This document shows, piece after piece, positions 1 to 64,000 of a stretch of 64,000 bases of DNA. Under the pieces are notes generated by a model. That model did no database searches. It was not told the DNA's origin and was given only the letters and a program-made list of their open reading frames with translations. Location of the stretch: positions 1,038,622 to 1,102,621 of the forward strand of contig CAWAGQ010000004.1 in NCBI GenBank assembly GCA_963781585.1, written 5' to 3'. A program made the position numbers and the translations under genes. Each line of letters opens with the position of its first letter. The first letter of the stretch is position 1. This DNA is from an uncultured Gemmatimonadaceae bacterium (GTDB taxonomy: Bacteria; Gemmatimonadota; Gemmatimonadetes; Gemmatimonadales; Gemmatimonadaceae).

Positions 1-1
1 A

Positions 2-574
2 CAGCTCCTGAATTGGTGCCGAGAGGTGATGGTCTGCCGCGAGGAGGTTCGGCGTGGAGACCGACGCGGCCTGATCCCCGCGGGAATCGACCGGCATGGC
101 GAGGTCGAGCGAGAGCCGGAGGCGACGATAGTCGGTGGGCGTGATGAGGACGATCTCGATCTCGCGCAGGCCGACCGCCGACGCCAGTTCGGGAGGGAAC
201 GCTTCCGGCTCCGACGATGCGACGATCAGGCGCCCGGCCGCGATAGCCAACGGCACCAGATGGTGGTATTCCCGAAACTGGCGGGAGATGCGTGCGACGA
301 CCTCACGATCGACGATCGGCAGCAGGTCGGCGACATCGGCAAAGCGCAGCTCGTGCAGGATCGCGAGCTGCTGATACACGTCGCGCTCCTCGGCCATCCC
401 CTGTTCCGTGAGGATCTCACCGATGCGGCGGCGCACACGCCGAGCGAGCGCGGCCGCCTGCTCGACGTCCTCACGCGACGCAATGCCCGCCTCGACAATC
501 AGGTCGCCCAGACGCCTGTCGAGCCGCTTCTGCCTCAGCGCGATCGTCTTCTCAGGCGCCTGGTCGGCGGACAT
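2..574 (-). CDS. N-terminal part of a GspE/PilB-type secretion/pilus ATPase or other MshEN-domain protein (runs off the left edge)
   Basis: Not in the ORF track. Hand translation from ATG 574: MSADQAPEKTIALRQKRLDRRLGDLIVEAGIASREDVEQAAALARRVRRRIGEILTEQGMAEERDVYQQLAILHEL..., two tandem RLG/RIG-xx-L-xx-G MshEN-like motifs; starts 10 bp after the stop of the upstream gene. Confidence 0.7.
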   Translation of the reverse strand, partial: MSADQAPEKTIALRQKRLDRRLGDLIVEAGIASREDVEQAAALARRVRRRIGEILTEQGMAEERDVYQQLAILHELRFADVADLLPIVDREVVARISRQFREYHHLVPLAIAAGRLIVASSEPEAFPPELASAVGLREIEIVLITPTDYRRLRLSLDLAMPVDSRGDQAASVSTPNLLAADHHLSAPIQEL

Positions 575-583
575 GACGCTGCG

Positions 584-3500
584 TTACCCTCCGGCGGCAG
601 GCGAATGGTCGGACACAGCGTTCGTCCGCTGCGGAGGCGGCTCGTCGGTCGTCGGGACGATCTCGGGAAGTCCGGCCGCCTTGAGCATGGCGTTCAGGCG
701 ACCGAGGAACGCATCCACGTTCTTCTTGTATCGGGCGAGCTCCCGGTCGAGTTTCGGCGACAACGTGTTGAAGACCTCGTATGCCTGCGGGGGCGGCCGC
801 CGTTCGCCGTTACTCACGAAACCCATCAGTGCCGCAAGCTGGTTGTTCACGCGTACCGGGAAGTTGAGTGGATCCTCACCGCTCTTGTTCTTCGTCTGGT
901 AGATGGAGTCTTCGACCGCGCTCAGACTGTCGGCAAACGTCGTGGCGAGCGGCGCGAACGCCGCGACCGCCGCCATCTTCGGTGTGCGGTCATCGAGCTG
1001 CCGTTTGACGCTGCGAATTCGCTTGACGGCGTCGTTGGCCTCGGTGACCCGGTCGCGTAGCTGCAGCGCGAACCGCGTCTGCTCGGCGAGATCGGCGTCG
1101 GTGGCGCTCGCTCGCGGGTCGCGGCGAACCACGAGCGGTGCCGACAGCGGCGCGGCGTCGCCGACCGTGAGCCGCACGGTGTAGGTCCCCGGCGCGATCG
1201 CCGGGCCGGTGACTCCGCCCGCCCAGAAGATCATCCCCTGAAAGCTCGATGCGTCGGGGTAGCGCATGTTCCATTGATACTGATTGACGCCGAGCCGCGT
1301 GGTGACCCGCGCCGCACCGGCGCCACCAAATCGCCCGCCGCCTCCGCGCCCGCCGACGCCCTGCGGCACCGAATCCGTGGACGAGTATTTCCGGACGAGC
1401 TTGCCTGTCGGATCGAGGAATTCAACAGTCACCGGCTGTGAGTCCTGCGCGAGGCGATACATCACGGTGGCGCTCGCGTTGCCGGCGCGGGTGACCGGCG
1501 CCGGCTTGTAGAGGAAGTTCTTCCCCTGCGCAGCCGCCACTTCCGGTGCCTGACGCAGCTCGGTCAGGTTCTCCATCACCCAGAACGCCCGCCCGTGCGT
1601 GGCGATCACCATGTCGTCATCGCGCAGAGCGATGTCGTGTACCGGGACGGGCGGGAGGTTGCGCTGCAGGCTCTGCCAGTTGCGGCCGTCGTTGTACGAC
1701 ACCCACACGCCGCGTTCGGTGGCCGCGTACAGCAGACCTGGACGGACCAGGTCCTCGCGTACGGCGCGCGTGAACTCGGTCGGCGTGATCCCGTCAGTGA
1801 TTTTCGTCCAGGTTGCTCCGTAGTCATGCGTCTTGTACAGGTACGGCGCGAAGTCGTCCAACTGGTATCGATTCGCCGCCACGTACGCCGTAGCCGGGTC
1901 ATGCGGCGACGGGTCGATGATCGAGATGCGCGTCCACTCGGGCAGCCCTTTCGGTGTGACGTTCTTCCAGCTCTTGCCGCCGTCCCGGGTCAGGTAGATG
2001 AGCCCATCGTCCGAGCCTGTCCAGATCAACCCGGGCGTGACCGGTGACTCCTGGACGGCGAAGATCGTGGCGTAGTACTCGATAGACGTCTGATCCTTCG
2101 TGATGGGCCCACCCGACGGACCGAGCGTCGCGGGATCGTGCCGCGTGAGATCCGGCGAAATCACCGACCAGGTCTTCCCGTCGTTCGACGACTTGAAGAG
2201 CACGTTGGATCCCACGTACAGGACGTGCGGATCGCGCGGCGAGTTCATGATCGGGTACGTCCACTGGAAGCGGTACTTCGAATCCTTCGCGTCGTGGCCC
2301 ATCGGGTTGAGCGGCCAGGGGTCCAGCCGCTCGCTCAGCCCGGTCCGGCGATTCTGCATCTCGAGCACGCCGCTGTAGTTGCCGCCGTAGGTGATTTCGG
2401 GATCGAGCGGATCGGAGGCGATGTAGCCCGACTCGCCGCCCGCAACACCGTAGAAGTCGGAATACTGCGGTCCGGACGTCGTGCCACCGCGCCCGCCGCG
2501 GCCTCCCCCGCCACCACCCCGTCCGAATCCGCCGGCCGCTCGCACCGGGCCGCACGACGATCCGGCATCCTGCTTGGCCCCGCACACGTGATATGGAACG
2601 TGATTCGTGAGGTGTACGTGGTAGAATTGCCCGGTCGGCGCCGCCACCCGGATCGACGATGAGCCGCCGTCGGTGGTGATGATCGCCCCGTTGTCGTGCG
2701 CCACGGCGATCCGCTTCGGGTCGTCGGGCGCGATCCACACGTCATGATTGTCGCCGCCGCCGAACCCGCGCGCGAAGGTCTTGCCGCCATCCTTCGACCA
2801 CATCGGTCCCACGTTAGGCGCTGCAAGGACGTTCGTGTCCTTCGGGTCGGCGTAGATGTTCGAGTAGTACCAGGCCCGCTGGCGCAGATCGCGGTCGCCA
2901 TTCATGAAGGTCCAGGTCGCCCCGCCGTCGGCCGATCGGTAGATGCCGCCGTTCGGCTCATGCTCGATCAGCGCCCACACCAGGTTCGACTTCACCGGCG
3001 ACACCGCGACGCCGATGCGTCCCAGAACTCCCGACGGGAGCCCGGGGTTGTGCGTGATCTCCGTCCAGTGTTCCCCACCATCGGTGGTCTTGAAGATGCC
3101 GCTCCCGGCCCCGCCGCTGATGAGCAACCACGGTTTCCGCCCGGCCTGCCAGAACGCGGCGTACAGCACCTCCGGATTCGTCGGATCCATGACCAGATCG
3201 CTGATGCCGGTGGAGTCGTTCCGGAACAGCACCTTGCGCCAGGTTCTGCCACCGTCGGTGGTCTTGAAAACGCCGCGCTCCGGATTCGGTCCCCACACAT
3301 GTCCGAGCGCACCGACGTACACAATGTCCGGATTGGTGGGGTGGACACGGACCCTCGCAATCTGTTGCGTCTCTCGGAGACCCAGGTAGCTCCAGGTCTT
3401 TCCACCGTCCGTGGTCTTCCAGACACCCTCGCCATGGGACACGTTTCCGCGGATCGGCGATTCGCCGCCCCCCACGTACACGATGTCGGGATTGCTCTCG

Positions 3501-3850
3501 CTCACAGCGATCGCCCCGATGGTCCCGCCGAAGTACTTGTCGGTAACTGGTGTGAGGGTCGTGCCACCATCCGTTGTCTTCCACACGCCGCCACCGGTTG
3601 TGCCGAAGTAGTACTCCCTGGGTCTCGCCGACGAACCCGCTACCGCAGCCATCCGGCCCGCGCTGTTCGGGCCGATGCTTCGCCACTGCAGGCTGCCCCA
3701 CAGCGCGGTGTCGACGGGGACCGCGACCTGCGTCGCGGCGGATATCTGCCGGCCGACGGACGATCCGGTGGGTCGCTGCTGTGCCACAAGGGCACCGGGC
3801 ACAGCGCAGGCGACGGCCAGTGCTCGCGAGAGGAGGGTCGGTCGATTCAC
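584..3850 (-). CDS. Secreted VPS10/sortilin-like BNR-repeat beta-propeller protein (often annotated glycosyl hydrolase)
   Basis: Signal peptide; WRSIGP...GR start; many S/T-x-D-G-G-x-T-W BNR repeats; RFQWTYPI; C-terminal Ig-like and helical domains. Confidence 0.85.
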   Translation of the reverse strand: MNRPTLLSRALAVACAVPGALVAQQRPTGSSVGRQISAATQVAVPVDTALWGSLQWRSIGPNSAGRMAAVAGSSARPREYYFGTTGGGVWKTTDGGTTLTPVTDKYFGGTIGAIAVSESNPDIVYVGGGESPIRGNVSHGEGVWKTTDGGKTWSYLGLRETQQIARVRVHPTNPDIVYVGALGHVWGPNPERGVFKTTDGGRTWRKVLFRNDSTGISDLVMDPTNPEVLYAAFWQAGRKPWLLISGGAGSGIFKTTDGGEHWTEITHNPGLPSGVLGRIGVAVSPVKSNLVWALIEHEPNGGIYRSADGGATWTFMNGDRDLRQRAWYYSNIYADPKDTNVLAAPNVGPMWSKDGGKTFARGFGGGDNHDVWIAPDDPKRIAVAHDNGAIITTDGGSSSIRVAAPTGQFYHVHLTNHVPYHVCGAKQDAGSSCGPVRAAGGFGRGGGGGGRGGRGGTTSGPQYSDFYGVAGGESGYIASDPLDPEITYGGNYSGVLEMQNRRTGLSERLDPWPLNPMGHDAKDSKYRFQWTYPIMNSPRDPHVLYVGSNVLFKSSNDGKTWSVISPDLTRHDPATLGPSGGPITKDQTSIEYYATIFAVQESPVTPGLIWTGSDDGLIYLTRDGGKSWKNVTPKGLPEWTRISIIDPSPHDPATAYVAANRYQLDDFAPYLYKTHDYGATWTKITDGITPTEFTRAVREDLVRPGLLYAATERGVWVSYNDGRNWQSLQRNLPPVPVHDIALRDDDMVIATHGRAFWVMENLTELRQAPEVAAAQGKNFLYKPAPVTRAGNASATVMYRLAQDSQPVTVEFLDPTGKLVRKYSSTDSVPQGVGGRGGGGRFGGAGAARVTTRLGVNQYQWNMRYPDASSFQGMIFWAGGVTGPAIAPGTYTVRLTVGDAAPLSAPLVVRRDPRASATDADLAEQTRFALQLRDRVTEANDAVKRIRSVKRQLDDRTPKMAAVAAFAPLATTFADSLSAVEDSIYQTKNKSGEDPLNFPVRVNNQLAALMGFVSNGERRPPPQAYEVFNTLSPKLDRELARYKKNVDAFLGRLNAMLKAAGLPEIVPTTDEPPPQRTNAVSDHSPAAGG

Positions 3851-4019
3851 TTGGACGATTCCGGGACAGGAGGGGGGCGCGTTTGCAGAGGTTGGGCGTT
3901 CGGCTCGTGGTCAAGGCGCGCCGTCATCCTACGCTACGCGCGCGACCCGCGTTGTGCCACCGGGGATGCCGGCTCCCGCGGTCGCTCGCGGCAGCTCTCT
4001 GCCGTCGGCTACAGCGGGG

Positions 4020-4301
4020 CTATCCGCCGCTCACGGCGGCGATGATCTCGATGGTGTCGCCGTCGCGCACACCCGTCTCCAGTCCCTCGGCAAATCGGAC
4101 GCTCTCCTGTCCCACGAACACGTTCACGTGCTCACGAATGGCGCCCTGCTCGGTGAGCACGCGGTCCACGGCGGCCGGATACCGGTCCTTCAGCGCGATG
4201 AGCGCATGTCGGACGGTAGAACATTGCTCCTCCAGAACCACGATGCGGCTGCCGCTGGCGTACGGCTCCAGTGCACTAGGCAAGGCGATGGTCACAGACA
4301 T
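4020..4301 (-). CDS. MoaD/ThiS-family ubiquitin-like sulfur-carrier protein
   Basis: 93 aa, beta-grasp-type pattern (VNVFVG...DGDTIEII), C-terminal AVSGG. Confidence 0.9.
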   Translation of the reverse strand: MSVTIALPSALEPYASGSRIVVLEEQCSTVRHALIALKDRYPAAVDRVLTEQGAIREHVNVFVGQESVRFAEGLETGVRDGDTIEIIAAVSGG

Positions 4302-4317
4302 GATGGCCGGAGCAGTC

Positions 4318-5457
4318 TCAGGTCACGCCAGCCGGTCCGCCGACCACCGCCGCGTTCACGCAGGTGATGGGGGGCAGCGCGTCGCTGATCGCCTTCCACG
4401 TTTCTCCCTCGTCGGAGGAACCGAAGAGCTTTCCGCTGCGGGTACCAAAATAGATACCCGCCTGGTTGCACGAGTCCGCGCACAGGGCATCACGCAGAAC
4501 TGCCTCGTACGCACGACGCTGCGGCAATCCCCTTGCCAGCGGCTGCCACGATGCGCCCGCGTCGCGCGTGCGATACACCCGGAGCCTCGCTCCCGGAACA
4601 CACCTGAACATGTCGGACTCGAGCGGAACGATGTACACCGAGTCGGCGTCTGTCGGATGCATCTGCATCGCGAACCCGAAGTCGCTCGGGACACCGTTGG
4701 CAATGTCGTGCCAACTGTCTCCCCAATCATCGCTGCGGTAAAGTCCCCAGTGATTCTGAAGAAACAGCCGCTCAGGCCGACTGGGATGCTGCGCCACCTT
4801 GTGGACGCACTGCCCGAACTCCGGATGTTTGTCGGGCAGAAACTCCGCACGAACACCCACGTTGCGAGGCCGCCAGGTTCGGCCGCCGTCCTCGGTGCGG
4901 TAGACGCCGCCCGTGGACATCGCCACGATCATGCGCTGCCGATCGGTGGGATGCGTTACGATCGTGTGGAGGCAGAGCCCGCCGCCTCCCGGCGTCCACC
5001 GGGCTCGGTGCTCGTGCGTCAGCAGCCCGTCGACGACCGTCCACGTATCGCCGCCGTCGCGCGATTCGAAGAGCGCCGACGGTTCCACTCCCGCCCAGAG
5101 CAGGTTCGGTTCGTCAGCCGGACCGGGGAGAATCTGCCAGATCTGAACGAGAGACAGACCAGACGCTTCCGGAAACCTCACGGACGGACGATCGGGTGCA
5201 CTCCAGCTCCGGCCAAAGTCATCGCTCGTGCGAATGCCGCTGCCCCAGTGAAAGCTGCGCGTGGCTGCGAGAAGCCGTCGGCGACCGCCGCGCTCGTCGT
5301 ACGTGAAGGCGTATACGGATTCCCCGGGGAAGTGAGGACCATCCATGCGCCATCGCTTACGGAACGGATCGGACGCCAGGACAAAGGCGCCCTTGGTCGT
5401 GCCGACGAGGAGAAGGACATCGCCCTTGTTCGGTGAAGGTGCGCGGCTTCGAGGCAT
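4318..5457 (-). CDS. Cytoplasmic BNR-repeat (sialidase-like) beta-propeller protein
   Basis: LLVGTTKGAF start; repeats SDDFGRSW, SRDGGDTW, TEDGGRTW, SDDWGDSW, SSDEGETW; GGLCLH and GQCVHK motifs; no signal peptide. Confidence 0.85.
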   Translation of the reverse strand: MPRSRAPSPNKGDVLLLVGTTKGAFVLASDPFRKRWRMDGPHFPGESVYAFTYDERGGRRRLLAATRSFHWGSGIRTSDDFGRSWSAPDRPSVRFPEASGLSLVQIWQILPGPADEPNLLWAGVEPSALFESRDGGDTWTVVDGLLTHEHRARWTPGGGGLCLHTIVTHPTDRQRMIVAMSTGGVYRTEDGGRTWRPRNVGVRAEFLPDKHPEFGQCVHKVAQHPSRPERLFLQNHWGLYRSDDWGDSWHDIANGVPSDFGFAMQMHPTDADSVYIVPLESDMFRCVPGARLRVYRTRDAGASWQPLARGLPQRRAYEAVLRDALCADSCNQAGIYFGTRSGKLFGSSDEGETWKAISDALPPITCVNAAVVGGPAGVT

Positions 5458-5649
5458 GGTGTTGTGAGAGTCGATGCAACAGCGGTGAGAAGGTACGCCA
5501 GAGACCGTCGTTCGCTATGCCGAACCCGGAAAGAGCCCACATCCGGCGCGCTGTGCCTCGAGTCGAGCAATGCTCATTGGTCGGCTTCCCTCGCAAGGGG
5601 TGGCTCCGGCGCTCGAAAACTCGGCGCGCGCCGGGTCCGACGCAAGCAA

Positions 5650-6867
5650 CTACTCGTATCGCAGGGCCTGAATGGGATCGAGGAGTGCTGCTTTGCGAGC
5701 TGGATAGTAGCCGAAGAAGATGCCGACCGCGGCCGAGAACCCGATCGCGATGCCGGCCATCGCCGGCGCAATGGTCGTGCCCCAGCCGGTGAAGTGTTGC
5801 AGTACCGCCGCCCCTCCAAATCCCACACCGATACCGATGATGCCACCGAACACGCTCATCACCACGCTCTCAACCAGGAACTGGCGCATGACGTCCGCTC
5901 CGCGGGCGCCGATGGCGAGCCGGATCCCGATCTCGCGGGTCCGCTCGGTGACCGATACCAGCATGATGTTCATGATGCCGATGCCGCCGACCAGCAGCGA
6001 GATGCTGGCAATCGCCGCGAGCAGCAGCGACATGACCTCCGTCGTGCCCTGGGCCGCCTGCGCCAGATCAGTCTGATTCCGGACGGTAAAATCATCCGGC
6101 TCGTATTCGGCGAGTTTGTGGGTCTCACGCAGAATGCCGCGGATCTCGTCTTCGGCTGCCGGGATGTCGGCCTTCGACGGCGTCGACGCGAGAATCTGGG
6201 GGATGAACGTGTGACGGGACAGGCGGGTCTGCACGGTCGTATACGGCGCGAGGATCACGTCGTCCTGGTCGCTTCCCTCGGCGGTCTGGCCTTTTTCCGA
6301 CAACACACCGACGATTTCGACCGGCACGTTCCTGATCAGAATCTGCTGACCGACGGGGTCCTGATTCGGGAAGAGATTCTTCGCGACGGTCTGGCCGATC
6401 ACCACGACTTTCCGCACGCCGCGGACCTCACTGTCGTCGAACAGTCGACCCGATTGCGCCTGCCAGTCGCGAATGATGAAGTAATCGGTGGAAACGCCGT
6501 CGACCATGGTGCGCCAGTTGGTTCCTCCGCCCACCACCTGCGTCGGCGCCATCACCACCGGCGACGACCCGGCCAGCAACACGCTTTCGCGCTTGAGGGC
6601 ATCCGCATCCTCCAGTGACAGTCGGTTCGACGTTCCCGCTCCCTGGCTGACTCCGCCGGACTGACTCGCTCCCTGGGTAATTACGATCATGTTCGTTCCA
6701 AGATTCTCGATGCGCTGCTGAATCTGGGTCTTCGCACCCTGTCCCACGGCGACCATCACAATCACCGCGGCCACACCGATGATGATGCCAAGCATGGTCA
6801 GCAGCGTACGCATCTTGTTCTTCAGGATGCTCTTGGTCGCTATGTCGATCAGTCGGGTTGCCTTCAT
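5650..6867 (-). CDS. MacB/FtsX-type ABC transporter permease
   Basis: RTLLTMLGIIIGV and ISLLVGGIGIMNIMLVSVTERTREIGIR motifs, ends DPIQALRYE; start moved to ATG 6867 next to the upstream stop. Confidence 0.92.
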   Translation of the reverse strand: MKATRLIDIATKSILKNKMRTLLTMLGIIIGVAAVIVMVAVGQGAKTQIQQRIENLGTNMIVITQGASQSGGVSQGAGTSNRLSLEDADALKRESVLLAGSSPVVMAPTQVVGGGTNWRTMVDGVSTDYFIIRDWQAQSGRLFDDSEVRGVRKVVVIGQTVAKNLFPNQDPVGQQILIRNVPVEIVGVLSEKGQTAEGSDQDDVILAPYTTVQTRLSRHTFIPQILASTPSKADIPAAEDEIRGILRETHKLAEYEPDDFTVRNQTDLAQAAQGTTEVMSLLLAAIASISLLVGGIGIMNIMLVSVTERTREIGIRLAIGARGADVMRQFLVESVVMSVFGGIIGIGVGFGGAAVLQHFTGWGTTIAPAMAGIAIGFSAAVGIFFGYYPARKAALLDPIQALRYE

Positions 6868-6868
6868 G

Positions 6869-7630
6869 TCAATCTTCCACCGGAATGGGACCAACCAGCT
6901 CCAGGTCGCGGGCCGCCGCGTGGCGATCGCTGACCGGCTCGTCGCGAAGAATGTGGCCATCTCGCAGTTCGACGATACGCCGGGCGTACTGCGCGATGTC
7001 GTGTTCGTGCGTCACCAGGAGTATCGTGATGCCCTGGTCGTTCAGGGTTTGAAAGATGGAAAGCACTTCGATCGACGTGACGCTGTCGAGATTGCCGGTT
7101 GGTTCGTCGGCGAGCACGATCGCCGGCTGGGTGACGAGGGCGCGTGCGATGGCGACGCGCTGCTGTTGACCACCCGACAGTTCGCTGGGCTCGTGATCCA
7201 TTCGGTCACCGAGTCCCACGCGTTCGAGGGCCTCACGCGCGACACGCTTCGTATCCAGCTTGCGGCCGCTCCGATCATACAGGAGGGGCAGCTCGACATT
7301 GTCCAGTGCACTCGTGCGCGGCAGCAGGTTGAATCCCTGAAAGACGAAACCGATGCGCGAGTTGCGAATGTCCGCGAGCGCGTTCTTGTCCAGTCCGTCC
7401 ACGCGCACGTCGTCCAGCCAGTAGCTGCCCGATGTGGGCCGATCGAGACAGCCAAGAATATTCATGAGCGTCGACTTTCCAGAGCCGGACGCGCCCATGA
7501 TGGCCACCATCTCGCCCCGATCCACCGACAAGTCGACCCCGCGCAGGGCGTGCACCTCGGTCTTTCCGGTGCGATAGATGCGCTTGAGGTGCTCAACCCG
7601 GATCACCGGACTTCCTGCGACGGCCGTCAT
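6869..7630 (-). CDS. ABC transporter ATP-binding protein (MacB/LolD type)
   Basis: Walker A GASGSGKS, LSGGQQQR signature, ADEPTGNLD, VTHE. Confidence 0.95.
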   Translation of the reverse strand: MTAVAGSPVIRVEHLKRIYRTGKTEVHALRGVDLSVDRGEMVAIMGASGSGKSTLMNILGCLDRPTSGSYWLDDVRVDGLDKNALADIRNSRIGFVFQGFNLLPRTSALDNVELPLLYDRSGRKLDTKRVAREALERVGLGDRMDHEPSELSGGQQQRVAIARALVTQPAIVLADEPTGNLDSVTSIEVLSIFQTLNDQGITILLVTHEHDIAQYARRIVELRDGHILRDEPVSDRHAAARDLELVGPIPVED

Positions 7631-8937
7631 CAGAATCCTCCGCGACCCCGGAAGCCGCCGCGGCCCTGTGGCTGACCGGTCTGAAACGGGCTGGACACGG
7701 CGCCCGGAGCCTGGTCGGACGACGTCACGGCCGCGATGACCTGCATGCCTTCGTGGACGCTGCTGCCGGTGATTTCAGTCTCCTGGCCGTTCGTCAAGCC
7801 GGTCCGCACGCGCGTCATGGCCGGGTTTCCGTTGTCGTCCAGATACCAGAGCTGCGCAAACCCCACGCGCTGGGATTCGCCGACACCGCCCGCGCGCCCG
7901 GGCTCGCGGAGCGCATCCTCCTCAACGGTGCCAGGCCGCCGAGCGATGCCGCGGCCGCTGTCCGTGCCCGCACGCGAACTGTCGCGCAACCCGGCCGGAC
8001 CGCCTGTCCGTGCAGTCGCAATCATGGCCGCGGTGGGACGCAGGCGCAGGGCCGCGTTTTGCACCTTGAGCACGTTGGTCGCTTTGGCGACCTCGAAGCT
8101 GACGGTCGCCGTCATCCCCGGCAGAAGAAGCCCATCGGGATTGTTCACGGCGACGACCACCGTGTAGTTGACGACGTTCTCGTTGGCCGTGGACTGCATC
8201 CGCACCTGACCGACCTTTCCGTCGAAGGTGCGATTGGGATAGGCCTGCACCGTGAAGTGGACTGGCTGGCCTTCGCGGATCTGGCCGATGTCGCCTTCGT
8301 CAACCGAGGCGAGGATCTGCATATGCGACAGGTCCTCGGCGATCAGGAAGAGCTGTGGCGCGGACAGGCTGGCCGCCACGGTCTGCCCGACGTCCACGTT
8401 GCGCTCGATCACAATGCCGTCGATGGGCGAGTAGATCGACGCGTAGCTGAGATTCCGCTTGGCGCGTTCGAGATTCGACTGCGACGACTTGAGCGCCGCC
8501 TCGGACATTTTCGCGTCATACTGCGCGGTCTTGTACTCAGTCTCCGTGGAGACCTCGTTCTTGTACATGGACTCTGTCTGATTGAGCACGAACTGCTTCT
8601 GCTGCAGATCAGCCTGAGCCCGTTCCACGTCTGCCTCCGCCTGCCGAACGGCCTCTTCGAGCACCGTCGGATCGAGACGGGCGATGAGCTGGCCCTTCTT
8701 GACATGGTCGTTGAAGTCAGCGTGGAGCTCGGCGATCTGCCCGGACACCTGCGTGCCGACCTGCACCGTGCGGACCGCGCTGAGGATCCCCGTGGAATTC
8801 ACCGCCGACTCGATGTCGCCGCGTGTCACTTCCACAAAACGATATGACGTGGTGTCTTTCGCCGAGCGGTGCAGCAGAAACGCGATGCTGACACCAGCAA
8901 TGGCGAGGACGGAAATCCCGGTGATGAGGCGTCTCAT
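7630..8937 (-). CDS. MacA-like periplasmic adaptor (membrane fusion protein)
   Basis: N-terminal TM; VQVGTQVSGQI, IYSPIDGIV, VGQTVAAS, VDEGDIG; start moved to ATG 8937 after GGGAGAG. Confidence 0.9.
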   Translation of the reverse strand: MRRLITGISVLAIAGVSIAFLLHRSAKDTTSYRFVEVTRGDIESAVNSTGILSAVRTVQVGTQVSGQIAELHADFNDHVKKGQLIARLDPTVLEEAVRQAEADVERAQADLQQKQFVLNQTESMYKNEVSTETEYKTAQYDAKMSEAALKSSQSNLERAKRNLSYASIYSPIDGIVIERNVDVGQTVAASLSAPQLFLIAEDLSHMQILASVDEGDIGQIREGQPVHFTVQAYPNRTFDGKVGQVRMQSTANENVVNYTVVVAVNNPDGLLLPGMTATVSFEVAKATNVLKVQNAALRLRPTAAMIATARTGGPAGLRDSSRAGTDSGRGIARRPGTVEEDALREPGRAGGVGESQRVGFAQLWYLDDNGNPAMTRVRTGLTNGQETEITGSSVHEGMQVIAAVTSSDQAPGAVSSPFQTGQPQGRGGFRGRGGF

Positions 8938-9229
8938 TGCTCTCCCGTAATGGCGGAGTTCTCGCCGCCGAAGCGGCAGGTAGAATCGCTCGTGTTCCTG
9001 GGCGCGCTCCTCGAACGAGGAGTACCCGCGAAAGCGCTGCGCGGTCGGCTGCACACGCGAAAGCGCGCTCGAGAACGAGCGCGAGGTGCGGCGGACTCAG
9101 CCGCGAAGGCGCGGGATCACGAACGTGTCGAAATCAGCGCGCGATCCTGCGCTTCTTAGACGGACCGAGCGCCCTATCCGTTAACGGAGCCCGACTGCAC
9201 ATCGTTGGGCGCTTGTCGAAGGTCGCAAA

Positions 9230-10936
9230 CTACCACTTGTCGACGTGCTTCTTGAGTTCCTCGAGGCCGTGATCGGTGGTGAGCACGAGCAGCCGGTCGC
9301 CGGCCAGCAGCTGCACTCCCTTGTGAGGCACCTGCATGTGTTCTCCACGCATGATGGCGATGATCTGTGCGTCGTCGTCGAGGCGGCCTCCATTCTCCGG
9401 CATGACGGTTCCCGCGAACGCACTGTCAGGGCGCAGCACGCCCACGACCAGTCGACGGTCATCGGCCAGCTGCGCCGCCTCACCCGAGCGAAGCTGCGAC
9501 AGCAGGGCCAAGTGGTCGGGGTCGAGTGGGCGGGTCAGGCGGCGCTGCTCGAGAATCCGCAGCGCGATGTCGAGGTGCTCCACATGGTGCGCCGGCGAGT
9601 CCGACCGGCGTGGCACCTGTTCCTGGTACAGCCGACGGTAGCGCAGTCGGCTGCTGCCGCGCACCTGGATGATGTAGCTGAGCATGACTGCCAGCGCGGC
9701 CGGCACCAGGAGCGTGTAGCCGCCCGTCATTTCGGTGACCATGATGAGCGACGCCACGGGCACGCGCGCGGCCCCGGCAAAGACCGCCGCCATGCCGACG
9801 ATCGCGAACGGCGCGGGAGCCTTGTGAACGGCCACCGCGAAGAACCCGCCCAGCATCGTTCCGATAAACAGGCTCGGTGCGAAGACTCCACCTGATCCCC
9901 CGGAGGAGACCGTCAGACTCATCGCGACCATTTTTGCGAACACGAGCATGAGCAGCGTGGTCGCGAGCATGTTGCCGTCGATGGCCCGCTGCATCCACCC
10001 GTATCCACCCCCGATCACCTGCGGCGCCGCGATCGCCAGTGAGCCCATGAGCAGGCCGCCGATGGCCGGTCTGAGCGGTGGCGGGACCGGCAACCGGCGG
10101 AACAGATCGCGGGTGCCGTAGAAAACCGTCGGAACAACCATCGCGACGATTCCGGCGGCCACGCCGAGCACCGCGAACCAGGCGTAGTCGAGACTCCCGG
10201 GCACCGCCAGGGGGGGTATGCGGAACAGCGGCGTGAAACCGACGAAGATGCCGTTGACAGCGTAGGCCACGATCGACGCCAGCATCGTGTACAGGAGGGC
10301 GCCGGTCTCGAACTCCATGTCGGAGTACAGCACTTCGATGGCAAACAGCGCCGTGCCCACCGGGGATCGGAAGATTGCTGCGAGACCCGCCGACATGCCG
10401 ATCAGGAGGAGCAGGCGTCGGTCCTCGGCGTCGCGATGAGTCAGCGACGCGTACCACGACCCGATGCCGGCCGCCATGAGCGCCGCCGGTCCCTCGCGAC
10501 CCGCCGAACCGCCGGACCCCACGGTGAGGGCCGATGCGATAAGCTTCAGCGGCGGAACGCGCGCGCGTAGAGCTCCGTCGGCGCGATGGAAGGCCCGGAT
10601 GGCCGTGTCGGTGCCGTGTCCTTCGGTTTCGGGGGCCACCTTCCAGGTCAGGAACCCAACCAGCAGCCCGCCGAGTGTGGTCGCGACGGGAATGAGCCAG
10701 AGCCCGTACGGCCCGATCAGCTCGATGGGATTCCCGCCCTCATTGATCAGGCCAGGTGGGTGGTACCCGGCCAGCCGCGACAGAAAGACTCCCTGGGCCA
10801 GGCGAAGCAGCAGGAGGAATAGCTGTGCTGCGAATGCCCCTCCCACGCCGAGGAGGGCACTGTCGATGATCAGGCGGTGCTGTCGCTGTACCTCGTCTCT
10901 CAGGGGTGGCTCCGGACTCGCGCTTTTCTCTCGCAA
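9230..10936 (-). CDS. ClC-family chloride channel / Cl-/H+ antiporter with C-terminal TrkA-C-like domain
   Basis: GSGGSAGREGP, GGSGGVFAPSLFIG, EMTGGY; many TM segments. Confidence 0.9.
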   Translation of the reverse strand: MREKSASPEPPLRDEVQRQHRLIIDSALLGVGGAFAAQLFLLLLRLAQGVFLSRLAGYHPPGLINEGGNPIELIGPYGLWLIPVATTLGGLLVGFLTWKVAPETEGHGTDTAIRAFHRADGALRARVPPLKLIASALTVGSGGSAGREGPAALMAAGIGSWYASLTHRDAEDRRLLLLIGMSAGLAAIFRSPVGTALFAIEVLYSDMEFETGALLYTMLASIVAYAVNGIFVGFTPLFRIPPLAVPGSLDYAWFAVLGVAAGIVAMVVPTVFYGTRDLFRRLPVPPPLRPAIGGLLMGSLAIAAPQVIGGGYGWMQRAIDGNMLATTLLMLVFAKMVAMSLTVSSGGSGGVFAPSLFIGTMLGGFFAVAVHKAPAPFAIVGMAAVFAGAARVPVASLIMVTEMTGGYTLLVPAALAVMLSYIIQVRGSSRLRYRRLYQEQVPRRSDSPAHHVEHLDIALRILEQRRLTRPLDPDHLALLSQLRSGEAAQLADDRRLVVGVLRPDSAFAGTVMPENGGRLDDDAQIIAIMRGEHMQVPHKGVQLLAGDRLLVLTTDHGLEELKKHVDKW

Positions 10937-11013
10937 CGTAGCCGGGTGGCCAACCTCGCGCCATGCTTGCGCACCGGCATCCCAGGTCCGTGCGGCGGCG
11001 ACGGTTGGACCGC

Positions 11014-11382
11014 CTACGCGGACTTATCGCACCTCAGTTCAATGCGAACCATGGAGCTCGGATCGCCAACGGCGGGACGAGCCGGCTGGCGAATGCCCGT
11101 GAACGCCTGTTCCCAGCGCAGGTATCGCGTTCCCTCGTCCGGGAGCGACAAGGTAACGGTCGCGCCTGGCGACACCGTTCCGAGCGGCCGTCGAGTCCCG
11201 CGAGCGTCGTATGCGATGATGTCGATGTCCTGCGGGAGACGATTCGAGACCGTCGCCACACCACCGTACTCGCACGACGATGCCGGCGCGGGCGCCGCGG
11301 AGCGTGACGAGTGCTGCGTGCAGCCCGACAACGGCGGCGCGCCTGCGATGACAACGAGCTCGATGAGGCGGATAACCCGCAT
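11014..11382 (-). CDS. Hypothetical lipoprotein
   Basis: MRVIRLIELVVIAGAPPLSGC lipobox-like signal followed by a small beta-rich domain (LGTVSPGATVTLSLP); start uncertain. Confidence 0.5.
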   Translation of the reverse strand: MRVIRLIELVVIAGAPPLSGCTQHSSRSAAPAPASSCEYGGVATVSNRLPQDIDIIAYDARGTRRPLGTVSPGATVTLSLPDEGTRYLRWEQAFTGIRQPARPAVGDPSSMVRIELRCDKSA

Positions 11383-11582
11383 CGATATTGCCCTGCGCAC
11401 GGGAACGTGGACCACACGCAGCACCGACATGCTGACACCGGCCCAGCAGGAATGTTGACCTATCCCTCGCGGCAGGGGAAGACGGCGTCGCCTGCCGGTA
11501 TCACCGGTGCCCTGCAGCGAACGCCGGGCGCGTAGCGCCGCGATCGCGCGATTCGTACCGTCCATCCGGTAGTGGCTGATCG

Positions 11583-12842
11583 TCAGGCGGGAGCGGAAGG
11601 TAGGGCAGACGCCTCGCCCGGAGGCTCAGCCGGCGGCGGCGATCCTGGCGCCGCGGCTCTGGGAAGCTGGTCGAGCCAGCGGAGCAGCGGCGGCATCGTG
11701 CTCCCCTGAACGATCAGCGAGAACGCGACCACCGCGAACGTGACGCGAACAATCTGCTCGCGAAACGCCAGACCGGGTGGCAGGCCCAGCGCCAGCGCAA
11801 GGGCAAGCGCGCCGCGCAATCCGCCCCAGAAGAGTACGTGCTGATGGCGGCGCTCCACGCGATGCCGGGTGGGCGCGATGACTGCGCACAGCGGATAGAT
11901 CGCGACGGCGCGGGCCGCGAGGACGAGAGGAATGGCCACCACCGCCGATGCGACAGCGGTCAGAAAATCCTCCCTCACTTCGCGCATACCGATCAGCAGA
12001 AAGATCAGCGAATTCACCACGAACGCGGCGTACGCCCAGAAGCCGTCGACCGCCTCGCGCCCGCGCTGCGAAATGGCACCCATCGATACGCCGAGGTTGC
12101 CCACGATGAGTCCGGCCGTGAGGCACGCGAGGACGCCCGAAAAGTGGCGCTGTTCGGCCAGAATGAACGAGCCGTATGCGGCGACGGTGGTGAACGTGAT
12201 TTCGACCAGGTGATCTGTGGTGCGTCCGGCAAGCAGCAGCGCCACTCCGGCGACCACGCCGCCGACGACGATGGCGCCCCCGATGGTACGCAGAATGTCG
12301 AGCCCGATGGCCGCGGCGCCGCCTCCCGTCCCTGCGGCGGCGAACGCCAGCGCCGTAGCGAACAGGATCGCCGCAGTGGAATCGTTGAACAGGCTCTCGG
12401 CTTCCACCAGCAGTCGGAGCCGCCCGCGCAATCCGGCTTCCCGGAACAGGGCGATCACCGATACCGGGTCGGTCGCCGCGATGAGCGAGCCGAACAACAG
12501 TGACGCGGGTACGGGCCATCCGGCGATGTAGCGCATGCCGGCGGCCGTCACCCCCGCCGAGATCAGCACGCCGGCGGAGGCGAGCAGCAGCACGACGCCG
12601 AAGTCGCGCCACAGTTCCTTCCACTTGAGATCGATCGCCGCTTCAAAGATCAGCGGGGGAAGAAACGCGTTGTAGATGAGATCGCGTGTGAGGTCCAGTC
12701 CCGGAGACACGTCGAAGAACGCGAGGGCGCCACCGGCGACGACCAGCCCGACGCTCGACGGCACATGCAGGCGGCGCGCGACGATCGCCACCAGCGCGGC
12801 GATGAGCAGCAGGATTTCGACGCGATTGAGGATCTGGTCCAC
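11583..12842 (-). CDS. CPA1-family (NhaP-like) Na+/H+ antiporter
   Basis: FLPPLIFEAA, AATDPVSV, EAESLFND, WGGLRGA motifs. Confidence 0.92.
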   Translation of the reverse strand: MDQILNRVEILLLIAALVAIVARRLHVPSSVGLVVAGGALAFFDVSPGLDLTRDLIYNAFLPPLIFEAAIDLKWKELWRDFGVVLLLASAGVLISAGVTAAGMRYIAGWPVPASLLFGSLIAATDPVSVIALFREAGLRGRLRLLVEAESLFNDSTAAILFATALAFAAAGTGGGAAAIGLDILRTIGGAIVVGGVVAGVALLLAGRTTDHLVEITFTTVAAYGSFILAEQRHFSGVLACLTAGLIVGNLGVSMGAISQRGREAVDGFWAYAAFVVNSLIFLLIGMREVREDFLTAVASAVVAIPLVLAARAVAIYPLCAVIAPTRHRVERRHQHVLFWGGLRGALALALALGLPPGLAFREQIVRVTFAVVAFSLIVQGSTMPPLLRWLDQLPRAAAPGSPPPAEPPGEASALPSAPA

Positions 12843-12949
12843 GGGTCGCCTCGACGGGGTGTGCGGTTAATGTAGCGGCGACACGGGGACCGGGACGAAC
12901 GCGGGGGTGAGCCGGTGACCGCCTGTCCAGACCGTGCGCCGCACCGTGT

Positions 12950-15127
12950 TCAAGGGCGGCCGCTCAAGCCTAACGAGGACGGTGCGCTGCGCACGATGTC
13001 GAGGCGCAGCTCGGTCCAGCCGTCCACCTGGAAGAAGCGCAGGCGCAGGGCGTGACGCCCCGCCGCGACCGGTACGGCATCGACCGCTGACTCGTGCAGG
13101 GTCCAGCGATCGATGCGGAGCGTGTCGTCCACCCAGACGCGGATGCCGTCGTCGCTGATTGTCCGCAGGATGTAGGAGCCTGGCGCCAGATCGACCGCAG
13201 TCGTCGCCTCGATCGCAAACCGCGCCTGAGGCAACTCACGAATCGTGGGCCGATACCAGAGATAGTCGAGTCGCGGGGCGCGCCGCTCCACCAGCGGCTC
13301 CGACCGCAGCAGGGCGTCGAAGCGATCCGACGCGGTGCGCGGATCGGTGCTGTCGGCCCAGGCAAAGAAGCGGATGTCCCAATCGACCCGCGGCTCGAAG
13401 TGCTCATACGAAAGGCGCACCGGCGTGCCCGGAGGACGTCGCGTCCCCGTGGACGACACCGTGGCCCTGCCCCGGTATTCGAGCGTAAGCGTCCAGTCAT
13501 CCGCAGCTTCAGGCTCGGGCGTCACCGCGATCGTATCTCCCACGCGGCCGGCAGCGCGCGACACCCGACTCACTCCGCGTCGTGCCACCACGCGCCAGTC
13601 ACCGGAAGGACCGAGCACGGCGAGCCGGAGCGGAACGGCACGCGTGCTGTCCACAGGCCACAGCCTGGGCGTCCTCCAGTCATACGGTCCCCATTCGTCC
13701 ACCACGATCGCGGCTCGGTTCCGGCGGGCGTCGGCCGAAGATGGCGGGCGACGCGGAACGCCGGGAAGCGTGGGAACCCGCCGCGCCCACTCGCTCGGGA
13801 CCGCCGGGGCCGGGCAATCGCCCGGCGTCGTGCCTGACGAGTCGTTCTGATCGACCGTCAGGCCGCTGGTATTGGCCGACTGAATCCGGATGCGATTGGC
13901 GACGAATCTGTTCTGCTCGATCCGGTAGTCGCGACTGCGCGTGTCGCGGTGCCGGGGGTAGCCCCAGTCGGAGGGCTCGATGCTGTCCGCCCACAACCGA
14001 ATGGCCGTGCTGTCGCCGAGAAAGAAGTTTCCGGCAATGACGTTGTCCTGCCCGTGTTCGATGGCCACGCCGGTGTGGTTCCCGTGAAAGCAGTTGGCGA
14101 TGACCTGCGATTCGAAGCTGTAACCGCCCCAGAGCCCGTAGTCGCTCCCCGCGGCTCGATTGGCGACGAAACTGTTCCGACTGAACGTGGCCTCCATGGC
14201 ATTGGCGGGCGCGAAGCTGAAATCGTTGCCGACGAACAGATTGTCGTTCGCCCCACCTTCTCCCGTGTCCATGGTGCTCTGTCCGGCCCAGAGAAAGAGC
14301 CCGTCGCCGCCGTGCGTGGCCGAGTTGAATGCGACGATGTTTCGGCTGCTCTGCTCGTACAACAGGATGTCCGCGGAGTCCTGGCCGCGCCGGTAGAAGC
14401 CGTCACTGTAGCCGCGCACGTTGAAGTCGACGCGATTGCGCACAACGGTATTATCGCTCGACCGGTAAAGGCCGATGCCGACGCCGGAGTTGAACGAGAA
14501 GTCGTTGTCCTGGACCCGGAGGTGGTTGCTGCGCACCAGGAGCAGGGCGTTCATCCCCTGGCGGACCACGGAGCGCCGCACCGCACCGCCCTGCACGTCC
14601 ACCAGGTACATCGCAGCGCCGTAGCGGAGCCACTCGTCCTTCTCGTTGTGATGATAGCTGAGCCAGTCGACGAGACTCTCATGCTCGACCAGGCTGAAGA
14701 GACGCGGCTTCCAGTTGTAGCTGGCATCGATGTTCGTGAGCACGAGGTCGCGTGTGCCGCGGGCCAGGATTGCAACCTTGTAGCCGCGGATGCGCGCGTT
14801 GATGATGCGTACGTTTCGGCCGCCATCAATGCGAATGGCAACGCCGGTGGCGAGGTCGGGGGCGGCGGCGGCCGCAGTACCCTGGAGCGTGGCGCCGTCG
14901 AAGTCCACGGTTACATCGTCGCCACGAACCACGATCAGCGAGGAATCGAGACCACCTGGTGCCGGCAGCCGATACACCTCGGGGACGACGCGCACCGACT
15001 GCGAGATGACCATCCCTGAGCGCAGCCGGATCCGTTCCTGGGCGCTTGATGCGCGCGCGAATCCGAGCGCGCACACCCCAACCGCGAGGGACACCCGGAC
15101 CGCGCCGCAGGGTAGCGGCAATCTCAC
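12950..15127 (-). CDS. Secreted right-handed beta-helix (NosD/pectin-lyase-like) protein with C-terminal PA14 domain
   Basis: Signal peptide; repeated N-x-F/V-x-x-N beta-helix turns; C-terminal SDDGIRVWVDD...H...LRFFQ PA14 motif. Confidence 0.8.
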   Translation of the reverse strand: MRLPLPCGAVRVSLAVGVCALGFARASSAQERIRLRSGMVISQSVRVVPEVYRLPAPGGLDSSLIVVRGDDVTVDFDGATLQGTAAAAAPDLATGVAIRIDGGRNVRIINARIRGYKVAILARGTRDLVLTNIDASYNWKPRLFSLVEHESLVDWLSYHHNEKDEWLRYGAAMYLVDVQGGAVRRSVVRQGMNALLLVRSNHLRVQDNDFSFNSGVGIGLYRSSDNTVVRNRVDFNVRGYSDGFYRRGQDSADILLYEQSSRNIVAFNSATHGGDGLFLWAGQSTMDTGEGGANDNLFVGNDFSFAPANAMEATFSRNSFVANRAAGSDYGLWGGYSFESQVIANCFHGNHTGVAIEHGQDNVIAGNFFLGDSTAIRLWADSIEPSDWGYPRHRDTRSRDYRIEQNRFVANRIRIQSANTSGLTVDQNDSSGTTPGDCPAPAVPSEWARRVPTLPGVPRRPPSSADARRNRAAIVVDEWGPYDWRTPRLWPVDSTRAVPLRLAVLGPSGDWRVVARRGVSRVSRAAGRVGDTIAVTPEPEAADDWTLTLEYRGRATVSSTGTRRPPGTPVRLSYEHFEPRVDWDIRFFAWADSTDPRTASDRFDALLRSEPLVERRAPRLDYLWYRPTIRELPQARFAIEATTAVDLAPGSYILRTISDDGIRVWVDDTLRIDRWTLHESAVDAVPVAAGRHALRLRFFQVDGWTELRLDIVRSAPSSLGLSGRP

Positions 15128-15429
15128 GGCGCGTGCCGGCCCTTCGGCTTGCCAAAGAGGACGAGCAATTCGTGCGTGGCCCGTTCCGGTCGGCGGCGGC
15201 GGGCCGCGGGCAGGCCCTTCCCAGCCCGATTGATGCAGAAGAACATGAACATCGACATCGCCGAGCGACAGGCACCGGCCTTGCGTCGCCAGCTCCGCTC
15301 GGCCGATCGCTTCAATGATCGCGCGATGGCACGCCGGTCATCGAACGCCAATACGCCGCGATCCAGATCGGCCGCATTGCTCCGCCCGGTGACCCGCTCC
15401 GACCAACATGCCCCGGCGCCCTTCCCCAT
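15124..15429 (-). CDS. DUF3175-like small basic protein (somewhat divergent)
   Basis: WSERVT...DLDRGV...IARSLKRSAERS.RRK...RSAMSM...INRAGK pattern recalled for DUF3175; stop overlaps next GTG start (GTGA). Confidence 0.65.
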   Translation of the reverse strand: MGKGAGACWSERVTGRSNAADLDRGVLAFDDRRAIARSLKRSAERSWRRKAGACRSAMSMFMFFCINRAGKGLPAARRRRPERATHELLVLFGKPKGRHAP

Positions 15430-15445
15430 CGTCCAACCTGATCGA

Positions 15446-15952
15446 TCAGCCGCCCTTGTGGCTGATGGCGTAGACATACGCAGCAACCGCCTTGATCTGA
15501 TCCTGGGTGAGGTTCGCGCCTCCCATGGGAAGCATCGGGCCCGGAAACGGCGGCGTGGGGTTGGGCATGCCTTCGGTCACGCGCTTCTGGATGAACGCAT
15601 ACGTTCCATCTCCGGTCTGCCACAGAGAATCGACCAGCGACGGGGCGAGCTGCGTGCCCTTGGCGTCGACGCCGTGACAGGTGAAGCAGGCGCCGCTGGC
15701 GACCTGACCATGGAAGATGCTGTCGCCGAGGGCGACCATTTCCGCCGTGGCACCGGCTGGTGGCGCCCCGGGCGTCGGAGGCGCGGCCATCGCCATGGCG
15801 GCGGTATCCGGGGCCATTGCCATCCCGGTGTCCGTCTGCGCCGCCTTCTCGCCCCCTCCCCCGCACGCGTTCATGGTGAACGCGAGCGCCAGTCCGAATG
15901 CCGCCACCGGGCGTGCTCGGCGCAAGAGATCCCCGGAATCGCACGTACGCAT
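15446..15952 (-). CDS. Monoheme c-type cytochrome lipoprotein
   Basis: Lipobox-like MNAC, CFTCH heme motif, distal Met region GPMLPMG; GGAGG RBS before ATG 15952. Confidence 0.85.
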   Translation of the reverse strand: MRTCDSGDLLRRARPVAAFGLALAFTMNACGGGGEKAAQTDTGMAMAPDTAAMAMAAPPTPGAPPAGATAEMVALGDSIFHGQVASGACFTCHGVDAKGTQLAPSLVDSLWQTGDGTYAFIQKRVTEGMPNPTPPFPGPMLPMGGANLTQDQIKAVAAYVYAISHKGG

Positions 15953-16246
15953 GTCATCCTCCATTCTTGCCGTTGGGTTGAAACTATCATAGCGCATCGC
16001 ATGGTCACTGTGGCGGCGGGGCCATGGCGCAGCTGAGGGCGATTCTCGCGGCTGCCCCTGCTTGCGGTCCCCGGACCGACGTCACCGGCCATGCGGCGAA
16101 GTCGTGTACATTCCGACAGCGTCAACAATATCATGTTGTCGTTCGATTTGGCATGGCCGCCCCGCCGGTCTCCTCGGTTCGGGCCAGGGATCGCGGCCCC
16201 CCGGGGTGTGCTCCACCGTCCGATCATCTGCCGGAAGAGATTCTCC

Positions 16247-17395
16247 ATGATACCGCCGCCATATCGCCGGGCCCGGTCGCTACGCCTAACGCCTGTCGCG
16301 CTCTGTGCGCTGCTGACCGCGGTCGCGGTGTGTCCGGCAAGGGCGCAGGGCATCCCGGCTCGCCTCGACGACAGTACGTTCTGGCAGATGATCTCCGACC
16401 TGTCGGAGCCGGGCGGAACGTTCCGATCGGACAACTTCGTCTCGAATGAGGCGGCCTATCAGTACGTCATCCCGGGACTGCTGTCCCGCGTTCGGCCCGG
16501 CGGCGTGTACCTCGGTGTGGGTCCCGACCAGAATTTCACGTACATCGCGGCGTTTGTCCCGCGGATTGCGTTCATCGTCGACATCCGCCGTCAGAACCTG
16601 GTCCAGCACCTGATGTACAAGGCGCTGATCGAGGACTCGGCCGACCGCCCAGAGTTCGTATCCCGGCTCTTCTCTCGACCACGACCGGCCGGGCTCGATA
16701 CCAGCATGAGCGCGGAGGTCATCCTGGACGCGTATGCAGCGGTGGCACCCGACTCGGCGATGTTCCGCCGCACGCTGACCGCGATCCGGGAGCGCCTCCT
16801 GTCAGCACACGGGTTTGCGCTCACCCATGAGGACCTGAACTCGCTGGACTATGTCTTCGGGGCGTTCTACCGCGCGGGTCCCGACATCACGTACTCCTTC
16901 GGGTCTGCCGGGCGCAACTATGGTGGATACGGCATGCCCACCTATGCGCAGCTGATGCTGGAGACCGACGGGCACGGTGTCGACCGGAGCTACCTCGGCA
17001 GCGAGTCGACCTATCGCACACTCAAGGAACTGGAGGAGCAGAACCTGATCGTTCCGCTGGTGGGGGACTTCGCCGGGCCGCAGGCGCTGCGTGCGGTGGG
17101 AGAGTATCTGAAGGCGCATGGCGCCGCCGTGTCGATATTCTACACGTCCAACGTCGAGATGTATCTGTTCCAGGACCCGGACGCGTGGAAGCGATTCTAC
17201 AGCAGCGTGTCGACTCTGCCGATCGATTCCACCAGTACGTTCATCCGGTCGCTCTCGAATCGCGGCTGGGTGACGAGCCAGAATCCGAATTCGCGGTCGG
17301 CGCAGCTCGTGGCATCAATGGCCGATCTCGTGGACGCCTTTGCGCACGGGCGTATCGAATCCTACTACAGCATCATCCAGATCTCGCGCTATTGA
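16247..17395 (+). CDS. Secreted conserved hypothetical protein (possible Rossmann/methyltransferase-like fold)
   Basis: Signal peptide ending ARA; SDNFVSNE, GGVYLGVGPDQNFTYI, FYTSNVEMYL blocks; strong coding codon bias; start uncertain. Confidence 0.65.
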   Translation: MIPPPYRRARSLRLTPVALCALLTAVAVCPARAQGIPARLDDSTFWQMISDLSEPGGTFRSDNFVSNEAAYQYVIPGLLSRVRPGGVYLGVGPDQNFTYIAAFVPRIAFIVDIRRQNLVQHLMYKALIEDSADRPEFVSRLFSRPRPAGLDTSMSAEVILDAYAAVAPDSAMFRRTLTAIRERLLSAHGFALTHEDLNSLDYVFGAFYRAGPDITYSFGSAGRNYGGYGMPTYAQLMLETDGHGVDRSYLGSESTYRTLKELEEQNLIVPLVGDFAGPQALRAVGEYLKAHGAAVSIFYTSNVEMYLFQDPDAWKRFYSSVSTLPIDSTSTFIRSLSNRGWVTSQNPNSRSAQLVASMADLVDAFAHGRIESYYSIIQISRY

Positions 17396-17416
17396 CGACG
17401 TCCCGACATCGACGGA

Positions 17417-17623
17417 TCAGCCGAGCGTAATTTCACCGTCCACGCGGTGGTCGGCGATCAGATCACCAAGGCTGAGCGTGGCGCGTACCGGCAGCGATTC
17501 GTGTCCCTGCAGGCTCCCCGCCGCGAGCGCGGCGCGGACGGCCTGTTCGATCTCGCGCTGCGCCGTGACACCGAACTGCTTGAGGAACTTCCGGATCGAG
17601 AGATTGAAGGCGTCGTCGTTCAT
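17417..17623 (-). CDS. DUF6494-like small protein
   Basis: MNDDAFNLSIRKFLKQFGVTAQREIE pattern; AGGAG RBS. Confidence 0.75.
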   Translation of the reverse strand: MNDDAFNLSIRKFLKQFGVTAQREIEQAVRAALAAGSLQGHESLPVRATLSLGDLIADHRVDGEITLG

Positions 17624-17843
17624 GACTTCTCCTGTCGTGGCGGGTTCGCGGTGGCGACCTCACGCGATCAACGGTCGGCACCGCGGCTGACGGCCCGGTC
17701 GACCGGACCGGCAGGCCGCAATTGTACGACATTTCGGCCCAGCCCGCCGCTTGACGGCTCGGAATCCATGTGCATCGTTGATGCGCCGTCTGTGGTGGCG
17801 CTTCATCCTCGACACGATATCCACACCCTTGAGAGTGACACTC

Positions 17844-18443
17844 ATGAACCGCACCGTGCGTCTGGCCATACCGGCCGCCCTCATTTTCGGAGTGTCGTGC
17901 TCATCCAAGCAGACCTCCACACCAGCCCCCGCACCAACGCCCGCGCCCACGCCGGCCGGAGGAGTGGCGCAGGGTCGCGGCAGCGCGCCGGGCGGGCGCG
18001 GCGGGGCACCGGCGGGTGGACGCGCGCCGATGACGCCCGAGATGCGGGCTGCCCGTCGCGACTCCATCGCCAAGCTGCGCGAGGCAACGGTGCAGCAGGT
18101 GCTGGCGTCGATCGCGGGCCATGAGAACGAACCCGCCGGCGAGGTCTTCAAGAACGTGCAGTTGCTCAAGGACATGCCGGCGGGCGAGTTCGTGAAGAAC
18201 ATGGATCAGATGTTCGGCCGCGCGCTGAGCCAGAACTGCACGTCGTGCCACGTGGCGGATCAATGGGAAGACGACTCGCGCAACGGCAAGAAGACCGCGC
18301 GCCTCATGATCGAGATGATGGACCACATCAATGCGGACCATCTGAGCAAACTGCCGCCGAACCGAGGCGGGCAGACGCCGAAGATCACCTGCGTGACGTG
18401 TCACCGCGGCAACGGGAACCCCGGCTCGGCGCTGCTTCCCTAG
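17844..18443 (+). CDS. Diheme c-type cytochrome lipoprotein related to the photosynthetic RC cytochrome subunit family
   Basis: Lipobox GVSC; FKNVQLL, CTSCH, KKTARLMIEM, ITCVTCHRG. Confidence 0.8.
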   Translation: MNRTVRLAIPAALIFGVSCSSKQTSTPAPAPTPAPTPAGGVAQGRGSAPGGRGGAPAGGRAPMTPEMRAARRDSIAKLREATVQQVLASIAGHENEPAGEVFKNVQLLKDMPAGEFVKNMDQMFGRALSQNCTSCHVADQWEDDSRNGKKTARLMIEMMDHINADHLSKLPPNRGGQTPKITCVTCHRGNGNPGSALLP

Positions 18444-18493
18444 GAGCTGACGCGCCGCGGCTTCCTGATGGGCCGCGGCGCGCAGGCCGCGCC

Positions 18494-20830
18494 TCAGGGT
18501 CGGTCGGAGCCTCCTCCCTGAGACGCGGCGGCGGACTGTCGTTCCCACACGAATCGGTGCAGGAAGTCCCCGATTTTCGTCCAGGTGCTCATCCACCGCG
18601 AGTGCATCATGGACTCGTGGAGATCGTCGGGGATCACCGTGAGCTCGAAGTGCACGTTGCGGGCGCGGAGTAACTGCACCAGCCCGACCATCTGGGCAAA
18701 GTCGACATTCCGGTCGTCGTCACCCTGGAGGAGGAAGACCGGCGACTTCCAGCCGTCGATGGCCGAGATGGTGGAAGAGCGATACGAGACAGCGCCGGTG
18801 TCGAGCGAGCTACCCCAGAGGTGCACACCGGCCAGGTCGGCACCTGCGACGAAGACGTCGGAGTTGCGGGCCAGCGCCTGCGAGGTGAGGACGCCACCAT
18901 ACGACAGTCCCCAGATGCCGACCCGGGTTGAGTCGACATCGGAACGGGACTGCAGGTATTTGCCTCCGGCGATCACGTCCTGGTACTCGGCGTTGCCGCG
19001 CCCGCCAGTATTCGGCGCCTGGCGGAAGGACCGGCCGTAGCCGATGCCGCTGCGGTAGTTCACCGACATCACGACGTAGCCCTGGCTCGCCAGCCACTGG
19101 TTGAACGCGTATGCCCAGTGATAGAACTGCATGTAGTGGTAGCCGGGCATCATCTGTCGTACCGGTCCGCCGTGCACGAAGATCATCGCTGGACGACGCT
19201 CACCCGGTTTCAGATCGCTGGGCAGAAAGAGCTGGTTGTGAATCTCCAGGCCGTCGGCTGCTTTGGTGATCACGATCTGCGGCGTGACGTGGGCTGCCTT
19301 GGCGAAATCCTTCGGCAAGATGGGGAAGATCAACTTCGCGGTGCCGCCGGCGGCCGGAACCAGTCCGACAGACGCGGGCTGGGTGGCGCCGAAATACAGC
19401 ACGGCCACCTGCCGGCCCGAGGCGAGGGGGGTCGGCGAGGTTTCGATGCCATCGCCCTGCGAGACCTGCGTCGGCGTCCCACCGGACGTGGGGACCGCCC
19501 AGATGTGGCGGCGCTCGATGTCGTTGGCGTTGGTGCAGTAGTAGAGCGTCTTCCCATCGTGGGACAGGGCCGCCGAGGTGACGTCCTCGATGAGTCCGTC
19601 GGTGGTGGTCAGCTCGATCGGCCGATCGGTGGACCCGTCGACCGCGATGGCCCAGTAGCGGTCGAACTCGTCGTCGGACGGCGAGAGCGGGAAGACCAGA
19701 TGGCCGGCGCCCCACATCATGCGCGCGATGAAGTTGAAAACCGGCTCGTTAGGTTCGTTGTGCCAGATCTCCTTCGCCTCCCCGGTGGCGAGATCGGCCA
19801 CCATCACTTCCAGCGTGTATCCGCCGCGGAACGTCGCCCGGCACAGTCCCGGGAAGCGCTTGTCGACGCTGGTGGCGGTATCGGGCTCGCCGCCAAAGCG
19901 GCCGCCACCACGCCCACCAAGCCGACCACGCCCGACGCCAGCGCAGATGCCGGCTGACAACCCGGCATTCCCTCCGCGTCCACCTCCGCCACGCCCGGCG
20001 GCGGGTCCGTTGGGATTGCCGAGACTTCCGGTGCCTTCCTGCGCCTGCTGGCCAAAAGGCAGCCCCGGACGACGCGTGAACGCGATATGCTTGCCGTCCG
20101 GCGACCAGACCGGTCCGGCGTCGAAGTCGACACTCGGTGCCACATAGTCGGCCGTCCGCGACTTCACGTCATACATCCCGATGAGCGAGTGATTGCCGCG
20201 GTCACTGACGAATGCGATCCGCGAACCATCCGGGGACCAGCGGGGGCTGCTCTGTCGTCCCCATTCATTAATGAAGGGCTTGAGCCCGAGGTCCATCGAA
20301 TCCGGCTGGGCCACGTGGGCGACCCGGGCGCGGAAGATCTGCCCGTCCTTCACATAGAGGACGGTTCTCCCATCGGGAGACAGTTCCGGCCCGGCTCCGT
20401 CCGCCAGCTTCCAGGCGGGTCCGCCCGCCGTGCGGACGGCCCAGATGGCGCGCTCGCCACCGTCCGGGTCGTGCGACGGATTGGCCACCCAGCCCTGGCG
20501 ATTGGGCGCGGATCCGCGAACGAAGACGACGACCGATCCGTCATCGGAGATGCCGACGTCGCCCAGATCCACGCCGTCGTCCTTGAGGAATCGCGTCAGG
20601 CGGACGGGGGTGAAGGCCGGCGCCGCCGCGGTGTACACGTTCCGCATGCCGCGGTCGTACGCCATCCACGCCACGCGGTCGGCGTTCCGGGCGGCGGTGA
20701 TGGAGAGTGGCGACGCCTCGTTGAAGAACTGCTCAATCGTCGGCCTGGACTGACCTGCGAGCGGCGGCGCGAAGAGGAAGAGCGCCACGGAAGTGAATCG
20801 GACAACGCGGGCGGTGGTGGGGCGAAACAT
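18494..20830 (-). CDS. Secreted S9-family (prolyl oligopeptidase/DPP-like) peptidase with TolB-like propeller
   Basis: WSPDG repeats; HGGP, GIWGLSYGG nucleophile motif, DDRNV, H near C-terminus; GAGG RBS before ATG 20830. Confidence 0.9.
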   Translation of the reverse strand: MFRPTTARVVRFTSVALFLFAPPLAGQSRPTIEQFFNEASPLSITAARNADRVAWMAYDRGMRNVYTAAAPAFTPVRLTRFLKDDGVDLGDVGISDDGSVVVFVRGSAPNRQGWVANPSHDPDGGERAIWAVRTAGGPAWKLADGAGPELSPDGRTVLYVKDGQIFRARVAHVAQPDSMDLGLKPFINEWGRQSSPRWSPDGSRIAFVSDRGNHSLIGMYDVKSRTADYVAPSVDFDAGPVWSPDGKHIAFTRRPGLPFGQQAQEGTGSLGNPNGPAAGRGGGGRGGNAGLSAGICAGVGRGRLGGRGGGRFGGEPDTATSVDKRFPGLCRATFRGGYTLEVMVADLATGEAKEIWHNEPNEPVFNFIARMMWGAGHLVFPLSPSDDEFDRYWAIAVDGSTDRPIELTTTDGLIEDVTSAALSHDGKTLYYCTNANDIERRHIWAVPTSGGTPTQVSQGDGIETSPTPLASGRQVAVLYFGATQPASVGLVPAAGGTAKLIFPILPKDFAKAAHVTPQIVITKAADGLEIHNQLFLPSDLKPGERRPAMIFVHGGPVRQMMPGYHYMQFYHWAYAFNQWLASQGYVVMSVNYRSGIGYGRSFRQAPNTGGRGNAEYQDVIAGGKYLQSRSDVDSTRVGIWGLSYGGVLTSQALARNSDVFVAGADLAGVHLWGSSLDTGAVSYRSSTISAIDGWKSPVFLLQGDDDRNVDFAQMVGLVQLLRARNVHFELTVIPDDLHESMMHSRWMSTWTKIGDFLHRFVWERQSAAASQGGGSDRP

Positions 20831-20913
20831 GGGCACCTCGGAATCGACGATCGTCGCAAGGCACTGCGCGGAGGGATCTCGAACGACGCGCCAAGAGCGT
20901 AACACCCACGCGC

Positions 20914-22566
20914 TCAGGAGTCCACCGCCGTCCGCACTGGAGGGAGCGACTCGAGGACCTGATGGACGTCGGCGATTTCGACGGGCTTGACGAGGTGGTG
21001 CTGGAAGCCCGCCTCGCGCGACCGCATCCGATCCTGCGCCTGGCCGTACCCCGTCATCGCAATCAGGACGAGTGCCTCCATGCCCGGCAGCTCACGGATC
21101 GCGACCGCCACCTCATATCCGGTCATGCCGGGAATACCGATGTCCAGGAGCGCGACCTCGGGCCGGAACTGGCGGGCGAGGGCAATGGCGCCTGAACCGT
21201 TCAGGGCGACCCGGACATCGTGGCCGGAGAGGCGCAGCACGGCCGCCATGCTCTCGGCGGAATCGGGACTGTCGTCCACCACCAGCACACGCCGCGGCGT
21301 GGCTGACTGTGCGATCGGCGCGGTGCGTCCGGACGGCGTCGGCATTCTGGGAGGCAGGGCGTCGAGGCGTGGCAGGCGCACCACGAATTCACTGCCGCGC
21401 CCCGGGCCCTCGCTGAACACATCGACCGTCCCACCGTGCATCTGCGCCAGTCGCTGGACGATCGTGAGTCCGATTCCGAGTCCTCCTGCGGCGCGGTCGA
21501 GCGACGAGTCACCCTGCCTGAAGAGATCGAAGATGTGAGGCTGCAATGCCGTGTCGATGCCCGCGCCATTGTCGCGAACACTGAGCACCGCCCGGTCGCC
21601 CTCGGCGGCAACCGAGAGTCGGATCGTGCCATCCTCGGGCGTAAACCGGGCCGCGTTGTTGAGGAGATTCGTCACGACCTGTGCCAGGCGCGCGAGGTCA
21701 CCCTCAACCAGGACCGGGGAGCGCGAATAGTCGATTTCGAGGTGCTGACGTCTCGCGTCGATCAGGGGCCGGCTCGCTTCCACGCCACGCGCAACCACGA
21801 CCGCGAGCTCGAGCGGCTCCTTGTTGAGGGCGATCGTCCCGCTCGTTATGCGACTGACGTCGATGAGATCGTCCACCATCCGGGTGAGCTGCCTGAGCTG
21901 GCGGTCAATCACGTCACGCGCCCACTGCAGATTCGAGTCCGGCACCGGCTTCAGGTGCATGACGGCCAGGGCATTGCGAATGGGCGCGAGCGGATTGCGC
22001 AGCTCGTGCCCCAGCATGGCCAGGAACTCGTTGACGCGCTGCTCCGCGAGCTCGAGGGCTTCGACCCGACGTTGCCCCGTGAGATCCCGGGTAATCTTCA
22101 GGAACCCCTGATGGCGGCCGGCGCTATCGGTGAGCGCGGTGATGACGACGTTGGCCCAGAACACCGATCCGTCCTTGCGAACCCGCCATCCCTCTTCCTC
22201 GAATCGTCCCTCTCGTCGCGCCATCTCGAGCTCACGTTCCGGATGCCCGCGCGCCGCCACCTCCGGAGGATAGAAGACGCTGAACGATTGCCCGATGATC
22301 TCGCTCGCGGTGTAGCCCTTGATGCGCTCGGCCCCGGCGTTCCAGCTGAGCACGCGGCCGTTGGGATCCAACAGGAAGATCGCGTAATCGCGGACCGCCT
22401 CAACCACCAGGTGAAACCCGTCTGCACGCAGGAGCGCCGCCTCATCATCGCCTCGCGGGTCGCCATCACCCACGGTCCGGGCGGCTGGCTCCCATGCCGC
22501 CCTGGCTGACGCACTCTGGCGGATGGTGGGGGCGGGCGGAACCGATGGGCCGTCACCAGTGGACAT
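20914..22566 (-). CDS. PAS-domain hybrid sensor histidine kinase / response regulator
   Basis: PAS (SWNAGAERIKGY, RKDGS), HELRNPL H-box, NLLNNAA, DNGAGI, GGLGIGL, receiver domain VLVVDD...LLDIG...KPV; start uncertain. Confidence 0.93.
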   Translation of the reverse strand: MSTGDGPSVPPAPTIRQSASARAAWEPAARTVGDGDPRGDDEAALLRADGFHLVVEAVRDYAIFLLDPNGRVLSWNAGAERIKGYTASEIIGQSFSVFYPPEVAARGHPERELEMARREGRFEEEGWRVRKDGSVFWANVVITALTDSAGRHQGFLKITRDLTGQRRVEALELAEQRVNEFLAMLGHELRNPLAPIRNALAVMHLKPVPDSNLQWARDVIDRQLRQLTRMVDDLIDVSRITSGTIALNKEPLELAVVVARGVEASRPLIDARRQHLEIDYSRSPVLVEGDLARLAQVVTNLLNNAARFTPEDGTIRLSVAAEGDRAVLSVRDNGAGIDTALQPHIFDLFRQGDSSLDRAAGGLGIGLTIVQRLAQMHGGTVDVFSEGPGRGSEFVVRLPRLDALPPRMPTPSGRTAPIAQSATPRRVLVVDDSPDSAESMAAVLRLSGHDVRVALNGSGAIALARQFRPEVALLDIGIPGMTGYEVAVAIRELPGMEALVLIAMTGYGQAQDRMRSREAGFQHHLVKPVEIADVHQVLESLPPVRTAVDS

Positions 22567-22743
22567 GGTGCCCCAGCATACTCTGCGGGGACGCGCCAAC
22601 TCAAGCCTGCGTGCTGCGGGCTGAACCATATCACGACGCATCCGCACGCCGCGATCCAGCCACCCCGACAGCTCACACCATCGGACAGGCGGCGGGACCG
22701 AAGCGATCCGCCGGCGATGTCGCCCGCTCAGCCTCGGACTCGT

Positions 22744-23475
22744 TCATCGGCCGCCCGTGGTGTCGTGAGCCATTCTCTTGCGCAACCAGCGATCGGTGGT
22801 CAACGACGCTGCGATACCCAGTGCTCCGCTCGCCACCACATCGCTGGGCCAGTGCGCCTGCGCGTAGACTCGCTGCAGTGCGATGAGGCCGCCGATGGCG
22901 TATCCGGTCGACTCGGCCGTCGGTGAACCCCACTCGTCGGCCAACGCCGCCGCGATCGAGAAAGCATGCGTAGTGTGCGCAGACGGAAACGACTGCCACT
23001 CATCGCCCCGACGGAATGGCCGGAACCACCAGGCATCTTCATTCGCGCCCCGGGGTCGATGACGGCCGACCGCCCCCTTGAGCACGCTGGTGACGGCATT
23101 GGCGACCGTGTATCCTGCGGCCACGCGAAGGACCGCATCGGCAGCGCGCCGGTGCCCGGTGAGGCGCGCAATGATCCATCCTCCGGCCATCGCGGGGACG
23201 AGCACCGCGCCGCGTCCGAGCGGCTGCAGATCGTCGAGTACGTGTTGCATGCGCGGGGGGAGGCGGGTGGCGTCGCCCGACAGTCGCGCATCCCAGACCG
23301 CCGCCACACCAGTGAGCGCGGCCGCGGCCCCCCAGAAGCGAGCATCGCGCGGCATGACGTGGAACTGCGCCTGGCCCGCCTGTGCACCGACGCAGATGAG
23401 CGAGGCGCAGACGCGGAGGGCGCGGACGAGCGCATGCGTCCGGGGCGAGGTACTCCCGATACTCACACGCCCCAA
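22744..23475 (-). CDS. PAP2-family phosphatase
   Basis: KGAVGRHRP, SFPSAH, QRVYAQAHWPSDV motifs; start uncertain. Confidence 0.85.
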   Translation of the reverse strand: MGRVSIGSTSPRTHALVRALRVCASLICVGAQAGQAQFHVMPRDARFWGAAAALTGVAAVWDARLSGDATRLPPRMQHVLDDLQPLGRGAVLVPAMAGGWIIARLTGHRRAADAVLRVAAGYTVANAVTSVLKGAVGRHRPRGANEDAWWFRPFRRGDEWQSFPSAHTTHAFSIAAALADEWGSPTAESTGYAIGGLIALQRVYAQAHWPSDVVASGALGIAASLTTDRWLRKRMAHDTTGGR

Positions 23476-23578
23476 TCTAGGCCGGCGTAATCAGGCCGGC
23501 GCCATTCAGGCCGGCGTAATCAGGCCCGCGCAATCCAGCCCGGAACAATCAGGCCGCCGCCATCCAGGCCGTCGCCAC
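23474..23578. repeat. Degenerate tandem repeat, about 7 copies of a 14-15 bp unit (consensus AGGCCGGCGYAATC)
   Basis: Read directly: aggccggcgtaatc aggccggcgccattc aggccggcgtaatc aggcccgcgcaatc cagcccggaacaatc aggccgccgccatcc aggccgtcgcca. Confidence 0.8.
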
Positions 23579-23583
23579 GCCCC

Positions 23584-23931
23584 TCATGTGCGAAGTTCGC
23601 CGTCGCGGAACCGAGACGTACCGCACACGGTACAGGCCGCCATATTGCGACCGTACAGCGCCAAGTCGGTCTCGCGCTCGCAGACCTCGCACCAGCCACG
23701 TGCCGTGGCAAGCGAGTCGAGCGGAAGGCCGCTGCGTACGAGGCGGGCGATCATGGCGTTCGGCTCCGCCGCCCCCAGCGGACACAGCGTGCCGGTGCAC
23801 CACTCGCCAATCTCGAGGCAGACCAGTTCGGGGTCGCGCACGTTCGCCTGCGGGTCGTGGACCGTGTCCTCTGTCATCAACACCCGCACGTCGTGGTCGC
23901 AGCCGCTGCAGAACATCGTCGCGTAGTGCAT
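23584..23931 (-). CDS. Small Cys-rich putative metal-binding protein (115 aa, 9 Cys)
   Basis: GGAGGT RBS before ATG 23931; CSGC, C-x6-C-x4-C, CEVC, CTVC. Confidence 0.7.
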   Translation of the reverse strand: MHYATMFCSGCDHDVRVLMTEDTVHDPQANVRDPELVCLEIGEWCTGTLCPLGAAEPNAMIARLVRSGLPLDSLATARGWCEVCERETDLALYGRNMAACTVCGTSRFRDGELRT

Positions 23932-23989
23932 AGGATACCTCCACCGTCTCGATGAGAGCGCCACGACACGCGGCCGTGGCGGCAACGCA

Positions 23990-24985
23990 CTACCCTGTGG
24001 ACGCCAGTCGAGCGCCGGGCATGCGCGAAGCGAGCAGCGCGCGAGCATCCGTCGCCGACATTCCGAACACCGCCGTGGCCGCAGCATCCGCGTTCATGCA
24101 GGTTTCGGCCTCAACGGTCACACTGTGCTCCGAGGTCTGCTTTGGCCGGGCGGTGGCCGGATCCATGAGGTGGTGATAACGCACGCCGCGGAACCGGAAG
24201 AACTGGACGTAGTCCCCAGAGGTGGCCACGGCGCGGTCGGAGACGTCCAGCACACCGAGCAGTTCGTCCGGATCAACCGGCGATTGAATACCGATACGCC
24301 AGGGAGAGCCGTCGGGGGCCATCCCCATGGCCACGAGATCGCCGCCGACGTTGATGAGCGCGTCGCGGACGCCCAGGGCACGAAGGGCGTCGGACGCCCG
24401 ATCGACGCCGTACCCCTTGGCGATGCCACCCAGGTCGAGATGGATCTCGGGAGATCGAAACGCGACTGCCGGCTGCCCCCTCTCCATTCCCAGTTCGACG
24501 CCGTGGAAGAGGTGGCGCCCGGCCAGACGACGCACGGGTGCGTCGGGGGGCGGCTCGTACCGGTGGTTCACGTCCCACAGCTCGACCACGCGTCCAATCG
24601 CGGGGTCGAAGGCGCCGTCGCTGGCGTGAGCCCAGCGGAGCGCTGCATCGAGCACGTCGCGGGTCGGACCGGAGACCGCGACCGGCTGGTGGAACGCGAG
24701 GGCGTTGGCCCTGCCCACATCCGACTCGGGGAGGAAGCGACTCATCGTGCGCTCAACGCCCGTCAATTCCGCGAACGCCGCGTCGATGGCGTGCTCGCCC
24801 CTGCCGAAGTCGTCGGCGATCACGGTGATTTCGGCGATGGTCCCCATCACGGGCAGCATGCGGCGGACCGTGCGCCGACGGAAACGAGCCGAGATCGGGA
24901 CCGCGGCGACGACGAACGCGCCGATCCCGATCGCAATGAACTCCCGGCGATGCGTCAACGGGCCGGGTGAAGAGTCGACTGTCAT
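23990..24985 (-). CDS. apbE: FAD:protein FMN transferase (ApbE) with twin-arginine signal
   Basis: HRREFI Tat motif; VMGT, FDPAIG, DLGGIAKGY, NVGGD, ATSGDY, HHLMDP, ADAAATA; ATGA overlap with upstream microprotein. Confidence 0.92.
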   Translation of the reverse strand: MTVDSSPGPLTHRREFIAIGIGAFVVAAVPISARFRRRTVRRMLPVMGTIAEITVIADDFGRGEHAIDAAFAELTGVERTMSRFLPESDVGRANALAFHQPVAVSGPTRDVLDAALRWAHASDGAFDPAIGRVVELWDVNHRYEPPPDAPVRRLAGRHLFHGVELGMERGQPAVAFRSPEIHLDLGGIAKGYGVDRASDALRALGVRDALINVGGDLVAMGMAPDGSPWRIGIQSPVDPDELLGVLDVSDRAVATSGDYVQFFRFRGVRYHHLMDPATARPKQTSEHSVTVEAETCMNADAAATAVFGMSATDARALLASRMPGARLASTG

Positions 24986-25134
24986 TTCGTTCCTCCCTCG
25001 ACGTGCTGGTGCAGCGGGCAATCGCCCTGACACGCGCCGCATCCGCCCGATTCGCAGCCGCGTTGCGGATGCAGCAGACCGAAGACGACAAAGAGCACGG
25101 CGACGAGCGCGATGCCGGCAAGCGCGGTAATCAT
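24982..25134 (-). CDS. 50-aa single-TM Cys-rich membrane microprotein
   Basis: MITALAGIALVAVLFVVFGLLHPQRGCESGGCGACQGDCPLHQHVEGGTK; ATGA overlaps with rnfA stop and apbE start. Confidence 0.7.
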   Translation of the reverse strand: MITALAGIALVAVLFVVFGLLHPQRGCESGGCGACQGDCPLHQHVEGGTK

Positions 25135-25706
25135 GAGGTGCCCAGGCCGGCGAAGCCCATGAAGGCCATGGACAGGCAACTGGCGATGAACAGGACGATG
25201 GCCATCGGGCGTGCGAGCCGCGGCACCTCGGTCAGCTCGGTGCGGACCCGTATGGACGCCATGAGCGTGAGCGCCAAGGTGAGGCCCATCCCGGCGCCGA
25301 TGGCAAAGGCGAGACCCTGGATGAAGTTGTAGCCGCGATTGGTCTGGAAGATGGCGAGACCGAGGATGGCGCAGTTGGTGGTGATGAGGGGCAGGTAGAT
25401 GCCAAGCTGTCGGAAGAGCACCGGATAGTGCTTCCTCACAGCCATCTCGACGATCTGCACTGCCGAGGCGATGACCACGATGAACGCGATGATACGCAGA
25501 AACGGCGCCGGACCGAGCACATACTTGTTCAGGAACCAGGCGGACACGGCCGTCATCACGAGGACGAACGTGTTGGCCAGGCCGAGGCGCAGGGCGGTGC
25601 CGATCTGCTGGGTGACGCCGAAGAAGGAACAAAGCCCGAGAAACATCACCAGCGTGAAGTTGTTCACGAGCAGGGACGAGATCATGATCCACGCCAGATC
25701 ACCCAT
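25131..25706 (-). CDS. rnfA: Rnf complex subunit A
   Basis: LVNNFTLVMFLGLCSFFG, LGIYLPLITTNCAILG, SMAFMGFAG. Confidence 0.95.
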   Translation of the reverse strand: MGDLAWIMISSLLVNNFTLVMFLGLCSFFGVTQQIGTALRLGLANTFVLVMTAVSAWFLNKYVLGPAPFLRIIAFIVVIASAVQIVEMAVRKHYPVLFRQLGIYLPLITTNCAILGLAIFQTNRGYNFIQGLAFAIGAGMGLTLALTLMASIRVRTELTEVPRLARPMAIVLFIASCLSMAFMGFAGLGTS

Positions 25707-26406
25707 TTCCTGTCCTCCCGGATCGCACTGCACGTGCACGCCGCGTGCGCAGGTCGGCTGCGACGGCGACGCCCATGAGCAGCAGGCCAAGCGTGAAGAA
25801 GCCTCCTGGTGGGAGCATCATGAACACCCAGGGCTCGAAGCTGGCGGGCAGGACGCGGATCCCGAGCAGGGCGCCGCTGCCTAACAATTCCCGGATTGCG
25901 CCCATCATGGTCAGCGCGATCGTGAACCCCGCGCCCATGCCGACGGCGTCGAGGACGGCGCGTCCCACCGGCTGCCTGGCGGCGAACGCTTCCTGCCGTC
26001 CCAGCAGCAGGCAGTTCGCGACGATCAGGGCGATGAAGGGGCCAAGCGCCTTGTGAATGTCGGGCACCATCGCCTCCAGCAGCATGTCGGCCAGCGTCAC
26101 GAAGGTGGCGATGATCAGGATGTACGAGGCGATGCGGACCTCGTTCGGAAACCGGCGGCGGAGCAGCGAGACGAAGAATTCCGACCCCAGCAGGACGAAC
26201 AGCGTGGCCATGCCCATGGCGAACGCGTTGGCGACGTTGTTGGTGACCGCCATGGTCGGGCACATGCCGAGCATCTGCACCAGGACCGGGTTCTCCTTCC
26301 AGATGCCGCGCATCAGGTCCCCGATCAGCGGCGCCGGGGTCGTCGACGGTGGCGGCGGCACGGCCGGCGCGGCGACCGGCATTGTGGCGTCGATGGTCGT
26401 GCTCAT
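25699..26406 (-). CDS. rnfE: Rnf complex subunit E
   Basis: ENPVLVQMLGMCPTMAVT, LIVANCLLLGR, IRELLGSG, LPPGGF. Confidence 0.95.
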   Translation of the reverse strand: MSTTIDATMPVAAPAVPPPPSTTPAPLIGDLMRGIWKENPVLVQMLGMCPTMAVTNNVANAFAMGMATLFVLLGSEFFVSLLRRRFPNEVRIASYILIIATFVTLADMLLEAMVPDIHKALGPFIALIVANCLLLGRQEAFAARQPVGRAVLDAVGMGAGFTIALTMMGAIRELLGSGALLGIRVLPASFEPWVFMMLPPGGFFTLGLLLMGVAVAADLRTRRARAVRSGRTGNG

Positions 26407-27077
26407 GGGGTTGCTCCGGCCTGGTACGCCGTCAGCAGCGGGCGCCAGCGGGCAACCGCGTTGTTGATGATCCGGGTGACGGCGCGCGACGAGATCGTGG
26501 CGCCGCTGATCGCCTGCACCTCAGCGGGGTCGTTGCCGCTGCGCTTCTTCACCGTCTTCAGGGGCGCGACCAGGCCGTGCCACTGGCCGACGAACGTGCT
26601 GTCCTTCTCGATCTTCTCCCCGAGACCCGGCGTCTCCTTCTGATCCAGGACCTTGAAGCCGAGAATGGTGCCGCTTCGCGGATCGAAGCCGAACATCAGG
26701 GAGATCACATCGGAGAATCCGGGTTCACCGGCGGTGATCGCCACGCCGAGCGAGTGCCCCTGCGCGTCGTAGCCGACGTAGGCCGCCTGGAGTTCGCTTC
26801 GCGCCACCGTGGGCTGCCTGGTCAACGCGCCGTTCTCCAGATAGAGCGTGTCCAGTCGCGCCGGGTGCTGGAGCACTTCGGCCACGGCCTGCTGGACGAC
26901 CAGTCCCTTGTGCGCCTCGATCGGAGTGAGCGTGAGGCGATACACGATTACCACCAGCAGACCGGCCAGGGCGCCGGCCAGGCCTAACGTGCTCACCAGC
27001 CGCCAGGCCGGCGTCGCTTCGGCCGGGGGAAGTTCGGCCGGAACACCGGGGGTGTGGCAGTGCACCGGGTCGGTCAT
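26403..27077 (-). CDS. rnfG: Rnf complex subunit G (FMN-binding)
   Basis: N-terminal TM, ETPGLG, flavinylation motif ISGATISS; ATGA overlap with rnfD. Confidence 0.92.
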   Translation of the reverse strand: MTDPVHCHTPGVPAELPPAEATPAWRLVSTLGLAGALAGLLVVIVYRLTLTPIEAHKGLVVQQAVAEVLQHPARLDTLYLENGALTRQPTVARSELQAAYVGYDAQGHSLGVAITAGEPGFSDVISLMFGFDPRSGTILGFKVLDQKETPGLGEKIEKDSTFVGQWHGLVAPLKTVKKRSGNDPAEVQAISGATISSRAVTRIINNAVARWRPLLTAYQAGATP

Positions 27078-28072
27078 GCGATGACCCGCCCGGTGGTGCC
27101 GAACACGCGCGGCTGGGTGGCCTTGTTGATGAACGGCGTGAACGCGTTCATGAACAGGATGGCGTACATGACCCCTTCGGGGAGACCTCCCCAGACCCGG
27201 ATCACCACCGTGACCACGCCCACGCCGGCGCCGAAGATCCAGCGCCCCGGGTTGGTCACGGGCGCGGTGACCATGTCGGTGGCCATGAAGATCGCGCCGA
27301 GCGCGAGTCCGCCCGAGAAGAGCATGAACAAGGGCGCCGGATAGGCCGGCGAGAAGGCGTGGAGGATGACCGCGAACGCGGCAATCGACGCGAAGATACT
27401 GACCGGGACACGCCAGTTGAGGTATCCGCGCAATGCCAGGTACGCGCCGCACAGCACGATCACGATCACCGAGGTCTCACCTAACGAGCCGCCGGTGTTC
27501 CCGGTGAACAGGGCCAGCACCGAGGTGCCGTGTCCCTCGAACTTCCAGGCGCCAAGTGGCGTGGCGGCGGTGATGGCTTCCGTCACCCGCGGGTGGGTGA
27601 GGGGGAAGGCGAACAGATCACCCCGCAGCGCCCACCAGGATTGACCGGGAACCGGCCAGGTCGTGATGGCGACCGGAAACGCCGCCTGCAGGAAGGCGCG
27701 TCCGAACAAGGCAGGATTGAAGATGTTCTGGCCCAGACCCCCGAACACGATCTTTCCGAAACCGATTCCCATGGCGCCACCGAGAAACGCCATCCACAAC
27801 GGCATCCCGGCGGGGAGGGTGAGTCCGAGCAGGATGCCGGTGATCGCGGCCGAGCCGTCGGAGAGCGTTCCCGACTTGCCAAAGACGCGCTCGGTCAGCA
27901 TGGCGCCGAGCGTGGCCGCTCCCACCACCAGGAGCGCACTGACCCCGAAATACCACGCCGCAACCACGACGATGGGGATCAGGCTGCCCACGACGTTCCA
28001 CATGATCCGCGGCGTGGACTCGCGCGCGCGGAGGTGCGGCGCGGCGGTGACGACCAGCGAACCGCCGCTCAC
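27074..28072 (-). CDS. rnfD: Rnf complex subunit D
   Basis: APHLR, DGSAAITG, FGGLGQNIFNPA, TAATPL (FMN-Thr), GETS, FMATD, PEGVMYAIL; GTGA overlap with rnfC. Confidence 0.95.
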   Translation of the reverse strand: MSGGSLVVTAAPHLRARESTPRIMWNVVGSLIPIVVVAAWYFGVSALLVVGAATLGAMLTERVFGKSGTLSDGSAAITGILLGLTLPAGMPLWMAFLGGAMGIGFGKIVFGGLGQNIFNPALFGRAFLQAAFPVAITTWPVPGQSWWALRGDLFAFPLTHPRVTEAITAATPLGAWKFEGHGTSVLALFTGNTGGSLGETSVIVIVLCGAYLALRGYLNWRVPVSIFASIAAFAVILHAFSPAYPAPLFMLFSGGLALGAIFMATDMVTAPVTNPGRWIFGAGVGVVTVVIRVWGGLPEGVMYAILFMNAFTPFINKATQPRVFGTTGRVIA

Positions 28073-29400
28073 GCGGCCGCCGCCTTGCGCTTCTTCAGCG
28101 CGGTCCTGCTGAACGCGAACAGCTGGGCGAGCGGGATGTTCGAGGGGCACACATAGGAGCACGCGCCACAGAGCATGCAATCGGCCAGGTGCAGCGCCTC
28201 CATGTCGTCATACCGGTTCAGCCGCGCGTAGTCGCCGAGCAGCGAGGGATTCAGGAACACCGGGCAGGCATCCAGACAGTTGCCGCAGTGGATGCAGGGG
28301 TAGATCTGTTCGCTGCGTGTCTCGTCGCCAGCCAGGGCCACGATGCCCGTGGTCCCCTTGGTGACCGGCGCGTCGAGGGAGCTCTGGGCCAGGCCCATCA
28401 TCGGGCCGCCGATGATGACTTCGGCCGCGTCGTCGGTGAGCCCTCCACAGAACTCCAGCACGTCACGCAGCCTGGTCCCCACCGGGACGATCAGGTTTCC
28501 GGGCTTCCGCACGCCACGGCCGCTCACGGTGACGATGCGTTCGATGAGCGGCATCCCGGTCTCGAAGACCTCGGCGATGGCCGCCACCGACCCGACATTC
28601 TGGACCAGCACGCCCAGGCTCACCGGCAGCTTGCCCGACGGCACCTCGCGACCGGTGACGGCGCGAATCAGCATCTTCTCCGCCCCCTGCGGATACTTCA
28701 CGGTCAGGGGGAGGATCGTCACGTCCAGGTCGGTGGGTGCCGACGCGCGCAGCGCCTCGATCGCGTCGGGCTTGTTGCGCTCCACACCGATCACCGTGCG
28801 CCGTACACCTAACGCGGCCATCATCACGCGGATGCCGAAGTGCACCCGGGCGGGGTACTCCGCCATGATGCGGTGATCGGATGTGAGATATGGCTCGCAC
28901 TCGGCGCCGTTGACGATGATCGACTCGACCGCGTACTCCTTCGGCGGCGAGAGCTTCACGTGGGTGGGGAAGGCCGCACCACCCAGCCCGACCACGCCCG
29001 CCTCCTGAACGGCAAGAACCGTCTGTTCGGTGGTCAAACCTTCCCACCTCGGCACCAGGCGTGGACGCGTGGTCTGTACCGCATACCGATCGACGGCGAT
29101 CCGCACCGCCATGGTATCGGTCCCGTCGATGTAGGGGGCCCACTCGATCGCGGTGACTCGTCCCGCGGCCGACGCATGGATGGGCACCGACATCCAGCCA
29201 TCGGACGTGCCGACCTTGTCGCCGCGTTCGACATGGTCGCCGGGCTTCACACAGGCGATGGCGGGCTTCCCGGCATGCTGCTGGAGCGGCAACACCAGCT
29301 CCGCCGGGAACGGCATCCGGCGAATCGGGAGCGTGTTGGTGAGTTCCTTGGATTCGGGAGGATGAACCCCGTGCTGGAAGCCGAACCGTGAGAGCAGCAT
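28069..29400 (-). CDS. rnfC: Rnf complex subunit C
   Basis: HGVHPPESK, GVVGLGGAAFPTHVKL, NGAECEPYL, YPQGAEK, GGPMMG, two CxxCxxCxxxCP motifs. Confidence 0.96.
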   Translation of the reverse strand: MLLSRFGFQHGVHPPESKELTNTLPIRRMPFPAELVLPLQQHAGKPAIACVKPGDHVERGDKVGTSDGWMSVPIHASAAGRVTAIEWAPYIDGTDTMAVRIAVDRYAVQTTRPRLVPRWEGLTTEQTVLAVQEAGVVGLGGAAFPTHVKLSPPKEYAVESIIVNGAECEPYLTSDHRIMAEYPARVHFGIRVMMAALGVRRTVIGVERNKPDAIEALRASAPTDLDVTILPLTVKYPQGAEKMLIRAVTGREVPSGKLPVSLGVLVQNVGSVAAIAEVFETGMPLIERIVTVSGRGVRKPGNLIVPVGTRLRDVLEFCGGLTDDAAEVIIGGPMMGLAQSSLDAPVTKGTTGIVALAGDETRSEQIYPCIHCGNCLDACPVFLNPSLLGDYARLNRYDDMEALHLADCMLCGACSYVCPSNIPLAQLFAFSRTALKKRKAAAA

Positions 29401-29404
29401 GTGA

Positions 29405-32400
29405 TCAGCTGAAGGGCTTGGCCCGCTCGATCCACTTCGGGAGATCCTTCTCCTTCGGGTTGAGCGGCGTTCCGGGGTGAATGGCGGCGACGGGGCACTT
29501 CTCGGCGGCCTGCACCAGCTGCGCGAACGTGCCGGCCTTTGCGTCCTTCACATACGCCTGCTTGTTCGCGTTGTAGGCGAACATGCGTCCGTTGAGATTC
29601 GTGCATTCGTTGCAGGTCGTGCACCGCGCCGACTCGACGTAGGCCTCCATCGCCAGGTCGTCGTCCTCCTGGGGTTGCGCAGGCGGCGCCGCCGCGGCCG
29701 CGGCGACGGCACCGTCCGCGCGGTGTGCGGTTTCCGGACCGGCCTCGGAAGACGCGTGAGACGCCGTGACGCCCGCACCGTTCGACCCGGAGGCCGCGTC
29801 CGGGGCTAGCGCGCTCCCCGAAGGGATGGCACTCGGTGCGGGCGCTGATACGGCATCGGAAACCAGATCGTTCGCCACGCCGGTGGCGAAACGGGACAGC
29901 AACTCGGTTGCGGCATGCGGGCCACCCGCGCTCCGCAGCAGCCCCTGGGCGAGACGCCGAGCAATCAACGGCGGGTAGCTCGCACGCAGGTCGGCCAGCT
30001 TCTTTTCGTACTCGCTGCGCAGCTCCTGCACCTGCCGATCGAAGTCCGACTCGACCGCGGACAGTACGCGCTCGCGAATGGCGGGCGCGACCTCCAGACC
30101 GGCGAGCTGGCGCAACTGCGACCAGAACAGGAGCCGTTCTTCCGCGAGTTGCACCATTTCGGCCGAGACCGCGAGCCGGCGGAGCCGCTTCTCTCCGGTG
30201 GTCGCCCAGATGAAGGGCGACTTCCCCGCTCTCTCGTCAGGCGCGAGGGCAACGTACTCGTGGAACGGCAGCATCTCGTCGTTCCAGGCGGCGTGCTTCA
30301 CTTCCCGGAAGTGCTTCCGGAAGCGTCCCTCGGTGGCCGCCCAGTCGGCGATGGTGAGCGGAAGGTCCATGCTGCCTGGGGCGCCGTCGTCGTCGGCATA
30401 GTGCAGGGTGTACGACGGCCACAGATCGTCGACGGCCGGATTGCCGTCGAGCGTGAGGCAGTCGGCCAGCGCGCCACCTGCGTCGGGATCGTAGGTCAGG
30501 AAGGGGAATGCCCGACTCTCGAGCGCCAGACGGGCGGCGTGCTGACCCCAGTCGTCGGCCAGCCCGTGCTCCACCGGACACGGCGTGTAGATGTTGAACA
30601 CCGCCGGCCGGCGCTGCTGCAGACCACGCAGGATGCCGCCCATGAGATGCGACGCCGAGGCCTGCGACGACTGGTGCACGAACACGCCGCGGTGCGCGAT
30701 GGCAATGAGGGCGAGTTCCTTCCGCACTTCGGTCTTGCCATGCTGCACCGCGCCATAAGCGGACATGTCGGCCACCTGACCCGTGAAACCACTGGTGCAC
30801 GCCTGTCCGCCGGTGTTCGAGTAGACCTGGGTGTCGAGGACGACCACCCGCAGCGGCTTTCCGGAGGCGAGCAGCCGCGAGAGGTTCTGGAAGCCGATAT
30901 CGAGCATGGCGCCATCGCCACCCATGGTGACGATGGGCGGGCACATGGCGAATTCCTCATCGGTGAACTGCTGCCAACCGACGGCGACGAATTCCTTCTC
31001 ATGCGTGGCCGCGTCGTAGGCGTCGTTGGCCAGCAGCTCGGCCCGTCGCACGCTCACGAACTGGTCGGCCATCTTGCGCATCTGCCCTTCGAAGACGCCG
31101 ATCGCCACCGACGGGGCGTCCTGGAAGAGGTGGTTCACCCACGGGAAGGGGTATGGATTGTACGGGTAGGTACTGCCCCACACCGACGAGCACCCGGTGC
31201 TGTTGGCCATGCCCAGGCGCGCCCTTCCCTTCCCAGCCGGCCCCTCCAGGTAGCGCCACCGAAGATCCTTGAGCTCGTCGATCGCCCGAGCGAGCAGCGC
31301 GAGGCGCTTCCGACGATCCTCATCAACCGGAACGGTGACTTCCCCAGCGGGGGCCTGACCGGCCGCGCGCAGATCGGCGCTGGAGGCGAGCAACTCGCGG
31401 GCCTTGGCGTCGAGGGTCGCGATGAGCGAATCGAGCCGCGCCACGTACCGCTCGACGCGCGGACCCATCAGCGCGTGGATCGTCGACGTGACCAGGTGGA
31501 CGGTCGTCTTTTCCCCGCAGCCCATGCAGGCGCCGTCGCCGCCCACCATCGACCGGTAGCTGTTCTTCTTGAGCAGCAACGACGGAAGCACGCCGACACC
31601 TTCGTCGATGCGCGAGACGTTCACGTACCGGTCGTCGGTGTCGGGAAGCTGCTTCCAGAATTCCCAGTTGCGGCGAAGTCGCGCGAGCTTGTCGTCGTCC
31701 TGCCGCACGGTTACGAGGGCCTGATCGGGGCAGACGGCGACACACAGGTTGCAGCCCTTGCAGGCCTCGGGGTTCACGGTGATGGAGAGGAGCCCGCCGC
31801 TCGCCTTTGCCTTGCTCTCGGGCAGATCGTAGAACGGTCGCGTGCGCGCAAAGCGCATCTCGGCTATGGTGGCGTGCACCGGCTCGAACTCGGCATCGAC
31901 AGCGACCCGACGCTCGGGCTCTGTGACGAGTTTTCCGGCAACGGTGTCGTAGGCGCGTCGCAGCGCGGTCGCGAAGTCCACGGAGGGATCACCGGCCATG
32001 ACGCGTCGCGACTCCTTGCTGACAGGCTTGACCAGCTGCCGCAGGCGATCCAGCGGCGCACGCTGGCGCTCGGCGACGTCGATTGCGGAGCCAAGCGTGT
32101 CTTCGACGCCGGTCACGAGCCCCGGGATGGCAGCGTCGGGACATTGGGTCCAGCACTGCGCGCAGCCCGTGCACTTTTCCGCAATGAAGTCGGGTATCTC
32201 CATCCGCACACCGCTCATGTCGCGCACGGCGCCGGTGGCGGCGGGGATGGCGCTGATGGCGGCGAACGGATCGGCGATCACGTCCTGGGAGAGCTTGCAG
32301 ACGGCGCAGACCTGCTCCCAGAACCGTCCCGGGTTGCCGATGCCCTGTTCCGCGTCAGGCACGTCGAGCACGTCAGGAATAGCCGGGACCGCTCCGTTCT

Positions 32401-34543
32401 CGTGGGCGTGGTCCGGCAGATCGACCGCGTCGACACCCACCACCTCGTCGTAGCCGCGGCGGATGACGCGCAGGTTGTCTTCCACCACCTGCGCGCCACG
32501 ATGTCCGAACTTCTTGTCGAGCTGCTGGTGGATGCCGTCGAAGAGCGCCGCTTCGCTGCCGCCCTCCCGCTCCAGCAGCGGCGAGACCCGGAAGAAGGCG
32601 CCGAGGAACGCCGCGCCCTGCATCCGGTAGCGCAGGTCGGCATCGGAGGCTTCGGCGGCGGCGATGCGAAAGGCGTCGATGACATAGGTGCGAATTCCGC
32701 GGCGTCGGATTTCGGCACGCGCCCCGGGCGGCAGGGTCGCCCATGCCGCAACCGGCTCCAGCTCGCTCTGCAGCACGAAGACGCCGCCGTCGGCCAACCC
32801 CGCCAGAGGATCCGAGTGGCGGAAGACGTTCGGATCGGGGGCGAGCACGACGTCGACGTGTTTCAACTCGCCATTGAGGCGAATCGGCTCATGTGCGAGC
32901 GTGGCGTAGAAGGTGGTGGGTTGTCCCTTCTTCTCGGATCCGTATTTCGGGTTGGCCTTGATGTGCATCCCGAACAGCTCGAAGGCGGTCATCGACAGGT
33001 TCTTGCCCATCGTGATCGCGCCCCAGCCGCCCACCGAGTGAATGCGCACGGACGTCGAGTTCTTCGGCATCAGGTTGAAGTCACCGGCCGACTTGAGCGC
33101 GAGATCTTCGATGTCCGGGTACGCTTCGATCAGCTGCTCCTGCCAGATCTGGAGCTTGGGCAGGCGCGTGTCCCGGCGAATGAAGTCGATACCGAGGTAG
33201 AACTGGCGGCGCCGCTCCGCGCGGGCCGCGGGCAGCATATTCTCGACCGCGGCGATCACGTCGCCAGGCTGCAGGTCGCGGCTGCCGAGGCCGAAGCACC
33301 CGGAGTAGCAGTCGGGGATGTCGTCCGGGGCGATCAGCTGGATGCCCGGATGCGGCACGCTCACGCCTCGAGCGCGGAAGTTCTCGTGGCCTTTCGACAG
33401 CGCGGCGCGGATCTCGCGCAGCAACGGGAGATCGACCGCCAGCGGCTGGTCGGTCCGTTCCAGCACCACCACGCCCTTCTTGCCGCGAAGCAGGCGTGAG
33501 ATCAGGTCGGCGGGGAACGGCCGGAACATGGTGAGGTTGACCACGCCGACGCGGAGCTGTCGGGTTTCCCGCAGGAAGTCGGCGACCGCTTCGGCGTTGG
33601 CCACGAGCGAACCCTGTCCTACGATGAGATACTCCGCATCGTCGGTGCGGTATCCGGTGGCACGCGCATAACGACGCCCGGTCAGAGTGGCGAATTCGGC
33701 CATGGCGCGGTCAGTCAGATCCGCCAGGTGCTCGAAATAGAACGGGCGCTGGGCGGCGACCCCCTGGGCATAACTGTCCTGGTTCTGCACCACGCCGAGC
33801 ATGGCCGGGTGGTCGAGATCGAACATCTCCGGAATGCGACGGCGTTTCGCGCCGAAGACGAGGCGCTGTGCGGGCGTCGGCGCGTCGATGAAATCGGCCG
33901 GGCTCCCGAGGAACTCACGCACCAAGTCGCGTTCGGGGAGCCGGATCGACTCGATGACGTGACTGGTCAGGAAGCCGTCCTGGGCGCAGATCCCCGGGTT
34001 GAGCGACAGTTCGGCGATGCGGTGCGCGATGAGATTGAGGTCGGCGCTCTCCTGGACGTCCTTGGCGAAGAGCTGGAAGAATCCGGAGTCGTCGACGGCG
34101 TGGTAGTCGTCGTGGCCGGCGTGGACGTTGAGCGCGTGCTTGGTGAGCGCCCGAGCAGCCACGTTGAGGACGTAGGTGAGTCGCTTTCCGACAGCCGGGT
34201 AGAGCGATTCGTGCATGTACACGATGCCCTGTCCGCTGGAGAAGTTCGTCGCCCGCATACCGGTCATGCTCATGCCGGCGGTAACGGCGGCGGCGGCGTG
34301 CTCGCCCTCGGGCTCGAAGAAGAGGAGGCGGCGGCCGAACACGTTGGTCTTGCCCTCGGCCACCGCGGCCGCCCACCCTTCGCCCATCTGTGTGGAGGGG
34401 GTGATGGGATATGCTCCGGCGGCTTCGCTGGCCGCGGTCTCCATCGCCACGACGGCGGCAGATCCGTCCATCGCCTCGACAACGCCCGGATAGCGAGGCG
34501 GTGCCGCCGCTGGTTCGCTGGTCTTTCCCGGCCAGATCTTCAT
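29405..34543 (-). CDS. nifJ: Large single-chain pyruvate:ferredoxin oxidoreductase (NifJ/PFOR type, ~1712 aa) with an extra C-terminal ferredoxin domain
   Basis: YPITPST, EGEHAAA, VAARAL, FRPFP, GLGSRD, two 4Fe-4S motifs, GACMGCGE, NSTGCSSVWG, GGDG...VYSNTGGQ TPP motif, terminal CTTCNEC...CP; start ATG 34543 overlaps rnfB stop (ATGA). Substrate assignment inferred. Confidence 0.88.
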   Translation of the reverse strand: MKIWPGKTSEPAAAPPRYPGVVEAMDGSAAVVAMETAASEAAGAYPITPSTQMGEGWAAAVAEGKTNVFGRRLLFFEPEGEHAAAAVTAGMSMTGMRATNFSSGQGIVYMHESLYPAVGKRLTYVLNVAARALTKHALNVHAGHDDYHAVDDSGFFQLFAKDVQESADLNLIAHRIAELSLNPGICAQDGFLTSHVIESIRLPERDLVREFLGSPADFIDAPTPAQRLVFGAKRRRIPEMFDLDHPAMLGVVQNQDSYAQGVAAQRPFYFEHLADLTDRAMAEFATLTGRRYARATGYRTDDAEYLIVGQGSLVANAEAVADFLRETRQLRVGVVNLTMFRPFPADLISRLLRGKKGVVVLERTDQPLAVDLPLLREIRAALSKGHENFRARGVSVPHPGIQLIAPDDIPDCYSGCFGLGSRDLQPGDVIAAVENMLPAARAERRRQFYLGIDFIRRDTRLPKLQIWQEQLIEAYPDIEDLALKSAGDFNLMPKNSTSVRIHSVGGWGAITMGKNLSMTAFELFGMHIKANPKYGSEKKGQPTTFYATLAHEPIRLNGELKHVDVVLAPDPNVFRHSDPLAGLADGGVFVLQSELEPVAAWATLPPGARAEIRRRGIRTYVIDAFRIAAAEASDADLRYRMQGAAFLGAFFRVSPLLEREGGSEAALFDGIHQQLDKKFGHRGAQVVEDNLRVIRRGYDEVVGVDAVDLPDHAHENGAVPAIPDVLDVPDAEQGIGNPGRFWEQVCAVCKLSQDVIADPFAAISAIPAATGAVRDMSGVRMEIPDFIAEKCTGCAQCWTQCPDAAIPGLVTGVEDTLGSAIDVAERQRAPLDRLRQLVKPVSKESRRVMAGDPSVDFATALRRAYDTVAGKLVTEPERRVAVDAEFEPVHATIAEMRFARTRPFYDLPESKAKASGGLLSITVNPEACKGCNLCVAVCPDQALVTVRQDDDKLARLRRNWEFWKQLPDTDDRYVNVSRIDEGVGVLPSLLLKKNSYRSMVGGDGACMGCGEKTTVHLVTSTIHALMGPRVERYVARLDSLIATLDAKARELLASSADLRAAGQAPAGEVTVPVDEDRRKRLALLARAIDELKDLRWRYLEGPAGKGRARLGMANSTGCSSVWGSTYPYNPYPFPWVNHLFQDAPSVAIGVFEGQMRKMADQFVSVRRAELLANDAYDAATHEKEFVAVGWQQFTDEEFAMCPPIVTMGGDGAMLDIGFQNLSRLLASGKPLRVVVLDTQVYSNTGGQACTSGFTGQVADMSAYGAVQHGKTEVRKELALIAIAHRGVFVHQSSQASASHLMGGILRGLQQRRPAVFNIYTPCPVEHGLADDWGQHAARLALESRAFPFLTYDPDAGGALADCLTLDGNPAVDDLWPSYTLHYADDDGAPGSMDLPLTIADWAATEGRFRKHFREVKHAAWNDEMLPFHEYVALAPDERAGKSPFIWATTGEKRLRRLAVSAEMVQLAEERLLFWSQLRQLAGLEVAPAIRERVLSAVESDFDRQVQELRSEYEKKLADLRASYPPLIARRLAQGLLRSAGGPHAATELLSRFATGVANDLVSDAVSAPAPSAIPSGSALAPDAASGSNGAGVTASHASSEAGPETAHRADGAVAAAAAAPPAQPQEDDDLAMEAYVESARCTTCNECTNLNGRMFAYNANKQAYVKDAKAGTFAQLVQAAEKCPVAAIHPGTPLNPKEKDLPKWIERAKPFS

Positions 34544-35379
34544 GCGTGCGCGCTCCCGACGAGACTGTCCTGACTGACGAACTGCGCCCGGTCGAGCCAG
34601 ACGATCGCGCCGGTGGGACAGCGCTCGACGGCGCGTGGGTCCTCGAGTTCGACCTTCGAGTAGTCGATCACGGCGACGCCGGTGGCGACCGAAACCAGAC
34701 CGACCGCGGCATCGACGACGCACTTGCCGCAGGCGGTACAGGCGACGCGGCAATCCTCGAGGATGTCGTCCCCGACGCGCAGGTTGCGGCACTGCACCAG
34801 CAGGTGGTGATCGACGGGCATGATGGTAAACAGGTCCTTGGGGCAGGCATCGACGCAGTCGCCACAAGCCGTGCACTTGTCGACGTCGACCACCGGCAGG
34901 CCCATGTCGTTCATCGCGATCGCATCGAAGTCGCACACCCGCGCGCAGTCGCCCAGGCCGAGACAGCCCCAGGCACAGCCCTTGGCGCCGCTGGCCACGG
35001 CGGCGGCCGCCGCGCAGGTGCGCACGCCGCGATACTCGGCGCGGGCAAAGGCGACGTCGGACCCACCCGCGCAGTGCAGTCGCGCGACCCGCTTCACGGC
35101 CGTGCCGGCATCGACGCCGAGAAACGCGGCGATGCCGGCGATGCCCTCGGCGTTGGACACGGTGCACTGGGCGGGCTGGATGGTGCCCGCGACAGCCTGC
35201 TCGGCGAACGCCCGGCATCCCGGCAGGCCGCACGCGCCGCAGTTGGCGTTAGGCAGCATGGCGGCGACCGCGTCGATGCGCGGGTCCTCGTACACCCGGA
35301 GGCGCCGGTACGCGGCGGCAATCAGGCCGCCGAAGACCAGGCCCACGCCGCCGAGGATCGCGATCGCCAGGAGAATCAT
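34540..35379 (-). CDS. rnfB: Rnf complex subunit B
   Basis: N-terminal TM, LPNANCGACGLPGC, CAWGCLGLGDCARVC, CTACGDCVDACP, further Fe-S cysteines. Confidence 0.93.
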   Translation of the reverse strand: MILLAIAILGGVGLVFGGLIAAAYRRLRVYEDPRIDAVAAMLPNANCGACGLPGCRAFAEQAVAGTIQPAQCTVSNAEGIAGIAAFLGVDAGTAVKRVARLHCAGGSDVAFARAEYRGVRTCAAAAAVASGAKGCAWGCLGLGDCARVCDFDAIAMNDMGLPVVDVDKCTACGDCVDACPKDLFTIMPVDHHLLVQCRNLRVGDDILEDCRVACTACGKCVVDAAVGLVSVATGVAVIDYSKVELEDPRAVERCPTGAIVWLDRAQFVSQDSLVGSAHA

Positions 35380-35392
35380 TGCCGGTCGCCCC

Positions 35393-36463
35393 TCACGAAT
35401 CGCCGAGCCGGGACTGGGCCAGCAACCAGGACGCCAGCCGATCCACTGCATCATCGCTGCCCGCGTCGGTCACCGCTTCGGCCGGAAGCGGCGGCGCGAG
35501 CGGGGCGGCGGCCAGCGCCTCGAGTTGCCCCAGATCTTCCTGCATCTGCCAGACACTCGCTCCCCCGATCGTCCTTTCCGGTGCGACGCCGGTTCGCCAG
35601 ACCGACAGACGCTGCCAGGCTTCGCGCCCACGAGCGGGATCGTGGAGGAAGCACGCCGCGCCGTCGGGCACGATCGCGGCAATGCCGGGCCCCGCGCTGG
35701 TGGCCAGGAGATCCAGTCCGGTCGCGTCTCCGGTCTGCAGCACCAGAGCGCCCGGGGTGACCAGGCGAACGAGGGGCGCCGGTGGGCACGGTTCCTCCAC
35801 CACGAGCACCAGCTTCTCGCGCCCGTCCATGAAGGTCGCGAGCTCGCCCGCGCGAAGGTCGGCACCGCCGACCAGCACGATCAGCGGCGGCGCATACCGT
35901 CGCTCCGTCCTGGTCCACGAGCGGAAGGCAAGTACGTCCAGCAGCCGATCGTGCTCGGCAGGAACGAACGCACCGCTGCGAATGAGTTCGATCGACAGCA
36001 GCGCGCCGAAGGCGCGACCCAGGCGGGACAGCGCGGCTTCCACGACTGCGCCGATCGAATCTCCCGGCGACACCCGGGCCAGGAACAGATCGTCGCCGTG
36101 CACCAACATCGAGCGCAGCGTGTCGACGGCGCGCTCCAATCGCTCACGCTGATCGTCGGACAACGGCGGCAGTGCGTCGAACAGATGCGTGAACACCGCC
36201 GGATCCACGCGCCCTGCCGCGAAGTGTCCCAGCTCGCGGGCCATGCGCTGGCGGCGGGCGTCGTCGCCCGACATCCGCGCCAGGCTGAGCGCCTCGGCCT
36301 GTTCCAGCGCCCCCGCCAGCGCGGCCCGGAATTCCGCGACCGGCCGGGCGAGCGCGTCGAACGCCAGCCGCAGGCGCTGTCTCGCGCTGCCCGATCCGTT
36401 GTCGGCGGATGCGCCAAGCGCGTCCAGCGCGGCCGAGACGAGTGACGTTGCGTCAGACCGCAT
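35393..36463 (-). CDS. Hypothetical protein; degenerate paralogue of the PFOR TPP-binding (beta) domain
   Basis: By-eye alignment with the adjacent PFOR C-terminal domain (see findings); lacks GDG motif and Fe-S cysteines. Confidence 0.7.
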   Translation of the reverse strand: MRSDATSLVSAALDALGASADNGSGSARQRLRLAFDALARPVAEFRAALAGALEQAEALSLARMSGDDARRQRMARELGHFAAGRVDPAVFTHLFDALPPLSDDQRERLERAVDTLRSMLVHGDDLFLARVSPGDSIGAVVEAALSRLGRAFGALLSIELIRSGAFVPAEHDRLLDVLAFRSWTRTERRYAPPLIVLVGGADLRAGELATFMDGREKLVLVVEEPCPPAPLVRLVTPGALVLQTGDATGLDLLATSAGPGIAAIVPDGAACFLHDPARGREAWQRLSVWRTGVAPERTIGGASVWQMQEDLGQLEALAAAPLAPPLPAEAVTDAGSDDAVDRLASWLLAQSRLGDS

Positions 36464-37403
36464 AGCGATCGAGCTCCGCTTCCAGCAGAGAGAGACGTTC
36501 GTCGGCTGACCTGGGCGCCACCCGGCGGAGATCTTCGTACCGCTCCCGCGTAGGATCGCGATAGAAGAGCCCCAGGCGGATGGAGTCGGTGGGTTCGGCG
36601 AGGCGCCGCGCCGCGTCGAGATCGCGCGGATCGTGCACCAGGCGTTGCTTGTAGATGCCTTCGATCTCCGGAGCGGCCACGCCCGCGTCGTGCACCAGCA
36701 GCTCCACCAGCGCCGGCTTCTTCACGGCCTCGGCGTAGATGCCCGGCGTGTAGACGGGACAGCGCTGGAGGATGCGCACGAACGACAGGCCACGATGCCG
36801 GTATGCGGCCCGCAACGTGGCGTAGAGATGGGCGGGAACGAACTCGGCCGTCTGCGCCACGAACGAGGCGTTGGTGACGCCTAACGCTACCGTCAACGGA
36901 TTGAGCGACGGCAGGTACGAACCGCGGGGCTGGGTGTTGCTCGGCAGCCCGCGGGGCGTGGTCGGCGAGGTCTGGTTCTTGGTCAGGCCGTAGATGCCGT
37001 TGTCGAGCAGCATCACGGTCAGGTCCGGATTGTAGCGAAGGGCGTGAACCCAGTGCGCGGCGCCGATCGAACAGCAGTCCCCGTCGCCCATGACGACAAA
37101 CACGTCGAGGTCGGGGCGGTGCAGCTTGATGCCGGTCGCCACCGGCAGCGCCCGACCGTGGATGCCGTGAAAACCGTAGGTCTTGAGATAGTGCGGGAAG
37201 CGGCTGGAGCAGCCGATGCCGGACACGAACACCGTCGTCTCGGGTCGCAGCTGTTCGGACGTGAGCAGCTTTTCCACGGCCGTGAGCACGGAATGATCGC
37301 CACACCCCGGGCACCATCGCGCCCGCGCGCCCTCGTAGTCGCTCAACTCGAAGTGGCGATCATCGTCGTCGGCGAAGAGCAGACCACACTGCAGCTCGTT
37401 CAT
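36453..37403 (-). CDS. korB: 2-oxoacid:ferredoxin oxidoreductase beta subunit
   Basis: WCPGCGD, SGIGCSSR, HGRALP, GDGD...NGIYGLTKNQ, QRCP; ATGA overlap with alpha. Confidence 0.92.
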   Translation of the reverse strand: MNELQCGLLFADDDDRHFELSDYEGARARWCPGCGDHSVLTAVEKLLTSEQLRPETTVFVSGIGCSSRFPHYLKTYGFHGIHGRALPVATGIKLHRPDLDVFVVMGDGDCCSIGAAHWVHALRYNPDLTVMLLDNGIYGLTKNQTSPTTPRGLPSNTQPRGSYLPSLNPLTVALGVTNASFVAQTAEFVPAHLYATLRAAYRHRGLSFVRILQRCPVYTPGIYAEAVKKPALVELLVHDAGVAAPEIEGIYKQRLVHDPRDLDAARRLAEPTDSIRLGLFYRDPTRERYEDLRRVAPRSADERLSLLEAELDRYAV

Positions 37404-39316
37404 CGTCCGGCCTCCCCACCGCGCGTCGTTCGGGCGCGAATCGTGTCCAGGATCGCTGCCGGACGGAGCGGCTCGCCGGGGACCCGCGTCCAGCAATCGA
37501 CGTCCACCAGGGTGCTCGCCCGCAGCAGGGTACAGAGTTGTCCGCGCCGCCGGTTCTCCTCGGTGACATAGGGATCGCCCGACTGGTCGCTGTAGTTGAG
37601 TTCGACCGTCAGGACGTCGCGGAAGCGCGCGAAGATCTCCTTTAGCCCAGGCTCCAGTGGCGACAGGAACCGAAGGTGGACCGCGGACACGGCGATGCCG
37701 CTGTCGCGCGCGCGGTCCACGGCTTCCTCGATCGCCCCTTTCGTGCTTCCCCACCCCACGATCAACAGGTCGCCTGCATCGTCGCCATGGATTTCAGGCG
37801 GCCGCAGCATGGACTGCAGCACCGCCAGCTTCCGGCTTCGCATCGTGCTCGCACGCTGATGCACGCCGGCGCTGTACGCGACTTTGCTCCCTTCGTCGTG
37901 CGAGAGGCCCGTAAGCGTGTGCAGACCGCCGATCTGTCCCGGAATGAACCGGCGCGACAGCCCGGTGGCCGGGTCCCAGTCATACGGGCGCTTGCCATCC
38001 GGCACGCGGCCCAGGTCGAGCGGCGGCGCCTGCCAGGCAGTGTCGAGCACCGGACGCGGGAAGGGTTGCACGCCGGTGGCGAGGTTCGCGTCGGAGAGGA
38101 CGACTACGACGGTGCGGAACGCCTCGGCGAGCCGCCGCGCGGTAACCATCACGTGGAAGCACTCTTCGATGGTCGCCGGGGCGATGACGATGCGCGGCGC
38201 GTCGCCAGGCTGGCCGAACAGGGCCGCGAGCAGATCCGACTGCTCCACCTTGGTAGGAAGGCCGGTGCTCGGACCGCCGCGCTGCACGTCGACCACCACG
38301 AGCGGCACTTCGGTCATCACCGCGAGACCGATGAATTCCGTCTTGAGCGCGAGGCCCGGACCCGACGTCACCGTAAAGGCCACCTTGCCGGCGTAGGACG
38401 CGCCGATGGCGACCCCGGCGGCGGCGATCTCGTCTTCGGCCTGGTGCACCACGCCGCCGAACTTCTCGAACACCTCGCCCAGGTAGTGCGAGACCGACGT
38501 CGCGGGCGTGATGGGGTACATGGCGCAGAGTTCGAGTCCGGCAGCGATCGCACCCATTCCGAGCGCCTCGTTACCGTTCATCACCACCATCGCCTTGTCG
38601 CTGGGCACGGGTGGCACATCGATCCGGAAATCGAGGTGCGCCGCCGCCCAGTGAACCCCGAGGCGCACCAGGTCCACGTTGCGCCGGTACACGTCGTCGG
38701 ACTTCTTGCGAAAGGCGTGCGCGATCTGCTCGTCGATTCGCTCCAGGTCCCGCCCGTAGATCCAGGCGAGAATACCGAGCGCGAACATGTTCTTGCCCTT
38801 GCGCGGATTATCGACCAGCGTCAGGCACTCTTCCTCCATCGGGACGGGGATGATGCGGTAATGGTGTCCCGAGAGTTCCTCCATCGCGGCTGACCAGGCG
38901 GCGCGGATGGACTCGTCGTCGTGCGTAGCCCAGCGGTCTTCCAGCAGAATCACCGCGTCCTCAGCCAGCGCGCCGAGACGGTGCCTTGCCAGCAGCACCT
39001 GTTCATTGAAGGCGACAACGAGGTTGGTGTGGTCGCCCCAGTTGGTCACGGCGCCGGTGCCGAGGCGGATCCGGATGCCGCTGGCGCCTTCAGGAGCGCG
39101 GGGCGGGGGCTGGATTTCGGCGGGGATGATCTCGACAGTCCAGACGCCATTCCCCGTCTTCGCCGACACGGCGCCGAAGATCTGGCCGCATTTCTGCGCG
39201 CCTTCGCCCGAGTCGGAGACAATTTCCACCGTGTGTTCGCGAACGCGCGTCGCCGGCGGCGCGTCTGGAGCCGCCATTGCATCGTTCGACAGCACGGTTT
39301 CGGAAAGCACAGGCAC
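37400..39316 (-). CDS. korA: 2-oxoacid:acceptor oxidoreductase alpha subunit (gamma-alpha fusion)
   Basis: DSGEGAQ, PAEIQ, MNGNEA, YPITPAT, QAEDEIAA, TSGPGLALK, QRGGPSTGLPTK, GWGST; start uncertain (39277-39364). Confidence 0.92.
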   Translation of the reverse strand: MPVLSETVLSNDAMAAPDAPPATRVREHTVEIVSDSGEGAQKCGQIFGAVSAKTGNGVWTVEIIPAEIQPPPRAPEGASGIRIRLGTGAVTNWGDHTNLVVAFNEQVLLARHRLGALAEDAVILLEDRWATHDDESIRAAWSAAMEELSGHHYRIIPVPMEEECLTLVDNPRKGKNMFALGILAWIYGRDLERIDEQIAHAFRKKSDDVYRRNVDLVRLGVHWAAAHLDFRIDVPPVPSDKAMVVMNGNEALGMGAIAAGLELCAMYPITPATSVSHYLGEVFEKFGGVVHQAEDEIAAAGVAIGASYAGKVAFTVTSGPGLALKTEFIGLAVMTEVPLVVVDVQRGGPSTGLPTKVEQSDLLAALFGQPGDAPRIVIAPATIEECFHVMVTARRLAEAFRTVVVVLSDANLATGVQPFPRPVLDTAWQAPPLDLGRVPDGKRPYDWDPATGLSRRFIPGQIGGLHTLTGLSHDEGSKVAYSAGVHQRASTMRSRKLAVLQSMLRPPEIHGDDAGDLLIVGWGSTKGAIEEAVDRARDSGIAVSAVHLRFLSPLEPGLKEIFARFRDVLTVELNYSDQSGDPYVTEENRRRGQLCTLLRASTLVDVDCWTRVPGEPLRPAAILDTIRARTTRGGEAGR

Positions 39317-39588
39317 GCGTCGCCCCCCCTTCCGGGGTTGAGCCAATGGAGGGCAGGGGCACACGAGCGCCCAGTGGAAGCGGCCTTGCCACTGGCGTGA
39401 TCTCTTGCCGGAACCGGGCGACCGTCCTCACCTGTCGGGTGAACGACGAGCTCCAGCACCGTTGGGCGAACCATAGGCCGCCACGGAGAAGGGCGTCTGT
39501 AGGGGACGCGCCGATGGAATGCGAGGGATCGTCGGTCAGCCGCGTGTCAGGCAATCGCTGACGCGCCGAGCGCGCCTACCGACCCGCG

Positions 39589-40770
39589 TCAGACCGGCGC
39601 GAGGGACCGCTGGCGCACGCGCCCCGCCCGGCTCGCCGCTTCGCGCAGCCGCTCTGGTGAGGTGATGAATGAGACGCGGAAGAAGCCTTCACCGCCGGAC
39701 CCGAACCCCGAGCCGGGAAGCACGATCACGCCTTCCTCCTCGAGCAGGCGCTCGGCGAACAGCGCGCTCGGCACGCCGTCGGGAACCGGGATCCAGAGGT
39801 ACATCGTGGCCCGGGGCGCGTCGCAGGAGAAGCCCGCGGCGCGAAACGCAGCGACCGCCGCGTCCCGTCGCTCGCGGAAGACGCGCAGATTCCCGGGCAC
39901 GAATTCCGCCCAACTCTCGAGCGCGGCGACCGCGGCGTACTGGATCCCCATGTACGCGCCGGTGTCCACGAACGACTTCACACGGGCGAGGGCGCCACAG
40001 AGCTCCGGATTGCCGATCGCCCATCCGCAGCGCCAGCCGGTCATGTTGTAGGTCTTGCTGAGCGAGTGAAACTCGATCGCCACCTCGCGTGCTCCGTCGA
40101 TCTCGAAGATGCTCGGCGGCAGATAGCCGTCGTAGGCCATCTCCGAGTAGGCGTTGTCGTACGCAAGGATGATGTCGCGCTCGCGACAGCGCCGGACGAC
40201 GTCAGCGAGATACTCACGCGGTGCGACCGCGGCGGTCGGATTGTTGGGATAGTTCAGGTAGAGGACGCGCGTGCGGCGGAGGACCTCGTCGGGAACGGCA
40301 TCGAGGTCGACGAGGAAGTTCGTGGCCGGGCGCAGGGGAAAGGAATACACCTCGGCGTCGGACAGGAGGGTGCCGCCGGCGTAGGCCATATAGCCCGGCT
40401 CGGGCACGACGGCCGCGTCGCCGCGCTGCAGATACGCGAACGCGAGGTGGGCGATTCCTTCCTTGGATCCGATCAGCGGCACCACTTCGCGGAGAGGATC
40501 GAAGGTGAGGCCGAAGCGGGTCTTCGTCCAGGAGACGATTGCTTCCCGGAATGGCACGTAGCCCAGCCCGAAGCCATAGCGGCCTAACGATGGCAGCTCC
40601 GCGGCGCGCGCGAGGGCCTCGATGGCGGCCGGCGGCGGCGCCAGGTCGGCGTCCCCGGCGCCCAGGTCGATGACATCCACGCCCTTCGCAAGCAGTTCGC
40701 GTTTGCGCTGGGGAATGTGCGCCAGCGGATACGGCGGGAGCGCGGTGAAACGGCTGGTCTGAGGCGGCAT
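39589..40770 (-). CDS. Class I/II PLP aminotransferase (LL-diaminopimelate aminotransferase/AlaC-like)
   Basis: IDLGAGD, GSKEG, LNYPNNPT, DNAYSE, SLSKTYNMTGWR PLP-lysine motif. Confidence 0.88.
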   Translation of the reverse strand: MPPQTSRFTALPPYPLAHIPQRKRELLAKGVDVIDLGAGDADLAPPPAAIEALARAAELPSLGRYGFGLGYVPFREAIVSWTKTRFGLTFDPLREVVPLIGSKEGIAHLAFAYLQRGDAAVVPEPGYMAYAGGTLLSDAEVYSFPLRPATNFLVDLDAVPDEVLRRTRVLYLNYPNNPTAAVAPREYLADVVRRCRERDIILAYDNAYSEMAYDGYLPPSIFEIDGAREVAIEFHSLSKTYNMTGWRCGWAIGNPELCGALARVKSFVDTGAYMGIQYAAVAALESWAEFVPGNLRVFRERRDAAVAAFRAAGFSCDAPRATMYLWIPVPDGVPSALFAERLLEEEGVIVLPGSGFGSGGEGFFRVSFITSPERLREAASRAGRVRQRSLAPV

Positions 40771-40863
40771 GGCAAGGGCGGCCCTGAAGGTGGATTTGGC
40801 GCGCTGTGGCTGGCCGCAACCGAAGTCGGCGCTGAACGCTGACGGCTGACCGCCGCCCCCGCG

Positions 40864-41610
40864 TCACCAGCGCCGCACGACCCGTGCGGTCACAATGTAA
40901 TCCAGGCGCGGAAACCGGCGCCGCAAGTAGGCATTCCCCTGCAACCGGATCGAGTCCTGCGATGGACCGGGGAAGGTCTGACCACCCCGCGTCCCGGAGT
41001 ATTCCCAGGTGAGCGAATCGAGCACCGACAGCCCCTGCACGACCTCACCGATCGGCGGGAAACCGAAGCCATTGAGGGTATCGAGTCGCGGGGTGTTGTC
41101 GACGGTGTTGAAGAAGAGCTGGACCGAGCGTGTGTTCGGTCCCCCGCGCGCAAACGCCAGGGCGCCGCGACGGTTCGGTGCCTTCACCGGGTCGTCGGGA
41201 ATTGTCTGCCCCCGCCAGGCGGCATTCACCGAAGGATCCCCGTGCAGCCCGAACTGCGCGACGAAGTTCCGGATCGTGCGAAAGAAGGCGGCATCGTCGA
41301 AGTAGCCGGCGCGCACCAGACCGTAGTAGCGATCCGCTCCGTGTGGCGACCAGTCGCGGCGGACTCGCACCATCATTGCGCCTTTTGTCGTAACCAACTC
41401 GACGTCGAACGAGTCGGGCGCCACCGCACTGTATTCCCGTGACCCGGGCGCGAACAGCGAGGTGCGGTGCGTGCACCCGAGGGTCGTCGCGCCCCCGAGC
41501 ATGGCGCAGAATGCAGCGACCCGAAGCCCGGGCCTCACACGCTGCCGCCTCGACCGCGGAAACTGCTGTGCACGCGAGAACGCTGAGCGCATCGGCGCGG
41601 AATGTACCAC
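40864..41610 (-). CDS. Cyclophilin-type peptidyl-prolyl isomerase (likely exported)
   Basis: TTKG, GYFDDAAFFR, FVAQFG, RGALAFA, RSVQLFFN, GFPPIGEVVQG; true start probably downstream of 41610. Confidence 0.85.
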   Translation of the reverse strand: MVHSAPMRSAFSRAQQFPRSRRQRVRPGLRVAAFCAMLGGATTLGCTHRTSLFAPGSREYSAVAPDSFDVELVTTKGAMMVRVRRDWSPHGADRYYGLVRAGYFDDAAFFRTIRNFVAQFGLHGDPSVNAAWRGQTIPDDPVKAPNRRGALAFARGGPNTRSVQLFFNTVDNTPRLDTLNGFGFPPIGEVVQGLSVLDSLTWEYSGTRGGQTFPGPSQDSIRLQGNAYLRRRFPRLDYIVTARVVRRW

Positions 41611-41625
41611 TGCGGTTACCCTGTG

Positions 41626-42117
41626 TCATTCATCCGGCGACACGCCGAGGTGCACCGCAAGGCGGTCCAGCAGCTCGGTCTGGGCGCCATTGATCTTCGT
41701 CCGGGCCACTGGAAGCGGAAACCAGGCGCATCGGTCCACCTCCGGAAACGTCTCCCAGCGTCCCGATCCCGGAGGGCGTTCCACGCGCACGACGTTGCTG
41801 CGGAGCGCGCTGATGTCGGCGTCACCCCGACAGCCCCAGGCGAACACCGTCTTCCCTGCCTTCTGGCGGACGCTTCCGAGGGACACGAAGGGCCCCTCTG
41901 GCGCCATTCCGGTCTCCTCCTCGAACTCGCGCCGAGCCGCCTCGAGCAGATCTTCGCCCGCGGCGACCTCCCCTTTCGGGATTGACCACGCGCCGAGGTC
42001 CCGTCGCCGCCAGAACGGACCGCCTGGATGGGCGAGCAGCACCTCGAGCCCGCCGGCACCACTCCGATACAGAAGGAGCCCGGCGCTGACGGCGCGCGGC
42101 GTCGGCCGTGTCGACAT
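41626..42117 (-). CDS. NUDIX hydrolase
   Basis: SAGLLLYR, HPGGPFW, KGE...AARREFEEETG Nudix box, FPEVDR. Confidence 0.9.
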   Translation of the reverse strand: MSTRPTPRAVSAGLLLYRSGAGGLEVLLAHPGGPFWRRRDLGAWSIPKGEVAAGEDLLEAARREFEEETGMAPEGPFVSLGSVRQKAGKTVFAWGCRGDADISALRSNVVRVERPPGSGRWETFPEVDRCAWFPLPVARTKINGAQTELLDRLAVHLGVSPDE

Positions 42118-42178
42118 GCAACGCCCGATCCCGCGGCCTAACGAGATCTGGTACGCGATGCGCTCGCGCCCGGCAGGA

Positions 42179-42714
42179 TCATGACGAACCCGGTCCGGGA
42201 AGCCGCGCCGGTCGCGAGGCAGACAAGTCGCGCCCGGCGTCCGCAGTCGCCTGCTGCAGCAGATGCTCGCTCACGGCCAGCGCCAGCTCGCTGGTGAATT
42301 CGCGCGCCACCTGGCTGTCGGCACCGCGAATCTCGAGCACCATCTCGGCCGGGTGTTCGAGCACCAGCCCCGATACGCCCCCTTCGCCGGCCAATGCGTC
42401 GAACGCCCGCAGGTCGGCGGCGTTGAGCACCACGACCTGGCGGGGGAGCCAGTTCCGCCATCGCCGGTGCACGCGCGCTCCCGCCAGACCCGACAACGGC
42501 ACCGAGACTTCCCGCAGCGGCGCCAGTTCACGATCGGTGCGGATCTCGCGCCCAACCCGGCTCACCTCGACGCTCGCCCGCCACTGGATCACCAGACGGT
42601 CGTCCTCCAGGCGGAGCAGGCCGTGAATCTCTTCGCGGGTGGACGTGATCTCGCGACGGCTCACCACCCATGTTCTCGTCGGAGGACGAATGGCAACGCG
42701 GAGAGATGAGACAT
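42179..42714 (-). CDS. Hypothetical protein, possibly frameshifted near the 5' end
   Basis: Main ORF 42179-42667 has good codon bias; a 17-codon ORF from ATG 42714 abuts it in another frame. Confidence 0.55.
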
Positions 42715-42777
42715 GTCAATCGGGATGCGGAGGTCGTGGTCGACGATGGCCAGTCCTGCAACCGGCGCAGTTAGGCA

Positions 42778-43065
42778 TCACCGAATCCCGAGCCACTCCG
42801 GAAAGTTCTGGATCGCGGAGCGCACCACCAATACGAGCAGAACTCCGGCGATGGCACAGCGTACCAGGGCCCCAACCACGGGGAGCAGGCGGTTCTCGCC
42901 CGGGGTGTGGTGGGTGAGCCGGTTGAACAGCGCCCGAACGCTGCTGATCGCGAACCAGGCGAGGCCGTACGCGAACACCATCAGCAGCAAGACGAGGAAT
43001 CGCGTTCCCCACACGCCGGCGTGCTCCACCAGCCAGTCGACCAGATCCTCGAAGAGTCCTTTCAC
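42778..43065 (-). CDS. Small membrane protein (2 TM)
   Basis: GAGGA RBS then GTG 43065 right after paaZ stop; two hydrophobic stretches. Confidence 0.6.
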   Translation of the reverse strand: MKGLFEDLVDWLVEHAGVWGTRFLVLLLMVFAYGLAWFAISSVRALFNRLTHHTPGENRLLPVVGALVRCAIAGVLLVLVVRSAIQNFPEWLGIR

Positions 43066-43075
43066 GATCGTTTCC

Positions 43076-45124
43076 TCAGGATGTCGCGGCGTCACGCCGC
43101 CGCACCAGGGTGAGGATCGTGTAGGTCGCCACGAGCTCGTTCTCCTGATTCGTGACGCCGACGTCCCACGCCACGACACCCTGCGGAACGCCGTCGGGGG
43201 GCGTTTCTTTCAGCGTCTTCGACTTGCAGGTGAGGCGGGCCCGGATCGTATCGCCGATGTAGACCGGTTTGGTGAAGCGCAGATTCTCCAGGCCGTAGTT
43301 GGCCAGCACCGGTCCCGGGGCGGGATCGACGAACAGCCCGGCGGCCGCCGAGAGCACGAAGTAGCCGTGCGCGACGCGGCGCCCGAAGATGGACTCCCTG
43401 GCCGCGATGTCGTCGACGTGCGCGTAGAAGTGATCGCCGCTGATGGCGGCGAAGTTGACGATGTCCGCCTCGGTCACGGTGCGGCGATGGGTGGTGAGGG
43501 TCTCGCCGATCGCAAGCTCGTCGAAATACTTGCGGAACGGGTGCACCTGATCGGCGGACTGGGCGGCCCCGGTAATCCACTCCCTCGTTATGCGGGTGAT
43601 CGTCGTGGGGGAGCCTTGCACCGCCGTGCGCTGCATGTAGTGGAGCACGCCGCGCACGCCCCCCATCTCCTCGCCACCGCCCGCCCGGCCCGGGCCGCCG
43701 TGCACGAGGTGCGGCAGCGGTGAGCCGTGGCCCGTGGACTCCCGCGCGCAGTGGCGGTTCACCACCACGAGTCGCCCGTGATACGATGCCGTTCCCAACA
43801 CCACCTCGCGCGCCACGGCATCGTCGGCGGTGAACAACGAGCCGCACAGACTGCCGCGCCCACGCCGGGCCAGGTCGATGGCGTCGTCCACGCTGTCGTA
43901 GGGCATGACCGTGTTCACCGGTCCGAACGCCTCGATCTCGTGCGGCTGCGAATGCGCACGCGGCTCGCTGCAGGCCAGCAACGTGATCGGAAAGAACGCC
44001 CCGGAACCGGCCGGCACGCCGACCGGTTCGATGCCGTCGCCGCCAAACACCACCTCGGCTCCGGCCTCCAGTGCCTGCAGCCGCTCGCGGACTTCGCGCA
44101 CCTGCGGCGTGCCGGCAAGGGGGCCCATCTTCACGCCCTCGACCGCGGGATCGCCCACCTTCACGTCGCCAAGACGCTTCCGGAGCGCCTGCACCACGTC
44201 GTACATCATTCCGTTGGGGACGAGGGTGCGTCGAATGGCGGTGCACTTCTGTCCGGCCTTGGACGTCATCTCGCGCACGACTTCCTTCACGAACAACTCG
44301 AACTCCTCGGTTCCGGGCGCGGCGTCCGGTCCAAGCAGCGAATAGTTGAGCGAGTCGGCTTCCTGATTGAAGCGTACCGCGCCGTTGACGATCGCCTCAC
44401 GCTCGCGCAGCATGCGGCCCGTGGCCGCCGAGCCGGTGAACGCCACCGCGTCCTGTCCTCCGAGGTGGTCGAGCAGGTCGCCGGCGCTTCCGCAGATGAG
44501 CTGCACGGCGCCGGCGGGCAGGATCCCGGATTCGGTCAGTACCCGAAATACCCGTGCGGTGAGATAGCTGGTCAGGGTGGCCGGCTTCACGATGGCCGGC
44601 ATGCCGGCCAGCAGGGTGGGCGCGAGCTTCTCCAGCATGCCCCAGGCGGGGAAGTTGAAGGCGTTGATGTGCACAGCCACGCCTGCCAGTGGAACGCAGA
44701 TGTGCCGCGCCACGAACGTGCCGTTCTTCGAGATCCCCTCCATGGGGCCGTCCAGGTAGAACGACTCGTCAGGCAGCTCGCGTCGGCCCTTGCTGGCGTA
44801 GACGAAGAACGTGCCGATGCCGCCGTCGATGTCGATCCACGAGTCGTTCCGGGTGGCGCCGGTGGCCGCCGACAGCGCGTACAGCTCGTCCTTGCGCTCG
44901 TTCAGATACATCGCGAGCGCCTTGAGCATCCGCGCGCGTTCGTGGAAGGTCATGCGACGCAGCGCCGGGCCGCCCACCTCCCGGGCGTGGCGCACCATGG
45001 CCCCGAAGTCGAGGCCATCGGACGACGCGATGGCGACCTGGTCGCCCGTCACCGCATGATAAAGCGGCGTTCCCGGACCGGACCCGTCGATCCATCGGTC
45101 AAGTGCGTAATGCTGCAGGCGCAT
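43076..45124 (-). CDS. paaZ: Oxepin-CoA hydrolase / 3-oxo-5,6-dehydrosuberyl-CoA semialdehyde dehydrogenase
   Basis: ALDH domain ([27 protein letters not shown]) fused to MaoC domain (GDHFYAH, AHGYF). Confidence 0.95.
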
Positions 45125-45146
45125 GAGGGGGAACGGCGTCCGCTGG

Positions 45147-46385
45147 TCAGATGATCGACTTGACGCCGTTCAGCGCGCGCCGCCACAGGTGCGGCCGCGG
45201 CCCGGGGGTCCGCCCACGTCGGGCCACGACGTGATACGCCTGCAGGGTATTGTTCCGGAACGCATGGGCGCCGCCCCAGAGGTACAACTGCCACGCACGA
45301 AACAGGCGCTCGCCCCAGCGGCGGACGATCAGATCGCGAGCCGCGTCGAATCGCTCGGCCCATCGCATCATCGTCAACTCGTAGTCCCGGGTCTCGCTCT
45401 GCACCTCCAGCAGATCCATTCCGTGGTAGGACAACTCGCGCAGCAGGTCCTGCAGGCACAGAAACGTGTGCGACCCGGGCCAGATGTACTTCCGGGTGAA
45501 TGAACTGATGTCGAACTTCTCGCGCGACGCCGAGGCGTCCAGGTACAATCGGCCCTCCGGCTTCAGCAACCCCCACACGCGGCGGGCGAACGCGCGGTAG
45601 TCGGGGATGTGCTCGATGACACCGAAGATCACCACGGCGTCGTAGGGCTGCGCCGGCTGATGGACCAGAAAATCCTCGAGGCGCACCTCGGCCGTCAGGT
45701 GGGCACATTCGATGACTCGCGCCACAAACGCGCGGGAATCCTCGGCGATGGTCAGACCCGTGACGTGAATGCCACGCGACCCGAAATACTCCTCGGCCGC
45801 GCCCCATCCGGCCCCGATATCCAGAATGCGCATGCCCGGCCGGAGGGCCAGCGCACGATACGCCTGTTCCAGCTTGCGTTCGACCGCGTCCTCGAGGGTA
45901 TCGCGGTCATCGACGAAGATGCCGTGCGAATAGAGTCGGAACCGGCGGTCCAGCAGCGCCAGATAGAAGTCGTCGCCCAGCTCATAGTGCACGTCGATGG
46001 CCCGCCGGTTGAGCGACGTGCGCGGGCGAAAGAAGTGCGCGAACCAGACATTGAGGAACTCGCTGACTGGAACGCGGTCGACCAGTTGGGTGCGCACGTC
46101 GAAGGCACGGAGGAGGTCGCCCTCCACGTCGAATTCCCCATCGAGATACGATTCGGCGATACCGCGTTCGCCCAGGCCGCGCCCAAATGGTAGGTCGGTG
46201 TGAAACCGGAGTGCGAACGCCGGCGGCGATGCGCCTACGCGAACCGCCTGGCCGGATGCAAGGATGAGCTCGCAGGCGACTCCGGCGCGATCAAGCAGGC
46301 GGCGGAGGTCGGCCAGCGGCCCCTCCAGCGTGGCGTCGCGCGCCCGCACGAACTCGCGCGGGTGCGGCGTTACGGTAGTGGCCAT
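45147..46385 (-). CDS. Cyclopropane-fatty-acyl-phospholipid synthase family SAM methyltransferase
   Basis: ESYLDG, HYELGDDFY, YSHGIF, ILDIGAGWG, IEHI, KYIWPG, WQLYL. Confidence 0.85.
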   Translation of the reverse strand: MATTVTPHPREFVRARDATLEGPLADLRRLLDRAGVACELILASGQAVRVGASPPAFALRFHTDLPFGRGLGERGIAESYLDGEFDVEGDLLRAFDVRTQLVDRVPVSEFLNVWFAHFFRPRTSLNRRAIDVHYELGDDFYLALLDRRFRLYSHGIFVDDRDTLEDAVERKLEQAYRALALRPGMRILDIGAGWGAAEEYFGSRGIHVTGLTIAEDSRAFVARVIECAHLTAEVRLEDFLVHQPAQPYDAVVIFGVIEHIPDYRAFARRVWGLLKPEGRLYLDASASREKFDISSFTRKYIWPGSHTFLCLQDLLRELSYHGMDLLEVQSETRDYELTMMRWAERFDAARDLIVRRWGERLFRAWQLYLWGGAHAFRNNTLQAYHVVARRGRTPGPRPHLWRRALNGVKSII

Positions 46386-46577
46386 GAGAGTTCTCTGGTT
46401 CCGAGAAAGGGGGGCGCCGGTGCCGCGCACGGTCCTTCGCCGGCGGTCCCACCCCGTTGGGAAAATGGGAGGCCTTTGCACGCAACGGAAGGCGCGATTT
46501 GCGTGGGAGCGGGGCACCCCGGAGATTGTCAGGCATCGGTTTCTTCGGTTCGGCTCCCGCCTTCAGACCATTCCGTC

Positions 46578-48296
46578 ATGATCCGCCTTCCCGCGCGCCG
46601 AACGGCCGGCGCACTCCTCGTCGCCTGTGCCGGTGCACACGCGCTGCCCGCCCAGGACTCGTCCCAGGTCGTGCGTTCCCGACGGGGTCTGGTCGTGTCC
46701 GTTTCGGCGCCGGCGTCCGACGCCGGCGCGTCGGTTCTTGCCCGGGGCGGGAACGCGGTCGACGCGGCGGTGGCCACGGCGTTCGCGCTGGCGGTGACGC
46801 ATCCCAGCGCCGGCAACATCGGCGGCGGCGGATTCATGGTCATTCGTCAGGCAAACGGCACGGCGACCACCATCGACTACCGTGAGCGCGCGCCGCTCAA
46901 AGCCGACTCGCTGCTGTTCGCACCGGGTGGCACGCTCATCCGCGCGTTAGGCGATACCGGCTATCTGTCGGCCGGCGTCCCGGGCACCGTGCGCGGGCTG
47001 GAGCTTGCCCACCGCAAGTACGGCAAGCTGCCGTGGGCGCAGGTCGTGCAGCCGGCGGTGCAGCTTGCCAGCCGAGGGTGGCCGCTCTCGTCCGCGCTCG
47101 CGCGCGCCATCAATTCCACCGTCCACGGACGCAGTGCACGCTACCCCTCGACCGTCGAAGCCTACGGGAAGCCCGGTGGCGGCGACTGGCAGGCAGGGGA
47201 CACGATCCGCCTGCCGGCGCTGGCGCACACGCTGTCCGAAATCGCGACCAAAGGGGCGGCGGTCTTCTACACCGGCTGGATCGCCGATTCGATCGACGCC
47301 CAGATGCGGGCGCATCGCGGAGTCATGACGCGGGGAGACCTCGCGGTCTACGCCGCCGTTGAGCGTCCTCCCGTGCGGGGATCGTTTCTGGGCTACGACA
47401 TCCTGGCGATGGGCCCCCCCACGTCGGGCGGCCAGGTAGTCATCGAAACCCTGAACCTGCTCGAGAAGCTGGGCGTGGGATCGATGGAGCCGCAGTCGGC
47501 GTCGTACCTCTTCGCGCTCATCGAGGCGACGCGCCGGGCGTACTACGACCGCGCCCGGTTCCTCGGGGACGCCGATTTCGTACAGGTTCCGCTCGGCCGG
47601 CTGCTTTCCAAGGCCTACGCCGACTCGCTGGCCGCGACGATCGACCTGTCACACGCCACCAGGAGCGTCGACCTGGGAAGCGAGATCGTCACGGCGCACG
47701 AGTCGAATGAGACCACGCACTTTTCGGTGGTCGATGCCCAGGGCATGGCGGTGTCGAACACGTTCACGCTGCAGAACGGATGGGGTAACGGCATCGTGGT
47801 GCAAGGGGCGGGCTTCCTGCTGAACGATGAGATGGGCGACTTCAACCGCCTGCCCGGCGTGACCAATGCGCGTGGCGACATCGGCACGCCGGCCAACATC
47901 ATCGAACCGGGGAAGCGCATGCTGAGCTCAATGAGTCCGGTAATCCTGTCGCGCAACGGCAAACTCTTTCTGGTCACCGGTTCGCCCGGAGGACGCACCA
48001 TTCCAAACACGGTGCTCGACGTGATCCTGGGTGTCACGGCCTTTCACATGAATGTGCGGGAGGCGGTGGACGCCCCGCGGCTGCACCATCAGTGGCTCCC
48101 GGACACGACCACCATCGAGCCCGGCGGCGCCAGCGATGACGTGCTCGCCGCGCTGCGCGCGAGGGGCGAGCACGTCGGAATAGCACGCGGCCGGAATCAG
48201 GGTGACGCGCATTCGATCATGTACGATCCGGCAACCGGCACGGCGTCTGGAGCCAACGACAAGCGGAGTCCGGACTCGAAGGCCAGCAAGCCCTGA
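46578..48296 (+). CDS. ggt: Gamma-glutamyltransferase
   Basis: GGNAVDAAVA, GNIGGGGF, DYRE, GVPGTV, ETTHFSV nucleophile Thr, LNDEMGDF, RMLSSMSP, GSPGG. Confidence 0.95.
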   Translation: MIRLPARRTAGALLVACAGAHALPAQDSSQVVRSRRGLVVSVSAPASDAGASVLARGGNAVDAAVATAFALAVTHPSAGNIGGGGFMVIRQANGTATTIDYRERAPLKADSLLFAPGGTLIRALGDTGYLSAGVPGTVRGLELAHRKYGKLPWAQVVQPAVQLASRGWPLSSALARAINSTVHGRSARYPSTVEAYGKPGGGDWQAGDTIRLPALAHTLSEIATKGAAVFYTGWIADSIDAQMRAHRGVMTRGDLAVYAAVERPPVRGSFLGYDILAMGPPTSGGQVVIETLNLLEKLGVGSMEPQSASYLFALIEATRRAYYDRARFLGDADFVQVPLGRLLSKAYADSLAATIDLSHATRSVDLGSEIVTAHESNETTHFSVVDAQGMAVSNTFTLQNGWGNGIVVQGAGFLLNDEMGDFNRLPGVTNARGDIGTPANIIEPGKRMLSSMSPVILSRNGKLFLVTGSPGGRTIPNTVLDVILGVTAFHMNVREAVDAPRLHHQWLPDTTTIEPGGASDDVLAALRARGEHVGIARGRNQGDAHSIMYDPATGTASGANDKRSPDSKASKP

Positions 48297-48413
48297 CCGC
48301 CAACAGCCCGATACCTCCGATCGCAGCTCACAGCGCACACTGATCGCTGGTAGCCCATAACCGAGAATCGATCGCCGCTCGCTCCCGGCTGGCGCGGTGC
48401 GGCGCCCGCGTCG

Positions 48414-49628
48414 TCAGGCGCGCTCGAGCACCATGGCCGCACCCTGCCCCACGCCCACGCACATGGTGCAGAGCGCGTAGCGGCCACCGGCTTGCGCCAG
48501 TTCGGTGGCCGCCGTCAGGAGCAGTCGCGCTCCGGACATTCCCAGCGGATGCCCCAGCGCAATCGCGCCGCCGCCCGGATTGACCCGCGGATCGTCGTCG
48601 CGCAGTCCGAGCTCGCGCAGGCAGGCCAGCGATTGGGCGGCGAAGGCTTCGTTCAGCTCGATGACGGCCAGGTCGTCGAGCGAGAGCCCGGCCCGGTTCA
48701 GGACCTGCCGGGTGGCCGGCACGGGTCCCATCCCCATGAGTCGCGGTTCCACTCCCACCGCCGCCGCCGCCACGATGCGCGCCAGGGGCGCGAGCCCGAA
48801 TTCGCCGACCGCCCGCTCGGCGGCCAGCAGCAGCGCGCAGGCGCCGTCGTTGATGCCTGACGAGTTCCCGGCCGTCACGCTTCCGTGGCCGTCGGTGCGG
48901 AACGCCGGACGCAGGCGGCCCAGCACCTCGCGCGTGGTTCCGGGCTTGATGAACTCGTCCGTCGCAAATTCCTCGGTGGCACCCTTTCGGGCGCCGGGCA
49001 CCGTGACGGCGGTGATCTCGAGGGACAGCCGCCCGCGGTCGCGGGCGCGGGTCGCTTTCTCCTGGCTGCTCACGGCAAAAGCGTCCTGGTCTTCGCGCGA
49101 CACCCGGTAGTGCTCCGCGACGTTCTCGGCGGTCTGGCCCATCGAATCGATTCCGTAGAGCTCGCGCATGCGCGGATTCACGAAACGCCAGCCGATGCTC
49201 GTGTCGTAGAGCTGGGCGTCGCGGGCCCAGGGCGCGCCGCCCTTGGAGACCACGTATGGCGCCCGTGTCATGCTCTCCACCCCGCCCGCGACGTACACGT
49301 CTCCGTCACCGAGGGCGATGCCGTTGGCGGCGATGGCGGCCGCGCTCATCCCGGAGGCGCACAGGCGGTTCACCGTCATGCCGGGAACGCCCACCGGAAG
49401 GCCGGCGAGGAGCAGTGCCATCCGCGCGACGTTCCGGTTGTCCTCACCGGCCTGATTCGCGCAGCCCAGAATCACGTCCGCGATGCGACTCCGATCCACC
49501 GACGGATAGCGCTCGAAGAGCCGCCCGATGACGAGCGCGGCCATGTCATCGGGGCGTACCGTGGCCAGGCGCCCTCCGAAGGAGCCGATCGGCGTGCGGA
49601 CACCGCCGACGAGAAACGCGGAAGCCAT
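48414..49628 (-). CDS. paaJ: 3-oxoadipyl-CoA/3-oxo-5,6-dehydrosuberyl-CoA thiolase
   Basis: GCANQAGEDNRNVAR, NRLCASG, GVESMTRAP, NEAFA, GHPLGMSG, CVGVGQG; paa context. Confidence 0.92.
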   Translation of the reverse strand: MASAFLVGGVRTPIGSFGGRLATVRPDDMAALVIGRLFERYPSVDRSRIADVILGCANQAGEDNRNVARMALLLAGLPVGVPGMTVNRLCASGMSAAAIAANGIALGDGDVYVAGGVESMTRAPYVVSKGGAPWARDAQLYDTSIGWRFVNPRMRELYGIDSMGQTAENVAEHYRVSREDQDAFAVSSQEKATRARDRGRLSLEITAVTVPGARKGATEEFATDEFIKPGTTREVLGRLRPAFRTDGHGSVTAGNSSGINDGACALLLAAERAVGEFGLAPLARIVAAAAVGVEPRLMGMGPVPATRQVLNRAGLSLDDLAVIELNEAFAAQSLACLRELGLRDDDPRVNPGGGAIALGHPLGMSGARLLLTAATELAQAGGRYALCTMCVGVGQGAAMVLERA

Positions 49629-49713
49629 CAGCGGCCTGTCGGCCACGCCGATCGCGCGGCCAGGCTCGGGAGCCACGGCCTGACGAGCGGCGCGCGTGAA
49701 CCGGGGAGGTGGA

Positions 49714-50154
49714 TCATACCGAATCGGCGAAATGCGCCCGCGACGTGCGGTACGCGGTCCCGCGGAAGAGCGCGACGACGTCCTGGCGCTGGTTCCGCAC
49801 GTCCACCCGGTAGTAGCTCAGACGCTGCGAGGCAGCCTCTTCGGAAGCCACCGCCGTGAGGACATCGCCGGGATGGACCGGCGCAGGATAGGTCATCGAG
49901 TTCTCGATGCTGACCGTGATGTGTCCGTGGGTGTTGCACGCAAAGGCGAACGCCGAGTCGGCGAGCGAGAAGGCGACCCCGCCGTGCCCCACCCCGAACC
50001 CGTTCACCATCTCGGCACGGACCGTCATTCGGCACACGCACCGTCGCGGAGCCACCTCCACCACCTCGATGCCGAACCAGGCGCTCATGGCGTCACGCGC
50101 CATCATCGCCGCCACCACGCGCTCGGCCAGTTCCTGCGCCGCCGACGCGCTCAC
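49714..50154 (-). CDS. paaI: Phenylacetyl-CoA thioesterase (hotdog fold)
   Basis: [11 protein letters not shown]...[11 protein letters not shown]; paa context. Confidence 0.92.
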
Positions 50155-51335
50155 GGAAAGAACCGCCGCCGGTCGCGCGCCATGCGCTTGAGGAGGGGAC
50201 TGGGCCGGTAGCGATCCTCCTCGTACTCCCGCTGCAATCGCACCAGCTCGTTCAGGACCTGATCGAATCCCAGTGCGTCGCCCCAGGCAAGGAGACCGCG
50301 CGGATAGTGCACGCCCTTCGTCATCGCCAGCTCGATGTCGCCGGGGGTGGCCACCTGCAGCGACACGGCATCCACCGCTTCGTTGATGAGCATCGCCACC
50401 ACGCGGGTCACAATGCGCTCGCCTAACGATCGATCTTCAGTGGCCCGGCGGGGAGCTGCCTCGGGCGCGTATTCATAGAAGCCGCGCCCGGTCTTGCGGC
50501 CCAGGAAGCCGGCCTCTACCAGGCGGCGCTGAGTCAGCGACGGCCGATACCGCGGGTCGTAGTGCATCGCGGTCCACACCGATTCCGTGACGGCGTAGTT
50601 CACGTCGAGGCCGATGAAGTCCATCAGCAGAAAGGGGCCCATCCGGAATCCGCCGATCTCCCGCAGCGCCCAGTCGATCGTTGGCGGATCGGCGATCCCC
50701 TCCTCGAGCATCCGCAGGGATTCTCCATAGAAGGGACGCGCGATTCGATTGACGATGAAGCCCGGCGTATCGGTGGCCACCACCGCCACCTTCCGCCATC
50801 CGGTGGCGAGGTCGCGAGTGGCCGCCGCGGTCTCCGGGGCCGTGCGCAGGCCGGGCACGATCTCCACCAGCGGCATCACCGGCGCCGGATTGAAGAAGTG
50901 CATGCCGACCACGCGCTCCGGCCTGGCGCAAGCGGACGCGATCGACGTGACGGAGAGCGACGACGTGTTCGTCGCCAGCACGCACTCATCATCGACCACG
51001 CGCTCCAGCGCCCGGAACGAAGCCTGTTTCACGTCGAGTTGCTCCACCACCGCTTCCACGACTATCCGGCAGTGCCGGAACGGGTCGAACCCGGTCGCCG
51101 GCGGAATGAGCGTGAGGCGACGGGACGCCGCTTCGGCCGCGTCGCTCGTGAGGCGGCCCCGGTCGACCTCGCGCCGGAGCGCGGCCTCGATCGCCTCGTG
51201 CGCCCGGTCCACCGCCCGCGGCTGCGCATCGCTGAGAAGCACGCGGTGGCCGTAGGTGAGGGCTACCTGGGCGATCCCGGCGCCCATCGCGCCGGCGCCG
51301 ACCACGCCAACAACGGCATCGGAGGTCAGTCCCAT
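50151..51335 (-). CDS. paaH: 3-hydroxyacyl-CoA dehydrogenase
   Basis: [41 protein letters not shown]. Confidence 0.92.
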
Positions 51336-51357
51336 GCGCACCGAGGTTGCCGACCAC

Positions 51358-52149
51358 TCATCGGCCGCGGAATGCGGGGGAGCGCTTCTCGCGAAAGGCA
51401 CGTACACCTTCCGCGAAATCGCTGGTCTTCCCCGCCACGGTCTGCAGGTCCGCCTCGAGCTCGAGTTGCGTATCGAGGTCGTTCCGTTGCGACGCCTGGA
51501 GTGCGCGTTTTATCAGTCCGAGCGCGACGGTCGGTTGCGCCGCCAGGGCGCCGGCGATCACCATCGATCGCGCCTCGAGATCTCCCGGCGGGCAGACCTC
51601 CCACACGAGCCCCCAGTCGCGCGCCTGTACCGCCGAGAACTTCTCGCCGAGCAACATCAGGCCCGAGGCCCGAGCCAGCCCGGCCAGGCGCGGCACGAAC
51701 CAGGTGGCTCCGCTGTCCGGAATGAGCCCGATCCGGCAGAACGAGAGCGCGAACGACGCATCCGACGAGGCGAGCACGATGTCACAGGCAAAGGCGACGC
51801 TTGCACCCGCGCCGGCGGCGACCCCGTTCACCGCGCAGAGCACTGGTTTCCCGATTTCCCGAAGTGCCAGGATCAAGGGGTTGTATTGCGCGCGAACCGT
51901 GTCGCCCAGAACCGGCGGCTTTGCCGCGAGATCGGAGGGGACCACCGAAAGGTCCTGGCCCGCGCAGAAGGCGCGTCCGGCACCCGTGAGCAGGATCGCC
52001 CGCACCTCGACGTCGCCGGCCGCGCTGCGCAGCGCATCATGGAGCTCGCGCGCCATCTCGAGGTTGAAGGCGTTCAGCACGGCGGGACGGTCGAGCGTGA
52101 TGCACCGTATGGCGTCCCTGGTCTCGCAACGGATGAAGCGATCCGGCAT
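51358..52149 (-). CDS. paaG: Ring-1,2-epoxyphenylacetyl-CoA isomerase (crotonase fold)
   Basis: [36 protein letters not shown]. Confidence 0.9.
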
Positions 52150-52229
52150 CCACACTCCGGGGAGGAGGAGGGCTCAGCGTGGCGGGCGGTAAGTTAGCGC
52201 GCCGGCAGGCGCGACGTCACCGTGGCGCA

Positions 52230-54551
52230 TCAGCGCGGCGACCCGGGCAGCACTTCCACCCGGGAAATCGCGTCGCCCTCGAGCACCGCATCGATGACGT
52301 CCATCCCCGATTCCACGGCGCCCACGACGGTGTAGTCATGGTCCAGCCGGTAGTTGTCGACGAGGTTGACGAACAGCTGGGCGTCGCCGGTATCACGGCC
52401 TCGGGTGGAGATGCCGACGGTTCCACGCCGGTGCGAGGCCAGCCCCAGCTCGTCGCGCAGAAACGGCCCGTCGCCGATGTACTCGTTCGCGCCGGGGCTC
52501 CCGCCCTGAATCACGAAATCGGGCACCACCCGGTGCCAGGTGAGTCCGTTGTAGTAGCCGGCGCGCGCGAGGGACACGACGCGCGCCACGGTTGCCGGCG
52601 CATTCTCCGGGTCGAGCCGCAGCATCACCGTGCCCGGGCCGGCGACGGTCTGTATCGTTAGGCGCAGACGGACCGCGGGGCCGGTGGCGAGGGCGCCGAG
52701 CGGGACCGGCGACGACGGCGCGGGGACCACCGATACCACATTCTGGCGGGTCCAGGCGGACAGGAGGTGCATGGCGCGCGCGCCGACCGCGGGATCGACG
52801 TCCCGCAGATAGGGCACCAGGCGGGGCGCCAGGCTGCTGTCCCCCATCTCCGATATCCGCGCGAGCAGCTCCATCCGCGGATCGCGCGAGGTCTCGCGCC
52901 GCGCCGCCGTGAGCCGATCGAGCGCGGCAGCCAGCGACGGCACCAGGGCGGTACGGGGGGGGGCGCCCCGAAGCGCCCTCGCGGCGGCCAGCACGACCTG
53001 TGGGTCGCGGCTCTCGAGCGCCGCGACATAGATGCCGTCGGCCGCGTGCCCCACCACGGTCGAGAGGCCGTCGAGCGCCACCTCCCGCACGTTGGCCACG
53101 GTGTCCTGCGCGAGGGCGGTCAACACCGGGGCGTCGTGCGCCGCGGCCGCCGCCCGCGCGGCGTACAGGCGCAGGTGCCACTCTTCGGCGCGCGCCTCCC
53201 GCGCGATGACCGGACGAGCGCCCGCCGAGTCCACCCTGGCCAGCGCGACCAGCGCGTGCGCACGCTGGTGCCAGGACGCCGCGCCCCCAGCCACACCGGC
53301 GCCGCCCGGCGCCGCGTTCGCCACTGCGCGCAGGCGATCCGCCGCCGGCCCCGGCGGCAGGCATCGGCCGCCTAACGCGTCGATCGCCGCCAGACGGACC
53401 TGAGCGCTGGGGTCCGTGGTCGCCTGCACCAGCGGCCCGCAGTCCTGCGTCGCAAAGAGCTGCCGGTACATCCGCACCCACTCCACTCGCACCAGAAACG
53501 AGGAATCCTCGCGGGCGGCCCGGAGCACCTCGCGCTGCAGAAACACGTCGGACGCGTTCGGCAGATACAGGACGGCCAGTCGCCGCACCTGCGGATCGGG
53601 ATCGCGCGCCGCGCCGCGAACGAGCAGCTCGTCCCGGTGTCCGGCGGCCGTGAGGGCAAGCCACGCCAGGCGCCGGATCGCCGCCGCCTCCTCGACGGTC
53701 GCTTGGGCGTTGGCGGCCGAATCGCGCCCATACACCGCCGCTGTGCGCAGCACGGCGATCGACGGGCTGGTGAGCGCGCCGAGCGTCCGGCGCGCCCGGG
53801 CCAGCGCGTAGAGACCGTGCGCGGCGCCACGCAGAACGGGCGCCGGCGCGCGGGCGCTCGCCGGCGGCTCGCTGGACGCGCTCGCCCGTCCCACGATGGT
53901 CGCGATGGCCTCTTCGGCGTCGCGCGCCTGCGCCGGCACCGTGTACGGGAGGCGGCCGATGGACCGTGCGAGGACTCCCATCACAAGTGGCGAGCGCTCC
54001 CGCCGAATCGGCGCGATCAGCAGCGCGAAGACCGAATCGACCGCTGCGCGGGCGCCGGCAATCCGCTGGCTGTCGCCCGGCGGCGGCGTTGCGCTCACGC
54101 TCTGCGCGAGGGCATTGGCGGCTTCGGCGCGCACGCTCCCGGCGGAATCGGTGAGCAGGGGAGCGATCTGGTCGATCAGGTCGGAGCGTTCCAGCCGGCC
54201 AAGACCACGCACGGCGATGCGACGGATCGCGGAATCGGCGCTCGCGACGCCGTCGAGCAGCGGCGTCACGCCCGCGCCCCCGTGTCCCCTTTCGTCTTCC
54301 GCGCGGAGCATCGCGTCCAGCAGCACCATGCGTGACCGCGCGGCGGACGATGCGGCTCGTTGGGCAAGCACGGTCGGCGGCAGGATCAGCGCGGCCCCCA
54401 CCAGCGCGATCGCCGGGGCGAGCCACACCGCGAGGGACCGGCCCGAGCGGCGCGGGCCCGCGATCGCCGGCAACCAGTCGGTGCGGCGCGCGCGCGACAG
54501 AGCGGGCGAGCAGCGCGCACCGCGCGAGAACGAAGCGACGTGGGACCGCAT
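52230..54551 (-). CDS. HEAT-repeat protein with C-terminal cyclophilin PPIase domain (exported)
   Basis: Repeated VR-x-x-A HEAT-like units; GYYNGLTWHRVVPDFVIQGG, GRDTGDAQLFVN; start uncertain. Confidence 0.85.
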   Translation of the reverse strand: MRSHVASFSRGARCSPALSRARRTDWLPAIAGPRRSGRSLAVWLAPAIALVGAALILPPTVLAQRAASSAARSRMVLLDAMLRAEDERGHGGAGVTPLLDGVASADSAIRRIAVRGLGRLERSDLIDQIAPLLTDSAGSVRAEAANALAQSVSATPPPGDSQRIAGARAAVDSVFALLIAPIRRERSPLVMGVLARSIGRLPYTVPAQARDAEEAIATIVGRASASSEPPASARAPAPVLRGAAHGLYALARARRTLGALTSPSIAVLRTAAVYGRDSAANAQATVEEAAAIRRLAWLALTAAGHRDELLVRGAARDPDPQVRRLAVLYLPNASDVFLQREVLRAAREDSSFLVRVEWVRMYRQLFATQDCGPLVQATTDPSAQVRLAAIDALGGRCLPPGPAADRLRAVANAAPGGAGVAGGAASWHQRAHALVALARVDSAGARPVIAREARAEEWHLRLYAARAAAAAHDAPVLTALAQDTVANVREVALDGLSTVVGHAADGIYVAALESRDPQVVLAAARALRGAPPRTALVPSLAAALDRLTAARRETSRDPRMELLARISEMGDSSLAPRLVPYLRDVDPAVGARAMHLLSAWTRQNVVSVVPAPSSPVPLGALATGPAVRLRLTIQTVAGPGTVMLRLDPENAPATVARVVSLARAGYYNGLTWHRVVPDFVIQGGSPGANEYIGDGPFLRDELGLASHRRGTVGISTRGRDTGDAQLFVNLVDNYRLDHDYTVVGAVESGMDVIDAVLEGDAISRVEVLPGSPR

Positions 54552-54695
54552 GCCCCAAGATATCGTCTGGCGAAGGCGCGCGGTGCATTCGCTGGCGGGC
54601 GTTCAGTGCGGGCGGGCGCCGCGACTTCTGAGGCGGTTGCCGGTCATTAGATTGGACGCGAGGCCGCAGCAACCGACTCTCCGAGCCGATACCGC

Positions 54696-56825
54696 ATGTC
54701 AGTCCAGTCCGCGCGAAGAAGCAGAAGTGCGAAGAGCGCCGGCGTGCAACCGCAGTTCGATTGGAGGCGGATCGCCTACCACGCACTCGCCTCGCGCGCG
54801 CTGGACGACATCGAGGAGGCGACGAACCGCGACCGCGCCACCGTGCCGAAGGAGCAGCTGGTGCTGTACCAGTTCTCGGCACGCGGCCATGAAGTGGCGC
54901 AGTGCATTCTGGCGGCGCTGATCGATCGGCGCGAAGACGCGGTGAGCGCCTACTACCGCTCGAGGCCGCTGCTGCTGACCCTCGGGCTCCCGATCGAGGA
55001 GGGCTTCGCCGGCCCGTTAGGCAGGACCGGTGCATTCAGCGACGGACGCGACATCGGCGTGGTCTGCAATCTGCCCTCGCGCCACGGCCCGAAGGTGCTG
55101 CCGATGGGGGGGGACGTCGGTTCGCAGTACACACCCGCGGCCGGCTGGGCGCAGGCCATCACCTACCATCGCGACGTGCTCGAGGACGAGCGGTACCGTG
55201 GCGCGATGGCGGTGGTGCTCGGCGGCGAAGGGTCGGTCGCGACCAATGGCTTCTGGTCCGCCCTCACCATCGCTACCACACTCCGGCTCCCGCTGCTCTT
55301 CTACATCGAAGACAACGGGTTGGGGATTTCGGTGCCTGGAACGATGCAGACGCCGGGCGGCAACATCGCGGCCAATCTCGCGTCGTTCGGCAACCTGCTG
55401 GTGCGCGACGGCGACGGCACCGATCCCGATCAGACCGCACGGCTGTTCCACGAGGTGGTGGGCCACGTGCGCGGCGGTGCGGGACCGGCGCTGGTGCATC
55501 TGACGGTACCGCGCCTGTCGAGTCACTCCGGGCCCGACAACCAGAAGGGATATCGGACCGAGGAGGAGATCGTCGCCGACTGGAAGCGCGATCCGCTCCC
55601 GCGGCTACGGGGATATCTCGTTCCGGACCACATTCCCGCCGAAGCCTGGACCGATCTCGAGGCCGAGGTGGCGCGGGACGTGCGGACGGGACTCGATGCC
55701 GCCCGGGCGCGTCCGTCGCCCGATCCGGATCAGGTGAAGCGCTTCGTGTACGCCGAGCCCGAGCGGCCTGGCGACCGGCGCGCGTTAGGCGGCCTCGCCG
55801 ACGAGGAACGGCACCGGCTCGGCGGCACTCCGGAACCCCGCGACGACGGCAAGTTGATCCGGTTCACCGAGGCCGTGCGCCGGACGCTGCGGCGCGAGCT
55901 GCTGGTCAATCCAAAACTCCTCGTCTTCGGCGAAGACGTGGGCGTGAAGGGCGGCGTGCACCTTGTCACCGAAGGACTGCAAAGGGAGTTCGGGGACCGC
56001 CGGGTCTTCGACACCAGCCTTTCCGAGGAGGGGATCATCGGGCGCGCCGTAGGCATGGCGATCGCGGGCCTGATGCCGGTCGCAGAAATCCAGTTCCGGA
56101 AGTACGCCGACCCGGCCACCGAACAGCTCAACAACTGCGGGACCATGCGCTGGCGTACCGGCAACCGGTTCTGCGCGCCGATCGTGGTGCGGATGCCGGG
56201 CGGCTTCGGGAAGGACGTGGGCGACCCGTGGCATTCGGTGAGCGGCGAAGTCCTCTGGGCGCATGCCATCGGGTGGCAGGTGGTGATGCCGTCCAACGCC
56301 GCCGACGCGGTGGGACTCCTGCGCGCCGCCATGCGCTCGCCCAACCCGACGATCTTCTTCGAGCACCGGTCGCTGTTGATGACCAGCGATGGCAGCGCCC
56401 ACTACCCCGGCGACGACTACCTGATTCCGTTGGGCAGCGCGCATGTCGTCCGGACCGGCGACGACGCCACCGTGGTGACCTGGGGAGCGATGGTGCATCG
56501 GTGTCTCGACGCCTGCGCGCGCGTGAAGGCATCGGTGGACCTGATCGATCTGCGATCAATCGCGCCGTGGGACAAGGCGCTGGTGCTGGAGTCGGTGCGC
56601 CGGACCGGACGGTGCCTGGTGGTGCACGAGGACACGATGACCGCGGGCTTCGGCGCTGAGGTCGCCGCGGTGCTCGCCCGGGAAGCGTTCTGGGAGCTCG
56701 ACGCACCGGTGGACCGGGTCTGCGTAGAGGATGTTCCCCTGCCCTATCATCCCAACCTCCTCAACGCCGTGCTTCCCGATGCGGCGACGATCGCGGCGCG
56801 ACTCGAGGCGCTGCTCGGGATCTGA
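54696..56825 (+). CDS. Fused 2-oxoacid dehydrogenase E1 alpha+beta (branched-chain/pyruvate-type)
   Basis: GHE, YYR, GEG...EDN TPP motif, HS..D; beta part FGEDV..GGV, DTSLSEEGI, EIQF, IDLRSI.PWD, VVHED. Confidence 0.9.
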   Translation: MSVQSARRSRSAKSAGVQPQFDWRRIAYHALASRALDDIEEATNRDRATVPKEQLVLYQFSARGHEVAQCILAALIDRREDAVSAYYRSRPLLLTLGLPIEEGFAGPLGRTGAFSDGRDIGVVCNLPSRHGPKVLPMGGDVGSQYTPAAGWAQAITYHRDVLEDERYRGAMAVVLGGEGSVATNGFWSALTIATTLRLPLLFYIEDNGLGISVPGTMQTPGGNIAANLASFGNLLVRDGDGTDPDQTARLFHEVVGHVRGGAGPALVHLTVPRLSSHSGPDNQKGYRTEEEIVADWKRDPLPRLRGYLVPDHIPAEAWTDLEAEVARDVRTGLDAARARPSPDPDQVKRFVYAEPERPGDRRALGGLADEERHRLGGTPEPRDDGKLIRFTEAVRRTLRRELLVNPKLLVFGEDVGVKGGVHLVTEGLQREFGDRRVFDTSLSEEGIIGRAVGMAIAGLMPVAEIQFRKYADPATEQLNNCGTMRWRTGNRFCAPIVVRMPGGFGKDVGDPWHSVSGEVLWAHAIGWQVVMPSNAADAVGLLRAAMRSPNPTIFFEHRSLLMTSDGSAHYPGDDYLIPLGSAHVVRTGDDATVVTWGAMVHRCLDACARVKASVDLIDLRSIAPWDKALVLESVRRTGRCLVVHEDTMTAGFGAEVAAVLAREAFWELDAPVDRVCVEDVPLPYHPNLLNAVLPDAATIAARLEALLGI

Positions 56826-56855
56826 GGTCGTTGGGGAAGGGGTGAATCCGGGGCG

Positions 56856-57359
56856 CTAGCCGACGGTGATCACACCGGTCCCGGCATCGTACTGGGTGGT
56901 ATACGAGCGCATGTTGCTGGTGGGCTGACCGCCGATCCAGCGCCCGCTCTCATCGAACTGCGCCCCGTGTCGCGGGCAGATGAACCGGCCCGACGAGTAT
57001 CCCACCGTGGTTCCCTGATGCGGACAGACACGCGACAGGGTCACGAACTGGGCCGCGCCCGTCCGCACGATCGCGAACGGGGCGCCGCCCGACGCGACCA
57101 GCGCCACGCCGCCCACGTTGGAGAGCGCGGAATAATCACTCAGGTGCACACTGAACGACACCGAGCCGGGCGGCGTGGTAAACCCGGAATTCCCCCCCAT
57201 GCACGCCGCCAGCAGCGTGGCGGCCGCGGCCAGCGCCGCGGAGGAGATGAAGTGTCGACGGTCGACCATCGGGGCGCCGCCGCTATCACCCGGCGCCAGT
57301 GCGCAGCCATCGCACGACGCGGACCGTGTGGTTCCAACTGGATTTGCCGACATCCTCAT
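56856..57359 (-). CDS. Tat-exported Rieske 2Fe-2S lipoprotein
   Basis: DRRHFI twin-arginine motif, LLAAC lipobox, CPHQG and CPRHGA Rieske boxes. Confidence 0.85.
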   Translation of the reverse strand: MRMSANPVGTTRSASCDGCALAPGDSGGAPMVDRRHFISSAALAAAATLLAACMGGNSGFTTPPGSVSFSVHLSDYSALSNVGGVALVASGGAPFAIVRTGAAQFVTLSRVCPHQGTTVGYSSGRFICPRHGAQFDESGRWIGGQPTSNMRSYTTQYDAGTGVITVG

Positions 57360-57367
57360 TCGCTCCC

Positions 57368-57922
57368 TCAACCAAGATGTACGCAGGCGTTCTTCCAGGC
57401 GGCCGGGTCGTCGTTCTGCTTGATCATCGAGTCCAGCTCCACGACCACGGTGTCCCGCTCGCGACGAATTGCGAGCCGGTCCATGCCGCGCGTAGCCCGT
57501 CCCGATACGAACTCGCCGTCCGGCGTATAGCGCGAGTGATGCTTGGGACACTGGAAGCTGTGATCGCGATCGATCCATCGCAGGGCGGTGTTCTGGTGCG
57601 GACAGGACAGGTTGAAGGCGTACATCGCGCCCTCCCACCGCACGAGGATCACCTGGTTGTCACGATCGATCGACACCGAGTCCGCGGCGGGAATCGGATA
57701 GGTGCGCGTACTGGCCGATCGCGCAACGGGAGTGACGACCACGCGCGCGATCGTCCCCATGGCACGCGACAGCCCCGCAATCCCCATCATGGCCGCCATC
57801 ATATTCCCCACGAACTCGCGCCGCCGGAGACCGATCTCGCACCCGGCGCATGCCAGGGCCACGGCGTCGGGTCGATCGGACCGCGATACGTCGAGCAGCT
57901 CGTCACGCACGTCGTCAGGCAT
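57368..57922 (-). CDS. Tat-exported Rieske 2Fe-2S protein
   Basis: RRREFV twin-arginine motif, CPHQN and CPKHHS Rieske boxes. Confidence 0.85.
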   Translation of the reverse strand: MPDDVRDELLDVSRSDRPDAVALACAGCEIGLRRREFVGNMMAAMMGIAGLSRAMGTIARVVVTPVARSASTRTYPIPAADSVSIDRDNQVILVRWEGAMYAFNLSCPHQNTALRWIDRDHSFQCPKHHSRYTPDGEFVSGRATRGMDRLAIRRERDTVVVELDSMIKQNDDPAAWKNACVHLG

Positions 57923-58430
57923 AGCTGGCGAGGGCGGTTCCGAGCACCAGCGTGAGGCTCCACAAGCCCAGACTGCACAGCGCGCTGGTCCGAAGACGAC
58001 CAGCCAGCTTCATCTCGCGCGCCAGGACGTCTCCGCCCTCACGCCCCAGGGCGTCGGCACTGGACCTCAGGACCGCACCGTTCACCAGCAGCAGACCAAA
58101 GACACCCATCTTCACCCAGAAGATCACCGACACGGCAAAGGTGTCGACGTCGGCGGCAGCCAGGGCGAGACCACTGAGCGTGAGCACCACGATGGCCGTC
58201 AGCACCACCGGATGCGTGGTCCGGATCGACGCCAGGAGACGAGCGCGGTCGTCTCCCGCTGCCCGCCCGAGTCGCAGCGTGGACCAATCCGTCGTCACGG
58301 CGAACCCGCCGCCAAAGAGCAGGGCAAGGATGTGTGTGGCGGTGACGGCGGTGGAAATCGCCTTCGAATCACTGAAGGCTTGCTGCCAGGGAGCGAAAAG
58401 ATCGGCGAGATGGCCGAGGAGATTCGTCAT
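57915..58430 (-). CDS. 4-TM membrane protein (DUF6644/CopD-like; family uncertain)
   Basis: HILALLFGGG, LSGL.LAAAD, FWVKM...LLVNG; overlaps next gene start. Confidence 0.65.
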   Translation of the reverse strand: MTNLLGHLADLFAPWQQAFSDSKAISTAVTATHILALLFGGGFAVTTDWSTLRLGRAAGDDRARLLASIRTTHPVVLTAIVVLTLSGLALAAADVDTFAVSVIFWVKMGVFGLLLVNGAVLRSSADALGREGGDVLAREMKLAGRLRTSALCSLGLWSLTLVLGTALASYA

Positions 58431-58462
58431 GCTGACACCCGGAATGGTCAAAGGCTCGAAGA

Positions 58463-59215
58463 TCAGCTCTTCCAGAGCCACATCATCAGCGTACCCAGCG
58501 TGCTGACCGCCATGGAGCCGACGGCCACGTTCCGGTGCCGCTGCGCGTTGAAGCCGGCCCGGCCTCCGCCGTCGCCCTCCTCGGCTCCGTCGCCCGATCC
58601 GTTCGCAGTTTGCCCCGTCCACAGGAAACCGGCATCGGCCGCAAGCATGATCGCGCCATGCAGCAGTCGACGCGTTCGACCCGCCGGATCGTGACGCGCG
58701 TCCCAGGCGTTCCACAGCCCGGTCACCGTGTTCACACCGAACAGCACCGCGATACCGCTCGCCAGCGTGCCGTGAAGGGACCGCATGGACTGCGACGGCG
58801 TACTGGCTGTGAGTAGCCTCTGCCCAACGACGTATTCGGCGGCGAACAGCGGGAACTCGACGAAGCTCCCGATGCGGTGAATCGTCAGGCGGCGATAGTA
58901 CCAGTCGCTGTACTCGACGGCCCGCTGCCGCTGCGGCGAGTCATCGTCCACTCCGGCAGCGCCGTCTCGAGGACCACCGGGAGGGTGGGAGCGCCCGCTG
59001 CTGCCCAACCCGGTTTCGTGGCTCACGCACAGCTGCGGCTGAAACGCTACGGCGGTCGGATGCACCGGTGCGACCCGCGCCGTTTCGGCCGTTGACGCCC
59101 TGGCCGCCATCCCTGCCGAACCCCCCGCCGAGTCGCTGAGGGTCGACCACGGCCTGCGCGCGGGACACCCGGGATCAGCCACCATGGTGGCGGCCAGCAC
59201 CATCAGCGTGAACAT
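58463..59215 (-). CDS. Membrane protein with four His-led TM helices (possible b-type cytochrome)
   Basis: N-terminal hydrophobic segment, low-complexity linker, then IHRIG, LHGTL, LHGAI, RHRNV each preceding a hydrophobic helix. Confidence 0.6.
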   Translation of the reverse strand: MFTLMVLAATMVADPGCPARRPWSTLSDSAGGSAGMAARASTAETARVAPVHPTAVAFQPQLCVSHETGLGSSGRSHPPGGPRDGAAGVDDDSPQRQRAVEYSDWYYRRLTIHRIGSFVEFPLFAAEYVVGQRLLTASTPSQSMRSLHGTLASGIAVLFGVNTVTGLWNAWDARHDPAGRTRRLLHGAIMLAADAGFLWTGQTANGSGDGAEEGDGGGRAGFNAQRHRNVAVGSMAVSTLGTLMMWLWKS

Positions 59216-59359
59216 GTCGTATGCGAGGGAGGATTGACGTTGCCAGACCGGCGGGCGCCCACAGCCGGCCCGCTTCTCCCTAGATACACGTCACGTCGCG
59301 GCAACCCTACAGGGCATCGGCAAACACGGTCGCGGGAAGTCCGGGCGCGCCAACCCGCG

Positions 59360-59866
59360 CTAGAGAGGCTTGAAATACTCGAACGGCTGGCGACACTGGT
59401 TGCAGTAGCAGACCGCCTTGCACGCAGTGGACCCAAACTCGCTTCGGACATCGGTGTCGCGCGATCCGCAGTAGGGGCAGGCCACCGCGTCGGCACGGCG
59501 TCGCAGCTGAACGAGCTCATCCTCCACCGAGGCCGCACCCGGGGGCGCGATGCCGTAGGCACGGAGCCGCTCCTTCGCGTCCCCCGAGAGCCATTCCGTG
59601 GTCCAGGCGGGCTGATACACGGTGTGCACCGTGACGTGCGCCGCCCCCGCCTCGCGCAACGCGCTGGTGATGTCATCTTCGATGACGCGCATTGCCGGGC
59701 ACCCGGAGTACGTCGGGGTCACATCCACCTCGACCGCGTCGTCGGCCACCCGCACGTCGCGAACGATGCCGAGATCCACGACGCTCAGTACCGGGACCTC
59801 GGGGTCGGGCACACCACGCAGGACGCGCCACGCCGCTTCCAGCGAGAAACCTGCCGGGGTCACCAT
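59360..59866 (-). CDS. paaD: Phenylacetyl-CoA epoxidase subunit D (DUF59 plus zinc ribbon)
   Basis: VPDPEVP..SVVDLGIVR, TPTYSGCPA, WTTEW, GIAPP, CPYCGS, FGSTACKA...C..C.QPFEYFK. Confidence 0.93.
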   Translation of the reverse strand: MVTPAGFSLEAAWRVLRGVPDPEVPVLSVVDLGIVRDVRVADDAVEVDVTPTYSGCPAMRVIEDDITSALREAGAAHVTVHTVYQPAWTTEWLSGDAKERLRAYGIAPPGAASVEDELVQLRRRADAVACPYCGSRDTDVRSEFGSTACKAVCYCNQCRQPFEYFKPL

Positions 59867-60624
59867 TTGCCGCCTGGAAAAGACCTCGCCACGATCTGCA
59901 TCTCGGCCAGCATGTGGCCGAGATGCTCCGTGTGGCGACCCTGGCGCCCGCCCCGCTGCATGAACCCGTCCGCGGGGAGCTGGAGCGCGGCCTCGTCTAC
60001 GATGCGTTCCATCTCCGCCCGCCACCGCGGCGCAAGCGCGGCCGCATCCACCGCCAGTCGCTGCGCAGCGAGGCGGCGTTCCACGGCATCCACATCGAAC
60101 AGCTCGCCCGTGAAGCGCCACAGATCGTCCAGCGCTCGCTGCGCTCGCTCGTGGCTCTCCGCCGTTCCGTCACCCAGCTTCAGCATCCAGTCGGCGGCGT
60201 GTCGAGCGTGATACCGCGCTTCCTTGTGCGCCTTGGCGGCAATGCCCGCCAGATCGGGATGCGCGCAATGCTGCAGCTGGTCGAGGACGAGCGCGGCATG
60301 GACCGATACCAGGCACTGCCGCACCACGGTGAAGGCGAAATCGCCCTTCGGCAATTCCATGATCAGCGCATTGCGGTAGTCGATCGCCTCGCGGAAGTAT
60401 GCCAGCGCGTCCTCGTCGCGCCCCTGCCCCTCCACCTGGCCGGCCAGGTGGAGGAAGTGGTTGGCCTGGCCGATGAGGTCGAGCGCGATGTTGGCGAGCG
60501 CGATGTCTTCCTCGAGAATGGGGGCGTGTCCACACCATTCGGAGAGCCGGTGGCCGAGGACGAGTCGGTCGTCGCCCAGCCGCAGGAGGAACTCGAAGAA
60601 GTCGGGGCGTGCCTGGTCGCTCAG
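59860..60624 (-). CDS. paaC: Phenylacetyl-CoA epoxidase subunit C
   Basis: LRLGDD.LVLGHRLSEWCGHAP.LEEDIA, KEARYH, GRHTEHLG.MLAEMQ; start appears to be CTG overlapping paaB stop. Confidence 0.93.
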   Translation of the reverse strand: MSDQARPDFFEFLLRLGDDRLVLGHRLSEWCGHAPILEEDIALANIALDLIGQANHFLHLAGQVEGQGRDEDALAYFREAIDYRNALIMELPKGDFAFTVVRQCLVSVHAALVLDQLQHCAHPDLAGIAAKAHKEARYHARHAADWMLKLGDGTAESHERAQRALDDLWRFTGELFDVDAVERRLAAQRLAVDAAALAPRWRAEMERIVDEAALQLPADGFMQRGGRQGRHTEHLGHMLAEMQIVARSFPGGKW

Positions 60625-61019
60625 AATACGCGAACTCCGGTGGGAACCTTGTAGAACTGCGGATGCCGGTACGGCTTGTCGTTCGCCGGATCGAAGAACG
60701 GCCCCACATCGTCCGGCGTGGACGCGGTGATTGCTGCTGCGGGTACCACCCAGATGTTGATTCCCTCCTGACGACGGCCGTACACGTCGCGCGCGTTCAG
60801 AAGCGCGTGCTCCGCATCGACCGCGTGGACGCTTCCCGCGTGCTCGTGAGGCGCACCGTGGCCGGGCTGGACGAACACTTCCCAGAGCGGCCACTGCGAG
60901 TCCGCCGAAGCGCCAGCGGCCGCCGTCTCGGTCGCGGAAGCGTCTACCGGCTCGGAGCGGGACGTTCCCGCCTCACGGGCAGCCGGCCGGGCCGCACCAT
61001 CCCGGGTGGTGTCGGTCAT
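60621..61019 (-). CDS. paaB: Phenylacetyl-CoA epoxidase subunit B (with N-terminal Ala-rich extension)
   Basis: WPLWEVF, H.GSVHA.DAE.AL.NARDVY.RR.EG..IWVV, DKPYRHP.FY. Confidence 0.95.
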   Translation of the reverse strand: MTDTTRDGAARPAAREAGTSRSEPVDASATETAAAGASADSQWPLWEVFVQPGHGAPHEHAGSVHAVDAEHALLNARDVYGRRQEGINIWVVPAAAITASTPDDVGPFFDPANDKPYRHPQFYKVPTGVRVF

Positions 61020-61028
61020 GCGTTCAGG

Positions 61029-62003
61029 TCACGCCGCGCTGGCACTGTGGTGGCCGCGCCGTTTCGCAGCGTAGGCCTCAGCCGCGACGCGCACCCATGC
61101 CCCTGCCTCGTGGGCTTCGCGACGAGCGGCGAGCCGTTCGCGATTGCATGGCCCATCACCCTTCACCACTCGCCAGAACTCGGTCCAGTCGATGGACCCG
61201 AATTCCCAGTTCTTCGTTTCGGCGTTGAAGTGAAGGTCCGGGTCGGGGATCACGAGGTCGACCGCCGTGGCCTGCGGCACGGTCAGATTTACGAACCGCT
61301 GTCGCAGCTCGTCGTTGCTTTTCTTCTTCACCCCCCAGCGAATCAATTCCGCCGAGTTTGGCGAGTCCGTGTCGCTGGGCCCGAACATCATGAGGGAGGG
61401 CCACCACCAGCGATCGAGCGCATCCTGCACCATCGCGTGTTGCTCCGGCGTGCCGCGGGCCAGCGTGGCGACGCTCTCGTAACCCTGCCGCTTATGGAAG
61501 TTTTCTTCCTTGCAGATGCGGATCATGGCGCGCGCGTACGGTCCGTAGGACGCCTTGGCCAGCATGGTCTGGTTCACGATGGCCGCGCCGTCCACCAGCC
61601 ATCCGATCACACCAACGTCCGCCCAGGTGAGGGTCGGGTAGTTGAAGATGTTCGAGTATTTCGCCTTGCCGCGCAGCAGCTGGTCCACCAGCTCCTGGCG
61701 GTCCACTCCCAGGGTCTCCGTGCCGCAGTAGATGTACAGACCGTGACCGGCCTCGTCCTGGACCTTGGCGAGGAGCGACATTTTCCGCCGCAGGCTGGGG
61801 GCTCTGGTAATCCAGTTTCCTTCGGGCAGCATGCCGACGATTTCCGAATGAGCGTGCTGCGACATCATGCGGATGAGCTGGCGGCGATAGCGCTCGGGCA
61901 TCCAGTCTTTCGGCTCGATCACCTCGCCGCGCGCGATTCGCGACTCGAAATCGGCGACCCGCGTGGGATCGTCAACTGGGCCGGACGTGGTAACGGCGGG
62001 CAT
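61029..62003 (-). CDS. paaA: Phenylacetyl-CoA epoxidase subunit A (di-iron)
   Basis: [53 protein letters not shown] before ATG 62003. Confidence 0.96.
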
Positions 62004-62334
62004 CAGACTCCGCATTATAGGAGATGGTCCAACCATGCGCGGGAACACACCTTACGCACGCACACCTCGTATTAAACATCAGCGTGGTGGTTTGGCAATC
62101 CCCCGCCTCGAAGCGTCAGATCGAGCAGCAGGGGCGCGACCGACGGATGAAGTTACACAGCTTGAGAAGGAACCGACTGGCTGGCCGTGCGCTCGAGTGA
62201 GGTCGGTTCCGGACATGATCGCCGGGCCGGGGCCACCTCACCGAAGGTAGCGTGGCGTTGCCTCTGTTCGCAGTCGGTCACGCGGCGCAACCTTACCGCG
62301 GTCGCATTTCCCGGACTTCACTGGAGGGCGGTTG

Positions 62335-63153
62335 ATGACGGAACAGCCAGATCGGCGCGATCACCCGGGAACCGTGAGCGTCCAGACAGATGAAGGCGTC
62401 GCCCGGGTCGAATTCTCTCATCCGAAGGGAAACTCGCTCCCCGCTCCTCTCCTCCGTGAGCTCACTGCCACATTCGACGAACTGGCCCGGAACCCCGACG
62501 CGGCTGTCATCGTGCTGCGCAGTGCGGGTACAGGGACTTTCTGCGCCGGGGCGTCGTTCGACGAACTCAAGGCCGTGCGGACCGAAGACGAGGGCAAGGA
62601 GTTCTTCAGCGGGTTCGCGCGCCTCATTCTGGCCATGCGGCGCTGCCCCAAATTCATCGTCGCCCGTGTACACGGAAAAGCGGTCGGGGGCGGCGTGGGA
62701 CTCATCGCCGCCGCTGATTACGTGTTCGCCCTGCCTGCCGCGTCGATACGACTCAGTGAGCTCGCACTCGGCATCGGCCCGTTCGTGGTCGGTCCGGTCA
62801 TAGAGCGGCGGATGGGGCATCAGGCATTCAGCGCCATGACGATCGACGCAGACTGGCGCGACGCGGCGTGGTGTGAGCGACATGGGCTGTACACGCGCCT
62901 GCTCGACACCGACGCGGCGCTGGACTCCGTCCTTCCGTCGATGGCGGCGCGACTCGCCTACCAGAGCCCGGCAGCCATGCGACAGATCAAGCGCGCACTG
63001 TGGGATGGCACCGATCACTGGGACACGCTGCTCTTCGACCGGGCCGCCATCAGCGGTCGGCTCGTCATGTCCGACTACACGCGCCGCGCGATCCAGGCGT
63101 TCGAGCAGCGAGGCGCGAGTGGCGAAGTACGGGCGGCGAAGATTCCGACCTGA
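62335..63153 (+). CDS. Enoyl-CoA hydratase/isomerase family protein
   Basis: FCAGASFDE, GKAVGGGVGL, LSEL.LGIGP; GGAGG RBS; divergent from paaA. Confidence 0.88.
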   Translation: MTEQPDRRDHPGTVSVQTDEGVARVEFSHPKGNSLPAPLLRELTATFDELARNPDAAVIVLRSAGTGTFCAGASFDELKAVRTEDEGKEFFSGFARLILAMRRCPKFIVARVHGKAVGGGVGLIAAADYVFALPAASIRLSELALGIGPFVVGPVIERRMGHQAFSAMTIDADWRDAAWCERHGLYTRLLDTDAALDSVLPSMAARLAYQSPAAMRQIKRALWDGTDHWDTLLFDRAAISGRLVMSDYTRRAIQAFEQRGASGEVRAAKIPT

Positions 63154-63230
63154 CCGCCGAAAGTCGTCGACGTCGGCTGGATATCCGAGAACGGGACCGC
63201 GACGCCGGGCGGCGTCGCGGCATCGTCCTC

Positions 63231-63755
63231 CTAGTTGGCCCGCGGCACGAAGAACTCGCCGTTCGTCACCACGACGTTGGGGTGCCCGTTGGCGACAATG
63301 GTTCCGGAGAACGTGCCGCGCACGGCGGCGGCGGTCAGCTTCGTGATGGTGACCGTGACGTCGGCGTCTGACGCGGCGCTGGTGCTGTAGACCGTCCCCG
63401 TGGCGTCCTGGTAGCCGATCAGCGAGCCCACGAGCGCGGAGCCCTGGATCTGAAACTCATGCCAGGTCCCGGTAGCGATCGGCGCGCCGTTTATTACCTG
63501 CACGTTGGCATTTCGGGTAGCATCGAATCCCACGATCACGGCGTTGTAGACGGTCCCGGAATTCGCGAAGGCGGCGTTGAGCGAGGTTTGCAGCGTGAAG
63601 GAGACCGCGGTGCCGTTGGCGTTGAAGCGGAGGAAGTAGTCGCTGCTGTTGCCCGGACCGGTGGATCCGCCCGACTTGCCGCAGCCCCCAAACAGGGCGC
63701 CGGCGACAATCATGATCGCGACCGTACGGCTGGCGGTTGTGGCGTAACGATTCAT
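63231..63755 (-). CDS. Hypothetical lipoprotein (beta-rich)
   Basis: LFGGC lipobox; C-terminal VTITKL...RGTFSG...VTNGEF pattern; GGGAGG upstream. Confidence 0.7.
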   Translation of the reverse strand: MNRYATTASRTVAIMIVAGALFGGCGKSGGSTGPGNSSDYFLRFNANGTAVSFTLQTSLNAAFANSGTVYNAVIVGFDATRNANVQVINGAPIATGTWHEFQIQGSALVGSLIGYQDATGTVYSTSAASDADVTVTITKLTAAAVRGTFSGTIVANGHPNVVVTNGEFFVPRAN

Positions 63756-64000
63756 GGAATGATGCCTCCCGGCATCGCGCACGAGTTCCGGCTGCTGCGT
63801 CACCGCTCCGGCGGGTCCGGTCGCGTGAAGAGGCGCGGAGCCACAACACAGTGCGCAGGAACCCCGGCGCGTCCGTCATCGCCACGAGAGTCGGCGCCTA
63901 TCGGGGTGCCGCCGCGCCCATGCGGACCTCGCCGGCCACTCGAGGGTGCGGCGAACGGCGCGCGGGGCGACGCCCCGCCGCCGCTTTGGGCGTCGCCTAC

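Follow-up and report, generated by a model that had tools for sequence, protein, structure and literature searches.

A hyper-abundant, orientation-indifferent octamer in Gemmatimonadota as a possible DNA-uptake-like self tag

To our knowledge, sequence-tagged recognition of self DNA has been established experimentally only in the Pasteurellaceae and Neisseriaceae. A different kind of own-DNA mark is provided by Chi (GCTGGTGG of Escherichia coli, and its equivalents), an octamer present in E. coli at about one copy per 4 kb, which follows the direction of replication and is recognised by RecBCD or AddAB. Biased uptake has been proposed as the means by which the USS of Pasteurellaceae and the DUS of Neisseriaceae spread through their resident genomes, although Karlin, as quoted in the same source, regarded evenly spaced USS as sites of replication, repair or compaction (available text of PMC1939737). 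The cyanobacterial octamer HIP1 (GCGATCGC) is hyper-abundant, quasi-periodic, conserved and methylase-recognised, and a role in uptake is suspected for it (available text of PMC13756078). Finally, the attC sites of integrons carry a core of GTTRRRY and an inverse core of RYYYAAC (available text of PMC3053210), with the GTT triplet among their only conserved positions (available text of PMC2727003).

Here, the distribution of a word with features of several of these systems, CGTTAGGC, was examined in the genome (G000) of a soil bacterium of the family Gemmatimonadaceae, both in a window, that is, the whole 64-kb stretch of DNA analysed, and genome-wide. A sequence-only reading of the window had listed 19 copies of the hexamer GTTAGG/CCTAAC, 8 on the forward and 11 on the reverse strand, and exactly these were recovered, every position agreeing (Table 1). 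Dinucleotide-preserving shuffles of the window yield a mean of 6.1 copies (sd 2.6), none of 100 attaining 19. Recounting of the flanks gave the same result as before, with C as the 5' base in 17 of 19 copies, the hexamers at 25880 (T) and 42770 (A) being the exceptions, and a pyrimidine as the 3' base throughout (C in 16, T in 3); the full octamer accounts for 14 of the 19. Of the tetramers TTAG/CTAA, for which a count of 62.6 would be expected, the window contains 23; GTTAGG accounts for 19 of them, so that the earlier impression of about four others was correct. As to codon settings, the previously noted 12 TTA-GGY and 3 CCT-AAC copies stand, whereas CTA-ACG occurs once rather than twice and three copies rather than two are intergenic, a one-site discrepancy that arises from the placement of a single gene boundary among the crude gene calls made in this analysis. 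The caveat that base composition by itself predicts a similar count holds for the hexamer, for which a zero-order model gives approximately 22 copies in the window (an arithmetic estimate), but fails for the octamer and for any codon-aware null.

Table 1. Copies of the word and its one-mismatch forms in the window, with gene assignments according to the gene calls of this analysis
Form	Position	Strand	Location	Codon reading	Congener (G001)
CGTTAGGC	2812..2819	+	antisense in BNR/sortilin-like gene 584-3802(-)	G-CCT-AAC-G	
CGTTAGGC	12968..12975	-	sense in gene 12950-15094(-)	TCG-TTA-GGC	
CGTTAGGC	16284..16291	-	intergenic per gene calls		
CGTTAGGT (one mismatch)	19747..19754	+	antisense in peptidase S9 gene 18494-20836(-)	CCT-AAC	
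TGTTAGGC (one mismatch)	25879..25886	-	sense in Rnf subunit gene 25699-26406(-)	TTG-TTA-GGC	
CGTTAGGC	26982..26989	-	sense in FMN-binding Rnf subunit gene 26403-27077(-)	ACG-TTA-GGC	ACC-CTG-GGC, three synonymous differences
CGTTAGGT	27479..27486	-	sense in RnfD-like gene 27074-28072(-)	TCG-TTA-GGT	full word
CGTTAGGT	28807..28814	-	sense in RnfC-like gene 28069-29400(-)	GCG-TTA-GGT	full word
CGTTAGGC	35247..35254	+	antisense in Fe-S protein gene 34540-35379(-)	CCT-AAC	
CGTTAGGC	36879..36886	-	sense in TPP-enzyme gene 36453-37403(-)	GCG-TTA-GGC	
CGTTAGGC	40582..40589	-	sense in aminotransferase gene 39589-40770(-)	TCG-TTA-GGC	
CGTTAGGC	42136..42143	-	intergenic		
AGTTAGGC (one mismatch)	42769..42776	+	intergenic per gene calls		
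CGTTAGGC	46945..46952	+	sense in gamma-glutamyltranspeptidase gene 46578-48296(+)	GCG-TTA-GGC	
CGTTAGGC	50421..50428	-	sense in 3-hydroxyacyl-CoA dehydrogenase gene 50151-51341(-)	TCG-TTA-GGC	
CGTTAGGC	52656..52663	+	antisense in HEAT/cyclophilin gene 52230-54473(-)	CGC-CTA-ACG	
CGTTAGGC	53370..53377	-	sense in HEAT/cyclophilin gene 52230-54473(-)	GCG-TTA-GGC	
CGTTAGGC	55015..55022	+	sense in E1 dehydrogenase/transketolase-like gene 54744-56825(+)	CCG-TTA-GGC	
CGTTAGGC	55783..55790	+	sense in E1 dehydrogenase/transketolase-like gene 54744-56825(+)	GCG-TTA-GGC	

Across the genome CGTTAGGC is the most over-represented octamer, occurring 1,442 times where an order-3 Markov model predicts 50.6 (z 196). 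Neither of the outcomes that the sequence-only reading had set against its own proposal, namely a lack of enrichment over a codon-preserving shuffle and an even spread of TTA codons over contexts, was observed genome-wide: the 1,125 genic copies compare with 48.2 +- 5 in a synonymous shuffle and 27.3 +- 6 in a codon-order shuffle, an excess of 23-41x, and 761 of the 1,375 TTA codons lie in xCG-TTA-GGC. TTA accounts for 0.84% of all leucine codons but for 37.5% of those in the context xCG-Leu-GGC, and the share of CCT among proline codons rises from 6% to 52% in G-Pro-AAC-G. The octamer occupies four reading frames, in both orientations, as well as intergenic DNA, with 761 genic copies sharing one frame, and genes also end within it (CGT-TAG-GC in 71 genes, GCC-TAA-CG in 45). 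In rpoB, it replaces CTN-GGN at Leu-Gly positions that are conserved in 30 genomes. A further 213 copies are intergenic and 104 lie at boundaries, and since intergenic DNA forms 14.3% of the genome the intergenic share is about proportional, or at most slightly enriched. The word comprises eight bases with no conserved flank, and is surrounded by a graded halo of one-mismatch forms at 3.5-5.4x, the same forms being found in the congener G001 and in G009; the weaker forms are CGTTAGGT, TGTTAGGC and CGTTATGC, together with CGTCAGGC, which is the second-best form in the genus of G000 but is not enriched in G009. These data strongly support the original proposal that a signal in the DNA itself, and not a constraint on proteins, underlies the word.

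The word is also indifferent to orientation. The genome holds 724 forward and 718 reverse copies, and replichore polarity was sought, and not found, in neighbour pairs (++379, --373, -+338, +-335) and in GC-skew windows, where the difference between positive and negative skew (54% and 48% of copies on the + strand, respectively) is due to gene-sense bias. Copies are also spaced more evenly than by chance. In comparison with an opportunity-matched simulation, gaps shorter than 200 bp constitute 1.4% as against 5.1 +- 0.6%, those below 500 bp 4.8% as against 12.2%, and those below 1 kb 14.8% as against 23.0%, with none of 300 simulations giving short-gap fractions equally low. This avoidance applies to pairs within 500 bp irrespective of orientation (same orientation, 42 observed and 91 simulated; +-, 13 and 45; -+, 14 and 46), and only 10 opposite-orientation pairs within 200 bp exist genome-wide. 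Mutual avoidance in both orientations is predicted for an orientation-blind reader acting at the level of fragments, and since copies avoid each other within approximately 1-2 kb, about one copy per 1-4 kb suffices.

When G000 was compared with the congener G001, identity was found for 55 of the 74 sites of G000 and, conversely, for 55 of the 67 sites of G001, as against 43% of random 8-base windows at an overall identity of 88.7%. The word arises through synonymous recoding where the protein permits, and is maintained against mutation. Its density correlates with GC (rho 0.46) and GC3 (rho 0.42); 20-kb bins with one copy or none mostly have below-average GC3, the word being scarce in atypical low-GC3 DNA. 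A panel of 37 genomes was also examined, with gene-presence contrasts drawn between 15 word-rich and 18 word-poor members. Word-rich genomes belong to scattered lineages of a single order, cultured Gemmatirosa kalamazoonensis among them, and differ approximately 8-fold in density, from about one copy per 0.8 kb to about one per 8 kb (3,896 copies in G233), whereas G016, the RpoB-tree sister of G000, has 173 copies against 226 for a control. In the RpoB tree, at least five blocks that are separate from one another share the same octamer as opposed to dialects of it, a pattern that calls for either a transferable reader or many losses. No replacement word was found in 200 kb of G003, the one word-poor relative sampled, and a literature search returned no paper describing the word.

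The best explanation of these observations is that the word is lineage-specific and kept by something that reads duplex DNA, and we infer that the likeliest reader is a DNA-uptake or transformation apparatus. Of the three examples named in the sequence-only reading, an uptake sequence agrees best with the anatomy of the word, a nucleoid-protein site is a weaker candidate, and a link to methylation and repair is not supported. A self tag resembling those of DNA uptake is thus our tentative reading, to which we would assign a probability of about 0.4. Fragments carrying CGTTAGGC, or less efficiently its weaker forms, would be favoured in binding and uptake, with recombination to follow, such that the word would spread through the resident genome while new arrivals would remain without it. 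The resemblance to USS and DUS (available text of PMC1939737, PMC2817400, PMC3630211 and PMC7371117) extends to a fixed, hyper-represented short word in thousands of copies, equality of strands with no replichore bias, recoding in tolerated frames of genes, a graded excess of mismatched forms, even spacing regardless of orientation, and scarcity in foreign DNA. However, the likeness is one of sequence anatomy, drawn in a different phylum, for which no natural transformation was reported among the matches listed for Gemmatimonas and competence. Here, moreover, terminator-like inverted pairs are absent, the word is identical in scattered lineages rather than forming dialects, and no ComP-type receptor accompanies it, ComP_DUS (PF16732) scoring above cut-off in none of the 15 word-rich genomes and in one of the 37, a word-poor member; a receptor of another type may take its place. 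G000 does encode a competence toolkit, comprising ComEC, DprA, a ComEA-like HHH protein, PilQ, a pilMNOP-like cluster and several pilins. Against the uptake reading, ComEC and a secretin are present in all five genomes checked, word-rich and word-poor alike, and the occurrence of three pilin-type candidates from G000 does not track the word. Intergenic enrichment is slight only, whereas a bigger non-coding share of uptake words is found in Haemophilus influenzae and Neisseria. Furthermore, the same anatomy would be expected of a DNA-binding protein that acts inside the cell and is blind to orientation.

Such a protein could feasibly be a chromosome-organising or self-marking, nucleoid-associated one that requires regular sites on native DNA, in line with Karlin's reading of evenly spaced USS (available text of PMC1939737), and the regular, orientation-blind spacing, the near-equal density in genes and spacers, the scarcity in atypical low-GC3 DNA and the conservation between congeners would all suit it. 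The explanation is nevertheless unlikely, given that the 8-fold range of density among word-rich genomes would be odd for architecture, that close relatives such as G016 manage without the word, and that no candidate was found in this analysis; we know of no nucleoid protein of this kind.

Quite unlikely is a Chi-like self marker that tames a helicase-nuclease, or some other end-acting nuclease, steering own DNA to repair and foreign DNA to degradation. The word does resemble Chi in being an octamer at about one copy per 4 kb that is seldom found in atypical DNA, and such a marker would benefit from even spacing. Chi is, however, polar and has a cognate RecBCD or AddAB, whereas the word has no replichore polarity and its opposite orientations also avoid each other, which is unexpected for a strand-specific reader; the earlier argument against Chi or KOPS from want of polarity is borne out by neighbour pairs, GC skew and this orientation-blind avoidance. 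RecC is absent from G000 and present in three of the 37 panel genomes (two rich, one poor), and its PDDEXK_1 proteins do not include an AddAB-like pair; pairs of this kind are encoded by 7 of the 18 poor genomes and 1 of the 15 rich ones. An explanation by RecBCD or AddAB and Chi therefore fails.

The letters of the word, GTTAGGC/GCCTAAC, are those of the attC core and inverse core (available text of PMC3053210), and the word is in fact the attC core site used in its order. It would be a long shot that a self tag for DNA exchange is deliberately identical to that site. As the gene cassettes of the order all carry CGTTAGGC in attC, cells reading the word would then preferentially gain cassettes along with conspecific DNA, and what reads the word could even be akin to the integron-type recombinases; sites of these enzymes also delimit an IS91-like element in G000. 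If this were true, natural transformation, integron cassette traffic and genome-wide tagging would be joined in one system. That the word is itself read by integron-type tyrosine recombinases, its solitary copies being half-sites or secondary sites related to attC, is highly improbable. True cassette arrays in word-poor relatives do have the octamer for their R' box, with attC sites of 89-104 nt and fold energies of -16 to -35 kcal/mol, intI is common across the order, and the IS91-like element carries a tyrosine recombinase gene and has GCCTAACG ... CGTTAG as its boundaries. However, the anatomy of attC (an R''-L''-L'-R' imperfect palindrome of 57-141 bp), while present in the relatives' arrays, is confined in G000 to hairpins at three loci; more than 99% of copies are solitary, and they lie in ordinary genes of unaltered length. 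Nor does the word follow intI: 9 of the 15 rich genomes and 15 of the 18 poor ones have this gene above cut-off, and it is lacking from the word-rich G124 (99% complete). In addition, the GTT triplet is not preserved in the second-best form, CGTCAGGC; of 146 synteny breaks between G000 and G001, 9 fall at the word against about 5.5 expected, which is not clearly an enrichment; and recombination sites in essential genes such as rpoB would do harm. The integron-integrase explanation thus fails.

The sequence-only reading had suggested a HIP1-like motif tied to a methylase or repair process. Largely refuted, and scarcely credible, is such a methyltransferase target, whether it owed its spread to biased repair coupled to methylation (Vsr-type) or to uptake that depends on methylation. 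HIP1 is an octamer of comparable abundance that is distributed quasi-periodically and recognised by methylases (available text of PMC13756078), and the T/C alternation at position 4 in the genus of G000 resembles a deamination pair. HIP1 is, however, a palindrome, the target of DmtA and DmtC, and correlated with T4SS genes, whereas the word is asymmetric and no matching methylase was found. The sole C5 methylase and Vsr of G000 lie in a 20-kb bin devoid of the word, neither family was found in the word-rich G009 and G005, and in G000 and G233 PF01555 has no matches and PF02384 weak ones (<=29 bits). The SMRT methylome of the word-rich G. kalamazoonensis comprises RGATCY, ATGCAC and CCAGN7TCA only (PMC3974934), SMRT being weak for 5mC. 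Conservation of the whole octamer and avoidance between neighbours are unexpected from a mutational process, the missing CGTCAGGC enrichment in G009 also speaks against the idea, and the methylase/Vsr explanation fails. A T4SS was also considered and rejected, VirB4 being found in one of the 37 panel genomes, a word-poor one. Lastly, a by-product of protein, codon or translation constraint (hidden stops or TTA-based regulation), for which the TAG and TAA held in two frames and the majority of genic copies in one frame might speak, is refuted by the exact octamer in four frames, both orientations and intergenic DNA, by the excess over codon-preserving shuffles, and by relatives that lack the word yet keep the same amino acids.

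The thousands of solitary, perfect core sites outside integrons call for caution in the use of integron finders. In these genomes the word marks native as opposed to acquired DNA, and it may also mark mis-binned contigs in metagenome assemblies. With respect to the uptake-like self tag favoured here, a tag as strong as those of the Pasteurellaceae and Neisseriaceae is now seen in Gemmatimonadota, a phylum that is abundant in soil and has been little studied. Its on/off pattern among close relatives offers a ready contrast for phylogenetic profiling of the reader, and because it occurs in a type strain that is in culture and has both a finished genome sequence and a methylome, the question of that reader is accessible to bench work.

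The genome carrying the window (G000; 5.72 Mb in 17 contigs, 67% G+C), whose nearest RpoB matches are Gemmatimonadaceae-titled records at 89% identity, with Gemmatimonas or Gemmatimonadetes at 81-82%, contains 3,056 TTAG tetramers on its two strands, of which 1,916 lie within GTTAGG and 1,442 within the octamer CGTTAGGC (hereafter the word). An order-3 Markov model predicts 50.6 copies, and the 28.5-fold excess (z 196) makes this the most over-represented octamer of G000; outside the octamer, only weak base preferences and codon periodicity were apparent. In the window, all 19 copies of the core GTTAGG/CCTAAC that a sequence-only reading had counted were recovered in place (eight on the + strand, 11 on the -), with the reported 5' C at 17 sites and 3' pyrimidine at 19 of 19 (16 C, 3 T), and the full octamer CGTTAGGC is present at 14 of the 19. 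Dinucleotide-preserving shuffles of the window gave 6.1 +- 2.6 such cores and reached 19 in none of 100. The scarcity of TTAG/CTAA in other settings was likewise borne out, 23 occurring in the window versus 62.6 expected and 19 of the 23 falling within the GTTAGG motif. The codon settings originally assigned stand for TTA-GGY (12) and CCT-AAC (3); our own gene calls place one site differently, with one CTA-ACG rather than two and three intergenic sites rather than two. The window genes with the motif belong to ordinary metabolism: the Rnf complex, pyruvate:ferredoxin oxidoreductase-like enzymes, beta-oxidation and phenylacetate catabolism. Four Rnf genes in a row each contain a single copy, either of the word itself or of a one-mismatch form.

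The word is written at the DNA level. With a gene set derived from a crude self-trained caller (4,748 genes, 85.7% coding), genic copies in G000 are read as xCG-TTA-GGC in 761 cases, xxG-CCT-AAC-G in 267, xGC-CTA-ACG in 66 and xxC-GTT-AGG-C in 30, together with one antisense GCC-TAA stop frame that is probably a gene-call error; 104 copies span gene boundaries and 213 are intergenic (14.8% of copies vs 14.3% of DNA). TTA accounts for 37.5% of leucine codons in the context xCG-Leu-GGC compared with 0.84% overall, and 761 of the 1,375 TTA codons lie inside the word. Similarly, CCT makes up 52% of proline codons in G|Pro-AAC|G against 6% overall, and CTA 11% of leucine codons in xGC-Leu-ACG against 0.8%. 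The word also forms gene ends, as CGT-TAG-GC (n=71) and GCC-TAA-CG (n=45). The 1,125 copies in genes compare with 48.2 +- 5.0 when synonymous codons were shuffled within each gene and 27.3 +- 6.1 with codon order shuffled instead (10 shuffles each). Two outcomes had been named beforehand as speaking against a DNA-level signal, namely no enrichment over a codon-preserving shuffle and an even spread of TTA codons over contexts; both analyses were run genome-wide and neither outcome occurred.

One-mismatch forms constitute a graded halo in G000, with CGTTAGGT at 5.4x, CGTTATGC at 4.7x and CGTCAGGC and TGTTAGGC at 3.5x each, the remainder being mostly near or under expectation. By the maximal-order Markov test CGTCAGGC is the leading octamer of G000 (1,519 copies vs 1,197). 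It is spelled by the rare codons AGG, CCT, TCA and CGT in this genus only, as seen for example in the window from 21 kb upward: AGG makes up 36.6% of arginine codons in C|GTC-Arg|C versus 4.3% overall, and the corresponding values are 32% vs 6% for CCT, 22% vs 5% for TCA and 28% vs 10% for CGT, while codon use for the control words CGTGAGGC and CGTAAGGC is about baseline. CGTCAGGC appears at sites whose protein sequence is incompatible with the T form, as when T would create a stop codon. Its excess is 3.4x in the congener G001, only 1.5x in word-rich G009 and 1.35x in word-poor G003, and it is read as the second-best form of the word for the putative reader, i.e. the recognising factor, of this genus. 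A separate phenomenon is the second over-represented family of G000, AGGCCAAA/TTTGGCCT, which stems from tandem heptamer arrays (AGGYCAN)n that are mostly intergenic (41 of the 328 copies of AGGCCAAA are in coding DNA); such arrays are also found in G001 and are absent from the G009 and G003 samples.

The distribution of the word is without polarity. Neighbouring copies in G000 are oriented ++ in 379 pairs, -- in 373, -+ in 338 and +- in 335. Of the copies in 50-kb windows with positive GC skew, 345 lie on the + strand and 289 on the -, the counts for negative skew being 226 and 244; the orientation of genes follows GC skew more strongly than word orientation does, and this small local correlation arises because genic copies have a 2.4:1 sense bias (791:334). 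Copies are solitary, with only 20 neighbour gaps shorter than 200 bp. When equal copy numbers were placed randomly at the protein-permitted positions of the three main frames (4,743, 848 and 2,528 opportunities) and between genes, simulated gaps below 200 bp, 500 bp and 1 kb amounted to 5.1 +- 0.6%, 12.2 +- 0.8% and 23.0 +- 1.0%, as opposed to the observed 1.4%, 4.8% and 14.8%; none of 300 simulations was as low, and spacing is thus more regular than chance. Copies avoid one another whether in the same or opposite orientation, and the putative reader would therefore treat both orientations alike and be satisfied by one copy per 1-2 kb. Position within genes is approximately uniform, and copies per gene are approximately Poisson. 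Density correlates with G+C (rho 0.46) and GC3 (rho 0.42), and twelve 20-kb bins hold at most one copy, GC3 being 0.70-0.80 in nine of them versus an average of 0.83; the low-copy, low-GC3 bins suggest acquired DNA.

The word is also maintained. Across 290 kb aligned between G000 and G001 (88.7% identity), 55 of the 74 copies in G000 and 55 of the 67 in G001 have an exact counterpart in the other genome, versus 43% of random 8-base windows; where word sites differ, CGTTAGGT (nine cases) and CGTCAGGC (five) are the commonest alternatives. Within the Rnf operon (91% overall identity), ACG-TTA-GGC at one G000 copy corresponds to ACC-CTG-GGC in G001, so that eight bases contain three synonymous differences. 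In rpoB from 30 genomes, residues are conserved at every column with the word in any genome, mostly as Leu-Gly and otherwise as Leu-Thr or Pro-Asn/Asp; these columns are TTA-GGC in rich genomes and CTC or CTG followed by GGN in poor ones, and separate rich lineages have recoded identical columns. Copies in rpoB number seven in G233, five in G009 and two in G000, and zero in 16 of 16 poor genomes. Recombination breakpoints between G000 and G001 fell at the word in 9 of 146 cases (~5.5 expected), which is not convincing.

Among 31 relatives surveyed, seven carry the octamer at 2-23x the reversed-word control; copies number 6,360 in G009, 1,442 in G000, 915 in G001, 605 in G005, 516 in G015, 460 in G014 and 345 in G030, and the remaining relatives have mostly 6-65, far under control. 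A 251-genome sample of the phylum added G114, G124, G158, G186 and G233 (3,896 copies) from the same family and, from a second family, genus g69 (G166, G204 and G211, with lower values in G165 and G145), and none of 82 genomes from nine families outside the order exceeded its own control. G008, G078, G196 and G117, flagged as unpublished, were counted solely as word-poor entries in these surveys. One rich genome belongs to a cultured type strain, Gemmatirosa kalamazoonensis KBS708, with 404 + 374 copies on plasmid 1 (NZ_CP007129.1, 1,106,233 bp) against 20 for the control and 15 in the first 30 kb of plasmid 2, and the named record closest to G000 in RpoB (89%) has no copies within 10.5 kb around rpoB. 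A 196-kb sample of G009 has the identical octamer, with weak flanks and halo as in G000. No hyper-represented octamer was found in a 200-kb sample of G003, and a replacement 'dialect' word was absent from these 200 kb (top z 10), this being the one poor genome sampled. A quick RpoB tree covered 30 of the 37 panel genomes, leaving aside G001, G002, G014 and G186 (partial matches only) and G005, G011 and G145 (none at threshold). With 'rich' set at >=300 copies, the label changes at least five times: a clade of six genera, G000 among them, is well supported and rich in every member but G016 (173 copies), rich G233 and G124 are placed among poor G061 and G004, and g69 and G030 are nested among poor genomes.

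Several candidate drivers, drawn from hand-picked gene families, were tested and rejected. A Dcm/Vsr-type drive fails in that the only C5 methylase and Vsr of G000 lie in a 20-kb bin with no copies of the word, and neither family is present in rich G009 or G005; the locus is probably a recently acquired restriction-modification island. N4/N6 methylases of the two families searched fare no better, PF01555 having no match in G000 or G233 and PF02384 only weak ones (<=29 bits). The SMRT methylome of Gemmatirosa comprises three m6A motifs, RGATCY, ATGCAC and CCAGN7TCA (PMC3974934), and none of the three overlaps the word, although 5mC is poorly detected by SMRT and may have been missed. Against Chi/RecBCD stand the lack of polarity and the occurrence of RecC in 3 of 37 panel genomes, G000 not among them. 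Likewise, G000 has no AddAB-like pair; 7 of the 18 poor genomes have such a pair (PDDEXK_1 proteins), compared with 1 of the 15 rich, an inverse trend that is not clean and may be phylogenetic, and many genomes of the order in the panel have neither AddAB nor RecC. VirB4 of T4SS, in 1 of 37 panel genomes, does not follow the word.

The word also coincides with an integron site. The octamer copies of word-poor relatives are concentrated on a few contigs, where they share one strand and recur at intervals of 500-650 bp, with no ORF of 400 aa or tandem repeat in 20 kb of such DNA. At each array copy examined, the octamer closes an imperfect palindrome, GCCTAAC...GTTAGGC, that spans 89-104 nt, folds with an energy of -16 to -35 kcal/mol and is laid out as GCCTAAC ... 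L''/L' ... xxxxC-GTTAGGC; the attC consensus is summarised in PMC3053210 as core GTTRRRY and inverse core RYYYAAC. These clusters are integron cassette arrays with the word as their R' core site, and most octamer copies in genomes such as G021 and G019 belong to them. An integron integrase (intI) scored over the family cut-off in 18 of the 31 relatives and in eight of another 13 genomes. As a driver intI does not match the distribution of the word, passing the cut-off in 9 of 15 rich and 15 of 18 poor panel genomes, and attC structure does not extend to G000 copies generally, attC-like hairpins being found at only three loci. The hairpin on contig C13 and a GTTAGGC 1.4 kb upstream enclose a 433-aa ORF in the manner of a single gene cassette, far from the G000 intI, beside which no cassette array was seen. 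G000 also has a 2.6-kb IS91-like element in three copies (99.7-100% identical), the ORFs of which we read as one for a probable 303-aa tyrosine recombinase and, after it, one of zinc-ribbon/Y2 type. Its ends, GCCTAACG and CGTTAG, are an inverted pair of the word, with a third copy between the ORFs, and the recombinase recurs in G001, G014 and G021. Since attC cores and IS91-like ends share the word, tyrosine recombinases of this order make use of identical letters. That the solitary copies are connected with such enzymes seems unlikely: the second-best form CGTCAGGC disrupts the GTT triplet, and the word sits in essential genes.

Loci bearing on the word and its candidate readers (C, contig; window coordinates for the first row)
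Feature	Genome	Location	Remarks
Rnf-type complex (six subunits) and neighbours	G000	window 25131-39310	neighbours are a fused pyruvate:ferredoxin oxidoreductase-like protein of 1,712 aa and another, split oxidoreductase of the 2-oxoacid:ferredoxin type
C5 DNA methylase + Vsr domain	G000	C7:477177-478451	one 790-aa open frame; low-GC3 20-kb bin
Pilin gene pair, near-identical	G000	C5:203291-203743 / C8:211014-211436
Second pilin gene pair	G000	C5:319862-320245 / C8:324679-325062
Cassette array L001	G021	C95:1-20000	chromosomal; word-poor relative
Cassette array L002	G019	C3:1-9000	chromosomal; word-poor relative
attC-like hairpin	G000	C13:333700-335219
attC-like hairpin	G000	C7:160735-160848
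attC-like hairpin	G000	C7:362185-362320
Integron integrase (intI)	G000	C7:185885-186829
IS91-like element	G000	C7:172170-174745
IS91-like element	G000	C7:182856-185367	left end truncated
IS91-like element	G000	C13:307514-310088	reverse strand

With regard to uptake, ComEC and a secretin are encoded in 5 of 5 genomes tested, rich and poor, and G000 additionally encodes DprA, a ComEA-like protein and a pilMNOPQ-like cluster, a predicted competence toolkit that would make uptake feasible. A simple N-terminal pattern selected eight pilin-like ORFs in G000. Among possible receptors, orthologues of a 127-aa pilin occur in rich as well as poor genomes, a 140-aa pilin was seen in no genome but G000, the patchy distribution of a 147-aa FimT/GspH-like pilin bears no relation to the word, and no ComP_DUS member follows the word. 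Two pairs of pilin genes (89% and 94% identical) on different contigs could be true duplications or reflect the 7% contamination reported for the assembly.

A whole-word search for the octamer in either orientation, covering main texts outside subscription journals, found no paper, and the heptamer appeared once, within a primer; nothing relevant on uptake, transformation or competence in Gemmatimonadetes or Gemmatimonas was among the matches listed from the same literature, and the genome paper on Gemmatirosa is silent on the word (PMC3974934). The distribution agrees point for point with that of the USS/DUS uptake words as described in PMC1939737, and also with that of the cyanobacterial octamer HIP1 as outlined in PMC13756078, minus the palindrome and methylation of the latter. 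The word is maintained by a sequence-specific, orientation-blind putative reader of duplex DNA. That this reader is a chromosome-organising binder ranks second and seems unlikely, and the other rivals considered above rank lower still. Ranked first, at a probability of roughly 0.4, is that the reader may act in DNA uptake, or in a related step of self-recognition during DNA exchange.

Follow-up and report, generated by a model that had tools for sequence, protein, structure and literature searches.

Domain VI of PFOR is the ThDP-binding 'PP' domain of the enzyme and the counterpart of the β subunit of the 2-oxoacid:ferredoxin oxidoreductases. Prozyme-type pseudoenzymes, such as the trypanosomatid AdoMetDC prozyme, are catalytically dead copies of an enzyme that pair with an active paralog. 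The closest known system to the protein encoded by gene X of an uncultured Gemmatimonadaceae bacterium is domain VI of the homodimeric PFORs (M. thermoacetica, 6CIN, 6CIO, 6CIP and 6CIQ; D. africanus, 1B0P and 2C3Y; also 7PLM). X is a separate protein of 356 amino acids, whereas PFOR domain VI lies within a chain of 1,200–1,700 amino acids. X has a degenerate GDG motif, deletions that remove both the YSNTGGQ loop and the helix lying between TPCP strand and YDP motif, no cluster cysteines, and a C-terminal linker and helix of its own. Also near to X are the OFOR β subunits (oxalate oxidoreductase, 5C4I, 5EXD and 5EXE; PorB, 9BT4; the OGOR KorB, 6N2N; StOFOR, 5B48; OorB, 8YS5), which bind ThDP and a [4Fe-4S] cluster, sites that X, judged by its sequence, lacks. 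Like the prozymes, X is a dead paralog that is kept under selection and encoded beside active relatives; unlike them, it consists of one domain cut out of a multidomain enzyme. We found no description of the X protein or of its operon in the literature; passages of 10.64898/2026.09.02.748891 concern a five-subunit oxygen-tolerant Por/Oor, and passages of PMC11316326 do not mention Rnf.

Gene organization of the module

The window is a contiguous stretch of 64,000 nucleotides, and all features described here lie on its minus strand. Gene X extends exactly from 35393 to 36463 as an intact ORF of 356 codons for amino acids, in agreement with the first-pass annotation, and appears to encode a stand-alone, degenerate PFOR domain VI, or pseudo-β subunit. 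It is the third gene of an 11-gene module with the order korA-korB-X-rnfB-PFOR-rnfC-D-G-E-A-apbE, whose downstream extension into a complete rnfCDGEA-apbE operon was absent from the first-pass annotation. The korA product (37400..39364, ORF limits with the start uncertain; Pfam POR, POR_N and PFOR_II) is a γ-α fusion of a two-subunit 2-oxoacid:ferredoxin oxidoreductase and scores 526 bits against TIGR03710, above the cut-off. An ATGA overlap joins korA to korB (36453..37403; Pfam TPP_enzyme_C and PFO_beta_C), which encodes the ThDP-binding β subunit with its GDG motif present. The korB stop is overlapped by 11 nt by the ATG of X (ATGCGGTCTGA), and the TGA of X is separated by 13 nt, within which GAGGGG is found, from the ATG of rnfB, the rnfB start having been set from this junction.

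The rnfB gene (34540..35379; Pfam FeS (PF04060) and Fer4, and NCBIfam RnfB models) encodes an RnfB-like membrane-anchored polyferredoxin and shares an ATGA overlap with the gene for a long PFOR of about 1712 amino acids (29405..34543), in which the ThDP and Fe-S motifs are intact. The long PFOR scores 403 bits against TIGR02176, for which the cut-off is 911, and its ThDP and Fe-S motifs, including the cluster cysteines, are invariant in seven of seven long PFORs. It carries two additional elements: domain VI contains an insertion of ~87 residues, located by comparison with 6cin and 1b0p, and a Fer4_13 ferredoxin is tethered at the C terminus. At one related locus (L039), the PFOR encoded between rnfB and rnfC is without ThDP motifs and has kept the clusters and the tethered ferredoxin. 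Downstream of PFOR are rnfC (28069..29400; Pfam RnfC_N, Complex1_51K, SLBB and Fer4), rnfD (ORF limits 27074..28180; NQR2_RnfD_RnfE), rnfG (ORF limits 26403..27452; FMN_bind), rnfE (25699..26406; Rnf-Nqr), rnfA (ORF limits 25131..25790; Rnf-Nqr) and the flavin transferase gene apbE (23990..25042; ApbE). All six Rnf subunits (RnfA–E and RnfG) are identified close to X, and by Pfam and NCBIfam X is homologous to none of them. In a scan of 23500–41000 for promoters and terminators, no promoter-like site and 2 terminator-like sites appeared, fewer than shuffled sequence would yield and hence uninformative.

The gene order around X is constant. No more than 1.5 kb separates X from korB and from rnfB at 36 of 36 loci from 34 genomes, the complete korA-korB-X-rnfB-PFOR order was found at 6/6 loci, and the same module is present at all three Planctomycetota MAG loci examined. 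Together, the junctions and the 36 loci bear out the earlier proposal that X is coupled between korB and rnfB.

Sequence relationship of X to PFOR domain VI

X has no Pfam (E ≤ 0.1) or NCBIfam (E ≤ 0.01) family match, and TPP_enzyme_C (PF02775) in particular gives no match at E ≤ 0.1. A direct BLASTP comparison with the neighboring PFOR aligns X residues 132–199 with the stretch just before GDG (30 bits, 24% identity; E = 4e-4, as a single-comparison E-value). Profile-profile alignment of the X family (49 sequences, alignment A1) with seven long PFORs (alignment A2) by hhalign gave an E-value of 8.7e-5 and a probability of 60% over 151 columns, which pair X residues 142–291 (35591..36040) with PFOR residues 1150–1367, numbered on the first row of A2. 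The score of 47.1 compares with 18.3 for the reversed PFOR alignment, with a mean of 18.2 and a maximum of 26.4 in 60 column shuffles, and with a mean of 19.6 and a maximum of 27.8 in 60 block shuffles, so that the similarity lies beyond chance in all 120 shuffles. The alignment also recovered the three segments previously matched by eye, LGRAFGA/MADQFVS, ALVLQT/VFVHQS and CFLHDP/PFLTYDP. Weak matches of the X profile to the module PFOR were obtained in other genomes (G222, E = 3.5e-5; G065, 8.2e-5; G389, 5.8e-4; G311, 7.9e-4), and hhalign against the single degenerate PFOR of L039 gave E = 6.4e-4. Searched against PDB sequences, the A1 profile found no PFOR, the only matches being repeat or designed proteins (E = 0.006–0.4).

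An origin of X from KorB was also considered and was rejected in favor of the PFOR type. Compared with the KorB of the neighboring gene, the X profile shows no similarity (probability 0.7% in hhalign), which places X nearer to PFORs of the fused type than to proteins of the KorB type.

Predicted structure of X

The full-length model of X has a pLDDT of 88.9 and a pTM of 0.82. PFOR chains fill ranks 1–10 of a Foldseek search with this model, the best at E = 1.2e-3, and the lower ranks are mostly other ThDP enzymes; the E-values are all above 1e-3 and the TM-scores are low. Residues 1–319/321 of the model align structurally to residues 785–1170 of the PFOR chain. The N-terminal helical region (residues ~24–127, 36083..36394; helices from DSSP) superposes on the N-terminal portion of domain VI in PFOR without significant sequence similarity, hhalign of these helices against the PFOR-specific helical insertion giving a score of 15.7 (shuffle maximum 19.6). 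Residues 128–320 (35504..36082) are predicted to form an α/β domain with the fold of the ThDP 'PP' domains. Beyond this domain, an Ala/Pro-rich linker that is variable in length across the family alignment (pLDDT 53–69) leads to a conserved C-terminal helix, LA-x-WLL (residues 339–350, 35414..35449), a candidate docking peptide. The C-terminal tail is not significantly similar to the PFOR tail (score 11.9, shuffle maximum 14.2), and the ferredoxin domain is absent from X.

The Foldseek E-values and TM-scores, an hhalign probability of just 60%, the lack of a Pfam match and the hmmsearch of PDB sequences without PFOR would each be expected if the likeness to PFOR were due to chance or to a generic Rossmann-like fold, and X were an unrelated conserved hypothetical protein. 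We regard this explanation as very improbable. Three independent methods converge on the same target, which is the product of X's own neighboring gene; the profile score exceeds those of the shuffles by about 10 sd; the lower structural ranks are dominated by other ThDP enzymes; and the 151 aligned columns are collinear and include the PP...GDG strand and the YDP motif. The profile and the fold together uphold the initial view of X as a degenerate homolog of the PFOR TPP-binding domain that has lost its TPP and Fe-S sites.

Cofactor-binding residues and conservation in the X family

The absence from X of the GDG and YSNTGGQ elements and of the cluster cysteines, as first described, is confirmed by the alignment and the column counts. 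In the hhalign alignment, the GDG motif of PFOR is replaced by GGAD within VGGADL (residues 198–203, 35855..35872), a remnant of the ThDP/Mg motif in which G199 stands opposite the PFOR Asp; this Asp was mapped to the solved PFORs 6cin and 1b0p through the PFOR of the window. For GDG the description holds for the X of the window, in which Gly occupies the Asp position, but only in part for the family, since Asp is still there in 24 of the 49 members (the others having A in 7, N in 5, E in 4, G in 3, Q in 3, S in 2 and R in 1). The YSNTGGQ loop of PFOR falls in a gap in X and is deleted. None of the four Cys ligands of the proximal [4Fe-4S] cluster (CxxC, TGCSS and TPC in the PFOR of the window) is matched in X, whose only two cysteines, C226 and C271, are not conserved (Cys in 30/49 and 3/49 members, respectively); five of the 49 members are free of Cys. 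Because the Mg/diphosphate loop and all proximal [4Fe-4S] ligands are lost, X is, on sequence grounds, unable to bind ThDP in the ancestral manner or to carry electrons.

The label 'orphan' given to X at first does not hold, the family comprising 94 clusters at 90% identity and 591 representatives at 50% identity. A search of the ESM Atlas with X gave a best score of 0.84, below the lead level, to STAND NTPase clusters, which were disregarded, and no relative turned up in a metagenome scan that used P0099, the most divergent family member, as query. Neither the single X sequence nor the A1 profile retrieved a fused (Rosetta-stone) or longer form of X, which is weak evidence against a structural role in the module. 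Across the 49 sequences, 13 columns are invariant and 35 nearly invariant. D202 is present in all 49 members, as are W346 and L347 of the C-terminal helix. The family motif F-x-H-D-P (FLHDP in X, residues 272–276, 35636..35650), which stands opposite FLTYDP of PFOR, is conserved at F in 47/49, H in 47/49, D in 46/49 and P in 48/49 members. The degenerate PFOR of L039 reads FVHDP at this position.

Many of the invariant or nearly invariant residues of X are polar or charged (D202, R233, Q243, H274, D275, R285, S303 and Q306), a feature that suits a site for a ligand or for catalysis as readily as an interface. X might accordingly have been neo-functionalized, its remodeled crevice binding a small molecule (e.g., CoA or acyl-CoA, a nucleotide or a 2-oxoacid) in a sensor or regulator of the module or in an enzyme of a new reaction. 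This is unlikely, even though several conserved residues come after the C-terminal ends of predicted strands, where PP domains hold the diphosphate: G200-A201-D202 follow strand 194–199, P228-A229...R233 follow strand 217–223, Q243 lies in strand 240–244, and H274-D275-P276 follow strand 271–274. Half of the family also keeps Asp at the GDG position. The loop for diphosphate and Mg is deleted, however, and no known ligand-binding family or motif in Pfam or NCBIfam matches X. Furthermore, the former cofactor crevice corresponds to the Pyr-domain interface in ThDP enzymes, so that its conservation is equally expected for a protein-protein interface.

Distribution, selection and evolutionary rate

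X is present in 76 of 401 Gemmatimonadota genomes, and orthologs of the long PFOR (searched with a 561-aa piece as query) and of RnfC (at least 62% identity) accompany it in 75 of the 76. The 13 genomes of family f10 have a different RnfC (41–44% identity) and no X. One genome that is 99% complete (G136) has the long PFOR without X and without the RnfC ortholog, which shows that the PFOR core can do without X. In most of the 76 genomes the match to X is full-length and free of internal stops, and in only a few genomes is it split or interrupted by stops; in at least two of these (G238 and G337), the neighboring genes are broken too.

Selection was estimated by the NG86 method from the least diverged pairs of loci. 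A filter on dS(X), from 0.02 to 1.0, left 213 pairs, and the values given here are those of the closest ones alone, because dS saturates near 0.7. L025 (korB) and L008 and L030 (rnfB) were left out, being wrong-frame or truncated sequences with omega > 1.5, and the median for rnfB is undefined. The dN/dS values for X, korB and rnfB are 0.052, 0.041 and 0.058 in L023–L028; 0.085, 0.041 and 0.095 in L002–L005; 0.119, 0.081 and 0.138 in L015–L017; 0.143, 0.079 and 0.099 in L018–L022; and 0.292, 0.120 and 0.174 in L007–L012. X is the fastest-evolving member of the module, at about twice the rate of the genes on either side (mean distance 0.85 vs 0.40 for korB and 0.46 for rnfB). Partial correlations of rate are 0.56 for X and rnfB given korB, 0.40 for X and korB given rnfB, and 0.41 for korB and rnfB given X; the pairs are not independent, so the covariation of X with rnfB is only a faint lead toward RnfB as a partner.

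A functionless duplicate on its way to becoming a pseudogene might also have lost all its cofactor ligands and come to evolve fastest in the module. That X is such a decaying copy is, however, extremely improbable, given purifying selection at a dN/dS of 0.05–0.29 in the five close pairs for which the data on the neighboring genes are clean, similar to that on rnfB, the mostly full-length and stop-free matches across the 76 genomes, and the occurrence of the family in two phyla with its many representatives at 50% identity.

The rate of X relative to the catalytic subunits, the existence of the PFOR core without X in G136 and the domain-VI-like fold without cofactors are also compatible with a transient assembly or maturation factor, a mimic of domain VI that would cover newly made KorA or PFOR on the surface of its Pyr or ferredoxin domain up to the insertion of ThDP and Fe-S and that would stay outside the mature complex. 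We consider such a role quite improbable. The strict korB-X-rnfB position and the overlapping or nearly overlapping junctions suggest co-translation in step with structural genes, X does not resemble known Fe-S or ThDP maturation factors in Pfam or NCBIfam, and at L039 X accompanies a PFOR without a ThDP site, for which the insertion of ThDP would be moot.

Discussion

X combines homology to an enzyme family and apparent loss of the cofactor residues with purifying selection and wide conservation, and by these features it is a putative pseudoenzyme. Since it is conserved, cofactor-less and constantly found inside an oxidoreductase-Rnf operon, X is probably a structural helper rather than an enzyme. 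Our preferred reading, to which we assign a probability of roughly 55%, is that X is a catalytically dead, stand-alone descendant of PFOR domain VI that serves as a non-catalytic structural subunit of the Kor-PFOR-Rnf module. Weighing against it are the searches that retrieved no fused form, the polar or charged character of many conserved residues, the lack of a match to PFOR in PDB sequences and to TPP_enzyme_C in Pfam, the PFOR core without X in G136 and the fast evolution of X. The body of X would bind a partner through the conserved crevice at the former cofactor site (xGAD, PPAPLxR, LQT and FxHDP), in a contact modeled on the packing of domain VI against the Pyr or the ferredoxin domain, with KorA, the long PFOR and RnfB as candidates. 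The C-terminal helix, on its flexible linker, may dock a second component, and body and helix together would help to keep the oxidoreductases in a single electron-transfer assembly with the membrane Rnf complex.

A more specific and tentative version, possible though not the likelier outcome, is that this structural subunit serves for docking within a hard-wired supercomplex, where the two-subunit 2-oxoglutarate/2-oxoacid oxidoreductase KorAB and the long PFOR with its tethered ferredoxin sit directly on the Rnf pump and electrons are passed without free ferredoxin. The dead domain-VI body would then grip one enzyme and the tethered WLL helix RnfB or RnfC, and low-potential electrons would be exchanged between the chemistry of 2-oxoacids on one side and NAD+ and the ion-motive force on the other. 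If this is true, then in these largely aerobic lineages Rnf could drive reductive carboxylation, or the oxidation of 2-oxoacids could pump ions.

For a conserved family without a Pfam or NCBIfam model, the analysis provides a fold and an origin and proposes a role that can be tested, and among pseudoenzymes X is a further example, a dead ThDP domain that stands alone. The analysis also brings to light an undescribed type of operon, found in two phyla, in which two 2-oxoacid:ferredoxin oxidoreductases are genetically joined to a complete Rnf. If X is the physical link between them, the module would represent a new way to couple central carbon metabolism to an ion pump and would explain how low-potential electrons are handled in oxygen-exposed bacteria.

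Genomic context of X

The window has a high G+C content (about 0.65–0.74) and consequently carries many long spurious ORFs, and the real genes of the cluster all lie on the minus strand. A full Rnf operon (rnfB, C, D, G, E, A and apbE) is found at 23990–39364, with the gene for a pyruvate:ferredoxin oxidoreductase (PFOR) of ~1712 residues inserted between rnfB and rnfC, and with korA, korB and X preceding it. KorA (39364–37400) matches the Pfam models POR, POR_N and PFOR_II, and TIGR03710 with 526 bits, while KorB (37403–36453) matches TPP_enzyme_C and PFO_beta_C. X (36463–35393) is covered by no Pfam or NCBIfam model. It is followed by an rnfB-like gene (35379–34540; FeS, PF04060, and Fer4) and the long PFOR gene (34543–29405; POR_N, PFOR_II, POR, Fer4, TPP_enzyme_C and a C-terminal Fer4_13), downstream of which lie rnfC, rnfD, rnfG, rnfE, rnfA and apbE, also on the minus strand. 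The genes are tightly packed: ATGA overlaps join korA to korB and rnfB to PFOR, korB and X share an 11-nt overlap, and a 13-nt spacer containing GAGGGG separates X from rnfB. An aminotransferase gene (39589–40770) lies immediately upstream of the cluster on the same strand. The 1942-aa ORF at the PFOR locus comprises the PFOR and, ahead of it, 231 spurious codons (35233–34544) that overlap rnfB in a different frame; two further spurious ORFs run across X, at 34820–36445 (plus strand) and 35881–37317 (minus strand).

Homology of X to PFOR domain VI

Homology between X and domain VI of PFOR, the ThDP-binding domain, is well supported. A single BLASTP comparison matched X residues 132–199 to the stretch of the window's PFOR immediately before GDG (30 bits, E 4e-4), which recovers the first of the by-eye matches. 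We then aligned the profile of 49 X-family members with that of seven long PFORs (the window's and six from other genomes) using hhalign, which placed X residues 142–291 on PFOR 1150–1367 over 151 columns with a probability of 60% and E 8.7e-5, the PFOR numbering being that of the first row of its alignment, which begins at Ile3. This alignment scored 47.1, whereas reversing the PFOR alignment gave 18.3, and the score lies beyond all shuffles, both of columns (60 shuffles, mean 18.2, maximum 26.4) and of blocks (60 shuffles, mean 19.6, maximum 27.8). The three segments matched by eye in the first-pass annotation all fall inside this single collinear alignment. In four other genomes the cluster PFOR was a weak secondary match of the X profile (per-genome E of 3.5e-5 to 7.9e-4). 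The profile also matched a single, independently degenerate PFOR of a Planctomycetota MAG (L039; E 6.4e-4), and showed no similarity to the adjacent KorB (hhalign probability 0.7%).

The AlphaFold2 model of X generated from the family alignment is confident (pLDDT 88.9, pTM 0.82). In a Foldseek search of the PDB with the full model, ranks 1–10 are PFOR chains, with a best E of 1.2e-3 and low TM-scores, and the rows that follow are nearly all ThDP enzymes. Because helical bundles crowd this list, residues 125–325 were folded alone from their own alignment (pLDDT 89.5), and PFOR was again the top match, at E 0.085.

Loss of the cofactor sites in X

X keeps the fold of domain VI but has lost the cofactor sites. 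Solved PFORs can be aligned with the window's PFOR at the CxxC, TGCSS, GDG...YSNTGGQ, TPC and YDP elements, and relative to 6cin and 1b0p the latter has a helical insertion of ~87 residues in domain VI, between CxxC and TGCSS. Since these elements are invariant in all seven long PFORs, this enzyme looks catalytically competent from its motifs. It scores 403 bits against TIGR02176, whose cut-off is 911, yet its ThDP and Fe-S motifs are intact, and its tail consists of a low-complexity linker and the terminal Fer4_13 ferredoxin domain.

In the hhalign alignment, V-G-G-A-D-L of X stands opposite G-D-G-A-M-L of PFOR, a gap stands opposite YSNTGGQ, and the helix between TPC and YDP is deleted. X has two cysteines, neither conserved, and 5 of the 49 family members have none. 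The absence of both ThDP elements and of the cluster ligands, as first read from the sequence, holds. The position opposite the GDG aspartate is Asp in 24/49 family members and Gly in the window's X, and the next aspartate, D202, is invariant across the family.

Distribution and synteny of the X family

X had been taken for an orphan, and this proved incorrect: the family comprises 94 clusters at 90% identity, all of about 280–390 aa and all annotated as hypothetical, and 591 representatives at 50% identity with E ≤1e-3, of which 329 have E ≤1e-30. The named clusters are from Gemmatimonadota, plus one from Planctomycetes, and searches for longer homologues found no longer relatives.

Linkage of X to the Kor-PFOR-Rnf module is obligate. 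Among 401 genomes of the phylum, X is present in 76 (42 of 148 genera), a long-PFOR ortholog (at least 57% identity) in 78 and an RnfC ortholog (at least 62% identity) in 77; all three occur together in 75. The exceptions are one genome (G109) with X at a contig end, two (G295 and G385) with PFOR at a contig start, and G136 (one contig, 99% complete), which has a stand-alone long PFOR without the C-terminal ferredoxin part and in which searches found neither X nor the RnfC ortholog. The G136 PFOR (locus L037, G136:C1:3924000-3943500) is 67.5% identical over residues 6–1527, and korAB, X and rnf genes were not found in the 19.5 kb examined around it. All 13 sampled genomes of family f10 encode an RnfC of another type (41–44% identity) without X or the long PFOR, and the phylum therefore has two kinds of Rnf operon.

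The placement of X between korB and rnfB was borne out in 36/36 loci, and the order korA-korB-X-rnfB-PFOR is kept in 6/6 wider loci. The complete module is also found in three Planctomycetota MAG loci. In G389 (L044 and L045, one contig) the module is broken within the PFOR gene, with korA-korB-X-rnfB-PFOR(6–670) at 1.33 Mb and PFOR(736–1550)-rnfCDGEA-apbE at 2.13 Mb, reflecting either rearrangement or misassembly. In G238, G337, G302 and G323 the X matches are interrupted by splits or stops, and in the first two PFOR and RnfC show similarly broken matches; these could represent a broken module or indel-rich assemblies.

Selection on X and its predicted role

X is under selection. NG86 dN/dS values for the closest pairs, distant pairs being saturated and a few neighbour-gene extractions faulty, are 0.05–0.29 for X, 0.04–0.12 for korB and 0.06–0.17 for rnfB, which argues against a decaying duplicate under relaxed selection, the alternative raised in the first-pass annotation. 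Within the module X evolves fastest, with 36–52% identity vs 58–76% for its neighbours.

One Planctomycetota MAG (L039:12035-16702) encodes, between rnfB and rnfC, a PFOR 35% identical to the window's that lacks the Pyr-domain Glu context and YSNTGGQ and has GDH in place of GDG. It reads FVHDP, as X does, and all its clusters (CxxC and two in domain V) are retained, as is the tethered ferredoxin; upstream of it X is still encoded. This combination suggests that the conserved role of the module is electron wiring of KorAB to Rnf rather than pyruvate chemistry.

Within this machinery we infer that X is a non-catalytic subunit. Its best conserved residues come after the C-terminal ends of predicted strands (xGAD, DG, PPAPLxR, LQT, GP and AxFxHDP), which puts them in the former cofactor crevice, a site that the partner's Pyr domain covers in ThDP enzymes. 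The main rival reading takes the remodelled crevice of X to bind a small ligand, which would make X a regulator or a new enzyme; we consider this unlikely. The C-terminus of X is a variable, low-confidence Ala/Pro-rich linker followed by a short helix with invariant W346-L347, a predicted layout resembling that of a tethered docking peptide. The conserved crevice and this tail together favour an adaptor or scaffold, in which the body of X would bind one redox protein and the tail another. Candidate partners are KorA, PFOR (domains I or V) and RnfB, with rate covariation leaning faintly towards RnfB.

We found no description in the literature of X or of the korA-korB-X-rnfB-PFOR-rnf operon, and the oxidoreductase-Rnf operon carrying X is apparently undescribed. 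X is a well-known domain in a new form, stand-alone and non-catalytic, which gives an identity to an uncharacterised protein inside an oxidoreductase-Rnf operon.
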